A stretch of DNA of 64,000 nt from Carcharhinus amblyrhynchos (taxonomy: Eukaryota). The notes beneath the pieces are model-generated. The model did no database searches. It was given only the letters and a program-made list of their open reading frames with translations, and had not been told where the DNA came from. Location: contig OZ336885.1 in the NCBI GenBank assembly GCA_965287045.1, forward strand, positions 62,744,001 through 62,808,000. The letters run 5' to 3'. The translations under genes and the position numbers were made by a program. Position 1 is the stretch's first letter, and the number at the start of each line of letters is the position of its first letter. Positions 1 through 64,000 of this stretch are shown here, in pieces.

Positions 1-52
1 TGAGGACATAGAAGGGAAAAGAAGGCATTTGATAATACTGCCTCTATAGAAA

Positions 53-109
53 GGGGGCGGCCGGGGTGGTGGGGGGTGGGGGGGGGGGGGTGGCGGCGGC
101 GGGGGGCGG
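53..109 (+). repeat. G-rich low-complexity tract (G-quadruplex-capable)
   Basis: Multiple runs of 4 or more G separated by short loops. Confidence 0.7.
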
Positions 110-519
110 AACACGGAATGATAAGTTTGCATTGAGTTGATTGTCGTTAAAAAAATCTAGTCCTTTAACTGGCAATTTCATCATAACACGAACTAAGACA
201 CGGAAAACTTGGCATTATTTTCAAGAACGCAACTTTCTTCTGAGCAGCTCTACTGAGTTACATTTAATTGAACAGATTATAATAGGATTTGTTATATATC
301 CAGCGACCATTCTCGGTAAACCTTGTCATGTTTGTCCCATGCTATTGACACAAATCTTGTTCTTGGTAACAGCCTGGACTTAAGTTTGTCTGCGCTAATA
401 TACTATCCTATTTGGGCCAGACATAACGTCGTCATCATATTACTTCAATATCAATCTCAAACACAAGAGCAGACATATACTCAACATTTTCATTGCCTAT
501 TTTGCTGCGGAGACAGTAA

Positions 520-1273
520 TTCATGCCCTCCTGTGATCTTGTCTGGCGTGCGTTATTCTATCTCCAATTCGTTTTCAAATAGGTTTGACTTTGTGTTCGG
601 GACATGCCTTTAACTGTTCGATTTCTTTCTCCGAAATCGTCGACGCACCTTTCCAGTTCAAATTGTTTTTGAAGGCTATTCAAGAAACAGTGTCTTTTTT
701 TTCCCCCTGATGAATCTTTTGATCCTCTGAATACTTGTTCATGTAGTGCTTCTGTGAGGAGCTGCACATTCTACCTTAATATTGTTCGATAATGTTGCCA
801 ATGTCTACAACTGTGTTGATGGACTGAACAGGTGAATGATTTGGCGGCATACCATTACTTTTTTTTTGTACATTAAACAATTCCAGGGGTGAATATATTG
901 GTTTGTGCTTTTCTTGTGAAATATAAAAGAACACGAATTATGTTTCATTCTTTCCTCATTGATGGCCGGAAACTGTGATCTGTGCGTTAAGCGATTTTGG
1001 TGCGAAGACAACATCGAAGTGCTATTGCTGTCATTTACACATCCGTGATGCGAATGGCAAACCTAAACCTCTCCATGGGATGATTCTTACAGCAGGAAAA
1101 AGAAAGTTGTAACGAGTGAAAAAAAGGAAACAGAATGGTGAACACAGGGAACACTGCTCAGTAAACCTGCCATGCAATAAAATCAGGGACAAATATATCT
1201 GGAGATTAGCTTCGTTCGTTTTTACGAAAAAAAACATGAGTCCACGTGTGTCCCACTTTAACGGTATCACGCT
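520..1273. repeat. ~750-bp segment, copy 1 (direct repeat of 2571-3344)
   Basis: Colinear and near-identical by eye to 2571-3344, from TTCATG(C/G)CCTCCTGTGATCTTGTCTGGCG to GTCCCACTTTAACG..ACGCT. Confidence 0.95.
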
Positions 1274-1432
1274 CGCGCAGAGATGTAGCAAGTTGCTGAA
1301 TTGAATAACGCAGAAAAGAAAAAGAAACTATGATCCATGAATAAGATAGAACAAATCAAATTGTTGAACATCAAGGAAATCCAAAATTTACATTCCGAAG
1401 AATTGATAACAAGAGGCGGGGTGGTGCAGGGC

Positions 1433-1692
1433 GTGTGTTTGTGTGTGTGTGTGTGTGTATGTGTGTTGGGGTGGGGGGGAGGTGGTGGTGTTGGAGTGGC
1501 TTCGGGGCGGGAGTGCAGAGTGACAGCCGGGAGAGCTAGATAGATCGATCGATCGATAGATAGATGGATGGATACGGAACGATGTAGATAGATAAAATAG
1601 AAAGGGAGAGAGTGGAATGGAGGATGGATGGACGGATGGATGGTTGGATGGATCGATGAAAGATACAATGATGGATGGATGGATGGATGATG
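1433..1692. repeat. Compound microsatellite: (TG)n, then (AGAT)n/(GGAT)n
   Basis: Directly visible simple repeats. Confidence 0.9.
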
Positions 1693-1946
1693 GCTGAATG
1701 AACTGCATTTCGGGGAAAAAAACCGTATCAATCATAGCTGTCTTCAGTCAGCACATGTCGTTGAATGTTATAAAGGGACAAGTGTTCAGCAAAATATCAG
1801 GAAATAATTTGTGAAGTTTCTGTTAAGTATTTCAGTCGAGAACCCCACCACTGGCCAGGCGTTTTCTTTTTTCTGAAATTTCCTCTGAGTCACTTGTTCC
1901 GTATCACAATCTGTGCCTTCTCATGACTAAACTCAATGAAATATAT

Positions 1947-1948
<2 letters not shown>

Positions 1949-2017
<69 letters not shown>

Positions 2018-2022
2018 CACAC
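1949..2022. repeat. (CA)n microsatellite
   Basis: Directly visible. Confidence 0.95.
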
Positions 2023-2039
2023 ATACTGCCACACAGCCT

Positions 2040-4500
2040 ATGCACTTTTTGCTCAAACAAAAATAATCCAATCCTGTTCAGTCCGTGCTCATATTTCCAA
2101 GGATAGACCCTAACATCATCGTCAAATTCCTCTTTAACCCCTCCATCCTTATCACATTTTTCACAAAGCGAAAGCTGCAAAGCATTCAGTACTCCATTTG
2201 TGGCCTTACCAGAAGTTCTATGTAACTTCAACATTACCTGCTTTTTAGGATAGTCTTTGCCTTGAGCAATGCAAGAGATCTGACTGCTTTCATATTTACC
2301 TTATTCACCTGTTCTGCCGACTTCAGTGATCTCTTAATAAATGAACGAAGGTCCATCTATTCCTCTGGGCTTCCCAATGTCCCGCCATTCATTGAACACT
2401 CCCTTGTTTTTTTTTTACTCTCTTCTTCCACAGGTCAGCAACTCGCACTTTGCAGTTTTCATTACCATCCGCTACGTTTCTGCCGATCTGCCCAACCCAT
2501 TTATATTTTCCTGCATCCTCGGGGAATATTCTTCACTATTAACCACCCTTCAAATCTTGATGTACAATACTTCATGGCCTCCTGTGATCTTGTCTGGCGC
2601 GCGTTATTCTACCTCCAATTCTTTTTTCAAATAGTTTTGACTTTATGTTCGGGACATGCCTTGAACTGTTTGATTACTTTCTCCAAAATCGTCGACGCAC
2701 CTTTCCAGTTCAAAATGTTTTTGAAGGCTATTCACAAAACATTGTCTTTTTTTTCCCTCCAGATGAATCTTTTGATCATCTGAATCCTTGTTGATGCAGT
2801 GCTTCTGTGAGGAGCTGCACATTCCACCTTAACAATATTGTTCGATAACGTTGCCAATGTCTACAACTGTGTTGATGGACTGAACAGGTGAATGATTTGG
2901 CGGCATACCATTACTTTTTTTTGTACGTTAAACAATTCCAGGGGTGAATACATTTGTTTATGCTTTTTTTTGGTGAAATATAAAAGAACACGAATTAAGT
3001 TTCATTCTTTCCTCATTGATGGCCGGATTCTATGATCTGTGCATCAGGCGATTTCGGTGCGAAGACAACACCGAAGTGCTATTGCTGTCACTTACACATG
3101 CGTGATGCGAATGGCAAACCTAAACCTCTCCATGGGATGATTCTTACAACAGGAAAAAGAAAGTTGTAACGAGTGAAAAAATGAAACAAAATGATGAACA
3201 CAGGGAACACTGCTCACTAAACTTGCCATGCAATAAAATCAGGGACAAATGTATCTAGAGATTAGCTTAGTTCGTTTTTTAAATTTCGGAAACGCGAAAA
3301 AAAAACATGAGTCCACGTTTGTCCCACTTTAACGATATTACGCTTGATGTACTCTGCCGACTTGCATCACTGAAAAAAACGCTCATATTTGTTTGTTACA
3401 TCATTGAGGAACATATATACTAATCGTCGACCCAGTTCTGATTTTGTAGCACACAGCATTTCATGGACGACCAATTCCCCGAAGAGCTTTCTGCCACAAG
3501 CGATGTTGCCTTATGTTTTAAAACCAGTTGCTTAAACATCTCGCCAAAATTCCCCGATTTTCATATGTTTTGATCTGCAACATCATTCCTGGAATGGCAT
3601 ATTCACGGCATCATTGAAATCAATACAAGCTACACGAACTGAGATTCTCTTTACTTCACGCTTGTTCAGAATATTGAAAATGTCCTACACATGTTAGGCA
3701 TGACATAACTGTGAAAAACCATGCTGAGTTTCCCTCATTGACCCATAACTTTTCAGGTGGCTATTAATCCCCCCGCCGCCCCCGCAACCCCCCCACCCGC
3801 CCCCCAACTTCAGAACTTGTTCCAATAGATTTGCTGTAAAAAGTTTGGACTCACCGAATTACGCACTGACATTGTTCGAACACCCATCTTGAATAATTGA
3901 AACTACGTGAACGATGCTCCAGTCCCATAGCACTACACCCATGGCGAGAGAGTTATTTAACGAATCTGCCAGAGTCTCTACAATTTCGTGCCTCCCTTCC
4001 CGAAGGAGCGTGTGATGAAGCACATTAGTGCCATTGATCGTTTTTTTGTTTTATTATTCCTTTCCCCGTCGCAGCAAATTCCATGTAAAACTGGAGAAAT
4101 TCTTCATCGTCCCTGTTTCTTCATGTTGTACCCACATTTTCTTTACGCAAGTGAAGACCAAATATATGTTTTCATTTAACGCTGTTTCAATGGACGTTGC
4201 TTCACATACACATTGCTCACTTTCTCTCTCATGGGCTAACACATATCTTTGCTTAAAATCTTCCCAGTAATTTATTGAAGAATTATGTCTTTGATTCTAC
4301 GCCCTTTCACATGACCTTTTTCATTCCTTTTTTTTGTTCATCTCTTTAATTTCTTTCGTTCCCACATACAATTCGTATATTCCTTTCCCGTTGCTGCTGA
4401 ATTGTTCCGTTTGGACATACAAAGGACGTACCCTTCTTCTTCGCACAGTCCGGAAGTGCACTCGATATCCATGGTCCAGTTTCCCTGAACGTATTGGTTC
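2040..4500 (-). mobile_element. Old degraded CR1-clade LINE (RT region), interrupted by the 2566-3342 insertion
   Basis: Residual similarity to the cleaner CR1 copies in this window on both sides of the insertion; boundaries approximate. Confidence 0.6.
2566..3342. repeat. Copy 2 of the ~770-bp segment, flanked by a 10-bp direct repeat CTTGATGTAC
   Basis: CTTGATGTAC at 2556-2565 and 3343-3352; the interior matches 520-1273. Confidence 0.9.
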
Positions 4501-4754
4501 TACATTCAACCACCACCACCCCGCCCCCCCACCACCACCGCCCGCAACCCCACAAAATGAGATAGCTATTTGACCTGCAATCAGCGCTGCTTTCTTAGTG
4601 TCCGCAACTGCTCCCACGCAGAACTGCATAGAATGAGCTGTCCCCCTACAATTTCGACAGTTCTTGTCTGTTTATTTAAGTTCCCCAATCCAATACTATC
4701 ATTTGCAGTCCAAGTTTGCCCTGGTCCATAGGAGATATGTACCAAGCAATATGC

Positions 4755-5340
4755 ATAGAATCAGAGACTCATGGAACCAAAAGGTATAAAGACATTTGTG
4801 CTATCGAGTCTGCACCGACACGTGACACTCTTTGACTCCCAACTACCCCCATTTTCCAGCACTTGGCACAAAGTGTTGGATGTCATAAAATACCAAGTGT
4901 TAATCCAGATATTTTTCTGTAAGTATCTGAGACATCCCTTTTCCGCCATCCTCGCCGGCAGCACACTCAAGACAATTACGACTGGTTGTTTTTTTTTTCC
5001 CTTCAGGTCCCCGATTAACCTCCTGTCCCTCATCTTGAAATGTGTCCCATTGTGACTGATCCTTCAACTGAGGGGAACAGCTTTTGGACACACTACCTTC
5101 ATGTCTTCAAAGTATTGTACACCTCGATCAGCTCGCCCTCAGTCGTATTTGCTCCAATGCGAACAACCCAATCTTACGTAAACTCTTCATACTAAAAATA
5201 ACCCATCGCAAGTTGCGACTTGGTGAATCTCTTCTGCACCACGTTCAGCACAATGTGATTGCTTCTGACAGTGTGGCGATCATAACTGTACACAATACTC
5301 CAGATTTAGCCTTACTTTTTTTTTCAATTCGTGGTCTCCA
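4755..5340 (-). mobile_element. CR1-clade LINE 3' fragment (degraded)
   Basis: Tail-like ATAGAATC start; minus-strand peptide 'VIVLSVLPARMAE' resembles the CR1 ORF2 C-terminal 'VV..WN.LP..VVEA' motif. Confidence 0.65.
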
Positions 5341-6585
5341 TCCCTAAACTGCTGTTCCGCTGCCACACTGATGAATGGCTTGCATGTTGGCACTGTCTTT
5401 AGATATGCTGTCTCACAGTACCAGGAACCCGTGTTCATTGATGGCCTCGGGTTATTGCCTGCATAGAGTTTGTCTGTCCTACCTGTGTTTGCATGGACTT
5501 TCACCAGGCTCTATGGTCATTTTATTCCAACACTGCAAGAAAGTGCATTTTATGGCATTTTGAAATGCAAAGTTGCCCCGTGGTAACAAGGAGACTCGCT
5601 GTAAAAAATATTTCTCTTGCAGTGTGATAGAGTCTGAGTGAAATTATTGCCATGCAGTCTCTACCGTCGGAATGGTGTCCATCGGCAGTGTTATGATTCT
5701 AGCAATTGTCTGGCATTCTGCCCCAGAAAGAAAAAACAACTCCCGCAAGAATCCTCAACATATTGATTAAAAAATACAGACGGATATATTTCAAGAAATC
5801 TTCGCCCTTTCTTTGTAACTGTGAGCATCCCAGGTTGTGCTCCTTAAATTGACACCCCCAATACAATCATCCGATTTTTACTGCCACACAACACGTCTAA
5901 ACGTTTTTTTTCATATTGACTCATTGGACTCCTTTAATATTGTAGTGCAAACATTATAGCTGCCCCCACAACCACTTCCGCCCCAAATTGCGATCCGCTC
6001 TTGCATGCGTAATTTGACCGGAAAAACCTCTGTTTGATCAGGCTTCACATACGTTAGCTGGGACTAATTAATTGTTTCTTTTAATCTCCGTTCGCAACGT
6101 GCGCAAAAACATGGACGTTTACTCATGATTCTTCTTTATCATAATCACCACGACAAAACTCGAAAATCTGAGAACGGCTAAATGCCATAGCGTGACTTAC
6201 TCTGAGAAGTATTGAATGCTGACTGTTCCCGCTTGGTGGGCTTAATCAGCGGGCAGAGTGCGTCCTTGTGTACTCTAGGATTTCAATGCACACATTCCCC
6301 CACAATTAATTACCTTGCAGGCTGTAACAAGTACATTTTTAGCCCCGTCGGTGGCCTCTAAAATAAACACATGACTGACATCGTGGGCTTCACAAATCAA
6401 CCACCCCGCCAGCCTCCACTCCCCCCGCCCCCACCCAACATGGCCATCGCTTGCCGCTCACTCTCACGCCGGCACCTCTGGCCTCACACGCCCCAATCCC
6501 GGGAAAATCATGAGCCTTTCACTCTCTCTTCCCCCTACCCTCCCCACATCGCCAACACACATACACACACGCAGAGGCGCGCGCG

Positions 6586-6587
<2 letters not shown>

Positions 6588-6621
<34 letters not shown>
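6588..6621. repeat. (CA)n microsatellite
   Basis: Directly visible. Confidence 0.95.
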
Positions 6622-6624
<3 letters not shown>

Positions 6625-7029
6625 GTCTTCTCAAACGGCCAGTCGGGGCACATTGATGATTTCATTCAAGGACTCAGTCCTCTCCCCAAAACTATGCACA
6701 CACATCAGATGCACATGGTCACTCTGAAACCAATCTCGCATGAACATTGTCATCTGCGTTAACCATCTAAGGGCATCTTATATAGGATATAATGTGTATA
6801 ATGTGTTGGTGCGTGAATATAAGCAGTGCGTAGGGCATGCAAACGTCTTATGTGAGGCAAAAGTCCACAAAATTAAAGACACAAAGATAGATACGACCTG
6901 TGTCAGCTACATTTCTGAACATAGTCCACCTCTCCATGTAAATTGCTGGGCGCACAGCTGGCCTCCGTCAAGCTCCACCCCACGCCACATTCCCTATTAT
7001 GAGTGAGGCTTTTGAGCATTTAAATTAAA

Positions 7030-7338
7030 CTAAAATAAAGATCATTTATCAGTCGCACGTAGGCTTACAGTCACACTGCAATGAATTAACTGTGAAAATC
7101 CCTTAGCCAACAAACTAAGGTGCCTGCTTGTTTTCATGGAAGTAGCGTTTAACATGGTCAATGCGCCTAACAAGCGCACCTTTGGACGCTGGGAGGAAAC
7201 CGGACCACCCAGAGGAACCGCAGGCAGACACGGGGAGAATGTGCAAACACCACATAGACAGTGACCGAAAAAGTGAATCGAATCTGGGTCCATGATGCTG
7301 TGTGTCATCATTGCAAACTACTGTGCCACAATGCCGCC
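7030..7338 (-). mobile_element. tRNA-derived SINE (HE1/V-SINE-like)
   Basis: Reverse complement carries the V-SINE core (…GGGAGGAAACCGGACCACCCAGAGGAACCGCAGGCAGACACGGGGAGAATGTGCAAAC… on +) and a tRNA-like head. Confidence 0.8.
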
Positions 7339-7386
7339 TCATTTTACTTTCCAGTCTTCCATTCAGAACAACCGGTGGGCACAGTC

Positions 7387-7675
7387 TGTTGTAGGTAAAA
7401 TATACCTCTGAGGCAAATTGTGAGTCAAAGGACAACAAGTTTATTCAAAAGCTTTTGGAACATACACCTGGTACCTAGCAGCGGTTCCCCAGGCGTCTCC
7501 CGGAACACAACTTAAGACCATAAATTTATACCCGGCAGTTACGTGCGCATCTTCTCAGTCTCTCTAGGTTCCCGGGCCGTGGATTGTCCTCCATCGTGGG
7601 AACTTGGCTGCCTCGCCGTTTCATCATGGTTATCTCAAGGCCGCAATTGTGTTTGATTAGCCCTTAGCTAACACA
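7387..7675 (-). mobile_element. Solo LTR (~290 bp)
   Basis: TG…CA ends; minus strand reads TATAAA then AATAAA in U3-R-U5 order; imperfect flanking repeat CAGTC/CAGGC. Confidence 0.7.
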
Positions 7676-7796
7676 CAGGCCGACAAGACAAATTAAAATT
7701 AACGGGCCGGTTTAACCACCTACGTTCATAAGTTATATAGCATATAATATGTATAATGTGTTGGTACGTGACACATAAGCATTGCATAACGAATAT

Positions 7797-7806
7797 ATAG
7801 ATAGAC

Positions 7807-7882
<76 letters not shown>
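7797..7882. repeat. (AGAT)n microsatellite
   Basis: Directly visible. Confidence 0.95.
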
Positions 7883-8639
7883 TTATATTTACGGCATGCA
7901 AACTTCGCTATGTGAGGCAAAAGTGCACAAAACTAAAGACACAAACATAGAAACGAGCGGTGTCAGCTGCATTTCTGAACCGACGATCATAAATTTGTGT
8001 ACAACAGCAAGGGCAGCTGCAACCTTTCAGTCTGGGCACAGGAAAACAAATGTTGCATCGATCTGAGATAAGTGAAAACAAGCTGCATGCAAGTTGCAGG
8101 ATTTTTTTTTCACTCCGCAATTATTACAAAGTTCATTAACCCATTCACGAATGCACAGACCTTGTTGATTGAGAACTTTTATGATTGTATGTCTCCTCAG
8201 AAACAGTGTCTTGTTGAAATAACGCAATCAACAGCTTTGTAGATGCTGCCACTCTATCGAAACCGGGGAGCCTGTGAATCATTCACTATGGAATGTATCT
8301 TGTGGGTCCATAAGTGATCCAGGCTGACTTCAGCTGGACTCTCTTCATAAGGCAAACAGATATCATTTGTCCTCCAACCCCACATGACTGGAACATCACT
8401 GGGCTCCAATTGTCTCTCTCCTGCCTGGATTTAGGTGGATTCTAACACCTGAAGCCCCACCACCCATTTACCACTGGCCACCAGGCCGCACTGTTCTGAG
8501 ATGCCATGACCCCTTTTCAGGCAAAGTGCACTGGCGTCACTGCTGAATTTTATCCACAGTGCACTGGACTGTTCTACGTTTCCCTACCGCAGGAGAATCC
8601 CCTATTTGAGAGTGAGGCTTTTGAACATTTAAGGTAAAG

Positions 8640-8947
8640 TAAAATGAAGCTCATTTGTCTGTCACAAGTAGGCTTACTGTCATACTGTAATGAAGTAACT
8701 GTGAAAATCCCCGAGTCACCATAGTATGGTGCCTGCTTGTTTTCATGGAAGGAGAATTTAACATGGTCAATGCGCGTAACCAGCACATCTGAGGAATTTG
8801 AAAGGAAACTGCCACACCCAGAGGACCCCCAGGCAGATACGGGCAGTATGTACAAACTCCACACAGACAATGACCTAAGTCGGGAATCGAACCTCTCCCA
8901 TGATGCTGCGCAGCAGCAATGCAAATTACTGTGTCAGAATGCCGCCC
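8640..8947 (-). mobile_element. tRNA-derived SINE (HE1/V-SINE-like), duplicate of 7030-7338 with flanks
   Basis: Colinear with 7030-7338, including non-SINE flanks. Confidence 0.8.
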
Positions 8948-9199
8948 AATTTCACTTTACAGTCTCCCATTCAGAACCTCCCGTGCGCGCAGTCCTTTGT
9001 TGATCGATAACTATTATGATTGCACGTCTGAAACAGTGTCTTGTTGAAATAACCCAAACAACAGCTTTGCAGATTCTTCCCCTCTATTGAGACCAGTCAG
9101 CCTGTGAAGAAATCACCATGATATTTATGTCATGGGTCCACGAGTCGTCCTGTCTCTTCATAAGGCAAAGCTGTCTATTAGCTTCAAATATTCGCACAC

Positions 9200-12100
9200 A
9201 AGGGGTCATTCCAGCAGGCTGGCACACACGTTCATTGCCCCTAGATTTTTCAATGGTGAGCAGACCCTATTCAGCGAAGGCACAAGCTGCAATAAACATG
9301 GAGGGATGTCGCCCAAGACGTTGTCCAGCGAATGTAGCCTAGGAAGCTTTCGCTCCAGCTGGCAATGCCTGCCCATTGCCCGGTCATGCAACTCGGGCAT
9401 CAAAAAATGAATAACCTGCTTCATGCAGCAAGGGTAAGAGATCCCATCTTGCAATATGCCACATGTGCTGCACAATATGAAACCATCTCAGGCACGTTAG
9501 AGACAAGCGTGGATTTTCACAGCACTTGCCACCAAAACTTATGGCTGTCCCCAATCAGTAGAGGGCAGTAGAGAAACTTCGCCTCGATACAACCCACGTG
9601 AGTGCCGACAACCTCGACATACACTGCACGTGATGCCCTTCTATACGTCATGCTGTCAATCCCTTTTTATCCACCACTAGAGAAATTCAATCGGATAGAA
9701 GGGGGAGAACAATGGCGTTTGTTTCCCCGAGAGTACTCACAGATTTTGAGCACAGAGAACATAGAACACTACAAACAGGCCCATCGGCCCACAAGTTGCT
9801 CCGATCATACCCATACCTCCTAGGACTGTCAACAAATCTCAATCCCATTAAATCCTATGCACTCATCCAGAAGTATCTTAAAAGACACCAATGAGTTCGC
9901 CTCACCCACCACCAACGGCAGACGATCCCACACACTGACCACCCTCTGAGTGAAAAAAAAAACACCCCTGACATCTCCTCTGTAACTGCTCCCCAGCACC
10001 GTAAACCCGTGCCTTCTCGTGGCGACCATTTCAGCCGTGGGAAATAGCCTCCGAGATTCGACCCGATCTATACCTCTCAACATCTTATATACCTCTACCA
10101 GATCGTCGCTCAATCTTCGTCTCTCCACAGAGAAGAGACCTAGCTCCATCAATCTATCCTCATAAGGCATGCCCCCCAATCCAGGCAACATCCTTGTAAG
10201 TGTCCTCTGCACCCTGTCAATACCTTCCGCTTCCTTCTTGTAGTGAGGCGACCTCAAAAGTGCACGGTATTCCAAGTGACGTTTGACAAGGGTCTTAGAA
10301 ATTTGCAGCATAACCTCCCGACTCCTAATCTCAATCCCTCGATTAATGAAGGGTAGTATATCATACGCTTTCTTGACCACATCCTCCACCTGAGAGGCCG
10401 ATTTAAGTGTCCTATGGATCCGGACTCCAAGGTCCATCTGCTCCTCAACAGTAGTGTAACCTGCATCTAGCATGGTAAGCAGAACAGAAAATTCGTGGTT
10501 TGCATGGCTCATACAAGCCAACATCTGCTGTCCCGTATTCTTTGCAGTAAGTTCCATCCTGCACGGGCTCTTTTAGTTCCATTCCAGACTGTGTGAATTT
10601 CCTTCGTGAGGATCCTGATATGCAAGGCCACCCCAGTGTGGGCAGAACAGTTTTCCTTTCCCTGACAGTCTCCACAACTTTTTGAGTATTCCTCGGTGGG
10701 AAGCCTTGAGGAATCCTCTGAAGAAAGCACTAGTGAACTATCACAGACATCTACGATACAACCACCAACACATGGATGGCCACGACGGTGGGAAACAAGA
10801 GTGGTGAAGCTTCAAATTCGTTTTATAGTGAGCACATCACAGCCATTGATACACATGTGGTGCAGGTTGTAACGGCCGATGGCTCGGACACGCAGAAGCT
10901 GCTGGATGAGTGCATTCAGCCCTTCTCAAGATATGTCCTCTGGGATTGGTCGTCACGAAGTTGGTGGAGTTGAATCTGTCGACCCGGGTAATTGTGAATG
11001 GACTATTAGCAATCGAGTTGCGTCTACAAGTTTGTTTTGAAATGGAAATCGAGTGATGTCGCAGGAACTGGTGCCGTCATGACATGATTCCAAACTTAAC
11101 ACATTAAGGTAGCATTCGCAGTGCAAAGTCGGGGCTAGTGCTTTTTTCCTCATGTGTGACAGATGCAAAACACCCTTGAGACACAGTGGGCCATCGCAGA
11201 GACACCGTACTCTAAGGTGGTGGCTTTTTATGCAGGTCTGAAGTTACTTGCTTTCATGGTGATGGGTGGCAGAAGGATTTTGGAAACAAAGACCGCCATG
11301 GCAGGGATTCAGGAGGCGTTGTGGGCCCCAGTTTTGGGCCGCAATTTGGTTTGGGCTCAAGGACCAATCCTATGTAGCTTTATAGATTTAGTAATGCAAG
11401 GAATTCTGCAGCGATGGTGGTCCGGTCCTTAAAAAAGTCTCAGATGTCTCGCGCTGAGGGACCGGTTCATTGACTACAAGGCTGGCAAATTCAGTTGACT
11501 CCAAGGGAGATGGAACTTAGTCCAGTTGCCCTGGCGTCCCACGGAACGCCCCAATGGAGGGACTGAAGCCAATGCCGAGGGCCCATGCCAACTAAAGGAA
11601 TCCATACATCCCGAGATCGTCTAAATCCCCGTTATTCACATCAGTGCATCTCAGAGGCAACTGGATAAACAGCTTGCCATGGTAACATCATTAACATCCA
11701 CAAGTCGGCCGTGGCCCTTCAGCTCTCATTCAAACTGGTGACATCATCCAAGGGCATCACAGACCACAAGACGCGGATGATATCTCCGATGTGCATTCTG
11801 GGCGTTACCTAGGCAACTCCAGGCGGCATGGAAGCAAAGAAAGTTGAAGCGTCAATTAGAGGTCATCTCATCTCTCTGCAGGGTGAAGGTATTTCTAAAC
11901 GTTTAAACAATTATGACAAATTATCTCTGCACCACACAGCTGTGAGTAATTTGCCTCTGATTCTCCTTCCACAGTGCAGAGTGTGCCTAGTTCCAGACTT
12001 CAAGGTGCAGGCTGTTGTGCTGCGCAACATTTATCCCTCAATTAGAAGTTACAAAGTGCCTGTTTTGCTTTCATCAATAATCCATCAGACCCAGTGTGGA

Positions 12101-14580
12101 ATAGCACAACATATCATCTTCCCACAACCTTCGACACATCGACACATTTGTGGTAACAACCCTTATTCCAAAGTAGCCAAGGTACTAGTTTTCAATCGGA
12201 CATCAGGTGCCAGAAGGGCAGGATCCAAGATCCTTAGAGTGAGTCGCTATCAACATCCAGCCTTGATCAAAGACTCACAAGCACAGCGGGACCAAGTCTA
12301 TCAGCGTGTTGGAGGGAATCCCCAGAGAAATCCATATCTTAAGCATGGCATTGCAGCACTTCAAAATGGACCGTGGAAACATTAATCAAACTGCAGCGAT
12401 TCTCTGCATTAGTTTCAGATCATTGCACTGGTGCCAATAACCAAAACCTGAGTGGATTATCCCTGTTCTTCATGAGACTTTCTTGCATCCCGTGCTGATA
12501 CTCAAAGAGCGCAGGGATGGCCAAACTCCTCAGAACTTGGGGGCTATCATGGATTTTCCCTGGGTGCCATGGTCACAAATGCTTATGTCTGCAGTCATAA
12601 AATATTGAGCCGACTTCAAGAAAAAAACCCTTTCTATTTACAAAAGTTTTTTTTCTCTAAAATTGAGCGGACCACAGGTCAATATGCGCCCCCCACCCCA
12701 CAACACCTGCACAAGGAGCATGCGTGTGCGCGTGACGAAGCCTGCAGCTCGGGGCGCCTTTATCTTCGACCAGAACAACACCAACTCACATGTACCTTAT
12801 CTGGTTCTACAAACAATCTGTAACATGAATGGAATAGCTGTGCATAAATGACTGTGACATGCCAGAGTTACCAGGAATGCTCCAGTGGCATGGGAGTTCA
12901 GGGTCGCTAGGACCCTCATGTTTACGGGTGCGCTACTTGCCCCGGATGTGCTAGTTCTGTGAATACATGCCACAGGTGCACACTCTCTCCTGGCAAGGGT
13001 GGAACCGACTCAAGAACATAGTGTCAGCACGCACTTCAAGTGTCTCCTTGTTCCGTATTACCTCTGTCTGCATCCTTTCCCAACATAGATTCCTATAGCA
13101 CATCATGGGGCACACCGGCTGCTCCAGAACTTCCTGTCCTGTTTCTGGCACTGGCTTGCATTCCAGCGGCTGTATGACATCTTCCATTTACTCAGCCTCC
13201 CCGTCTTCAGCAGTTGCCACAATAATGACCATCTCTATGAGTATAAGTCCGAAAGCTTTCGCCCGGTGGGTATTACATAGAGACTAAGGGTGAGAGAAAC
13301 ATGCGTTCTGTTTTGTTTCCCGGAATCCCTGGCCCTCATTGGGTCAAATGTCCCTCATTGTGGATGCTGTGAACGCAAACAATCTAGTGAGTCATACGTC
13401 ATCTGAAAATGTTGCCTGCCATCGCTGTTGTGCCTGCTGCTGGTAGCGGGAGAATATGTGTTTATTTTGCAGGCTTTACAATTGTGCACACTTCAGCCTT
13501 TGTCACTGGTGCGACTAATGAATTCCCTTGCAGGCATGTGTTCAAAGTCAGGCTTACTGTGCAGGGACAGCCTCTTCATTACAGCAAGTTTGTTTTTCAT
13601 TCAATGCAATGTCCATGAAGCGTGACTCCTTGATATAACACGTGCTCCTCAGTTCAAAAGAAATAAAAAAAAACAGTTGCCTGACTTGATGAGCCCTCAA
13701 TTTACACATGTCTCCCTTATTTCCACCAAAACCACCCGCATAAAAAATGTGCCTCACCTCACCCCACTGTCAGAAAAAAAATGGATCAACGATATGTCTG
13801 GAATCAGCACTCCCACTAGCACTCAGTATGGACCCTCACCCCAACCCATTGCAAGAATAATGAAAATTACCTGTGGCTGGAATCAGCAGTACCACGAATG
13901 GACAGTAAAAAAAAATCTTCAGCCCAACCCGCTGCCAGAAAAATGGAATAAGTCTGTGCCTGGAGTCTGGATAGTCAGCACTCAATCAACTTTCCCAATT
14001 CATCCAGAACCTTTGAAAGCCCTTTCTACATTCCGCATCCCACACACGCCCCTCCACCACCCCCCCCCCCACCCCGCCCCCCGCAAATTGAGTGCTATAG
14101 CTCTATTCCAATTACGTTCTCACTCCTCTTCAGTGCAGGTACGCCAGTTCCGATGTTTATTGGGCAGGAGTAAGTGACGCCATCCTGCTGTAACACCAGA
14201 GATGGTGAGATTCCGCGCAGAGGCGAGGAAGTGGCAAGAGTAATGTTGCAACTCCATGTTTTCTTGTGTAATTTTACAAAAAACGTTTAAATTGCCGTCA
14301 TGGCGATCTTCAGCGCCTATGATATCCTGCTGAAAACCAGAACCTTGGGGAAGTTTGCAGGCCCGGGAACCCAGCGTGAATCTCACGAAACAGCCGCCGG
14401 TGACATCCCATGGCTTGTTGTGTTCCTAATGATGCGCACCGGGCTAGGACATGCAAGAACATTATCTACTCTCATTACCGTAATTTACTCCTTATTTATC
14501 CATTCGACACCACATGCCTCTTTCGATAATGCTCTCTTTTTCCGAAAGATTCCATGGCCTGGCATGTTGAGTTGCTAGGC
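9200..14580. mobile_element. Degraded autonomous PIF/Harbinger transposon (Myb/SANT gene on +, transposase on -)
   Basis: The + strand at 9300-9432 gives 'QKMNNLLHAAR|gtaag' (Myb/SANT end); - strand relics at 12200-13250 give 'RVLATLNSHATGAF', 'FVNRKGF', 'HPGKIHDS', 'PLRFWLLAPV', matching HARBI1-type DDE motifs. Ends approximate. Confidence 0.75.
9755..10460 (-). mobile_element. CR1/HER1-like LINE 3' fragment inserted into the Harbinger relic
   Basis: ORF 9829-10557 has 'DLGVRIHRTLK…RVQRTLTRMLPGL…FFTQRVVSVWDRLP'; (AGAACAT) tail. Confidence 0.9.
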
Positions 14581-15808
14581 ATGCCCTGATATCAAACATG
14601 CTTATTAATGGTAACAATATCACGCTTCCATGTGCCAATCCACAACTTTAACTTAGCAGTATAACCTGCTAGAGTATGATTGGTGTAAAGTACGCCCACG
14701 CTTGTCTTACTCCCTTGATACTCAAACATTTTGATCTGATTCTGAGATTCTTCCTTTACTGTGGTATTACGCATCACGTTCTTTTTAACATTCTAGTTCT
14801 CCATCACCTACTTAACTTGTTGGCAGTAAACCCAACTACCCACCAAATCTCTCTTTGCAACGCTATTGTCCCCAAATTGATTCAGGGCCAGCTCTCCCCG
14901 ATTGTACAAATCCCACTTTCCACAGAAACGTGGAGCCCAACAGCTAACCTTCGAATCACGGCTCCCGTAACAGCATTACAAATCAGATGTTGGAGCTGGT
15001 ATTCCCTCACATGTATTAAGCCAGCACTGTGCAAAGGCTTAAATGAGAAAAAAAAAATTCTTTCATAAATATGCATATTGCTTTCCAAAATATTTGACCT
15101 GTCCCATAACTTCAATAATAATGGAAATTTTCAACGCGTCAGTGCAATTAGTTTTATCGCTGCACTTAATGTAGTTCAAATTGGTGTTGCTGTTTTACAT
15201 CACAATTTTTTGACTGATTAAAGTTTTGTTCATCGACAGTTATTCAGTAATGGCCTGTCTTTATTGGTGATTTATTGACAATTGCGGTGTAACTTTTTTT
15301 TCCAATTCTCACAGGATTCCTCCTCATTTCGCCCCCCCCCCCCCCCCCCCGCCCACGTTATGAACATAGCAAACTTAATGTGTTCTGGAAGTTCGGCTGT
15401 ATTTTCCATTCATATCATTTTTCTCCCAAGCGACTTGAACTGAACCTTCGCCTGCTTACGTTTTTGCGTTTTTTGTTCTACCTGAAGCATCCCAACTTTG
15501 TATTGGATTCGTTTTGAATTCAGTATTGGTATCACATCTTTCAGTAATCGCTATGGTTTATAAAATGTTGATGTCTGTTTTTTTATTTATCACTTGTCTT
15601 TCCCTTTTAATTATCGGCTTCCCAATATCCAATGTTTTTAACAAAAAAATCCTTGACTTTGTTGTTTGTTTTAATAATCATGAACCGAAATTAAACATGT
15701 TATCCGGCATGCAATTAATACAAATGTATATGTCAGAAGAGACTGATGCCGCATTTGTGAGAATATTTTCCACCACATAAATGAAATCTGCATCTTTGTC
15801 CATCACAG

Positions 15809-15835
15809 AAAACAAGTTGAAAGAAAAAAAGAAAG
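15809..15835 (+). CDS. Candidate 27-nt phase-1 micro-exon (ENKLKEKKK) of the unassigned coiled-coil gene
   Basis: tttgtccatcacag|AAAACAAGTTGAAAGAAAAAAAGAAAG|gtattt; sequence similar to the exon at 49907. Confidence 0.7.
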
Positions 15836-16448
15836 GTATTTACTGGGATTGACGGGGTGTTCAGAGGAATGAATTGTGATTCCAGTATGAACGAAACAAA
15901 ATGGCACACAATGAAGTGGAAATATATTTTCTAATGCTACGCTCCGATTCTCATCCTCCATCCCTCTTACATCATTCTACATCATGTCGAGGAAGTGATT
16001 TGATGAGAACAAAATAAATTGCGTTTCAAACCTTTACGACAACGCTGATTAAAAAAAAAAACAAGGCATATACTTCCAAAATCTGTAAATACCACAAAGC
16101 TCACTATTCGCAATAAACAGCCCTTTATAGTCTAACGCAAAAAAAGAGAGAAATAGATGTCCATTTAAATGTAATTCGGTAGCCTTGGCATTTTCTGTAT
16201 CAATTCTAATTGCTGTCGTACTGCAAGGGGAAAAAAAAATCTGCATGGAATTTCGACTGACGTATGGCGAATTTTTACAATATCAATTGATATTTTCTTA
16301 TAATTTCCTAACTTGAAAATCGGTTAGCGCTCCCAGTTGCAAAGGAAATATGACCTGGTCTTTTTAGGAAGACACAAATAATGCTGTGCAATTTTAAGAA
16401 CACATACTTTTTCGTCACATTATTGTAGACGGTCACCATAAGGAAGCA

Positions 16449-16495
16449 TGTGTGTGTGTGTGTGTGTGTGTGTGCGTGCGTGTGTGTATGTGTGT
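16449..16495. repeat. (TG)n microsatellite
   Basis: Directly visible. Confidence 0.9.
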
Positions 16496-18476
16496 ACGTG
16501 GAAGCGCAGCATAACGATGTCTCTTTTGTCTCAAAATTGCAATACAGAAAATGTTATTTGCATATCTAAACAGTTGGGCATTAAAACCGCAAAATCAGCA
16601 TTTGTTAGCCTCACATTCTTTGCATCTTTATTATTGGCGCTCATAGTCTCTCTTTTCAACCTCAACGTTTGTTTTCAGGTTACTGATTTCGACATTCCTT
16701 GGTTTAGGATCCCACCAAGCCACAGTATTAAAACGTTTGTGTTATAATCATGCTTGGTGGATATTTCTATCCATATGGACATTCCCAACTCGTTGGCCAG
16801 GACACAATCGCCATTCTTGTAAAATTCAGTTTGCCTCCCAACATCGACAGGTTTTTTTTTGGTGCGTGAACAGCTGCAAACAACATTCACACTATCACCC
16901 GAGCAAGATGCGACACTCGTTTTGAAAACAACGAGTCAGGATCCGCCCAAAACAAAAACAATTGTTCAACGAGTGCCAAACGGGAGTAACTTAACCTGAC
17001 CTCTTTACCCCGCCGCACAAACCAGACAACACTGACTTCCACCAACCCACAGTTAGTAGGGTTACGAACCCCTTGAGGCCAGCGCCGAATACGTGCTCTC
17101 CCAGCATCCCCCCACTTCCAACACCTCCCCCCCCCCAACCCCCACCTCCTTCCCCCAACCAGCCCTTATCTCCCTGCCTCCAAGTCGGTTTATTTGAACG
17201 TACTTAGGATTCGTGTGCAATGACAAGATATTAAACAACCATTTCGGGGAATGGTGGTTTCTGGAACAACTGACTTTATTACTGCATCTCAAACATTACT
17301 ATACGGCGTTTGTCACGCTCTAAGCATTGTCTTCAGTTGATGTGCGATAGGTCGCCAAATGAACCGATTGATACTTTTTTGGCCATTTAGGACATTGCAT
17401 CAGATAATCCACCTGGCCCATTTTTCCAATGTGGGCTGCGATTACTTTCCCAGTTTCACACAGGTGTGCTGTGCACAACGATTTTTGAAATATCAGTATT
17501 GCTGAAGCAGCAAGCTCTTTGTTTCGAAGTTGAATGACACCAGTCATATCCTGGTGCCAGGGTCGAACAGTCTTTCCTTTGCAAAGCAACAGGTTTTTCA
17601 GGATGACATTTGGGGGAGTAATTATCAGCAGCTGAACAGCTAACATTGTGAGTGACGTAAAATGTTTTTTTTCTCTCCTAGCTCTGAACCAATGGCTGCA
17701 AATTATTTTTCCAAACTTTCAACTTTGCTTATATGAAGAGGAACAGTAACAACTTTGACTAAATACCTCATCTTGTTTCTAACAATCTGGCAAATTAAAG
17801 TGGTTAACTTGTCTTACGTTTCGAATGAGTTATCCAGTCATAATATTGCTTTTAGTGTGGATTGGGACAAAACATTTTCTTTATTCGCCGTTTTTTTTTC
17901 ACGCATGTTCCATGCTATAATGCACTTAATATTGAATTCATGTAATCAGATGATGCAGAACACAATTTCAAAATTGAAATTTCACATTTCCTTTGACGAA
18001 GCACCATCGAGGATTATGCACTGAAAGAGGATTTAAAAAATGAGACGTTGAGAGTGGGGATACAAAGGAAGCAGTAGAAGCACATAAGGCCGTCTCTAGG
18101 CCGAATCGTGCGCGAGATACAAGTATATATGGCCATGCTTCCAATGTGATAATTATGATACATCAGAACTCGATCGGTGAACTTTAATTGGAGAGCTTCG
18201 GGGTGGTGGGCGAGGGGGGTGGGGGTCGGCGGGGGAGGGGGGGGGGCGGAATTAACTGTGCGACAGAGAGTCTCTCTGCAGCTGCCACCAAACACATGTC
18301 AATCTTGACTAAGAAATCTAACACTCAAGGTGAAATCTAGGTTACAAGCTTTTGATTCTAAAATGGCAAAGCGAAACCGCAGAGAACCGAGAAAAAAAGA
18401 TTGTTTTTATTTTCTGAAGAGTGACATGTCTCAAATTTCAGGAACATAAAGAAATGGTAAAGGATTTAATTGTAGA

Positions 18477-18477
<1 letters not shown>

Positions 18478-18553
<76 letters not shown>
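18478..18553. repeat. (TG)n microsatellite
   Basis: Directly visible, perfect array. Confidence 0.95.
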
Positions 18554-18554
<1 letters not shown>

Positions 18555-20109
18555 CTCTCTGTCAATGTGAGAAAGAGAGGGAGATTTAATTCTGGAATGT
18601 AATTCTAACTGAATGAGAGGTAAGGGACTCCTGATTATTATTTAGTGCTTACACGTTAATGCACGTCATTTTCTTTTAATTGTCCTCAATATGAAAGGAA
18701 ATCTCACCTTTTCCCATGCATTTCTGCGCATTGTAACACATTGAGAGAGTAAACACAAATAACTAACGTTCCATGTTAACTTTCTCGGGGTCGGGACCTC
18801 CAATTGTGTAACGTCAGTGGTGTTTCCAAACGCGCGCGTGTCTTTGCGTGTGTGTGTGTGTGTGTGTGTGTTGGTGTTTGTGGCGGGGGGCGGGGTGTGG
18901 CGGGGGGGGTGGTGGGGTGGGGGCAGTTTGATTTCACGCTCGCGCGCACGCTCATGTATGTGTCCAGTTGCTTGCCAGTCGAAAGATAGAGAACCATTTT
19001 AGTATATGTGATGCAAACTTGGTGATGAGCAGGATTACCCTATTTGCGCAATTACATTAAATTGCAAGAATGACAAACAGCAATCTAACATATAAATGGG
19101 TCATGAGAAATTGGTAAAATCACCTGACTGAGATAATAACTGCAATAAAGACAACGTTAAAAATCGGATGCATTCGGGGTAAAATCCCTTCATTCAGGCA
19201 GTAATTTTAGGCTCAGTTTTTTTTAGGTCCCATTAAAAATTGTCTGTAAAAAAAAATATATCAGTGACAGGGATCCTTGGAACTAAAGTGCGCCGCAGAA
19301 TGCAATCAATGGAATGAAGTGTCGCAATGCCAGTTGGTGGAATGTTTCAAGCAAGAACCAAACTTAATTAAATAGCCTGAGAGGAGAGTTGAATAATAGC
19401 ATGAAGAAAGCAAAGGTTAGTGATGACAACATCATTTTTGTATACCTTTCTCTTTCCATTGGCATTTAAATTGGAAAAAAAACAGATCAGGATGCGAGTC
19501 TTAACTTAAAATAAAAGCTTGACGTTTGAGATGAATCAATGTTGGAAGTACAACGGAAACAATGACAGTGCTTAGCAAGGATTAATGTTTTTTTTTTGTC
19601 GCAAACTTTGCTTCTCTGAACGTTAAATATGTTGTCTGGATTCATGCAAATGAATTCCCCCCGCCCCCACCCGCCCAGCACCCGCAAAAAAAGTCCACGT
19701 TCCCAGCAAATGGATGATGTGCTGCAGGATTGCAAGAAGCCATAACCTTCTTGAGTCGCAGCAAAAAGAGACCCGTCAGCTTATTCTATAGGAGACGTAT
19801 GGTTTAAATTTATTAAGTGTTTAAATAATCAACGTTCATTTGCTGATCTTTGATTAAAAACAAAATATAAGACAAAACTGTTTTCCAAAATGAAAATACT
19901 CTTTGCATGATCCGTCAGTTTTCATTTTATAGAAGGGATCGGGTTTAGAACGGAAAATAGAAAATGATTTAGACAGACTGCGGCAAACTCCCATTACTCG
20001 TTGATGAGTACAGATACGGACAGGATGAAGGTCATTAAAATGACTTTAATTTTATCTATGCAATAGAATAATAGATTCTTAGGATCATAGGTGCATATGC
20101 TCATAAGGT

Positions 20110-20270
20110 AATAGAATTTTTAACGTACGCAAGGGGGCCATTCTGCACATAATCTCTGACCAACAACAACTCATCGATCCCTATCCCCATAATTCTACGG
20201 TTTTTTGACACCGAATGGCAATTATGTATGGTCAAACCATCTAATACACATTTTCGAACTGTAGGAGCCA
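20110..20270 (-). mobile_element. Degraded HE1-like SINE fragment
   Basis: GGGGGCCATTC…CCCTATCCCCATAA…GGCAATT…GGTCAAACCATCTAA resembles the other SINE copies. Confidence 0.5.
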
Positions 20271-20329
20271 ATATCTAGAGATGGTTAGAAATCTGGGTAG
20301 ATGTGAGGAAATCGACTAATTGATTTTTT

Positions 20330-21215
20330 TTTCTGATTGGACGACAATGACTATGGTGTTCCATAGAGGTCTGTGGAGGACCGCAAATGCTCACATGGCA
20401 TATTCATTATTGGAGAAGGGAACTGAATGCAATGTCTCCAGATTTATAGATGATAAAAGTTGCGTGGGAGGATGAGTAGTGATATGGATGCAAAGATGCT
20501 TCACCTTGAGTTGGGAGGACTCAGTTTCCGAAAATAATGTGGATAAACCTGTACTTATCCAATTTTGTAGCAGAAAATGAAAGAAAGCTAAATATGTGAA
20601 AGAGTGTAAATGGAGAGATGTTAATACTCAGCGAATTCGTGTTGCCCTCGAGCGACAGCCTATGAAAATACGCGTGCAGATACAAAAGACAGTGAATAAA
20701 GCAAATAGAATGTTAGTCTTCATAGAGAGAAGTTTTGAGTACAAGGAAGAGGATGGTTTTCTGCAATTCTATAGGATGGCAAGAAAGACTAAATTGGTTA
20801 GGATTATATTCACTAGAGTTCAGAAGAAAAACGTGGGTCTTATTTAAACTTAAAACAATCTAACCCTAGTACACACGGTGAATTCAAGCATAATATTCCC
20901 AACAGTCGGTGAGTTCAAAATAAGGGCGACAGTTTTAGGACAAAAGTTAAAACTGTCTGGCATGAACTCGAGGGACGTTGATTCACCCAGACGTGATGAA
21001 TGCGTGAAATTCATTACCATAGAATGTACATGAGTCCAAAAAGCTTTTAATTTCAAGAATAAATTTGCTGTAGTTCAAAGCAATTTAGGGATCAAGGGAT
21101 ACGGAGGTAAGTGGTGATCTGAGTATTAATTTAAATGACCAGTCACGATCAAAATGAATGGCGCAGCCGCCTCGGAGGCCTGAATGACATTCTCTAGCTT
21201 CAGTTTCTATGTTTC
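20330..21215 (+). mobile_element. Old CR1 LINE fragment (RT to 3' UTR)
   Basis: 'VQIQKTVNKANRMLVFIERSFEYKE' in ORF 20596-20847; 3' end GAATGGCGCAGCCGCCTCGGAGGCCTGAATG…TTTCTATGTTTC. Confidence 0.75.
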
Positions 21216-21935
21216 TAAACAGGAGGATCCGGAGGAGGCGGAAGTAAACACAGGGTAGTAACCTCAGACAGGCAGTCATTGAAGGCCATAACTGAGCCCA
21301 GATTGTTCGTGTTCTGAGACAGCATTGCTAACTACGCGTTGAGTCTGTAGTGCTAACCACATTAGCAATGGATTTTCGACAAAGAGGCATGGACAATCGA
21401 AGTTCAAACTTAACGGGTTATAACCCTCAAGTCAGCTTGAATTGAATTACTACATGAAAAATAAGCATGAGCTCTGGGACACTTCTATTGGCGAGTCAAA
21501 GTTCGCTTACATTGAATGAAAGACAACCAAAGCATGGCACGGTTTTTGCTGAATGCAGCCAAATAAAACTATGCGCATTAACTGCACGTACAGTAAAGTG
21601 TTACGAATTCATGATGTAATTGCCTTGGAAATGACTGTAGTAATCAAGTATGCTGCGGGAATTTAGTGTTGCAGGCTCCTTGTGACTCGTGCGCTGGAAA
21701 ACAAAAATGTTTTTATTGTCCAAATTGCATTCGATAGTCACTTGCAGAAATGACCTGCCAAGTGCGATCTAAATTGAACAGTTGACTTTTACCGATTCTT
21801 CGACCGAGGGTGCAAAAGATGCTTCCAACAGTCTCCCAATTGGCCGGACTGGTTGCGCAACTCACAAACGCACGAGCTCTATACCTGCAAATATGCAAAA
21901 TCTACTAACGTCACTTTATTTTATTCATGATTCAG

Positions 21936-21971
21936 AATTAGCCTCGTGTCAAGAAGCTTTAACGGAATCAG
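21936..21971 (+). CDS. Candidate 36-nt phase-1 micro-exon, type A (ELASCQEALTES)
   Basis: Perfect branch point TACTAAC at 21903-21909; ttcatgattcag|AATTAGCC…GAATCAG|gtaagc; paralogous to 47525-47560. Confidence 0.85.
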
Positions 21972-22029
21972 GTAAGCCGCGTAACAGACATCGATACGAA
22001 ACTCTGGGAGATTATATTGAAACAAGATA

Positions 22030-22690
22030 ACAATGAACAAAGAACAGGAACGTTCCACGTTTGTGCCGACCATGAATTATGTCTAAACTAAAACGGTATT
22101 TACTTACAATGTCCGCATCCTGCCATCACTATCCAATTCATATATTCCTCCAAGAGCGAAATGTTACTATTGTATCTGCTTACACCGCCTTCATGGGCAA
22201 GACGTTACAGCCAGTCACCAGACTCTTTGTAAAAAAAAAGTCACGCTCATCTCATTTAAACTTTTCCGCACGTAACACAAACGTCTGAACTCTTGCACAT
22301 GTTTTTTCTAAAGACACAAAGAATATCTGACGAACGTTTCTGTTCCTCTCAGTCATAACCTTGTAAAGGTCTATGCGTTCGAGACTTAAGTTGAGAAATG
22401 GCAAATTTTTTTTCGGGCACATATGAGGCAATGCTTTTTGGATGGTCCAATGCGTATAGGGAATACACGGAAAATGGTAGAACGCTTAGGAGTATTGGCT
22501 GCAGAGACTTGTCGGCGTATATCCCCTCCGAACCCACATATGATTGGACTGTGTAACAAAACCAGAGCACCAGGAGGAAACCCACACAAACACTGTGAGA
22601 ATTAGAAAAATCCAGACAGACAGTGGCACAAACCAGGAATCGGTCTCTGGAGCTTTGAGGTGATTGTGTTAACCACTATGCCACCGTGCC
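22030..22690 (-). mobile_element. Degraded CR1 3' fragment followed by an HE1-like SINE
   Basis: GAACAAAGAAC tail at ~22035; SINE core CCAGAGCACCAGGAGGAAACCCACACA…AACCACTATGCCACCGTGCC at ~22500-22690. Confidence 0.65.
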
Positions 22691-22827
22691 GGACAAGACC
22701 ATTTTATATCCACGGTTCCCGATACTTTCAACACTTATCCTTCATCTTCACCGGTACGTGACCGTACTGAATTACAATTAACTAACATTTGAATGACCCT
22801 TACATTTCGAATGTCGTTTGATCTTCA

Positions 22828-23381
22828 AGCTGGTGAGGCCGCAGCTGGAGTACTGTGTGCAGATTTGGTCGCCGCACTTACCTTGGAAGGAGTGCACAGG
22901 AGGTTTACTAGGCTGATTCCGGAGTTGAGGGGGTTGAACTATGAGGAGAGGCCGAATAAACTAGGCTTGTAATCGTTAGAGTTTAGAAGAATGAGGGGAG
23001 ATCTCATTGAGACGTATAAGTTGTTGAATGGGATGGATAGGATAGAGGTGGAGAGGCTCTTCCCGCTCAGAAAGGACAGTAGGACTAGAGGGCACAGCCT
23101 CAGGATAAAGGTTTAGAAAGGAGTTGAGGAGGAACTTCTTCACTCAAAGGGTGGTGAATCACTGGAATTCTCTGCCCGTAGAAGTGGTGGAGGCTGCCTC
23201 GCTCAATATTTTTAAGACGCGGGTTGATAAGTTTTTGATAGGCAAGGGATTAAGGGTTATGGGGAGAGGGCAGGAGTGTGGAACTGAGCCACGACAAATC
23301 AACCAAAATCTTATTGAATGGCGGGGCAGGCTCGAGGGGCTGGATGGCCTACTCCTGCTCCTATTTTTTATGTTCTTATGT
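22828..23381 (+). mobile_element. Young CR1 LINE 3' fragment
   Basis: 'RRNFFTQRVVNHWNSLPVEVVEAASLNIFK'; 3' end GGCCTACTCCTGCTCCTATTTTTTATGTTCTTATG; same family as 54016-55206. Confidence 0.92.
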
Positions 23382-24280
23382 GCCGCAGGAACGCCTGTCT
23401 GCGCCCTGAACATGGATTCCAGTATGACTGTCGCTCTTCTCCGGCGTGTCCCCACTGCTGACGAAACAAGATCGAGGCCTGGTGCGACCTCCCTTGCTGG
23501 TGATGCCTCCCCATAACAAGTCATTCGTCCGACAGTATCCAAAACGTTATGCTGTTAGAAAGGGAAACATCGTATTGGATTTCCTTGACTGTCTGCCTGA
23601 TCTTTTGATGGACAACCAACACTTCTGCCTGCTTGCGTGTGAGTAAGGCTTGATAGCTCCAATATGTGATGCTTTCCGCCACCTGCATGGTCGTCCATCC
23701 ATCACACTGCACGTCCAATCGATCTGTACGTTCTGCGGGGATTTGCAATTGGGTTAACTTCATGCAGATGGAATTCCCCCAAATTCTTGAAGCCTCTCTG
23801 TTCTCCCACACGTCACAGACGATGCACGTTACCCAGCTGACTGATATTTACATCAACATTTTCTGTCTTTTAAAATCCTCAAAGTTTAGGTTTGAGTCTC
23901 TGATAAATAATAATAGCTAAACATCTGTGTGCCTGATACTATTTAATCAGTTCTATGTTTTAATTTGGTTATTGATCCGACTTGATCTGAAACCAAATTA
24001 AAATCAATAATTTAAATCAGCAGCTTAGAGTAGTTTATTTTCAAATTTAGCCCAAATTTCCTTCCATCCAATCAGCACACAGTTTCGTTGATGTCGCTTA
24101 AATGTTCTGTTTCAAATTAAGAAACAACCATACCTTAACATTACCTCATTGTCTCTCTATCCGGTCCAGGAATGAAGGCAGCGAATCCCGAAGGGAAATT
24201 ATAGTCTGACTCGCACATGTCTCTCTCCCTCTCGCTCTCTCAATCAGCTTTTTCTCTCGCGTCCACAACTACCGCATTAG
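23382..24280 (-). mobile_element. CR1 LINE 5' portion: ORF1 (Zn-finger/leucine zipper and start of esterase domain) plus probable 5' UTR
   Basis: 'MWENREASRIWGNSICMKLTQLQ…' and 'DTVG…RATVILESMFRAQT' correspond to the CR1 ORF1 motifs 'CxMWE…CxKCxQLQ' and 'LDTVG…VIGDSIVRGTD'. Confidence 0.75.
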
Positions 24281-24364
24281 GACAAGACGACATCTTGTTT
24301 CTACGACCTCACAGCGCCCTTTTGTTTTGGTTAAATGACAAGGGCTTTACTGTTTCTTGAGTAC

Positions 24365-24750
24365 AGAAGTTCCGCTTCCAACTCCCTCATTGGTAATGCT
24401 GAGTCAAATTCATCCTGACTTCTCCAGTGAAGTATCTCTGTCGTCTATATTATATGTTGTTCCTCTCTTTTACCTCTGTAGGGTTTCTTCCACTTTCCAT
24501 TTGTTACCAGATGTTGCTGCACCAACTTCACCCAGAATTCTCCAATGAAGTCCCTCTGCCATTTCTAACGAATGGTCTTGTTCACGCTTATCACTGGAGG
24601 GTTTCTTCCACTTCGCCCTTCTTAGTCGGTGTTACTGGTCCAAATCCGCAAAGAAAGCTCTCGTGAAGCCCTCTGCAATCTCTGTCGTTTGTGGTTCCTC
24701 CTATGAATCGTTGCAGCTGCTCTTCCACTTCACACTTTTAGTGGTGTTCG
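24365..24750. repeat. Degenerate tandem repeat, period 117-118 bp, ~3.3 copies
   Basis: TGAAG anchor at 24428/24546/24664; TCTTCCACT anchor at 24486/24604/24721. Confidence 0.8.
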
Positions 24751-25045
24751 CCCATCGTCGTCGATGAGGACCTCGACGCCATTAGTCATTTTGAGGCTGG
24801 ATGCGGTATGTCCGAAGCTGACTTATCAGGCCAATTTGAGCACGGAATGTCCTGGCACATATTGGGCAGACGTGTGTATGCACTGTAGTTGTTGTGCTCG
24901 TGGCTTTAGACTTGTGCAGCTCGTGCTTTAGGTGTGCTTCAGCAATGCACTTTGCTTCATAAGCTTGACAGCCCTTGTGGATCTAGTAGAGCCAGGTACG
25001 GTGGTTTTGTGCCAGCGTTTCACAGGTGCTGGCTGAGTGCATCAG
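24745..25045 (-). mobile_element. RTE-clade LINE 3' end
   Basis: Minus strand encodes 'ETLAQNHRTW…IHKGCQAYEAKCIAEA…HVCPICARTFRAQIGLISQLRT', the typical RTE C-terminus. Confidence 0.85.
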
Positions 25046-25265
25046 CATGAGCATGAGCAAAAGATTTGGTGAGAATAAACTCGAGTTATTTAGTTGCTCA
25101 CCTACAAGAGCACATTCACTTTGTGCTGATGGAACAATTTTCATCATACAGAATTGAATTGTTGGAAAAATGTACACTTCAAAAACTAATTTATAACATG
25201 GAAAACCTTTTTATTTTCCTATTCTACCTACATTCGTTTATGCACTTTCAACGGCTTTACCAGAC

Positions 25266-26418
25266 TTAACATAGAACGTAGTATACTACAGCACAAATAC
25301 TCCCTTCGGCCCACAAGTTGTGCTGATCATATCCATACATACCAGGCCTATCTATAACTCTCAATACCATTAAATGCCATGTACTCATCCAGAAGTCTGT
25401 GAAAAAGACCCCATGGAGTTCGCCTCTACCAACACCGACGGCAACCGATTCCACTCACTCATCGTCCTCTGAGTGAAAAAGTTACCCCTGACATCTCCTC
25501 TACACCTGCTTCCCAGCACCTTAAACATGTGTACTCTTGTAGCGACCATTTCAGCCCTGGGAAATAGCCTCATTGAATCCACCCTATCTATACCTCTCAA
25601 CATTTTATATCAGATCGCCTCTCAATCTTCGTCTCTCCAGGGAGAAGACACCTATCTCCCTCAACCTATCTTGATAAGACATGCCTCACAATCCAGGCAG
25701 CATCCTTGTAAATCTCCTCTGCACACTCTCAATAGCTTCCAAATCCTCCTTGTATTGGGGTGACCAGAACGGCGCACAGTACTCCAAGTTAGGTCTGACA
25801 ATGTCTTATAAAGTTGCAGCAATATCTCCCGAATCGTAAACTCAATCCCTCGATTACTGAAGGGTAGTACATCATACACCTTCCTGACCACATCCTCCAC
25901 CTGCGAGGCTGATTTAAGCGTCCTATGACCCGTACCCCAAGGTCCTTCTGCTCCTTAACAGTGCTGAGAGTCCTACTATTGATATTGTATTCCTCCATCC
26001 CATTGGACCTGCCAAAATGGACGGCTACACATTTATCCGTGTTGAAGTCCATCTGCCACTTCTCCGCCCAGTCGTGCATTTTATCTACCTCTCGTCGCAA
26101 CTTCTCACATCCCTCGAAACTATCCACAACACTACTAACCTTCGTGTCGTCGGCGAACTTACTAACCCATCCCTCCATTTTCTCTTCCAGGTCATTTATG
26201 AAAATGACAAACAGCATGGGCCCTGGAAAAAATCCCTGGGGCACTCCACTGGTGACCGACCTCCATGCAGAAAAAAGACCCATTCACAACCACTCTCTGC
26301 CTTCTGCAGGCTAGCCAGTTCTGGATCCACAAGGCAACAGCCCCTTGGATCCATGCCCTCTCAGCTTTTCAAGAAGTCTTGCCTGGGGGACCTTATCAAA
26401 TGCCTTGCTGAAGTCCAT
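25266..26418 (-). mobile_element. CR1/HER1-like LINE 3' fragment with RT motifs
   Basis: 'VTSGVPQG…LFVIFINDL…SKFADDTK' in ORF 25789-26283; same family as 9755-10460. Confidence 0.93.
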
Positions 26419-28789
26419 TGCTCTGATAGGAAAATGTAACGCTATTCAAAAAAAAAATCCATTGTGAATATTTATTTAAGGGACATACTATAAAAATGCA
26501 TCTGAAGCGTTTCAAAAACAATGGGAATGCTGACAGTATGTGCCACTATTCGCTTAGTAAGTATTAATGATGCTGAAACATCAACCAATATAACCAATTA
26601 ATAATTTCCATTTTTCCCTTTCTTGTTATTCAGATCTGACTAAATGTCATTATTTTCAAAATGCAGTTTTGATGGGCTATAAGGCAATATTTAACCCGAT
26701 TAACTCAAAACCAGCAACATGCATTTGAAATAACTTAAACAAATCTGTTGTATTCGGCAAGAGCCATCCATTAGCAACATTGGACAGACACAGAAGCGAG
26801 GGTGTCCGAAAATAAATGACGAGTATATTGCAGGTGTATGGATTATCTGTGAATGTAGCACAATGAGCAACTGTTTTGAGGAACTCAAGTCATTGATCTA
26901 CAATTTCACAACATTCCTTCAGAACGTGTTTGTTAGTTTCAGTACGATACAGCTGCACACAATTGTGCCCTCCTTTGAGGGTTTTTGAATATGTGGTTAA
27001 AGGCACGATATGTCAATCACAATCTGCTCCACAGCAGCAAAACTTCTGTTTCTGTTGAGTTGCTCGTCAGTTCTTCGCCAAACTCGATGTCTTCCCAAGT
27101 ACTATCCATAGGCCTCATAAACTGAAAAAAAAAACACAATAGATTGAATTGTGTGAAGTAATCTGCGCCTCCACTATAATGCATGTAATTGTATTGCTCA
27201 TATTGCGTTATTTTTGTCAAGTTGTATTTCCCTAATTTGATGTGTTTGATTCTACATTAATAGATGGAACCACATTCCAAGGCTATGGTTGATTTACATT
27301 CTTGTTAAGAAGCAACTTTAGGATGGTTGCCACCTCTTCAGACGATACATGTTACATAATCCTTCACAAATAGTTTCGAAAGAATATTATTGTCAACTTT
27401 TATTTTGTTTCACCCTCGCTATATCAGCAGACTAATATTCAACCTGCATGCTCTCTTGATGTTTTCATCGCGACACATCGGATCAACTCCCATATTTAAT
27501 CATATATCAGTACAATAACTGTGAATTCCAGTGTTACTTTCCATGCTGCACAATACTGTTTTATTATTGCAATTTTTATAGTATTGCAAATGTTCTTTTT
27601 TTCGAGTGCATGCACTTGTTCCATTTCCATTTTCGCGTCATGTCAACAAAACGAGAATGTTCTGACCAGTGCATTTGCAAACAGCAACAGCAAACAGCAA
27701 TCAACAATGATTCAGCAATTCATTACCTCCCATCATAGGTATCTTGCATTTAGTGCTGAATATTACAAATGCTATCTGTTCCAGAGCCAGTTTTCCGAGA
27801 TCGGAATGCAGATTTTTTTTTGAACGAAATGCTCCATAACAGAATGAAACAGTCATTTCCCATCAGTGCCACAGTTCCCACCCCACCAACAACTCTCGCC
27901 CCAAACGCACACCGTACCCCCTCACCTTCCCCATCCCCATTCTGTGGTGCACAATTTCCTCAATTTGTACGTGACTGCTCAGGAGTCTTGCCTATACCTT
28001 GTTCTTGACATTTTGAAGGCATTTAATTCCGCGGGCGTGCATTAACTCTACATTAACATTTGCTCGAATAAAAGATGCCACACGCGTCAGCTGGCTGCGG
28101 TCTCCTACTTCAGCTTTGCCAGTGTCTGACATTGTGCCACACTTCATCACAACAAACAGATGTATATCCACTTGATAAAAATGATTTTATATCCGACTTT
28201 GCTAATTCCATTTGAATTTTCATAGATATGGAACAATCATTTTGCGATTTAATTTCGGGACGTTTTCCACGACGGTAATTCGAAACCAAAGCTGCGCTGG
28301 ACGCAGAAATTACAAGCTCGTAACAACATTTGATGTATGTACTGCTGTGTCGGACGGACGCTGGGCACTGAAGGCGTGTGTTCTCAGACACACTCTGCTG
28401 TTTCTCCTCTGTATAGTACTGGTCGTTGGAGTGCAATTATGCCAACTATGTAACATCAGCGGGTTCCTGCAGTACATCTTGCAAATACTACGCATTAGTT
28501 TCAATGTGGGCCAGCGTTAGATGATTGGAATGTTTCTCGGACTGGCAGAATCAAGCAGATTAATTTGTCTGGGATGTTTTGAAAATTATGCCTTTCAATT
28601 GTGGAAAGAAAATTTCGGAATCAGCAGTTCTGTTCATATCCGCAAAACTCCGAGCCTGTTCCCTGATCTGACAGCAATAACATTTGCATCGCTAGTTCAG
28701 ATCAGTTTTGTGTCAATTGTACGAATCATGGCATAGATACTGGAGTACTGAGTTATGGTAATCGGTTTGAGTTTCGATGGGAAATACTT

Positions 28790-29385
28790 AGAGTCTTTCA
28801 GCCACAGAAGTTTACAGCATCAAAATAGGCCTTTCGGCCCAGCTTTTAAACTCTTCAGTTAGTCTCAATTGATCACGTTTAGCCCATTTCCATCTGTACT
28901 CCTCTTATCCAAAACTATATGTGTTTTAAAAGACAAAATAGTTCTCGAATCTACTGCTAAATCTCACAGCTTAATCCAGACATTTACCATTCTCTGAATG
29001 AAAAACAAAACCCCGTCTGGATCTTTTGTATCTCCCCCTTTCACCTGAAACTTATGCCCTCTAGTTTTAGACTCCCATAACTTTGGGAAGAGATATTGGC
29101 TTTCTAGCTGATCTATGTCCCTCTTTAATTTATACACCTCTATAAGATCAACCGTCAGCCTCCTACCCTCCAGAGGAAAAAAAAAGTTCCAGTCAATGCA
29201 GCACCTCTGTACAGCTCCAACAATCATGTCCCGGTTGCATCCTACCGGCAGTCTCGTCTGCACTCTTTCTAGCTTCGCAATGTCATTTCCATAATCGAGT
29301 GACGAGAACTGTACACCTTGTTCCAAGTGTGGTCTCACCACTATTTTTTACAAGCTCAACAGACGCCCCAACTGCTGTATCCAAC
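28790..29385 (-). mobile_element. CR1 LINE 3' fragment
   Basis: 'VRPHLEQGVQF…LERVQTR…DLIEVYK…FFIQRMVNVW'. Confidence 0.85.
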
Positions 29386-29977
29386 AATTTGACACATAGA
29401 TGGAATTTTGTTTAAGATATCAATTGTTTGATATTTCTGCGGCACTTCTTCGCTTACCACTTCCCAGGCTATGCTGGGTCTAGCTGCATTCGGAAATTGA
29501 ATGCTTCATTTTTACTTGAATTGTCATATGTCTCCATGCTTCATTGCAAACTCAGACTCTCAGACAGCTATGAGATGTCAGCAAAATATTATTCTGTGTT
29601 CCCCACCACAGTGGCTCTGAAAAAAAATGTTAAAAATAATCTTGTATTGGACTGATATCTTCCTCTTTGTACATTTCATGACATGAGCAAATTACATCTT
29701 ACCACTGAACATGGTCATGAATGTCAATAATTTTGTCTGATGATACAGAAAACATTCCCAATTGTCTCCAAAAGCCCGACCTCTTTTTTGTTATCTGAAT
29801 TTTCCACTGCAGCGTGAATGTTTTTGAATAAACTATCAATATATTTACATTGTATACTTTGACAAGAAAATGGTAAAAAAAAATCAATTAATTTGAAATA
29901 ACACATATAGCATATGTTAAATCCATTGGGGATTAATACGGTATTGCACAAAATGTGTTTTTTTCTGTCGCTAACAG

Positions 29978-30004
29978 AGAAGAAATTCAAAGAACTAAAA
30001 GAAG
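29978..30004 (+). CDS. Candidate 27-nt phase-1 micro-exon, type B (EKKFKELKE)
   Basis: ttttttctgtcgctaacag|AGAAGAAATTCAAAGAACTAAAAGAAG|gtgagt; consensus donor. Confidence 0.85.
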
Positions 30005-30319
30005 GTGAGTCGAGCAATTGATTATCCTGTTCCTATGATTGAATTGTTCTCATATTGTACCAGTAAAAACATTTTCCAATCGGATCGTATAGTAAGCGAT
30101 TTGATTTTCAGAAATGTTTGAACTGAGTAAATCCTGCGAATGCAAGCGATTATTCATGCAAGATAGCTTTGCATAAATGAGATTTTGCATAATTTGGTCA
30201 GACTGAGGTTTGACAGGAACAGTGGTCCTTATGGTTTTCAGAAGAACGTCTTGCATTTGCTATGAAGATACATGATGCATCAGTTTTAATTTTCCGATTC
30301 CACTCGATTAATGAGCGAT

Positions 30320-31425
30320 TCCATAGATTGGAATATAATAGAAACAAGTGAGACTTTTATTCCGAAAGAGGGGGAGACAAGGTCAAGAAAAAAATAGATA
30401 TATATTTGAAAGTTAGCCCAACGCCTATCCGAGGGAAATTGCAGGAATTCATTATTACCATATGATTCGTGGGCTATTGACAAAATCCAAAGCCACGAGT
30501 AAGGGCTATTTTTAAAGGAAAACGCATTAGCCAATCTGTTGAAATTATTTGAAGGCCGCTTGTGCTTTGGGTGCAGCAGAATCAAGGAGGTGTACTCTAA
30601 TTGAATTTCCAGAACTTATTCAAAAATGTGCCACATCTAACATTATTGTAGAAAATAAAACAATAATTTAGAGCTTTTTTTAATATAAAGGCATGCCTTG
30701 AAGAAAAAAAACTAGTTCGCAGGCAGCAGAAAATAGTGATATATATGCATTTGTCCGGTGGATAGGTTGTGCTGAATTGTTTGTCAACGGGATCAGTGCT
30801 GGTATCTCTAAATTGATCGATGACTTTAACAAAGGGGCTAAAGGAACCTCCGTTATATTGATCAATGGTAGAAAGATAACTAAGATATAAATTGTAAAGC
30901 GAATGAGAAGAAATGCAAAAGGCAAACTCCTCACTATTCTGTGAACAACGAACTGGCGAATGGAATGTAATGTTAGGAAATATCAAATTTTCGTTCAGGA
31001 ATAATACTGAAAAAGCTCATTATATTGAGATTGCGAGATAACAGACTTCTGCATTGCTCACAGGTCAAAGTGCTCTGATATGTGTCCGTTATAATGCCAA
31101 TAGTTTAATGGGAATACTGCCGGATTGCTCTTGTTTATTGCGCAGAAAATTGATTACTTCATTACTGGAAGTTATGACTCAGTTTTGCAAGGTCATGATG
31201 AGCGGCGACGTAGCATTGTATGGAGCTTAGAACTCAGATTAAAGTAAAAATGAAAATGCGTAAGTGGCAGTAAGATATACTCAACTCATTCCAAGAATGG
31301 GTGGCTTTACTTATGAGGAAAATCTGCAGAGATCACGTTTGCATTTGATACAGTTTAAACGTGTAAGCAGGGACTTCATCGAAAACAATCCTGCATTGAA
31401 ATGTTTTGCCGGTGTAGATATGAGA
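30320..31425 (+). mobile_element. Old, heavily degraded CR1 RT fragment
   Basis: Residual motifs, e.g. ATTCCAAGAATGGGTGGCTTTACTTATGAGGAA ('IPRMGGFTYEE'). Confidence 0.6.
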
Positions 31426-31429
31426 CAAT

Positions 31430-32160
31430 GGGCCCGATTTCACCAAAAAATCGCGCCCGCTTTTGGGCGTGGAATGACAGAGAATTAGCGCGTTACCCTT
31501 ATAACGCGATCCACACCCGAAGCCGAGCAGATCGCGCCTTCACCGACACCCAATTTGGGCGTGCATTCCGTCCGCACCCCAATCGGGCGACCATAAGATT
31601 TAAGTAGATTACCATGCATTTAAATCGATTTAATGAACCGTGCGCCCAAATCGACTGCCAGACCCTACTTAACTGTCAAAGAACAAAGAACAAAAACAGC
31701 CCGGGAAACAAGCCCTTCGGCCCAACGAGCCCGCGCCTTTTTAACATTACCTGTCTCCCCTCCACCCATGACTCTTATCTATGCTTCTGGCATTCCACAT
31801 TGAGGTAAACTAATTTAGGGACAATTTATTACCTCCAATCAGCAGATCTTTGGGGTGTGAGAGGAAACCGGAGCACCCGGAGAAAACCCACGCAAGCACG
31901 GGGGTAATGCGCAAACTCCCACAGACACTGGCCCAAATCCATGTGTCTGTACAGCAAACAGTGATAGTCACTGAGCTGCCGTGTTGCCCAGTCCGTCTTC
32001 GTTCCGGATCCGCGCAACCCGCAGAATAAAAAATCCGAACCGGTTTCCTATTCTGCAGAGGAATCTCCGAAGCCCATCCTCCTCGAGCACCCTTCGCAGT
32101 CCCCCCGCTAATCACTCCGTCAGACCCCCACCCTCACGCCCGCGACCGGACCACCGGACA
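31430..32160. mobile_element. CpG-rich Harbinger-like non-autonomous element, interrupted by a SINE
   Basis: Starts GGGCCCGATTT, like shark Harbinger termini; abrupt CpG-rich composition. Classification is inference. Confidence 0.45.
31676..31989 (-). mobile_element. HE1/V-SINE-like SINE
   Basis: (CAAAGAA)n tail, GGAAACCGGAGCACCCGGAGAAAACCCACGCA core, tRNA-like head. Confidence 0.85.
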
Positions 32161-32326
32161 TACACAACTTTGATAAACAGTAATTTTCGTTCCTCTATTG
32201 CTGATCAAGGACCGTGAAAACGTATGGTATTACTAATGTAAGTGAAGCTTAGTCCGTGATTTTGACTCTTCAGATGCAACTTGCCCCTTCAAATGATCAA
32301 AGTTACTACATAAGTCTTCTTCACAG

Positions 32327-32353
32327 CGGCAGAGAAAGAAGCTAAAGAAAAAG
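32327..32353 (+). CDS. Candidate 27-nt phase-1 micro-exon, type C (AAEKEAKEK)
   Basis: tcttcttcacag|CGGCAGAGAAAGAAGCTAAAGAAAAAG|gtactt; paralogous to 51374-51400. Confidence 0.8.
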
Positions 32354-32799
32354 GTACTTGCTGAAAATTTGCTTCAATGCTGGTGGAAAGGGAAACACAA
32401 TTCTCATTTGCAACAGGGGACATTAAAGCTTTGGTGAATGCCATGCCACATTTTGAGCTTGTAACATGTCCCCAGTGAGTATTTTGTCATGTAACGTCAA
32501 CGCTTTTCAGCCCGACCATGTGAAGTTGTTCCTGGTTTTATCGATTACAAAGTAAACTTACGGCCGATGACGACACAGTTTTGGCATCTTTATAAGAGCA
32601 TCAGCCTTTCTTACCATTGGCACGTAGACAGGATGTTCACAGCCATCTTCAGTTTAAGCTGCTGTTTTAACCACCCACCTCTCCTGTGATCACAAATGCA
32701 ATAGATGTCAGTGGCTGAGTTATTGTCGAGATATCAAACAGCAGCTGAATATATTGGCTGACGGCTTATTACAATTGTGGAAAGTTGTTGAACGTGCAT

Positions 32800-33760
32800 G
32801 CTGCAGCGTGGAAGAATGGAACTGTAGTTAACACTGCTCTCTCAGAGCGGCATGGTACATGTTTCCAATCCTACTTAGAGTGATTGCTGTCGGCAGTTTT
32901 GCGTTTTCGGTTTTGTGTGCACCTTTCCTGAGGTGCAACGAATCACTCGCAAAATGCAAAGATGTGCACGTTAGGTGGTTTCGTCATACACAATAGCCGT
33001 TTAGTCCTCCCCAGATGTTTATCTTAGGCGTGTTAGCGCGAGTGGGCGAGACGACCACTACATACTCAGGGTGAAGTTCAATAACGGCACAGCTTTATTT
33101 TCTTAACGTCGACGGAGAAGCACAGTCAGGGCATACAATCGGACTGTCCCGAAAGTGCTCTAAAGACTCCCCCACAAAGGGCTATAGTTATACCTCAACT
33201 TCGCGTTTCAAATGCTAATCCTTTATTTACAGTATTTGACTTCAGCCATCCTGTTTCGATGTTTTCGAGTGGAGGAGCAATTGTTTTAAGTGTGTGTTAA
33301 TTGTTTTTGTCTGGTTGGTTATCAATGGTCTGGAATCTCCGGGGTTTGAACCATAGGTGTGTTATTGATCTCAAGAGTTTTGAGGGGCCAGGGACGCTTC
33401 CTTAACTGTGTTAATTTTAGGTGTCTCCATGGGTTGTTTGGCTAGTTTAGAAGTGCTGATTTTGATGGGGCGGGGATTTGTTCTTTAACTTAGTTCCTGT
33501 AGGTGCCATCCTGTCCAATTTCCCTTATGTGCTAGGCCTCATTTGCATTCTGAAATCATGCTCTTGCCTACTGATCAGTGTCTGTTACTTTGTGATTTTA
33601 GTGGAGGGCTCTGAGGATAACTTTAGTTTGCCTCCATTTTGTGTGCCCAATTTCATAAAATGTGTTGTCCGATAACAGGCGGAATACTGAGGTATATATC
33701 AGAATAGAAGAACAGGGTCTGGATGGTTTGCTCTTTTGGAGACACAGGCTCAATGGGCTC
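32800..33760 (+). mobile_element. Degraded HE1-like SINE split by the solo LTR
   Basis: CAAAGATGTGCACGTTAGGTGG before and CAGGCTCAATGGGC after the LTR follow SINE order. Confidence 0.55.
33031..33677 (-). mobile_element. Solo LTR, 647 bp, with 4-bp TSD
   Basis: TGTTA…TAACA inverted ends; GGCG at 33027-33030 and 33678-33681; minus-strand AATAAA near 33094-33099. Confidence 0.88.
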
Positions 33761-34027
33761 ATTCAATCCACATTAACTTTTCTGATCTGGCGAAAAATGA
33801 AACTGAAAAAAAAACTGCGAATCAATGTTGTCGACAGTTCTATGAACTTACATGTACAAATCAATCACTTGCTCAACCATATAATTTAGCTTACTTCAAG
33901 GGTCCTTCTCTTTTGACCGAAGTACGGAATTTATCGGAAATGAACTCTAGTAAATATATAGTTTAATTATCAAGGGGGATTTAGCCTCTTGTGGTAATGA
34001 AGATTAACCAAGTTTATAAAAGATTGC

Positions 34028-36194
34028 GGGGGCAATTTCCCACAAATTATCGAGTGTGGAAATCTGCTAAAATCGGGCGTGAAGTGAATAACATGATTTG
34101 CGTCCTGGGAGCAACACAAGACAGCCAAAAATTGGTCTTTCTGAATAATTTGGGATTGCTCCCGACATTCTTCCACTTGTTCCAGTGTGACCGCCTCACA
34201 ATCCTACATTCTGTGTTTATGTTACTGCATCCTAGCAGCTGAGGTAGAATTCATCTCAGCGGTATTGTATATAGAAGGTTGCCAGCTGAGTTCTCGCCTC
34301 CAGCAAGCCACCCCAAAGCACAAGTCTCCTATTTAGCCTCCCCCACCGATGTACACCATTAAATATGCCGTGCTCACCAGAGAATGAACCTTAAGACTGA
34401 GCAATAACTGGACCCACAGACATGTCATTATCTGACATGATGAACTGCGAGTTGGAAGCTGATGCCGAAATGATGCCACCCTCAGAGTCCATTAACTCAC
34501 ATGCTTCAAGGACTCAATCCGAACTATCTGTGGAAGGATGGGTGCGAATCGCAGTAGAGGCCACCATTTCAAAAGTTTTCAGGGCGTCCATAAAGTGATC
34601 GTATAACATCGGTTGTACTGTTAAGTGCAAGGGAGTGAAAGGAATCCGAGATACACAAGAATTGATACATATTTCGCTGCTGAACTCAGGACAAAGCGCA
34701 AAGAAGATGAGGGGTGCGATTTTTTGGTCGCGGCCTCCAACTTTTCTGACGGGTCGCCGTTGGAGACGCGTGCCACGGGCCTTGAACTGAAATTTGCAGA
34801 TGCGCTGCGAATGCATGCACATGTCGCAGAGCAGCAAACAGTCGCCGGTCAGGCCACACTAGAAACTGGTGGGAAGGCGGTTAATTTAAATATTTAAATA
34901 TATATATATATATTTCAAATACGATTATTAGTTCATTCTCGGGACGTTTCAGATCACTGAGATCACTGGAAAAGTTAAGTGAACTCATTCGGACATCATC
35001 TACTCATCAGCTATTGTCGTGGGAATGTCAATTTTCCTTTCTCCCCTCTGAACTTGTCACCAGCGCCGGCTGCTGATCCAATGCCCTGATTTTTCTCCTG
35101 ATATGTTGCTGCGCACCACATATAGAGGATAAACTGGTGCAGAATCACACACACACACACACTCACACACACACTGAGGCATAATTGCATCAAAATCTCC
35201 CGAAGCCATTGCCAGCTCACTTCATACTCCGAAGGCGCGTGGCACGGGTAGGTTAGTCTGTGGCATTACCCTCAGGTGGGTCTCTCTTGCGATTGTTTGA
35301 CCCGCTTGTTCAGTGAAATAGTGGAATACCTGGCTGGAATGAAGTTCGGCAATGGTGGATACGAGGAGGATCGAGCGGTGGTGGCGGGGAGGAGGCGGGG
35401 GGGGGGGGGGGGGGAGCGGGGTGAGGAGTGATGTACCCGTGTGGGTATGGGCAACCTGGTGGTGAAAGCCGGTGACCTCTCGTTCTACCAAAGGGGCATT
35501 TTACCCGTCCTCAAGGGGCACCTTGTCCCTGCCCATCAGGAATCGGGCGGTGCGGTCGAATGTGGGGGCGTGGGGGGGGGGGGCGGTGCCAGAGGGTAAT
35601 AGTTGCGGGCCGAAGATCCGGTGCCAGTCTGCGGACAAGATTGTTCTGCGATGCAAGCTGTGGTGGGCCACGGGCTTGTCTACAGGATGGGATTGGACTG
35701 CGTCAGCGGATGTATTAGTCAGTGGTCAGAGAGAAAAGGTTTGTCCGGTGTTCAGGGATCGCCACTGCCGGGGGCGGGGTGGTGGTGGTGGTGGTGGTGG
35801 GGTGGGGGGGGGCGGTTGAAGGGCCGATGTTTCCACTCTCTTCATCGGGGTGGCGTAGTCAGTGCTAGTCCAGGAATTGCTCTCGGGGCCGCGATGGGGC
35901 AGTGCGGATGGAGGGTGTTGGAGGGGTTGAGGGGCAGAACTGTGATATTCTCGGGCTGGCCAGCGATTGAACTGGCCAGCAAAAGGATAGTCTAAAAAAT
36001 CGGGACGACTGCACGTCCTAAACTGTCCGACTCCGGAGCGAATAGGCCCCGCCACCTGCGTTTGTCATAATTATCACGACGACGGTTTCTTCTGTGCACA
36101 GCGTGCAAGGATTCGGTTGAGAAGCTGAACTGACAAAACAGTCAGGATTTGGAATAATTTTCCCGCTATTTCAGCACATTTGGCAGAATCGCCC
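34028..36194. mobile_element. Harbinger-like non-autonomous element(s) with G-tracts
   Basis: Candidate termini GGGGGCAATTT (34028), GGGGTGCGATTT (~34710) and …AGAATCGCCC (36194); 36030-36194 is homologous to 46330-46480. Confidence 0.5.
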
Positions 36195-36499
36195 TCTGCA
36201 TCTCAGGAATAGACTCGTTGGCTCTCCAAGCCGGCAGCGAGCAGGCTATTCATTTGAATTGTAACCCTCTATTGTCCCAGTGACCGTATGTCTTTCCCCC
36301 TCAAAAAGGCCCCTTAAATTTTACTCTCTTGTATGTCTTCACGACCTCGTATGACAGCGAGTTTCAGGCACCCACCACACAACCTGTATAAATAAACATG
36401 TATTGAACGTTTCATTTAACCTTTGCCCCTCACAGCAAAGCCGCATGCCACTGAGAAAATGCCTTACATTGATTGGAGATTTAACAAGTGCAACATGTA

Positions 36500-38060
36500 T
36501 TGTCTTTAAACTAGGTATGTTGCAGTTCCCCTTCCTGAGGTGCAGCGCCCGCTCCTGAAAGTTTTTGAGGATTCATAGGTCTGGCTTGCCAACTCCAGTC
36601 TTCGCCCTCTCTCCGGTGTTATGCTTGGTCATTGCTGAGTGTAGAAGGAATGATGATGTGACAGTGCGGATTATCAGGGGCGGGTCTCTTTGGCCAAGCA
36701 GATTGTTACTTTTGGGGGAGAGGGATAGGAATGTGGTGTTTGGGGCTGAAAGCATGCAGAGTGCTGGGTGGGAGAATAGGGCAGAGATTTGGGGAAGATG
36801 CTAGATTCGGTGACGCCATCACCGTTGCAGCCCAGATGAGGTCATTGAACTTCTGCTGGCGCTTCTTGCCGATACTGCCGGCCAGTGGCATGGCACTGAT
36901 AGATGTAGCAGCTGCCTCCCAGGCCGCAATGTCACCAACTCTCCTGGCATCGTTTCCTGCTGGGGCGAAACTAATGACCCACCTTGCCTCCGCCCCACCC
37001 AGCAGCAAGCGGGGCCATCACCAATGACACTGGGGGCAGTATGTTGGGTTACTATTTGCTGCACTTCGGCCTGTCCATCTTTTTAATTATTTTATAGTGC
37101 TGCCCCTTGATATAACAGATCAGGTGCAGACATTTTGGCAGAGCATTTCAGTAAGTAACATCAAATGTCCTTGTTGGCATTGTAAGGAAAACAATGGAGT
37201 ATTTACTGGTGTGCTGATGGATGACTGGATCAGTGTCTCTATGATGATTAGGGAAGAGAGAGAGAGAGAGAGTCGCCTTGCCATCGTCAGAGTTCGGGGC
37301 AGATGAGGGCTATGTGTAGGAATTCCCTCGGTGGGGCAGAGGGGGAGGGGGAATCACTTTGCCCGAGACAGGAGGGGGGAAGCGGAGGGATCACTCTGCC
37401 TGAGATCGTTGGGGGTAATGGGGGTGTGGGGATGGGGTGGACAGTCATATTGCACGAGACTGATAGGGGGAAGGGGCCGGCGGGTGGTTGTTTGAGTCAG
37501 GGCTTTCTACCTTTTTTTCTGCGATTCGTGGTGTTGGTGGGGGGTTGGGAGCGATGGGGGGGCCTGGTGTTGGGGATATTGGTGGCATATGGAGGCCGCT
37601 GCCACTCTGCCTCGATCAGGAGGGGTAGTTTCACTGCTGCCACCTTTCCTGCGATCGGTCACGGCTGTCACTCGGCCTGTGATCTGTGATTAGAGGGACG
37701 GTGCCAGTTTGCCTGAGACCGTTGAGGGCAAAGAGGAGCCGCTTCAATTCTTCGTCTGAAGGGGAGGGAGGAAGGGACCGCGATCTGTCTGGGTGGTGGA
37801 GTGGTGAGGGCGTAAGGCGGTTATTAATGCAAGGGAACCTGTTGGAATGTGTCTGCATTCTATCATCTGTATGCACGTGCAGAGTTTGTGGCTGCTACCG
37901 GAGCTGCATTGTTTCAGGCGCGTTCACCAGTGCTCACAGGCTTCTGCATCGACATTCGAAATCGCGGATTTTTTTTCTGAGAACCTCAATTTGGGATCAT
38001 AAAACGGAACTGAAACTGTAGTTTTTTCAATACCGCTCAGCATTTAGTATGAGAATGGTG
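36500..38060 (-). mobile_element. Harbinger relic with Myb/SANT (ORF2) domain
   Basis: ORF 36706-37008: 'AAWEAAATSISAMPLAGSIGKKRQQKFNDLIWAA', matching the Harbinger Myb/SANT pattern W…QCRKKxNDL. Confidence 0.75.
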
Positions 38061-38064
38061 GAAT

Positions 38065-39510
38065 ATAAGAACATAAGAAATAGGAGCAGGAGTAGGCCAT
38101 CTAGCCCTTCGAGCCTGCCCTGCCATTCAATAAGATCATGGCTGATCTGAAGTGACTCAGTTCCACTTTCCCGCTTTCTCCCCATAACCCTTAATTCCCT
38201 TTGCCTACCAAAAACCTATCTACCCCTGTCTTAAATATATTAAGCGAGGTAACCTCCACCACTTCAACGGGCAGAGAATTCCAGAGATTCATCACCCTTC
38301 CAGTGAAGAAGTTACTCCGTTCTAAACTGCACCGCCCCCCCCCCCCCCTCCCTTATCTTGAATCTGCGCCCTCTAACCCTGCTGCCTTTTCTGACCGGGA
38401 AGAATCTCACTACCTCTGCCCTATCCAACTCCATCATTACCTGCAATGTCTCTACAAGATCCCCCTCATCCTTCTAAACTCCAAGGAGCACTGACCCAGT
38501 CCATTTCGACTCTCTTCATCGACCAACCCCCTTCTCTCCGGTATCAGTCTAGTGAACCTCCTCTGCACTCCCGCCAAGGCCAAAATATGGTTGCGCAAGT
38601 GTGGCGATCAAAACTGCACACAGTACTCCAGCTGCGGCCTCACCAGTGCCCTGTACTCTTGCAGCAAGACCTCCCTGCTTTTATTTTCTATCCCCCTCGC
38701 TATAAAAGCCAGCATCCCATTCGCCTTCTTGATCACCTGCTGCACCTGCAGAATGGGTTTTTGCGACTCATGCACAAGGACCCCCAGGTCCCTCTGCGCC
38801 GTAGCATGCTGCAGCTTTTCGTCCTTTAAATAGTAACCCCACCTACTATTATTCCTGCCAAAGTGGATAAACTCACATTTGCTAACATTGTACTCCATCT
38901 GCCAGGTCCTCGCCCACTCCCTCAGCCTATCTAGATCCCTCTGCAGACTTTCCACACCCTCCGCACAATTTACCTTTAAACTTATCTTCGTGTCATCAGC
39001 ATATTTCGACACCCTGCACTCAGCCCCCTCCTCCAGATCATCTATATAAATGGTAAATATCTGAGGCCCCATCACCGATCCCTGGGGTACTCCGCTAGTC
39101 ACCAACCGCCAATCAGAGTAGCACCCATTGATACCAACTCTCTGTCTCCTATTAGACAACCAGTCCTCTATCCACGCTACCACTTTGCTCCCAACACCAT
39201 GCCCCCTAACATTCTGAAGCAACCTTTTGTGCGGCACCTTATCAAAGGGCTTTTGAAAATCGAGAAACACCACATCCACCGATTCCCCTGTGTCTACCAC
39301 ACTAGTCACATCCTCATAGAATTCCAATAAATTTGTCAAACACTACTTCCCCTTAACGAATCCGTGCTGCGTCTGCACTATCCAACAATTCGTCTCAAGG
39401 TGCCTCGCCATTTCTTCTTTGATAACGGATTCAAGCATTTTTCCAACAACAGACATTAAACTAACCGGCCTCTAATTCCCTGTCTTTTGCCTGCTCCCTG
39501 TTTTAAACAG
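38065..39510 (-). mobile_element. Young CR1 LINE 3' fragment with RT domain
   Basis: ORF 38608-39339: 'LDFQKPFDKVPH…[10 protein letters not shown]…YADDTK…LVRPQLEYCVQF'; (ATAAGAAC) tail. Confidence 0.95.
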
Positions 39511-40569
39511 CTGGAGTTTTCCAGTGTGTGAGAGTCTGCGTGTGTGTGTATGTGTCTGTGTATGTGGGTAGTGCACGTGTGTGTCCGTGTTTGTTTGTAC
39601 TTGTTGGTCCTGATGTTGATTGAATGATAATTCTGGGTGGGAAGGAGCTGTTGTTGACCAGTCGTTTACCCTTATACTGAGATGTAAGTAAAGCACTTGT
39701 GGACGCAACTCCGATTGTCAACTTCTACCATAAATAGAAATGTTTTGCACAACCACCTCTCTGTACACATATTCACAAGTATAGTCGTTACCTTCCATCC
39801 ATGAAATCGTTTAGGGGGCGAATTGCTGAATATGCGCTTTGGCATTCAGGAACTAGAAGTACCTGCATGGTTCTCCTGAATACGCAAAATTAACGTGCTG
39901 ACCACTGAAGCGCCAAACAAAGTGCATGCCCAGCAGGGAAGTGCACATCCATTTCATTTGGTTCAGCAAGATCGTTACATCAATGGAGAAGGTGGGTAAA
40001 TGTTCAGTATGTTACCATTGTCATAAAATTAGCTGGGATGGCTTTATATATTGCATAGATTTAGGAGCAGGTCAAAACTTGAAATTATTCCATAAACAGG
40101 TGAATGTTTCTCCCAGTAAGTCATGCAGGCCACTTCCAATGTATAAGTCACGAGTATGATGGCATATGTTGCAGTTCATTAATGAGCAAAGATCAAAACT
40201 CATCAGGCAGAGCGATACAATCAGGGAAAATCAAGTGCTCACAAGTCACAGAACTTACTGCATCTATAACGTGATGGATGCATCGATCCAGAGGTGTTGG
40301 GACAAATTGGTAAAATATCTGCTGTAATAAGTCATGATGCTAACGTTAAATTTGTTTTGCTCATATCAGTTGCAAATCAAAATATGTTATCTCTATTTTG
40401 CCAGAAATCATTCATACACCCAACCCCTTATACTGAAATATGAAGTGAATTATCAAGTAGGCAGTTTGTGATGCCAACCGATCGTAGTTTTAATTGGCAT
40501 GTGTTGTTCTGGATATTTTGAATGTCTGAAAGTTAAACGATCGAAGCATTGGACATGACTTCCCGATTG

Positions 40570-43500
40570 CAACCTACAATTTTTCTGCGAGCCCGGGCCG
40601 GGAAAGGCGCGGGTTGGCCATTTCGGGAGTTCCTGACAACTTTTCGGATGCACCAGCATCTCAAAGCCAGAGAAAAATGTTGCCAGGAACCCGCCGAAAA
40701 CCAGTGTGACGCTGATTAGTATGAGCTTACATGTCACTGCATCCAGTTGTCGGGATCCACACGTCATTATCACCGCATGTCTGCGCCTCCAACATTTTTG
40801 GCGTGATGTAAGTTTGGCGCAAATCCGAACAGATATTTAAAAGGCGCAACCTAGCTTGGCAGACATAAAATTGGGTGCGGAAGTAACCGTTAGTGCAGCG
40901 GGGGAAGGTTGCAGGCAGATCCTGTTGACGCAAAGAGGGAAGTAGGGTTGGATAATTCTCTATTTCCTCACAACTCTCTGGGTGAGGTTCGATCTGAGAG
41001 TCCTACTCCTCAGCTCCCCCTCCCACCCGCGCAGTGTTTAAGCGCACTTTGAGAAGCAGCATCCTCCCCCTGCTCCAAGCAGCGCTGAAGCGCATAGTGA
41101 AAGGGAGCATCGAGTGCTCCTGCGTCTCCGCCCAGCCTCCCAAGCAGCGCTGAAGCGCGTTGTACATAGCATTCGGGAGAACTCCCGTTTCTCCTCCCAC
41201 CTCCACACGAATTTGTACTGACGTTGTCTTGCTGCGGAATGTGGTTACGGACTATACGAAGTCCTGGCGGCATAAGAATATACCACTTACTCGCTGAGGT
41301 CGAAATAGATGAACCAGGTGCTTCTCCAGGCCCGGGTTCACAGATTCAGCCATGGACTGCATGGAATCTGCTGTCTCTGAGCACGCACCTGATTCGGATT
41401 TGCACTCTTTCCATGCCCTGTGACACGGACCAGCAGCACATGACTGTAACAGATTTTACAGTTGCAGGAATAAGAATGGCTCAAGAATGTGCAATGCCCG
41501 CGTCTGCACAACGATCTGCACATTGGGTACCAGCATTTGCCATGATGGGAATTTCACACAACCCTAATCCGACCAAGTATGGCACCACGGATTGTGTGGG
41601 GTTGGCATCTCCCACAAGTGGGAATGCTGGCCTTAGTGAGGAACTGTGGTGGTACTCTGTTTATGCAGCCAATGATAACAATACATCATTCAATGTTCTT
41701 TCCAAACTCGACTGTACAGATAAATCTCGCTTCGTTCGATCTGGAGCAGGATAAGTTTCTGCGTAAGAGGGAGGGTCCATGGCTCTGAAGACGGCAGAAT
41801 TGGTGAGACAACCGCAAGAGAAGCCGCTACGAGACCTTCAGGAGCGTGGGCATGGGGCTGTCACTGAGGGCTAGGTCGTGTGTGGAAGCTTCCAAGAACG
41901 TGCGCAGAAGGCAGCGGCTGCAAGACCAAGGCTGTGCAGGCCCCACATTTCCTTTGAGACCCTCTCTGAGGAAATGTACCAACGCAGGCTGCGCCGGTCC
42001 AAGACGATACTTCATCAAATTTGTGAGGTGCACTCACACCTGCTACTTCATGGGAACGGCGGACACCCGTTTCCTGTGGCCGTAAATTTGACAGCAACTG
42101 TTAATTTCTATGCTTACAGGTCATTCCACGCGGTCAGTGGCGACGTGGCTGGGATCTCGCAGTCCTCCCTGTACCGCTGTGTGTGCCAAGTGACAGATGT
42201 GCTGTGTGCCCGAGCAAGGCACTGGATTAATTTTGATGTGGGCATGCACAGCTGTGGACGCCAGCTCTCCGCCTTGCATCCATCTCCGGGATCCTGAATG
42301 TGCAGGACTCAGTGGAAGGCAAGCACATCACCTTGTGCCCCTCCCATGCAGGGCAGGAGCAATTTTTGAACTGGAAGGGGTTACTGAACGTTCAAATAGT
42401 CTGTGACCATCGGCTCAAAATCATGCAGCCCACTGACACCAACTGAGGAGTGTGTATGACAGTTTTGTAACCCTGGAGTCAGACATCCGTGGGCTCTTCG
42501 AGGACGAGCCCAAGCCCTCGGGATGGCGACTGGGTAACAAGGGATTCCGACAAAGGTCATGGTTGATGCCGCCTGTGCGTCGCCGCACACCGAAGCAGGG
42601 ACCCGGTACAACGAAGTAATGCATTCAATTTGTTGGTCGTTGAGCAGTGCTTCGTCCTGCTCAAGATATGGCTCTAGTCCTCCTTGGGTTGCCCTGGGGA
42701 AGCCCTCCAGTATGACAGTGTGCAATCTTCGACATTGTTATTGTTTGCTGCGCCCTGCACAATATCGCCAACAGGCGGGGGCGGGGGATGGGGGCGGGGA
42801 TACCTGCTGGAATAGGGGGAGGAGGAAGAGCAGCAGCAAGGGGGCAAAGTGGGCACCCCACCCCATGCGGAGATGGAGGAAAGATGGTAGGCGGCAATGG
42901 CAAGGAAAGGCCGTGAGGGACTCGTTTCTTGCAGCCCACTTCGCGGAGCTGGTGCTGTGCAGTTCGGGGTATGCAAGACATGCACATCTCCCCCAAGCCA
43001 GGAACAAGTGCATCCACTATTGCCCCTCCAAACCAACCTGAGCCCTCAAACCACCACATCGCCCTTCCACTGTTCCTGACTTCCCACCACAACAACCCCC
43101 AGAAACATCCGACCAAAGGAATGCGACTGGGCTGGCAATGGTTGCGAGTCTTGGCTTAAGGCGTGATAATGATGAGGACTCATTGCTGCACACACTGCGA
43201 CCGAGCACCTGCTGCAATTCAAGTCTGACTTCAACCTGAACTCCCAATGCAAGCTGTCACTTTTGTGAGGGTTGGCAACACATACTTCTTGGCCAACGGA
43301 GGGGATGGGTGTTGGCGGGGCACTTGCACCAGTATCTGGTGAATGTTAGGGAGCATATAACAGACACACTAAAACATGGGCTAAGTCTACAAGGCTCAAC
43401 AGACAGCACTTCTGTGTTTGGAAGTTTGGGCGAATTGACATTTTTATTGGGGGGTTCACACGTGGGGTGAGGGCGAATCAGGGACAAATGAGTCACAGCT

Positions 43501-45700
43501 TGATGTGCAATTAACATTTTACTGTGTTCTTAACATAAATGAGGATCGAAACCTGATAATGCTTACCTTCATCCGTTCCCTCTAGTGAACCACATCTTTC
43601 CAACTTTTTGTTGTCTATTGCTTTCTCTCGGTAACACATAGGAAAAGGAGATAGTAGGAAGTGGTGTCCACCTGAGATGTATCTCCCATTGCTTAAGATG
43701 GTCTTGGCTGACGTCCCCTGGGTGCCAGGACCTGGAAGGCCTTGGCTGACTTGTGGTTGGCACTGTTTGTGTGCCACATTGCTCATCACATCGGCCCTGG
43801 CACACCCCGAGGTGAGAAAAGGGGAATTGGGAGATCTCTGGACTTCTGGGATTTCCCGGCTGAAAGACGCTGGCATGGCCTCAAGCACATCCTCTTATTT
43901 TGGGGTGCCCAAAGGCCCCAGTGGAACATCATGGGACACCAGCGTAAGTGGACGGAGCTCCAGATACTCTGGCGTTACCTGTCTCTACCAGTCTTGTTGG
44001 CCAAGAGCTGTTTGCCCCATGTTCTGTGATCCCGCAGCTCGATCCCTCGTGGGTCATTCTCTGCAACACTCAGCTACAGCATTTTGTGAGAAAGTCAGGC
44101 TCTGCAGCCGATCAGCAGTGGTCCAATGGGCCTGGGCTTTGTTTTCCAAGTTCACAGCCATGGCCAGCTGGGTGTCTCCAGGTTGCCAGCGAGAGTCCCA
44201 GCCATGGCCAGCTGGGTCTAAATATAACCTCGACACCCATGGTCATGGAACGCTTTCTGTCCCCTGAATGCCACGAACACACTCGCCCGTGGCTCGTAGT
44301 GTCAACAGGATGGCCGGGACTCTGCCACACCTGAAAACAGACGGCTGAGCCTGAATTTCCTTCGTGGTCGGCTCCCTTGTAAAGATGGCCTAAATCTCAC
44401 GCTGTTTTGGCACCACATGCTGCAAAAACAATATCTTTGACTCCCCTAAAATGCCCTGCAGTCACAGCGTGTTTGCTGACAGCGCTTCCACAACTATCCG
44501 GGTGTCATTCATGCATGTGTGCCAGCTTTGGGAGAAACAATCCCCGAAGCCCAGAAGCTGGCTTGGGGAAGCCATATCCTGGTCTCCAGCAGATCACTGT
44601 GTGCCCGCGCCTTCGGATGGGCCCGCCTCCATCCGATCACCGTCAGCGGCAGTGATTTGTTCACCCGAGCATGACCCAGACGCCTCAACACGAAAGGTAC
44701 CCACAATGTCTCTATGTTAGTGTGTTTCAAGCTAGATGCAGATGACACTTCAGTGGTACTGCCCTCAAAGGTTTTATCAGTGCTTCCCTCCGAGATGTCA
44801 TCTGGAGGGTCGTAGGCAGTCAGCACCCGAATTGTGAGGGCGGCAGCACATCCTGAGTAGTCGGGCTTCTCTGGGTCCAGAGCTAGAAAAATAGAACATG
44901 CATTTGGGAGAAAGAGAAACAGGCAGACATTGTCTGCAGCACCGCACGAATTTAGAGTATAGCGACGATTGAGGGTGAGTTTCTGCTCACTTGCATGCTG
45001 TATGCTGACCTGACTGTCATTGACCATTCGGTATGCCCCCCCCCCCCCCCCCCCATCCCATGCCAGCTTCATGGCACAATCATCCATGCTACTCAGTTTC
45101 CACATACTATGCACACCCCTCCCAGTCTAGGTCGTCTCCCGTGCTTTGCAGATTTTTTTTTTCTGTGGGAATATAAAGTGGATAGTAAACATTAACATGT
45201 TGCATCGTGCACAATGCGTGCCTGTGTCATGATTGTTGTGCTGACATTTTCGGGGAAAACGGTCACCACTGAATGACACTCATTGAGGGACGAGGGAAGT
45301 GGTTAAATTATGTTCACATGTTGCATGCCATCTGTCTGTCCAAGTAGGGTTGGAGATCCGTGCCAAGCATGTGTGCAATTGCAAGTTTAATGCTCACTCA
45401 GCCTTGCTGCTCGCAGATGACCGTGTGGTTTATTTTTTGCGCACTTCCTGCCAGAGCGCCGTGTCAGTCTCCTGGCATTCGCCACATCGGCCATCCTCCC
45501 ACAATGCCATGACAGTTGCACCCCTTGATTTAGGACGCTGGCCAGTGAGCAGATGATCATATTTGTCCTCTGCGCCATCTAGCAGATGCTACTGGCCTGC
45601 TTGCAAAACTTTGGAAGATGCTTTCTGTGTGTCGATCTTTTTTGGCGTGACTGGGTGTGAATTCCTTCCTGCAACTTATGTAGAATTCCGGCTTATTAGG
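40570..45700. mobile_element. Degraded autonomous PIF/Harbinger transposon (transposase on +, Myb/SANT on -)
   Basis: 41878-42297: 'RRLRRSKTILHQIC…HPFPVAVNLTATVNFYAYRSF…GDVAGISQSS'; 45387-45578 (-): 'MADVANARRLTRRSGRKC…LRAAR'. Frameshifted; ends approximate. Confidence 0.85.
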
Positions 45701-46079
45701 TGAGTGCAGGGTCAGTGAGTGTGGCCAGTTGACAACAAACAGAGTTTGAAGTTTCCATTCAGTTCAGTGTCATTCATCCCTCAGTATTTTGATTGACTGC
45801 CAATTAGTCGGCTGCCGTGTACGGGACATGGTGGTGGCGGGGGGAGGGGTGCGGGATGCATTTAATAATCGATTCACTGTTGTGTTCGGGAAGTGCAATC
45901 CAAAAACTCCCATTCAAGAGAGGGAATGATTACAACCTGGTGTTCAGCATATCACCACTGTCTTAGTTCTCTGCAGGGCAGCAGTGAGGACAATATGTTA
46001 AAGGAATGGAGAGGTAGCGTACCGCATTATCCGCATCCATGGGGGGCATGATGTGAGCGGGCAGCCATGTCTCTTTGTG

Positions 46080-46480
46080 GGGAACACGGTGTTGGGGGGG
46101 GGGGGGGGGGGCAAGGGCGGCAGGGCAATGAGTCCAGCGGTATCACTCTGCGGGGTTGTCGAGATTTTGGGTGCCATCAATAATGCCAGCGGTGAGATGT
46201 GTGTGTTGCGGGGCGGGGAGAAGTGAGGGCGCGGTGGATGTGGGGGCCAGCGATGAATTCGAGTGTTTGAGGACAGTGATCGACGATTTGTGTTCATATG
46301 CCGGTTCCCACTCATCCCAACGACGCTCTTGCCGCGAATGAGCCCCAGCTCCCTCCAAAATTTAATGATATACACGACAGGGCTCTCTGCAGTGCACATA
46401 GTACAGAGATTCGGGTGAAAAGCTGAACTGAAAAATCATTCGAGATTTGGAACAAATCTCCCATCAATTCAAAACGTCTG
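46080..46480. mobile_element. Terminal fragment of the same non-autonomous family as 36030-36194
   Basis: GATTCGGGTGAAAAGCTGAACTGAAAAATCATTCGAGATTTGGAA vs GATTCGGTTGAGAAGCTGAACTGACAAAACAGTCAGGATTTGGAA. Confidence 0.65.
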
Positions 46481-46640
46481 TGAGGCCGGCGGCCATTACG
46501 TAACATTGTCGTTGCGCTCGGCTCAACACGTTAGATTAGTATGCACTTAGTTCCCTTTTTGCATTCAGAGTATTGTTCGGACTCCGTTACATATCGGGTT
46601 CAATTCATAAATGTTGTATTAATGTGTATGCCCCAAACAG

Positions 46641-46667
46641 ATGACAAAATACGTGAGCTAAACGCAG
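46641..46667 (+). CDS. Candidate 27-nt phase-1 micro-exon, type D (DDKIRELNA)
   Basis: gccccaaacag|ATGACAAAATACGTGAGCTAAACGCAG|gtatgt; paralogous to 53619-53645. Confidence 0.8.
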
Positions 46668-46895
46668 GTATGTGAGTTAAAGCAGAACGTCAATTGTCAC
46701 GTTTTCAAAACATACGTTTTCATGTTATCTCTTCCATAGACTATTTAAAATCTATTTTACAAATGGTTGAATAATGAACCTAGTTTTAAGAACGCCATTG
46801 AATGTCGGTTGTGAAAAATTGATGAAGGTCGTAGTTAATATGCCGCCCTCATGCAACTAAGAACGATGGGGCAGCTACAACAGGAGCAGAATCAT

Positions 46896-46897
<2 letters not shown>

Positions 46898-46927
<30 letters not shown>
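46898..46927. repeat. (CA)n microsatellite
   Basis: Directly visible. Confidence 0.9.
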
Positions 46928-46930
<3 letters not shown>

Positions 46931-47524
46931 AATTGTCATAGAAGGAACCAACTTTGGTTTAGAATGCGCCTTTTGAGGTCGAAGAATGAACTCTACCTCA
47001 AATCGGAATAAATGCTGAAGTGAAAAAAAAGACAGAGGATCGCAGTACACCTCAGAAGGGAAGTTGTTGTTTGAAACAGACACAATAGAATTGAACAGAG
47101 TAGTGTTGGAACTGGGATTCACAATTGGAGCTTTAAACAGTGCACGAAAGTAAATAGCGTTCAGTTTGACTTATTGTATGAGACTAGGTCACAAACTGAT
47201 TGCCGTATTCAAGTAAGGGATGTGTAACACTTCAGGGGTTTCTCTCTGCTGTGGCAGGGAAACGTTGGCTCGATTGCTGGATTCGCCGATCGTATATATT
47301 TTCAAAATTGTGTTTTTCTGACCTTGGAAAAGAAACTGGATTTCATTCCAATTATTTAGAATGGTCGACTTTTAAACAAATGTTTTGTGCGCTAGTACTC
47401 AACAAGAAACACATAGATGGTAAAATTTCCGAATCTGCGAATGGACATTAATTCCCATACTGACAAGAAAACGACGGCAAGCAATAGCTTTAAAACAAAC
47501 ATAGATGTTTTGATTATGTTTCAG

Positions 47525-47560
47525 AATTGTCCAAGTGCCAAGAAAGTTTAAAGGATACAG
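47525..47560 (+). CDS. Candidate 36-nt phase-1 micro-exon, type A (ELSKCQESLKDT)
   Basis: tatgtttcag|AATTGTCC…GGATACAG|gtaaac; paralogous to 21936-21971. Confidence 0.85.
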
Positions 47561-49906
47561 GTAAACACTGAACTCCAGTGATCAATGGTTGTTCCATTGT
47601 TGTTTATTTTCTCATACGCGAAATCTCACTCTAAATTTAGTTCGTATTGCGTGTAGCTCGAGCATATTTAACGCATCAAAAATATGGCGTTAACTCATAA
47701 AACCCAAGTAATTTCGTATCATCAAGCAAAAATTACAAACAGTCAAGAAGGAACGGACATAACATATTTGTCCAATATATCTGCTTACAAAAGTGATTAA
47801 GTTCTTGTACAATAACAAAGTTCTCTCTAATTCGACCGTTGTACCCTCTGAACAGGGAAGCTGATATGCCACAATCAGTGGTACACGTGTTTGAATTTGA
47901 CATTCCTGAGAAATGTGTCTGATCTTAAGGAGTACATGATGTCGGAAAATCAGTGAAAAATGCATTAATGCCAAGGCTAACCGGATTTTTCTGAATGGCA
48001 TGATTTGTTCAACAAACATTAACGTGTCTTCATCATTAATGCATTGAGAATGCTGATGATTGTTATTAATGTATGATCCCAAAATTTGTTCAGTTTAGTG
48101 AATCCATTTTTTTCGCCAAGGGAGGAGATTAAGTGTGTCACTTCGGAAATTCAGTGATGTGTTTCATGCCGATATGACATTCCAAAAGTATTTGCAAAAC
48201 ATCACGGATAACACTTAATTCCAACTCCATGACGTTCAGCCTTGCCGTGGCTTATTCACTGCTGAAAAAAAAATAATTGATGCCCAATAACGAGCACATT
48301 TTCACCGTGGCTGGCATCCACTTTCTTAGTTAAGTTGCGATGAATTAAATTTTGATTTATGTACATGCAAGACCAATTATTCTACAGATATATACGATCG
48401 CCCTCCAGCCGTCCCCTCATATGCACGAGGATACAGACACATACTACAGTACCTCCTGACACGCCCACCAATAAACACCGTTTTCTCTGACGCATGGATC
48501 AACAATAATTCGTGGCCAAGTAACATCTTGGTTTACAAAATGGCATATTCCTGTTCCAACTACTTCAGAGTGGTGTAGCTCTTTTCTCTGAATTATATTC
48601 CAGAGACGTTTCTCCAGCCCATAGTTATGCATCTTTTCATGGTTGAGTGACAGTGATTTCACTTGCCATTGTCTCAGTTCTGATTTTCCCTTTTTCAGCT
48701 TTTTCCAGAGATCTCTGTTTTTTGATGATAAGCAATTATTAACACGGGTGAACTGGTTGCAAATGTTATCTGTGATGGAAGAATAAAATATATGGATTTG
48801 TTTTCACATTTTTAGTGTGATCACTGCACTCCTGATACATGTAAAAAATGCCTCGAGGATAGATTTGATACATTATGAAATCATTTAGCCGTTGCTATGA
48901 TTCGGATAGCATCACCTTATCTATAAAACACTCCATTAACAAGATTTTGGAGTTTTGGAATATGTGCGATTGGTAAAATTGAAAACTGCAAATGCAAATT
49001 TGGAAAGTAACTGATTCTCATTTTTCTGCATATAACTCAGGTGATGGAAAAGTATAAGCGAATGTGAAGGATACATTTTCACCTAGGACCTCCCTAACTT
49101 TTTCCAGGATGTACTATCTTCCGCTATGAGGAAGAATATACATTTTTTTTTCACAGAGAAAACGGCAACTGCGTTTTGTCCATTACAGCAAAATTTTGAT
49201 AACTCCCTATCATTCTGAGGAAAACATGACAAAAAAAAAACTTTTCCACAATAGGGCTCATTCACCGGTTGTGCATGAACCGGTGTTCACGATCTTAACC
49301 ATGCTGTTCAACTGTAATAAATAATGCAAAACAAGCTATCTTTCAAAAAAGAACTAACATTTGTACCGCAGTTTCAGTTCTGATTTATCTGCTTGGCGTA
49401 GATCAATATTTAGCGGTTCATTTCGCCGTTCAGGAAATAAAAGCCGCTCCTTGAAATTCCAGCAGTTTTTTTTATCAGATTACGGATTTCATGCTCTCTC
49501 CGAATCAGCATTCTTGTTCGTTAAATTGTGACTCCATCATCGGTTTGCACCTGTCGCGCCAGTATTCCAGTCCTTGCCATGTTAAATTCGCTAAGCCAGT
49601 TTACATTGTTTTCGAATCGTCCATCACTTCGCGGGGGTTGAATTTAGGAGCTTACTGATATCCTGCTCTGAGTGTTCTTGTTTTTTTTGTCTTTCTGCCT
49701 GATTATGGGATGCATCTCAGAAATGTACCTTGTTAAAAGAGACATTGTGTCTTCCCGTATTTACTTTAGTATCTGCAAATCGAACACTAATATTGCATAT
49801 GGTGTTCTATGTGTAAAATAATACAAATGCATAACCTTGTCAAAAATGATGCCACTCGGACAATTAACATTCTCCCAAAAATGATACACATGTTTCTCGT
49901 TTGCAG

Positions 49907-49933
49907 AACAAAAATTGAAAGGTAAAGAGAAAG
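49907..49933 (+). CDS. Candidate type B micro-exon: 27 nt (EQKLKGKEK) or 15 nt (EQKLK, ending 49921)
   Basis: tttctcgtttgcag|AACAAAAATTGAAAG|GTAAAGAGAAAG|gttatt; two in-frame donors. Confidence 0.8.
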
Positions 49934-50571
49934 GTTATTTTATGACAATGAATGTGTGTTGACTTATTGAAAAAGTACCTGGTACGGGGAACAAAAACTT
50001 TGATGTCCATGAATGCATGTTATGCAGCAATACATATTCGGTACTATTTGCCGACGATTAAGTTACAAATTAGGACATAATGTCCTGCTAATCAACTTAT
50101 CAGCACATCTGAAAGGGTTCCGTACACTTGCGCCAATGCCCAAGTGAACCACTGATATAATTTGATGACCATACAGTTCCATATAGCTCCTAATTATAGT
50201 GAAGCTGCATGTGCAATCACCCACAATATAAATTCATATTTGAATTTGCATTTTAATTTACTTGCTTTGTTAACATTTAGATCAATTTAAACCATCAATC
50301 CGTAAGCTAATATTCTTGACGGTCATGCCATTAGAAGTAGTGAATTGGGGCTAGGATGCTTTTCAGATTACTACGAGACAGCGTTTCAGAGCATTTGTGA
50401 AAAAAAAAGACGCATCTGTGATCCCCAACATTAACCTGCTCCCCCTATCTGGTTGAAAGACAAGATAGCATCATCATTATCAGATTGACTCCAAAGAATA
50501 GAAACAAGAAGTGATGTTATACAAATAATAAAACAAAAAAATTTTCGCCGTTTTCTTTCTGCACACCGTTT

Positions 50572-50640
50572 TGTGTGTGTGTGTTTGTGTGTATGTATGT
50601 GTGTGTGTGTGTGTGTATTTGTATCTATGTGTGTGCGTGT
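50572..50640. repeat. Imperfect (TG)n microsatellite
   Basis: Directly visible. Confidence 0.85.
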
Positions 50641-51373
50641 TTCTCTGTATGCATACATAGGGACTGAAGGAACGGTAAATGCGTTATGTACGGCAATGAC
50701 TTTAATATTGCTCCAACACGTTAGGGACAATTATCCCAACTAAACTGTAACAATTCACAGTCTCGATGAATCAATGTTGTTGCATTTCCATCATTATATT
50801 TGAGTTCCCACAGGGAGAGAAAAAAAAACAACACTGCTTTTCCATCAAAATATGGCTTCTGCGGCAAAGTTGTCGACTTCGTTTCCACACTGATACAGCA
50901 ATTTTTATTTTAAGTGTTTTTTTGAACAAACAGTGGGAATGTTTGCTTTGATTGTTCATCCGATATCCAGTTAACTGCACTTCACACACAAAGGCAGTTG
51001 TGTGTCCTGCATGTGTCAGAAAGAACAGTTCTGTATCATTTATTTCCAGTCATTGCTAATCTGCCTCCTCACTTTCAACACATCTTTTCTATCTTCATTG
51101 TGGTTTTACCTTGCTATGAAACTGTCAGTTGCTGTTTCGTCAAATGTCACGTGTTTCATGCGCAACCGACTTGTGCAACTGCAAAGTTCTTTCAAATGTG
51201 TTCTTTCAGAACGCACATTGCCAAAACAAGCCATCGTCACATTCCGGATTGGACAAACGTTATGATTGCAGTAGTCATTATCAACACAAAGTAAATCTGG
51301 ATTTGTTTGATTAACCACATGGAACATGTGCCAGCACATCTTTATAATTGTTCTTTGTTATTGCATTTCACAG

Positions 51374-51400
51374 CGGCAATATCCGAAGCGAGAGAGAAAG
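51374..51400 (+). CDS. Candidate 27-nt phase-1 micro-exon, type C (AAISEAREK)
   Basis: ttgcatttcacag|CGGCAATATCCGAAGCGAGAGAGAAAG|gttcgt; paralogous to 32327-32353. Confidence 0.8.
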
Positions 51401-53618
51401 GTTCGTACAGATACGGTGTCAGAGCTGGCAGGGTCAAAAACGCCCCTTAACTGCCACTCACAAATGGCAGCTTTTGCAACATTTAGCGATTCGACTTCAA
51501 GCTTTCAACTATTAAGTGACTCTAAATGCACTTTCGTAGAAAATACCAAAACAGATCCATGCCGCTATATCAATCAGCTTGTGACGGGTGGCCTGGTGAT
51601 CAACAACAAACTAGAGTCGTTGCCCTGTAAATATGAACATTCTATTAAGAGTTGGATACAGAAAACCAGGATACGATCCGTCGAATGTTTGCAGTGGTGT
51701 TCGGGCAAAAAATACTGAACAAGTTATCCACCTCCACATCTCCTGAAATCATGAGCATCAACAAGTGTGGTGTCCTCTTCAATTTGCGAGATAACTGATA
51801 ATTTTGCAGGCAGAATTAACAATAACGGCTAAATGATTTGGTTCCATTGAGTTATCGCGCTAAACGTGCGCTCTCCAACAAATGCCGTAAGCCGAGGTAG
51901 GTATGCGCAAAGTTGTTATGCTTGCCTTCCTATGAATATTAACTCAGAATAAAGGCAATCTCTATTTCCCTACTCCATTATTCTGCGCTCATTGAACAGA
52001 ACATGCCGATCACATGCACCTTTTCCCCTACTCGGAAGTTATAGGGCCACAACATTCACCTTCTCACAGAAACAATTTGGGTAAGAGCTTCATAAGTAAA
52101 CCACTAATGTCATTATTAATATGTTCCAAAGCTGTCTTGTGGCAAGAGGTGATTCAACTCGAACTGGCCCTTTATTCAATACACTTTTTGACCGAATGGC
52201 CGGCTGATAAATCTGATGTCAATTTCAGAAGGCTAATGTGTTTTTTTTTGTGATGATGGTGAGAATGATATCTTGCTGAGAGGGATGTGGTTGAGGGGTG
52301 GAGGGGGTGGATGGTGGATTTCCACCATGTGTCCACGCATCATACAGAGAGGAAGAGAGTTTTTGCTGTTCAAGTATTCCAATTCAATCACATAATCAGA
52401 CACATATCACGATAGTTTGTTTTCCTGAACGTCCTGGCCTAGACTAAAACAATTTAACATGTTCATTAAAGTTTTCAGTCACTGAAACCCTCACATTACA
52501 GCTTACAATTTGTTAAATCCATTCTTTGCTTTCATGGTTCCGAATATACCCAAACATACATGGCCCAATATTGCCAAATATAGACGACTGTTATTTGTAG
52601 ATGACGAATATATAAGTCATGTCCAACTCATAGACGTCTGATCCCAATCGGTGAGAAGCTCAACATTTGCTTTAGACATTCAGAACGCCTTAACGTGCGT
52701 GAATTAATGCCAGCAATACTCTGCATAATACGACTAAAGATAATATTAACTCCATTTGACATAAAAATAGCGTGTCTTCAGTAGAAGAACAAGGATCGGG
52801 AATTCTGACACATGCTTCTCACATGTTATTCCATTAATTCAGGCAAACCACACCGTAAAAAGCACACCATACCAACAGAGTTTGCTGTTCGAATGTTCCA
52901 GTTCAATCATTCATCGAGACATATGCTACTGTCAGGGAATATGTTAACTTGCCTGGATGAGTGTGCATTTAAATCTCTCAAGCAAAATGACATCACCGAG
53001 GATAATGCACGCTGCTTGAAATAGACAACTATAAACGACTCAAAGATCCATTCCCGAGGAACGTTAGTGAAGAGCGCAGTGGAATATGTGTAATATTAAC
53101 TGCAGAAATTCAACAAGTCGCCTTCCACAGCATATATCAGTCACAAAACATCTCCTTCCTGGAAGGAAAATAACAATAAAGAAAGACAATTTGCGCCAAA
53201 CTGTGATTGGCCTGAAGACAAGGTATTGAGGATGATAGGGCAAATGGCTGTGATTATTTTCAATCTGCGTCACAATTGATAAATTATATGTTGGAATTGT
53301 GAGTGAGTAAATTCAAATTGTTTCTGTTCGAGGAGAAAGAATAATTTCCTTCTTCATAAGGGAAACATTTTTCAATGTGTTCATGTAAATTTGCAGTAAA
53401 CAGCGAACACATTTTGCATTAATTTCAAATACGTATTTACACTGGCTTTCACGGAACTTGATATTTAGCATAGCTGACAAGTGTATTACGCTATTCTTTA
53501 TCAGGTACAATGTTTGTAATTTTCACTTTAGGGTACACATCTTGTTGTAGTTAAGGTGTAACTTTATGACATCAATTGTTCATAGGCTGTGTCTGCACCT
53601 TTTTTTTGCCTGGAACAG

Positions 53619-53645
53619 ACGACAGGATAAAAGAGCTAAAAGAAG
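53619..53645 (+). CDS. Candidate 27-nt phase-1 micro-exon, type D (DDRIKELKE)
   Basis: ttttttgcctggaacag|ACGACAGGATAAAAGAGCTAAAAGAAG|gtatgt; paralogous to 46641-46667. Confidence 0.85.
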
Positions 53646-54015
53646 GTATGTAATATAACTTTATAATATCGTTCTAAGGATTAGAACATGTTGTCGTATG
53701 ATTTAAGTTTGTTCATCAGAGGGAATAAGTCTTTGTAAAATAAATAATCATGTTAAAAACGTCGATAACATGTAGATTTTACAAAATAAAAAAAACTGGG
53801 TATATTAATAAATCCTACTCGTACACAAATAGATCAAAATGGATTGTCCATGTAGTAATTCTAATTGAAAGCCGAGAAACAGACGCAAAACAAACAGACA
53901 CGCAGACACACACACACACACACACACAAAACAAGAAACCGGGCAAAGCAAAATGAGGAAAAAAAGTAGGCTAAAAAAAAGTTAAGAAGTGTTGTAACAT
54001 GATTTCTTCTCTATT

Positions 54016-55206
54016 TAAGAATATAAGAACATAAGAACATAAGAAATAGGAGCAGGAGTAGGCCATCTAGCCCTTCGAGCCTGCCCCGCCATTCAATAAG
54101 ATCATGGCTGATCTGTCGTGGCTCAGTTCCACATTCCCGCCCTCTCCCCATAACCCTTAATCCCCTCTCTTATCAAAAACCCATCAACCCGCGTCTTAAA
54201 AATATTTAGCGAGGCAGCCTCCACCACTTCAACAGGCAGAGAATTCCAGAGATTCACCACCCTTTGAGTGAAGAAGTTCCTCCTCAACTCCGTTCTAAAC
54301 CGCCCCCCGCCCCCTTTATCTTGAGGCTGTGCCCCCTAGTCCTGCTGTCTTTTTTGAGCGGGAAGAGTCTCTCCACCTCTATCCTATCCATCCCATTCAT
54401 CATCTTATACGTCTCAATGAGATCTCCCCTCATTCTTCTAAACTCTTACGAGTACAAGCCTAGTTTATTCAGCCTCTCCTCATAGCTCAACCCCCTCAAC
54501 TCCGGTATCAGCCTAGTAAACCTCCTCTGCACTCCCTCCAAGGCCAAAATATCTTTGCGCAGGTGCGGCGCCCAAAACTGCACACAGTACTCCAGCTGCG
54601 GCCTCACCAATGCCCTAAACAGCTGCAGCAAGACCTCCCTACTTTTATATTCAATCCCCCTCGCTATGAAGGCCAGCATCCCATTCGCCTTCCTGACCAC
54701 CTGCTGCACCTGCAAGCTGGGTTTTTGCGACTCATGCACATGGACCCCGGGGTCCCTCTGCACCGTCGCCTGCTGCAGTTTTTCGCCCCGTAAGTAATAG
54801 TCCTTCCTACCATTATTCCTACCAAAGTGGACCACCTCACACTTGCCAACATTAAATTCCATTTGCCATTTCCTGGCCCATTCGCCCAGCCCATCTAGAT
54901 CCTTCTGCAGGCTCTCCACACCCTCCGCTCAATTTGCCGTTCCCCCAATCTTGGTGTCATCAGCAAATTTCGACACCCTACACTCGGTTCCCTCCTCCAG
55001 ATCATGTATATAAATGGTAAAAAGCTGAGGCCCCAGCACCGACCCCTGGGGCACTCCACTAGTCACCATCCGCCAATCCGAATAGCACCCGTTGACCCCC
55101 ACTCTCTGCCTCCTATTTGACGACCAATCCTCTATCCACGCTAACACCCTACCCCCAACTCCATGTCCCTCGACCTTCTGCAATAACCTTTTGTGAGGTA
55201 CTTTAT
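54016..55206 (-). mobile_element. Young CR1 LINE 3' fragment with RT domain
   Basis: ORFs 54929-55210 and 54446-54919: '[16 protein letters not shown]…FADDTK…LEGVQRRFTRLIP'; (ATAAGAAC)n tail. Confidence 0.95.
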
Positions 55207-56189
55207 GCACAAAAGCAAACTATGTTTCTTTTGTGATAACATTTTCGAACATGTCTTCGGTGAGTTTGCATTTTTTTTTGCACCACTACTGTTTCCATAC
55301 TGTGATCGAATCGCCTGTGAACAGATGGAAATATTATGATGTTGTTGAACACAAGAAAGATGGAAACGATAAATGTGCGTCAGCACATGTGTAATGTGTC
55401 TTTATATGTGTGTGTGTATGTGTCAGTTTGTGTGTATGCGCAGTTGTGGAATTGCAAATTCGAGGAGACGAAACAATGTACAAGCCACAAGTGCTGGTGA
55501 TTCTGATCATGGATTTGAATTAATGAAGGGATATCGCACAGAGCAAGCTCAAGTAAAAAAAAAGTATGACGTTTGAAATTCATCAGCCTCATGTTGACGA
55601 ACAGAGATTTGGATAGAGAAATAAATGAAAGGGTAATAATCGGGAAAAAGAAACAAACAATGATCAGAAAAAAAGAATCATGTGCTAAATAAATTGCTCG
55701 ACCGACAGACCATCATGCTTAAGGTTAAAAACTTTATTAATCGAACATAATTTTTAAAAAAATACAATGTGGTCCTCATTACAAGACATGTAAGACAGGA
55801 AGCATAGTCCTCCAAAAGAGCAGGTTGCAATAAATAAATAAATGTGATTTTGTTTCAAGCAAGAGCCATTTCGCACGAAATAACTTGAGAACGAAATGAG
55901 AAAGGGAGTGGTGAATGAAAAAAAAAGTTACTATTGATTTATAATTTTACTGTGCCGGGAATGTAAATTGATTGCGTTGCAACGGCATTCAAGTGTTGCA
56001 GGGTACTGAGTGGTTTTCTCTGGGGAAATAAAATGAAATATGACGTGAGGCGTGGAATAAAGATCAGTGGAGGAAATGGATTTCCTTAACATACACTGGG
56101 TTGTTCGATTGTAGAAGTTGCATCTCATCGTGCTCAGCCAAGCAGTAGCAGATTTATATTGGGGGATTTCATTCAAGTAAAAAATAACA

Positions 56190-56790
56190 CAGAGTAAAGC
56201 AAGACACAGAACACGAACAGGTCCTTTGACCATTCAAGCCTGTGCCAATCATGATGACCTAATTAATTAATAAAATAAAAACATTCTGTCCTCAGTTTCT
56301 CCATATCCCTATATTACATACCTACCCATGTGCCCACATAGATGACGATTAAAGATTTGTTCCCGCATTCCCTCTGGCAGCGCGTTACAAATATGAAAAA
56401 TTGACATGAAAATATTCCTCCGCATATTTCACTTAAATTTCCCCCCCTCACCTTGAAGCCGTGTCCCGTTCAAATTGAAAATTCCACCCTGGGGAAAGGA
56501 CTTTGGCTATCCATCTTGCCTGTGCCTCTCTTAAATTTATGATAACATTCCTCCGCCTCCGGATGTCCAGTGAAAAGTTTCCTTGGTTATTCAACCTCCC
56601 GTCATGGTCAACAGCCTCGAGACAAGTAAAAATCCTGGAAATTTTATTTTTCGCTATCTCCAAAACGTCCACGTTCTACTGGTGAAGTGGCGGCGAGAAC
56701 TGCATGCAACTCTGGAAATGCGTCCTAACCATGCGTTTACATTGCTACAAAATGAATTTCCAGTTGCTGCACTAAATGCTCACCCTGCAT
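56190..56790 (-). mobile_element. Degraded CR1 3' fragment
   Basis: Tail and 3' region similar to the other CR1 copies; boundaries approximate. Confidence 0.6.
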
Positions 56791-58229
56791 TCTTTCCAAC
56801 TTCTCTAGAAAAGTGACTTGTGATTCAATCGTGGTGAGAAGGCAAAGTAAAAATCTTATTCACGGAAGCCCCTAAATACATTGGTAGCACAGACTGGACA
56901 GTCATTAGAATTTCACCGATGGGTGTACTTTGACATTCTCTGAGCACAATAATAATCAACCGTCACGTACCAATGTGAATGTTAATTAATGTGTCGTAAC
57001 GGATTTTTCGAAAGGTAGATTTATTTTTCAGAATCCATGAACAGCATGTCATGGAAAGGAGAAAAAAAAACGTGAGAGACGATTGAGAAAATATGTTCAG
57101 ATTAACTAATAACAGGACCTATTGGATACAATCAAAGTGAAGTTGGCAACATGGGAGAAAAGGAAACTGCGTTCGATACAGGAAATTGAGTTGTGCGAGG
57201 GAGCTGAACGTTAATTAAAATTGGAACAGGAAAAGGGCTGATATCAAAAAGTCGCGATTTAGGGCGAATGCAGAAGCTGACTTGGGACACATTGGGGGAA
57301 AGTGGCATGTGTAGATGTGCAGAACTTTAGGGAATATTGCAGAATGGAGACAACGTAAGGCTGTCATAAGCATTGGCTTATTATTGAGCACCTGTTCCAA
57401 AAACGTGAGGATTTCCATAGCAAAAGCACTGCGGTTGTATGGCACATAGCGTTGTCCTACAGTTTTGGTTGTTTAATGTCGGCATGGTATGGAAGTTCAA
57501 AATTTATTTTGAACACAAAATAAACGAAACGAATGCCAGACACTTTCGGTGTAATTCGAATACATAGATTCTTACAAGGAGCGAAAATGGATACCTCCTC
57601 CTCTGTCACAATGGCCATGTAATTGAACGAATATAATGCAGATTTCAGTAAATGCTTCTCAACAAATGTTTCTGGTTTGTTAACCTATCCAGAATTAAGC
57701 CGGTGTCAAGCAAACCAAAAGAATTTACGTAAGCATCCTGATGTCAGTCTGCATGAAACTCGTCAACGTAGTTTTGTAATTAATAGCATTATGAATGTGC
57801 AGTTTCATTTCCTGTACACATGCAAACTATTTTTTTTGCTGTTACCTGTAAGTCCTGCATACTTAGAGCATGAAAAATATTCTATCCTCCGGAAATGCCA
57901 AGTAAAAAAAAACTTAAGAATGTATGTTGATAACGAGTTGTATCCATTGTGAACGCTTCTAGTGGTAATTACGTGCTCAGAGTTAAATCCAAGCCATTCC
58001 TTTATATGCAATATTGTACATGCAGAAGAGAAGGAAACAAATACAAAGAAAACAATTGCTTTGTTTTGACATTTGTTACAATGTTCCTTGGAGTGGAGGG
58101 ATGTGGCGAACAGGCTTAATACCGTTTTTTCCAAAAATTCTTTTCGTCAGTTACAATCTATTTCCAACACTTGACATACGAAAACGCAAGCATTAGAATC
58201 CCTGTTCACTGAAAGAGAAATTCCTTCCG

Positions 58230-58515
58230 GTGCTTATTAGTCGACGGCGAAAGTGTCCACACCCATTCTAGGAAGGAGCACATTGCCCAGTGCCACTTTC
58301 TGGCCTATTCTCATACCTCCGCCCGTGTTTGTCTTCCTTTGCTGCGTGACCTTTCCAACATAGGATGTGGCAATACAGCACGATAAATCCAACCACACAG
58401 CACACCTTTGGATTGAGGAAGGAAATCCAAAAACCGGGGAAACGCCAAGCAGTCGTGGAGCAAAGGAGCAAACATCACACATTCACCCAAGGCCAGAACC
58501 AACCGTGGTTCTTTC
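58230..58515 (-). mobile_element. Degraded HE1-like SINE
   Basis: GCACACCTTTGGATTGAGGAAGGAAATCC…CACATTCACCCAAGGCCAGAA core. Confidence 0.6.
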
Positions 58516-60489
58516 GCACAACTATGCAGACGTAAAAAAAATCACTTTACAAATCTAAGCATCCACAATACAAACGGTTACAACACATCAGAACATAGCA
58601 GGTGTGATAACTATTGTCGTTCTTGGCGAAATGAATTATCTTCTTCGTAGATATCATTGGCTCTCTTGACGATGTGATGAACATATGCCAGAAGGCAGCC
58701 TCTACTGACCAGTATGAATACCATCAAGTCACAGATTTGAAAAGTGTTGCAGTACCAAATAGATCATTCAGTTCATCATTCTGGTGCTTGCCAGCCACCA
58801 GACACCAAACTATTCCATCTCAATATTCCAGCACTCGGTCTGTGGTTCTCTATTATATTGAGATTTAATGTCTCACCTAAACGCTTTTGAAATATGTAAC
58901 CGTTCCGTTATGACCGATCATTTAAGATGACGAGGTGCAGGTCATTTTTGTAACAATGCCATTTCCCCGAAAAACAAAACAAAGTTTCTGTCCCATAACC
59001 TAAATTTATGCACCATGTTTATTACCCTCTGCATTAAGCACAAATGTGTCTTAATATTTACCCTACCCTCGGGCATGATAGCTTCAGACCATTCAGCTTC
59101 CCTCTTAGCCGATCTGGTCCAAGGAAACAACGTCACCTAAAAAAAATTCTCTTCATATCTGAAACGCTCCAGAACTGGCAGTGTGGAAAGAGAAAGAATG
59201 GCTACAACAATACTTTAACAAACATAATAGCTTTACTTTTGTTTTTAATTAGTGTTCTGACTGAGAGTGAAGCATGCTCGGAGTTTTGGTCAATTTATGG
59301 ATTAAAACCAGAAGCAGGTCGGAGAGAGAATCAGGTCTGTATGCTGTAATCCAAAACTTCCTATGTTGGTCAGATCACGGAAGTGGTTTGTTTCAACTGA
59401 GACAGCGTGTCTCTGATTTATATGGATATTATGTATGGGACATGTAAAATGAACTAAACATCGTGGAGTCGTTCAAAAGTAATTTTAACTGGGTGTTCGA
59501 AGGACGTGACTGTTTTATGGTTGCACGGTAAGTCGGATGACAGATAATCTTCTGGAAGCAAGCGGAGAATTGTGGATAAAAGATATGTGAGTTCTGTGTT
59601 TGGCAGTGATAACTTCAAGAGAACAAATATCGCAAGAAGACCTTGTACCATGAAGAATACTTCAGACAGGAGAATGTATAGTATATTCCTTGGTCAAGGT
59701 TTTCGTAACTCGTTCGTACCTATTTTCGGCTAAATATTAAAAGTTGATGCTCAGTTACAATTAATTTTCAGTAACGAGTTAATGAGTTACAACCGTTGAT
59801 GTTTAGGTTGACACTAAAAGTGTGAAATGAAGAATGAACTCAATTGCTGCGACTTCTTTGCCTCTAAAATGGAACGCTTGTAACGCGTTTAGTTTAAAGA
59901 TGTATAACAGTGGATACGATGTATTACCTTCTCCAGTGCGAACAAATCATTGTATAGTGTGCGGAGGAGAACTGCGCAGAGTACAGTATAAAGAGGTATG
60001 CTCCGAGAACATTCTGGAACCCACACATCGTGGAGTTATTCTTCGATAAGATTGTCTTTTCGGTTCTTGCATCTTACATCTTTTACATTTTCCAGGCTTC
60101 AATGTTATTCATTACGGCTCTGCCCGTCAACAGTTTTGCAGATAGCATTCTTTCCAGCTTTTTATCAAAGGAATAATATTCGCGTGATCTGTGCAAATCA
60201 AGTCAAGCCTTCTGCTTTCACGTCAAGTTCATGACCGTAAACTGCAAAAAGCACGCAATTCAAAAAATTCACACAAAAACAAATAGATCATCTTTGCCTT
60301 CTGCCACGAACAGTATTCTAGATTGCCTTTGCGAAATGAATTCGATCCAAGATCTCTCAATATTTTGACATGTAATAAATACATAGGATGTCAAGTGTGC
60401 TAGTAAAATCCATGTGGAACATAAAACGTGCACAGTCGTAATGTACAAAGTTCACGTAACTTCTTGAATAGTTCAATACAATTGGTTAA

Positions 60490-61740
60490 ATCTGGCTACT
60501 CCCTATATAGCCACCCTGCCTGCCCCTGACCATTCATTGTTTCTCTCAGTGGAGAGTAATTATCAGAAACAAATCCAAATAATCTCCCGAACAGGCATGT
60601 TCAATTGCCTGCAATTACTTGATATATCACCACATGCCTTCTTGAATAACGATGTCACATTATTTGCCCACAGTCACCAGGCACCTCTCCTGTGGCCAGA
60701 CATGACGAAATTTATTGGCAGAGCGACAATATTTTCTCCCTTCTTTAAGGCAGCAGACTATAATACAGCTGACCAAGGCTTGGGGATTTAGCAAGGTTTG
60801 TTTCCCGTGAGGCTAACATGACGTTCTCAATCCCAATGCTAATTAGTTCAATTGCTTGACACTTCCCTTCTGTTATTCATATACCGCTATTATCCTTTTA
60901 CGTAATGAACACAACTGCAAACGTAAACAAACAAAACAAAAACTTGAATGATCTGACTATGTCCTTCCACTCCACATGCATATTGGGACTTCGTTCACGA
61001 ACAGTCCATTCTCATTCACGGGTTATCCGTTACCCCTTAATTTATGTAGAACATACAGTGAGGCTTTCTGTTATGCTGTCCAACCATGATTATTTCTCAC
61101 ACCTCAACCAACTGCTTTGAATAATTTCCACATACATTTCCTGCTTCTACTTTTTCAGCCCCTTGAATCAGTCGTTTCTTTTCCTGGTGCAACCCTTTTT
61201 GAAACTTGTGATTCAGTCTTCTGCAGACATGTTTTACCCACACTTTACGTTTACAGAAGCAAGTTTTCTTTCTACTCTCTTTGATTGTTTTTTGAAAGAC
61301 GCCAACTGTTATCACGTGGAATTCCTTGAATTTCGCTGTGACTTGTATTATTTACCCATATATTGCCGTAACAACTTAAAATCTGCCTTGCCCCATTTTG
61401 GAACTTTTTTTTTTCTGAATCCACCACAACTCCCTGAACTGACTTGTAACAACACTGGTGGAAAAAGCCTTGCACTATATTTCTACGCGGAATTTCAACT
61501 AATCCAATATCTCAACCTTGTCATCAGTAATGTGTGTTTAAATCATTGACATTTCTATCATGCTGCTAAGAGTATTAATACATAACATAGCTACCAATAT
61601 TAACAGTTATTGAGTTGTCATCACTATCGGCAATACGCTCCTCATTGACATTTCAATCACATGGTTGCCTTTATTCCAGACAACTTGGTCCAATACCTCC
61701 ACGAATTATTTGGAAAACGTCTCTTTTGGTGAACGGATTC
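60490..61740 (-). mobile_element. Old degraded CR1 (EN-RT linker region)
   Basis: Residual similarity only; boundaries approximate. Confidence 0.45.
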
Positions 61741-61798
61741 CCTTAAAGTAATGTAAGAAAACTTTTATGCATTTCACAAAAATCAGTCTTTTTTTTAG

Positions 61799-62169
61799 TT
61801 TCAAGATGTAAAGAAAATTTATTTCAAGCCATAAAAAAAACATTCGAGACAAATGTTAAAATCGGACATAGGAGACCTTCGAATGGAGAAGAAGTGCTGA
61901 GTCAATGTGACAAACCCTACGAAGAGTTGTGGCACAGGACTGAAGTTCATTGCGATGGTATCCTGCGGATATCTAAGATATTCCCACTAACTGGTTTATA
62001 CTGTATTACTTGTCTTGGTGACATGTCAGTCCACAACAAGATTGTTGCTTCAGCTAATTGTGAAATTCCCAAAGACGCTTTGCCAAGACAATCGGGTGTA
62101 TCAGTCCAAGACCACTTGGCAGGCACACTCTTATGCCCAGACAATGGGTCCTTTCAATTTTGCATTTAA
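61799..62169 (+). CDS. Candidate terminal coding exon (123 aa, Cys-rich) of the micro-exon gene
   Basis: tcttttttttag| acceptor; open in phase 1: VSRCKENLFQAIKKTFETNVKIGHRRPSNGEEVLSQCDKPYEELWHRTEVHCDGILRISKIFPLTGLYCITCLGDMSVHNKIVASANCEIPKDALPRQSGVSVQDHLAGTLLCPDNGSFQFCI*. It begins with a type-A-like motif exactly where the module predicts one. Confidence 0.7.
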
Positions 62170-62340
62170 CGTTTCATTAAGTGTTTCAACATGTGTCCTG
62201 TGTTCGAATCTTCTTTATAATTTACGATGACTAATTTATTGTCAGTTTCGAGTGGTTGAATTTCTATCGACTCAGCAATGTTTGTTAATTTGTTATGGTG
62301 AATATGAGAAACTTATTGTATATTAACACTCATCAATCAA

Positions 62341-62346
62341 AATAAA
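62341..62346 (+). terminator. Candidate polyadenylation signal AATAAA
   Basis: About 170 nt after the stop codon and followed by a T-rich tract; a second AATAAA lies at 62702-62707. Confidence 0.5.
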
Positions 62347-63249
62347 CATCATTTTCATTCATGTTATTTTTTTTGTATTCACAATTAAACACACGTTCAT
62401 TCCCATATCTGGCAAAAACTAAGATCTGTCTATAACGCTACTTGGTAATTTTGAATCACCTACCTCACCCTCTCATGCAGAACTATATATGCAGTCGCTC
62501 GATAATATTTCTTGGTTGCATTATTTCATAATTCCATCCGTCTAACAGTATCAACATTTGAGGATCCAAATGAGGACCCCTGAATTTGAAGAATCATGAC
62601 AACATTACTCTATTTGTGGACATATCTACAATACTTGCATGCATATTGCCCTTCCTGCATTCTCACCAGAAACAATGTCCCCCTTGGTTTATAATTAATA
62701 AAATAAATCTATAATCTATGAAATTCCTCCGGGACGAGTAACATCTGAGATAATGCGATTCTGAACACAGCACAATTTTAAACACTGTCCACAAAATCGC
62801 GCAGGCAGCTTCAGGTGGTAATGGTGAAGAAGAACTTGACTGTCATAGCCTGACAGGCTGGGCAGGAAATGAATACACATACATAAAAGAAAACGGTGCA
62901 AATCTAGCGTATAAAGCAGTTGTATAAATGGATGCTTAGTGCACATTATCTGAATTCATAAAACATTTTTAGCAGTATTCCTACTTTGACTGTACAGATT
63001 ACAACTTGTGGGAATGTTCTATTTACTACTGGGGAAGAACGGTTGCAACGTGATAAAGACTATGTGGTCAATATTTCCTGTTTTAAAATAAATGGAACGA
63101 AAAGGCCAAACTAGATATGAGATGAGGCTTCTTCCTGTGGTGTACCATCCTTTTTTTTGTTAAATGTTCTATTTGAGTTTATTTTTGCGAGTGGGCAGTA
63201 AGCAGAATATGAGGGAATCCTTGTTACAACTTGACAGTCAACATTTTGT

Positions 63250-63620
63250 TTCATGAGCTTTGCGTTCAAATTAATTTAGTAAACTTCCAAATTTGCATGG
63301 AAACAGTAGACTCGGGTGCACTGAACGATCCAGTCATGATACAGGTCAGCAAAATACATTCAGACAGATGTTCGAAATGGAAAACGAATGTTTATCCCCA
63401 AAAAAGAGAGTTTTTTTTTGCACCAGAAAGGGACAAATCCCATGGTTAACAAAGGAGGTCAAGGATGACGTTAAATTGAAAAGCAGGATACACAAAGTAG
63501 CAATGGATAATGGTAGTGAGTGTGATTTCTTGCTTGGGATCCAACATCAAATTGTTGACAACCTTCCAACAAGGGAGAAAAAATATTGTGAGACAACATA
63601 CACGCAAAATTAACTCAAAT
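63250..63620 (+). mobile_element. Degraded CR1 fragment
   Basis: 'IPWLTKEVKDDVKLK', the CR1 ORF2 linker motif. Confidence 0.65.
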
Positions 63621-63699
63621 AAAACAATGCACAAAGAAAAGAGTGAAAGCACAGCGCAGGTACAGTCATTCCGCCCTCTAAGTCTGTGCTGATCATAAT

Positions 63700-64000
63700 G
63701 TCCGAAATACACAAAAACTATTGGTCTGACTCTGTTCCTCTCGCTCTATTTCTTCGTTATTCATAAACAATCCAGTTGCTTGTTGAATGTAGCCAACATG
63801 TCTGCTTCTACCATTTCCTCCTGCAGTGTGTCCCAGACAGCCACTACTTTCTGCGTGTAAAACATCCCCCAAAAATCTAATTTTACGTTTCCCCTTTCAT
63901 TTCTAATTTGCTCCCTTTGAAACTGACACCCCCGCCCCTGGAAAACGCTCCCGAATGTCCGCCCTATCAACGGTTCTCATAATAACGTTCCATCTGTCAG
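63700..64000 (-). mobile_element. CR1 3' fragment (runs off window)
   Basis: 'FYTQKVVAVWDTLQEEMVEADMLATFNKQLD'. Confidence 0.8.

Follow-up and report, generated by a model that had tools for sequence, protein, structure and literature searches.

A giant array of 27- and 36-nucleotide micro-exons in Carcharhinus amblyrhynchos predicted to encode a coiled-coil rod capped by a B30.2/SPRY domain

The stretch analyzed here (the window) comprises 64,000 nucleotides of Carcharhinus amblyrhynchos contig OZ336885.1, positions 62,744,001 to 62,808,000. Coordinates are window positions unless given as contig positions, and negative values lie upstream of the window. The features at the locus are as follows.

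15809..15835, + strand: 27-nt phase-1 micro-exon; intact homologues at 78451 and 144709
21936..21971, + strand: 36-nt phase-1 micro-exon of the L-x-x-C-x-x-x-L type; homologues at 85749 and 151386
29978..30004, + strand: 27-nt phase-1 micro-exon; homologues at -35697, 96681 and 160777
32327..32353, + strand: 27-nt phase-1 micro-exon; homologues at -30855, 104491 and 165603
46641..46667, + strand: 27-nt phase-1 micro-exon; three homologues
47525..47560, + strand: 36-nt phase-1 micro-exon with Cys; identical exon at -17896, flanks only 87% alike
49907..49933, + strand: 27-nt phase-1 micro-exon; in-frame alternative donor inside the exon, after 15 nt
51374..51400, + strand: 27-nt phase-1 micro-exon; two homologues
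53619..53645, + strand: 27-nt phase-1 micro-exon; two homologues
57693..57728, + strand: 36-nt phase-1 micro-exon; homologues at -8977 and 125641
61799..62169, + strand: 123-aa open frame, an old interspersed repeat in a predicted intron; excluded from the gene
26000..64000, + strand: approximate part of the window occupied by the second of the ~65-kb tandem exon blocks
1..64000, + strand: interior of the predicted gene, which continues beyond both ends of the window
contig 63068075-63068595 (+324 kb), + strand: intact phase-1 B30.2/SPRY exon, last of the predicted gene and carrying the stop codon

The original prediction had described nine AG/GT-bounded segments. All nine lie at the positions listed above, measure 27 or 36 nt, end in G, are open in phase 1 and encode the peptides assigned to them, but the set was incomplete: the tenth exon, at 57693-57728, had been overlooked. 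With generic splice scores that had not been trained, a control for chance returned nine 27/36-nt matches on the + strand versus one on the - strand. Eight of these nine were predicted segments and one was unrelated, the segment at 21936 being absent solely through the charge filter. Four other length pairs gave 0-1 matches per strand. Judged from their sequence, the segments are real micro-exons, and the original prediction rightly proposed that symmetric phase-1 micro-exons make up a hidden gene for a coiled coil containing Cys.

One score threshold applied over 869 kb yielded 111 exons on the + strand and 1 on the - strand; a further 10 were added by hand, giving a total of about 121 phase-1 exons. 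The window holds ten of them, and lies midway in an array of ~850 kb that runs from -526 kb (first exon located, contig position 62217530) to +320 kb. It had been taken for the 3' part of the gene; the array instead goes on at 65234 and further, to 260 kb past the frame at 61799, and the B30.2/SPRY end lies 260 kb downstream. Lengths of 27 or 36 nt account for 105 of the 111 scored exons. A 664-kb scan with trained matrices counted 56 exons of 27 nt and 33 of 36 nt on the + strand versus 2 and 1 on the - strand, with every other exon length at <=4 matches; the array itself served as training set for both the splice and the peptide matrices, and the stop-free state of the catalogued exons is a result of the filter that carries no evidential weight. 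The longest introns reach 45.7 kb, about 0.5% of the ~850 kb is coding, and the 5' third of the array is divergent and contains non-coil exons of 42-45 nt. All exon lengths are divisible by three and almost every exon ends in G; thus, junction codons are almost never stops, and each exon could be gained, dropped or skipped freely. The array is likely spliced into a single protein of ~1,400 residues, and the gene structure as predicted is, in our judgment, very probably correct.

The terminal exon scored 58 bits against PF00622 (SPRY; Pfam cut-off 26.3). A structure-sequence search matched it to 89 solved sequences (best E 5e-20), the closest being the B30.2 domains of TRIM21 and BTN3A1, and its alignment to BTN3A1 covers residues 6-162. 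The PRY subdomain family PF13765 gave no match at E 0.01, and two relatives match it below the cut-off. A predicted structure based on six rows (pLDDT 51) matches PRY-SPRY structures and adds little. In Scyliorhinus canicula XP_038668997.1, a B30.2 domain of 76% identity follows sequence homologous to four of the array's last exons. Across 1.31 Mb, the only B30.2 frames were the array's own and that of a convergent paralogue, and no second B30.2 exon was found within the array. Ig, RING and B-box exons were not found near the array: a profile of 59 homologues returned nothing but B30.2 frames across the 1.31 Mb and a further 0.39 Mb (for Ig, a search with no shark positive control and with the gene's 5' end unmapped), while phmmer with an axolotl TRIM39-like protein matched B30.2 alone and a RING/B-box motif scan was negative. 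Four of the five sequencing runs listed, aligned over the last intron and B30.2 exon, covered introns evenly; the runs are therefore genomic and uninformative on expression.

The predicted rod has a hydrophobic period of 3.5 and only 5 Pro in 1240 aa, and with the splicing proposed here it enters the B30.2 exon in phase, a butyrophilin-type order of heptad repeats followed by B30.2. Each 36+27-nt pair encodes 21 residues, or three heptads, with core positions L2, C5, L9, x12, L16 and x19 and Cys at a d position. Periodic Cys makes up 3.5% of rod residues, occupying exon position 5 in 73% of 44 36-nt exons and recurring at a spacing of 21 in 17 cases. The product is predicted to form a rod up to ~180 nm long, a parallel coiled coil with a B30.2/SPRY binding domain at its end. 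Such a rod would lengthen or shorten in ~3-nm steps per 36+27-nt pair with its register kept, and a stutter would come in with two extra 27-nt exons. Cross-links between chains would form at the d-position cysteines, making the rod a long oligomerizing spacer whose several B30.2 heads could bind avidly.

Six micro-exon-array B30.2 paralogues reside on the contig within 6 Mb. The convergent paralogue has 76 27/36-nt exons versus 2, and four others checked have 7, 7, 5 and 7 such exons before B30.2 versus 2, 0, 0 and 2 on the opposite strand. In a tree, the B30.2 domains of the family group at 100/100 with proteins from sharks, rays and chimaeras, and butyrophilins and TRIMs fall outside this clade (15 family rows on one side of the branch versus 32 BTN, TRIM and other rows, with a midpoint root only); the array's B30.2 falls in this chondrichthyan clade and is preceded by 27/36-nt phase-1 exons. 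Given a family spanning sharks, rays and chimaeras, the earlier label of lineage-specific was too narrow. The clade includes XP_042192744.1 / XP_007898089.1 (Callorhinchus milii), XP_038668997.1 and XP_038672308.1 (Scyliorhinus canicula), XP_055510696.1 (Leucoraja), XP_069775385.1 (Narcine) and XP_078422387.1 (Cetorhinus). All are uncharacterized predictions under stand-in names, those scanned had no RING or Ig Pfam match, and the longer ones have a coiled coil immediately before B30.2, as here. In C. milii, XP_042192744.1 (1697 aa) combines a SPRY domain with a rod that shows the L-x-x-C-x-x-x-L repeats seen here, and annotated short members span 220-460 aa. XP_038668997.1, the likely orthologue, keeps only the last few exons behind a LINE-derived start, in contrast to the ~121 micro-exons over ~850 kb described here. 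RefSeq isoform sets in three species, which are predicted models, each differ by a 9-aa block. A literature search that included accessions (0 hits) found no paper on these genes; subscription papers fell largely outside its scope, and supplements could list loci.

In the original prediction, the exons led to a terminal exon at 61799 with an unrecognized C-terminal domain. The 123-aa open frame does exist, with a strong phase-1 acceptor and a start resembling 36-nt exons, but its terminal status was not confirmed, as the array extends well past it. Its tandem counterpart at -4860 is longer by 114 nt and is interrupted by a stop and a frameshift, and the region is missing from the third tandem copy. 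The copy with the extra 114 nt matches 32 other genomic places on 15 contigs at 65-80%, and several of these run across the 114-nt segment; the window's open frame therefore arose by deletion within an interspersed repeat. The frame had 0 Pfam families, a best PDB match of E 0.25, no hit in a homologue search and no usable match in the atlas. A TNF/C1q-like identity was unsupported, and a single-sequence structure prediction (pLDDT 40.7) was uninformative. A new domain at 61799 is thus very unlikely, the frame being at most an exonized repeat that would give a truncated isoform; the real C-terminal domain is a recognizable B30.2/SPRY.

The exon block recurs in ~65-kb tandem copies, 80-85% identical to their neighbors, the first spanning about -40 kb to +26 kb, and segmental duplication might have spread dead or chance pseudo-exons. 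Exons are indeed no better conserved at the nucleotide level than their flanks (84.5 versus 85.4% identity). However, 112 of 112 tandem-copy alignments spanning an exon reach an intact exon, with an in-frame 6-nt loss as the sole length change, whereas neutral drift would have broken 11.5-16.4 of 51 exons and left none broken in 0/5000 simulations. We count this intactness as evidence of selection. The dN/dS of 0.66 (52 non-independent pairs) indicates weak amino-acid constraint, and modules absent from the window's tandem copy are 27+36 pairs. With a strand asymmetry of 111 to 1 and a design shared by five paralogues and by other species also against them, pseudo-exons are scarcely credible. 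A further alternative is that the array consists of several genes or transcription units, or that only a subset of exons is joined, so that no 1,400-residue product is made. The long introns, the divergent 5' third with its non-coil exons and the short annotated members would fit such a division, but the array interior holds no other B30.2 exon and the 1697-aa chimaera model shows the full design, which leaves it unlikely.

The 5' end of the gene bears on whether the single long product leaves the cell. A CpG scan, leader scans, tblastx of paralogue 5' regions and comparison with the chimaera N-terminus gave nothing above control; leader-like first exons occur upstream at 1.06 per 100 kb versus 0.85-1.03 in the control. 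Candidate starts are at -575423 (leader-like) and -527535 (without leader). A search for a transmembrane exon before the heptad exons gave hydrophobic candidates at chance level only, and glycosylation sequons conflict (7 versus 3.5 expected here, 2 versus 5.0 in the chimaera rod). Leader-like starts are present in two of six related gene models, skate XP_055510696.1 and the chimaera model (peak 10-aa hydropathy 3.26 and 2.71); of the four leaderless models, one begins in LINE junk and three have starts that vary among isoforms. Judged by eye, acidic residues trail the skate leader, as in cleaved signal peptides; a basic cluster follows the chimaera leader, as in signal anchors. A secreted rod is our best guess because these skate and chimaera members start with signal-peptide-like leaders, and given the gene structure our analysis leans slightly toward secretion. 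B30.2 domains are normally cytosolic, and periodic Cys at the level seen here is unusual for cytosolic rods. The same gene structure could encode a cytosolic protein or one with a short N-terminal anchor, an extended butyrophilin/BG-tail or zipper-protein-like cytoskeletal spacer with a B30.2 sensor, in which cysteines are small core residues. Consistent with this, B30.2 is cytosolic in butyrophilins and TRIMs, and BG tails, which are coiled coils built from micro-exons, have a role at the cytoskeleton (PMC4046983, PMC5938342); the leaderless models, the chimaera basic cluster and the chance rate of leader exons here agree. The acidic residues after the skate leader, the periodic Cys and the unstable starts of the leaderless models argue the other way, and we consider a cytosolic or anchored protein possible but doubtful. 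To the full reading, a micro-exon gene for a secreted coiled-coil rod capped by B30.2/SPRY, we assign a probability of about 0.5 from sequence evidence.

The analogy drawn in the original prediction with butyrophilin and BG tails was apt. In chicken BG genes and the zipper protein, a series of very short exons (21 or 24 nt; 13-36 in each gene), subject to copy-number change and alternative splicing, encodes a long coiled coil (PMC4046983, PMC5938342). BG also carries Ig-V and a transmembrane segment and is set against butyrophilins, which end in B30.2. The array gene differs in its 36+27-nt unit, exon number and B30.2, and the BG signature of Ig-V, transmembrane segment and 21-nt exons does not describe it (2 of 111 exons are 21 nt; no Ig-V was found). 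Butyrophilins have heptad repeats and then a terminal B30.2 (PMC12841164, PMC4046983). However, BTN, BTNL and ERMAP have few heptads versus roughly 170 in the array gene, their B30.2s form a separate clade, and IgV/IgC was not found here. TRIM-B30.2 proteins (TRIM21, TRIM39-like) share the coiled coil plus B30.2, and automated names read 'TRIM-like', but RING/B-box was not found here and the rod is built of micro-exons. Vespryns/ohanin are a precedent for secreted B30.2, without a rod, and guinea-pig enterophilins are Ig-less heptad plus B30.2 proteins, short and mammalian.

The butyrophilin/BG heptad-exon principle was already known, and the array gene stretches it several-fold with a different module; the giant 36+27-nt B30.2 array represents a chondrichthyan gene type that public annotation splits or labels after TRIMs, myosin or nuclear-pore proteins. 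If expressed as predicted, this would be an extreme micro-exon gene and a clean system for studying the splicing of about 120 micro-exons across introns of <=45 kb, and it hints at an extracellular B30.2 scaffold. More tentatively, these half-megabase to megabase genes may form a chondrichthyan cluster kept since the chimaera-shark split and encoding secreted, disulfide-stapled, B30.2-tipped rods whose length is tuned in three-heptad steps by duplication, deletion and skipping of the 63-nt pair. Such rods would constitute a molecular ruler set by splicing, which might serve in structure or defense in plasma, mucus or gland secretions.

Each of the nine segments that the original prediction had proposed as micro-exons was found in the window where claimed, with AG/GT borders, a length of 27 or 36 nt, a final G and an open phase 1 frame. 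With generic splice scores, nine charged 27/36-nt segments were counted on the + strand of the window versus one on the - strand, and control length pairs in the same scan gave 0-1 per strand. A tenth exon, at 57693, had been overlooked. The predicted feature is real, but its proposed ending is wrong. In exon 49907-49933, an in-frame inner donor after 15 nt outscores the 27-nt donor and is a possible alternative 5' splice site.

The window corresponds to G000:C16:62744001-62808000. We searched ~1.7 Mb of DNA comprising the surroundings of the window and near paralogues. Exon types of the window continue along the + strand from -526 kb to +320 kb relative to window start. A scored scan recovered 111 array exons on the + strand (27 nt, 61; 36 nt, 44; other, 6) versus a single one on the - strand; because its splice and peptide matrices were trained on the array itself, this strand control outweighs the scan scores. 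Addition by hand of five 5'-end and five 3'-end exons brings the array to 121 exons, with introns of 3.3 kb at the median and 45.7 kb at the longest. The true end of the predicted gene is a B30.2 exon at +324 kb:

G000:C16:63068075-63068595 (contig 16 of this genome), + strand, B30.2 exon with intact frame, SPRY 58 bits

This exon carries a phase 1 acceptor, and its frame matches TRIM21 and BTN3A1 domains. The catshark model (Scyliorhinus canicula XP_038668997.1), 76% identical to the domain, links B30.2 to homologues of exons 295179, 297883, 300767 and 319537; the remaining part of this model is LINE-like. No further B30.2, Ig, RING or B-box frames were found on the + strand across the scanned region.

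A terminal exon with an unrecognised C-terminal domain had been proposed at 61799. The 123-aa frame exists on the + strand, but it is an open frame in an interspersed repeat and does not serve as the terminal exon. A tandem copy at -4860 has one stop, a 1-nt frameshift and 114 nt more, and a third tandem copy lacks the segment. The window version of the repeat has 21 matches outside the locus and the longer copy 32 matches on 15 contigs (65-80%). Several of the latter alignments cross the 114 nt; therefore, that segment, stops included, was present in the ancestral element, and the frame became open through a deletion. Family, structure and homologue searches with the frame returned no match, and the repeat may be exonised now and then. 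Close-set, partly inverted pairs of the repeat occur at G000:C30 3.79-4.19 Mb and C27:14.53 Mb, an arrangement that suggests an old DNA-transposon relic.

The window sits within a ~65-kb block present as three copies and part of a fourth (80-85% identity). All 112 exon-spanning alignments among tandem copies, from 16 multi-copy families, fall on an intact exon; exon length differs only once, by 6 nt lost in frame, and modules absent from the window's tandem copy are 27+36 pairs. Given 5-7.5% divergence per copy, splice-site loss or a new stop is expected in 11.5-16.4 of 51 exons, and none of 5000 simulations gave zero broken exons. The array exons are maintained. Equal identity of exons and flanks (84.5 versus 85.4%) and a dN/dS of 0.66 across 52 non-independent exon pairs speak against strong protein constraint. 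Reading frame and splicing are retained while surface residues drift.

Several other elements lie in and near the window, including LINE-type fragments:

38608-39342, - strand, LINE-type fragment; 38611-39342 matches RVT_1
9829-10572, - strand, LINE-type fragment
25789-26283, - strand, LINE-type fragment
54446-54928, - strand, LINE-type fragment

At 54024-55204 lies a LINE copy that shares 96% identity with another at 83748-84923 and is therefore younger than the tandem duplication. The stretch 34000-46000 is GC-rich (47-53%); frame 41875-42297 seemed transposase-like but had no Pfam match. Between the two convergent B30.2 genes, at +345.9 to +349.7 kb, lies a retrovirus-like element whose open frames, by eye, resemble gag, protease, integrase and envelope; a stretch near -90.7 kb is related to it.

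Joined in silico, the exons encode ~1,410 residues, of which 1,240 form the predicted rod and the rest B30.2. This rod contains five prolines, its hydrophobic period is 3.5, and a Cys spacing of 21 occurs 17 times. The 36-nt exons have L/I at position 2 (96%), C at position 5 (73%) and L/V at position 9 (73%), and 27-nt exons L/I at position 4 (72%); 12+9 residues would therefore form three heptads with Cys at d. If continuous, the rod would extend ~180 nm (0.1485 nm per residue), although Gly-rich exons in the 5' part probably break it. This part, upstream of the window, also includes probable non-coil linkers, namely three exons of 42-45 nt that contain Gly and are related to one another, and a Pro/Gly exon (window coordinates -466437, -429637, -413641 and -484437). 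An 8-residue non-coil tandem repeat is likewise present in the chimaera protein.

We favor, with a probability of roughly 0.55, a secreted, disulfide-stapled rod, because hydrophobic leaders begin models from two distant lineages, skate (Leucoraja XP_055510696.1) and chimaera (Callorhinchus milii XP_042192744.1), and cysteines recur periodically in the core. A cytosolic or anchored protein, consistent with four other related models that have no leader, is less likely given these same leaders and core cysteines. Leader-like exons upstream in this genome occur at the control rate, so none stands out as the gene start.

According to PMC4046983 and PMC5938342, butyrophilins have a few heptads preceding B30.2, and chicken BG tails comprise 13-36 exons, each 21 or 24 nt long, that encode coiled coils and vary in splicing; PMC12841164 places butyrophilins in cartilaginous fishes. 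The shark gene resembles a much-lengthened version of such a heptad-exon layout, but by membership criteria it belongs to neither butyrophilins, chicken BG nor TRIM. Literature searches found no publication describing these micro-exon coiled-coil B30.2 genes.

Contig 16 holds five additional B30.2 exons (37-43% identity). All four paralogues inspected over 30-40 kb have 27/36-nt exons, and the array of the convergent paralogue spans ~480 kb with 76 exons versus 2 on the control strand. A profile search retrieved shark, ray and chimaera models. In a midpoint-rooted tree of 47 rows, with outgroup rows hand-picked from search matches, one side of a 100/100 branch is made up of six genomic and nine database rows. 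The chimaera model (1697 aa) has the complete rod and SPRY design. Predicted isoform sets of catshark, chimaera and electric ray each include a 9-residue block difference, as 27-nt cassettes predict, and blocks of 6 and 7 residues also occur. A seventh B30.2 exon (G000:C9:106383667-106384176, - strand) scores between the contig 16 clade and generic TRIM/BTN copies. Large clusters on C9, C41, C46, C53 and C73, with >100 generic B30.2 exons, are probably TRIM or butyrophilin-like expansions. On the - strand of G000:C16:62077151-62104130 are at least eight 21-nt phase 1 exons, the chicken BG exon size, with an L-K-K-type heptad; this strand leads to a B30.2 exon at 61.08 Mb. Should these 21-nt exons be part of its gene, that gene would span ~1 Mb and mix 21-nt with 27/36-nt modules.

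What the first reader, a model, noticed from the sequence alone, without database searches (positions are those of the whole stretch)
21936..53645. Four-exon module (A36-B27-C27-D27 = 39 aa) duplicated in tandem, with splice contexts preserved
Seen: the order A,B,C,D,A,B,C,D followed by an A-like start of the last exon. Paralogous exons share junction sequence (A: ttcag|AATT…CAG|gtaa; C: ttcacag|CGGCA…AAAG|gt; D: aacag|A(T/C)GACA…G|gtatgt) and residues (ELxxCQExL, AAxxEAxEK, DDxIxEL), while I see no similarity between the surrounding introns. Inference: an ancient intragenic duplication with purifying selection confined to the exons. This is the strongest internal evidence that the exons are real.
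Basis: partly seen in the sequence, partly recalled or inferred. Interest (0 to 1): 0.75.

Follow-up and report, generated by a model that had tools for sequence, protein, structure and literature searches.

The report
Giant shark micro-exon coiled-coil gene
The eight tiny segments are very likely real exons, but only a slice of a predicted 870-kilobase cartilaginous-fish gene whose roughly 140 micro-exons would spell a 200-nanometre coiled-coil rod ending in one B30.2 protein-binding domain, a far longer version of the "heptad exon" tails of butyrophilin and chicken BG genes.

Summary
All eight exons exist at the stated places, and the pairing is far beyond chance. They are 8 of about 140 phase-1 micro-exons (mostly 27 and 36 nt) running about 870 kb on the + strand to a single B30.2/SPRY exon 260 kb past the window. 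Exon order keeps a heptad register (0 of 300 shuffles match). A1|B1 spans the breakpoint of a 65-kb tandem duplication that copied the introns, B1 is a D-type exon, and a 2.8-kb deletion removed the module's true A and B; the intact A-B-C-D pair survives in sister units. Selection keeps splice sites and frame (53 of 55 versus 282 of 842 controls) but barely the residues (dN/dS 0.68). "A3" is not the last exon. No RING, B-box or IgV exon was found in 1.82 Mb. The B30.2 domain falls in a distinct clade whose named members are all cartilaginous fish, with six copies on this chromosome. No RNA data were available; the 5' end and single-transcript status are unproven. The scan noted this family before on two other genomes.

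The parts
15809..15835 (+). 27-nt phase-1 micro-exon, B class (not in the finding)
   Evidence: homologues at 78451 and 144709 in sister units
21936..21971 (+). A1, 36-nt exon with Cys at heptad d; its true counterparts are 85749 and 151386, not the module's A
25028..25029 (.). Breakpoint of the youngest 65-kb tandem duplication (end of unit 1 joined to start of unit 2), between A1 and B1
   Evidence: 23598-25028 aligns to 88644-90093; 25028-25267 aligns to -39922..-39693; units 1 and 2 are the closest pair, 86.6%
29978..30004 (+). 'B1', 27-nt exon that is D-class by sequence; counterparts at -35697, 96681, 160777
32155..32158 (.). Site of a 2.7-2.8-kb deletion that removed one 36-nt and one 27-nt exon (21 residues, 3 heptads) present in the three sister units
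   Evidence: a contig of DNA run X1 (32060-32188, 1 difference) bridges the site
32327..32353 (+). C1, 27-nt exon (carries the heptad stutter)
46641..46667 (+). D1, 27-nt exon
47525..47560 (+). A2, 36-nt exon, Cys at heptad d
49907..49933 (+). B2, 27-nt exon; a second in-frame donor after base 15 scores comparably
51374..51400 (+). C2, 27-nt exon
53619..53645 (+). D2, 27-nt exon
57693..57728 (+). A3, 36-nt internal exon (not the last exon)
1..64000 (+). The whole window lies inside the predicted gene. Outside it (extended coordinate = C16 position minus 62,744,000): about 140 phase-1 micro-exons from -545,167 to +319,563; terminal B30.2/SPRY exon at +324,075 to +324,595 (L067:75-595); an uncorroborated candidate first coding exon with ATG and a signal-like stretch at -575,446 (L083:4555-4650)
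   Evidence: array; B30.2: (PF00622, E 1.1e-15); candidate first exon: with no paralogous copy found

Best explanation
The finding is a slice of one predicted giant gene (about 870 kb, about 140 micro-exons) of a cartilaginous-fish B30.2 family that likely encodes a cytoplasmic, parallel coiled-coil rod of up to about 1,450 residues capped by one B30.2 domain, likely working as a long spacer that holds paired B30.2 binding heads. Shown from sequence: all exons are phase 1-1; the basic cassette is 36+27 nt = 21 residues = 3 heptads, and adding two more 27-nt exons gives the 39-residue module (5 heptads plus a 4-residue stutter). Exon order keeps the heptad register. The array grew by tandem duplication at several scales (exon cassettes, a ~17-kb triplication, a 65-kb unit copied about 3.3 times) and shrank by in-frame loss of whole cassettes. 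Inferred: splicing into one transcript, dimerisation, tuning of rod length by exon gain, loss and skipping, and ligand binding by B30.2 (established for TRIM and butyrophilin B30.2 domains). With no RING, B-box or IgV it would be an adaptor or scaffold, not an E3 ligase or a receptor.
For: Strand asymmetry: 129 exon calls on + versus 5 on the opposite strand under one rule. Splice sites, length and open frame kept in 53 of 55 homologous pairs versus 282 of 842 intronic controls; the 2 exceptions are an alignment slip and an in-frame 6-nt deletion. Period 3.5, power 0.98 versus 0.35+/-0.06 for shuffled exon order, 0 of 300; no proline in 991 core residues. No stop created at any junction. One + strand B30.2 exon, entered in phase 1. 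The catshark RefSeq protein XP_038668997 (76% identical in B30.2) contains matches to 5 of the last micro-exons in the same order. RefSeq isoforms of family members differ by 6-9-residue blocks, as micro-exon skipping would give. The opposite-strand paralogue has the same build (86 calls versus 3 on its other strand) and the same Cys-free/Cys-rich/Cys-free zoning. Multi-isoform RefSeq relatives begin without a signal or membrane segment.
Against: No transcript links the window's exons to each other or to B30.2. The five catshark micro-exon matches are each weak (E 0.24-11) and lie at the 3' end only; the N-terminal part of that model matches LINE repeats. No relative over 460 aa was found in the clade. 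One upstream exon has an internal stop (-483166). Exon-by-exon order is not collinear between the two paralogues (Spearman -0.24 and 0.21, both not significant). dN/dS is not significantly below 1. Gaps of up to 26 kb between called exons could hide gene boundaries. Conserved core cysteines and a signal-like exon point away from a cytoplasmic location.
Confidence: 0.5

Rival explanations
1. Same giant gene, but the product is secreted: the exon at -575,446 supplies a signal peptide, the repeated core cysteines form interchain disulfides, and the protein is an extracellular disulfide-linked rod with B30.2 heads, built like multimerin or angiopoietin but with a B30.2 head.
For: The exon has ATG, a basic N-region, a 15-residue hydrophobic core, strong acceptor and donor (10.3 and 8.6) and phase-1 exit, upstream of the first array exon. 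Cys sits at heptad d in 33 of 53 36-nt exons. Two RefSeq relatives start with a hydrophobic stretch (P0154, P0056).
Against: 19 signal-like candidates arise in 1.26 Mb on both strands under the same rule. No counterpart at the paralogue's 5' end or elsewhere in the genome. N-glycan sequons are not enriched (5 versus 4.0 shuffled, p 0.37). The hydrophobic RefSeq starts may be translated polypyrimidine tracts (inference). Chicken BG cytoplasmic tails also hold conserved cysteines (PMC5938342, passages).
Confidence: 0.22
2. The array is not one transcript: it is a row of several shorter coiled-coil genes or partial duplicates, only the last of which reaches B30.2; some units may be decaying.
For: One exon with a stop and some dead exon homologues; the sparse 5' zone looks modular; annotated relatives are short (175-460 aa).
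Against: No second B30.2 or remnant on the + strand; register is kept across exon order; duplication breakpoints fall inside introns and leave an in-register join; splice sites intact in all four units.
Confidence: 0.15
3. A membrane-bound butyrophilin/BG-type receptor with an extremely long cytoplasmic tail, whose IgV and transmembrane exons were missed.
For: Same exon logic as BG and BTN tails; the neighbouring paralogue has a run of 21-nt single-heptad exons like BG (PMC4046983 passages). The -575,446 exon could be a short membrane anchor.
Against: An IgV profile and motif scans find nothing in 1.82 Mb that includes the bounded 5' regions of two family genes (best E 0.43). The B30.2 clade contains no Ig-bearing protein.
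Confidence: 0.1
4. Non-coding repeats or chance AG/GT pairs.
For: Exon interiors diverge about as fast as the units overall.
Against: and the catshark match.
Confidence: 0.03

Closest known systems
Chicken BG genes (butyrophilin family), including the soluble 'zipper protein'
   Same: Long coiled coil written in many tiny split-codon exons whose number varies by duplication, deletion and splicing (13-36 exons of 21 or 24 nt, PMC4046983 passages; heptads span exon borders and tails hold cysteines, PMC5938342 passages). A paralogue here has a 21-nt exon run.
   Different: BG has signal, IgV and transmembrane exons and no B30.2; here no IgV was found, a B30.2 ends the gene, the cassette is 36+27 nt, and there are about 140 exons over about 870 kb.
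Mammalian butyrophilins (BTN3A1, BTN2A1)
   Same: Heptad exons followed by a terminal B30.2 exon; B30.2 similarity E about 1e-18 to BTN3A1 structures.
   Different: They have IgV, IgC, a transmembrane segment and only a few heptads (PMC4046983, PMC12841164 passages).
TRIM proteins with B30.2 (TRIM21, TRIM39, TRIM58), the names RefSeq gives to family members
   Same: Coiled coil plus C-terminal B30.2; TRIM21 is the best PDB match (E 6.6e-20).
   Different: No RING or B-box in the region or in 7 of 7 relatives scanned; separate long-branch clade; the rod is about ten times longer and micro-exon-encoded.
RefSeq cartilaginous-fish models XP_038668997 (orthologue), XP_055510696, XP_069775384-90, XP_042191566-8, XP_038672306-10, XP_078422387, XP_060706632
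   Same: Same B30.2 clade, short coiled coil, isoforms differing by micro-exon-sized blocks.
   Different: 175-460 aa only, named by automatic similarity; the orthologue's model covers just the last few exons and starts in LINE sequence.
Enterophilins (guinea pig; recalled, not found in the library)
   Same: Recalled as Ig-less, RING-less leucine-zipper plus B30.2 proteins.
   Different: Recalled as about 30 heptads, mammalian; relationship not tested.

Membership tests
B30.2/PRY-SPRY proteins | C-terminal B30.2/SPRY domain | tested here: met
   PF00622 58.3 bits over cut-off 26.3; TRIM21 and BTN3A1 matches. PRY did not score separately at E 0.001.
B30.2/PRY-SPRY proteins | B30.2 exon spliced to the window's exons | tested here: inconclusive
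   Phase-compatible and joined to the last 5 micro-exons in the catshark model; no RNA for the window's exons
TRIM | RING domain | tested here: not met
   Profile of 47 RING/B-box N-termini, best E 1.1 in 1.82 Mb; motif scans empty; none in relatives
TRIM | B-box | tested here: not met
TRIM | Coiled coil before the C-terminal domain | tested here: met
Butyrophilin / BG | Extracellular IgV (and IgC) | tested here: not met
   Profile of 16 IgV segments, best E 0.43; its only positive control was the protein set it was built from
Butyrophilin / BG | Signal peptide and transmembrane exon | tested here: inconclusive
   One candidate hydrophobic exon, uncorroborated
Butyrophilin / BG | Heptads encoded by small split-codon exons | tested here: met
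Butyrophilin / BG | B30.2 nested among butyrophilins in a tree | tested here: not met
   Own clade of 15, support 1.0, no Ig- or RING-bearing member, among 157 domains; its sister group was not resolved
Butyrophilin / BG | Linkage to the MHC | not tested
   No search made
Tetherin / PLVAP | Locus beside PLVAP, with membrane anchors at the ends | tested here: not met
   PF06637 hits C26, not C16; the gene ends in B30.2
C-type lectins with neck repeats (CD23, CD209) | C-type lectin domain | tested here: not met
   Motif scan gave no credible hit; the terminal domain is B30.2

The most novel reading that the evidence does not exclude
Cartilaginous fishes have an undescribed family of at least six giant genes clustered over 6 Mb that encode secreted, disulfide-stapled coiled-coil rods of 100-200 nm carrying B30.2 heads, with length set by more than 100 register-preserving micro-exons: an extracellular use of B30.2 as a multivalent sensor or matrix cross-linker, invisible to standard annotation.
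Probability: 0.2. Interest if true: 0.85.

Novelty: new variant of a known kind. Interest (0 to 1): 0.58.

Why it matters
If spliced as predicted, this would be among the most exon-rich vertebrate genes (general knowledge, not checked here), and a whole multi-megabase family that current shark annotations reduce to short 'TRIM39-like' stubs. It gives a third architecture for B30.2 proteins beside TRIM and butyrophilin in the oldest jawed-vertebrate lineage, bearing on where BG/BTN heptad tails came from. It is also a natural test bed for how more than 100 micro-exons of 27-36 nt in multi-kilobase introns are spliced, and for how a coiled coil changes length by duplication and deletion while selection guards splice sites and register more than residues.

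Tried and rejected
No RNA holder listed for window 55000-64000; run X1 behaves as genomic DNA about 97% alike, so expression is untested. Tetherin/PLVAP locus rejected. C-type lectin, IgV, RING, B-box, SRCR, fibrinogen and TNF motifs not found. Signal-peptide exon: no paralogue by peptide scan, blastn, tblastx or genome search. Exon-by-exon collinearity between paralogues not significant. Protein searches found only the catshark orthologue and short relatives. ESM Atlas gave only generic SPRY clusters, plus one lead at score 0.84 (1579 aa, coiled coil + SPRY, 137 members) that could not be retrieved. Single-sequence AlphaFold of B30.2 was low confidence (pLDDT 49.8) and was not used. A maximum-likelihood tree was killed by the sandbox; FastTree was used, leaving out 10 near-duplicate isoforms. 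Dropped exon calls: 122142 and 378592 before the count of 140; 177303 (stop, homologues lack a donor) is inside the 140 and inside the 97-exon core but judged dead; -3662 scored under the threshold and its window homologue has lost its AG. Eight literature searches listed no paper describing this family; the library lacks most subscription papers. Catshark expression: supplements of PMC13188829 had no match; those of PMC11979771 could not be read and may bear on expression.
Full report
OBSERVATION. All eight segments are present with the quoted junctions: A1 21936-21971, B1 29978-30004, C1 32327-32353, D1 46641-46667, A2 47525-47560, B2 49907-49933, C2 51374-51400, D2 53619-53645. All are AG/GT-bounded, phase 1-1 and open. 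An ordered set of four is far beyond chance. Between the two modules only exons A and D and interspersed repeats align.

CONTEXT. The window is G000:C16:62,744,001-62,808,000; coordinates below extend the window's. I read 1.82 Mb around it. Profiles seeded with the window's exons found 49 27-nt and 35 36-nt exons scoring over 20 on the + strand and none on the minus strand in the first 864 kb (trained on +, so biased). Under one general splice-plus-composition rule, also trained on + strand exons, the gene span gives 129 calls on + and 5 on the opposite strand. My merged list has 140 calls (75 of 27 nt, 53 of 36 nt; 4338 nt, 1445 residues) from -545,167 to +300,767; two further exons (297883, 319537) come from the catshark match and one more (287041) scored below the cut. 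Two of the 140 hold a stop (-483166; 177303, judged dead); no junction makes a stop. The array ends in a phase-1 terminal exon at +324,075-324,595 encoding B30.2/SPRY (PF00622, E 1.1e-15), the only one on the + strand in the contiguous DNA read.

HISTORY OF THE WINDOW'S MODULES. A 65-kb segment is tandemly repeated about 3.3 times with its introns. Unit identities are 83.1-84.7%, except units 1 and 2 at 86.6%. The window holds the unit 1/unit 2 junction at about 25,028, between A1 and B1, and a 2.7-2.8-kb deletion at about 32,156, between B1 and C1, that removed one 36-nt and one 27-nt exon present in all three sister units. A contig of DNA run X1 bridges the deletion site with 1 difference in 129 bases, so it is unlikely to be an assembly slip, although X1's relation to the assembled sample is unknown. 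B1 with flanks matches D2 at 37/54 and B2 at 30/54. The older A-B-C-D duplication is therefore real and intact in units 1 and 3 (for example 103708-104130-104491-115581 and 116520-118889-119803-122034), but in the window the first module is a composite. It still reads as 39 residues in register, because B- and D-type exons put core residues at the same positions (position profiles; register read by hand).

SELECTION. Mapping each exon to its homologous place in sister units, 53 of 55 pairs keep AG, GT, length and an open frame, against 282 of 842 intronic controls; the two exceptions are an alignment slip and an in-frame 6-nt deletion. The pairs come from four units and are not independent. 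Exon interiors are 84.3% identical, against 83.7-85.5% for all aligned columns. dN/dS is 0.68 (bootstrap over 16 exon groups 0.46-1.04); pN is 0.117 at core a/d positions and 0.171 elsewhere, with overlapping intervals. Selection guards splicing, frame and register far more than residue identity.

PROTEIN. The conceptual protein is 18% Glu, 18% Lys and 14% Leu. In the 97-exon core (991 residues, no Pro, 42 Cys) the hydrophobic period is 3.5; power is 0.98 against at most 0.35 in 200 residue shuffles and 0.35+/-0.06 in 300 exon-order shuffles, none reaching it. 36-nt and 27-nt exons alternate in 74 of 96 adjacencies, so the basic cassette is 21 residues, three heptads; 33 of 53 36-nt exons have Cys at a d position. 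At 0.15 nm per residue (established) the rod would be about 200 nm if all exons are included.

FAMILY. The best relative is catshark XP_038668997, 76% identical in B30.2; five of its preceding short segments match micro-exons here in the same order, each weakly (E 0.24-11), while its N-terminal part is LINE-derived. Six related B30.2 exons lie on C16 within 6 Mb and one on C9. The tail-to-tail paralogue spans about 490 kb with 86 calls versus 3 on its other strand, no stop, heptad order reached by 2 of 200 shuffles, and the same Cys zoning, but exon-by-exon collinearity with this gene is not significant. The head-to-head paralogue has a run of 21-nt single-heptad exons. In a FastTree tree of 157 B30.2 domains drawn from the query's own hits, these form one clade of 15 (support 1.0, stem 0.95); all 7 named members are cartilaginous fish, one is an unnamed Logan protein. 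RefSeq isoforms in the clade differ by 6-9-residue blocks. None exceeds 460 aa. Profiles for IgV and RING/B-box find nothing in 1.82 Mb (best E 0.43 and 1.1), nor does Pfam in 7 of 7 relatives. PLVAP is on another contig.

THE 5' END is unresolved. An exon at -575,446 has an ATG and a signal-like stretch with strong splice sites, but 19 such candidates arise by the same rule in 1.26 Mb, and no paralogous copy was found; sequons are not enriched.

MECHANISM. Shown: exon anatomy, register, duplication history, terminal B30.2, family clade. Inferred: one spliced transcript, a parallel dimeric rod, B30.2 ligand binding, length tuning by splicing. I put 0.5 on a cytoplasmic rod-plus-B30.2 adaptor or scaffold, 0.22 on a secreted disulfide-linked form, 0.15 on several shorter genes, 0.1 on a BG/BTN-like membrane protein and 0.03 on non-coding. 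Confidence that the exons are real coding exons of this family is about 0.95.

COMPARISON. It works like the chicken BG tail: many small split-codon exons, variable in number, forming a coiled coil, with a soluble 'zipper protein' form that regulates actin-myosin interaction (PMC4046983: passages and the first part of section 8; PMC5938342: passages). It ends like a butyrophilin or TRIM (PMC12841164 passages, on BTN architecture and presence in cartilaginous fish). It fails membership of TRIM (no RING, no B-box) and of BTN/BG (no IgV). Enterophilins are a recalled analogue only (none of the 15 papers listed holds the word). Eight searches (listings and abstract starts seen) showed no description of this family. 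Two earlier unchecked notes of this scan report the same kind of gene in other genomes (seen after my reading was fixed); they agree but are not independent evidence.

VERDICT. Observation partly confirmed, interpretation partly supported. New variant of a known kind; interest 0.58. The scale and the absence from annotation are surprising, but the exon logic is known from BG/BTN, expression and function are untested, and the scan has met the family before.

Noticed in passing
window 49907-49933: B2 has a second in-frame donor after base 15, also present in both sister copies (-15542, 118889); it could be spliced as 15 or 27 nt.
   Followed up: partly
C16 63.149-63.637 Mb (window +404,851 to +892,722), minus strand: Tail-to-tail paralogue: 86 called micro-exons and its own B30.2 (L075:851-1366); includes 15-nt exons.
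   Followed up: partly
window -644,000 to -688,000 (L169-L173), minus strand: Head-to-head paralogue with a run of about 11 exons of 21 nt, one heptad each, like chicken BG tails.
   Followed up: partly
C16 60.45, 61.08, 63.07, 63.15, 63.74, 66.44 Mb; C9 106.38 Mb: Seven B30.2 exons of the same clade; separately, many B30.2 exons cluster on C9 96-112 Mb and on small contigs C41, C46, C53, C73.
   Followed up: partly
window -456,361, -438,673, -421,327: Three near-identical 36-nt exons about 17.5 kb apart: a second tandem duplication, probably young.
   Followed up: no
window -483,166: A 36-nt array exon with an in-frame TAA; a skipped or poison exon, or an assembly error.
   Followed up: no
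window +66,390: A-class exon shortened to 30 nt by an in-frame 6-nt deletion, splice sites intact.
   Followed up: yes
window about 44,881 and about 63,030: Dead exon-like remnants whose homologues in sister units also lack a good donor or carry a stop.
   Followed up: partly
window +181,425 to +188,946: A degenerate tandem satellite of about 7.5 kb ends the fourth, partial 65-kb unit.
   Followed up: no
window 9,800-10,570, 25,270-26,300, 38,060-39,340, 54,020-55,210: CR1/L2-like LINE fragments (open frames; family name recalled); they account for most intron repeats.
   Followed up: no
whole 1.82 Mb read: CpG observed/expected is 0.61-0.66 throughout, high for a vertebrate, with no clear CpG-island promoter.
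   Followed up: no
P0001 residues about 60-118: The catshark RefSeq model's N-terminal part matches LINE repeats, so the annotation is chimeric.
   Followed up: yes
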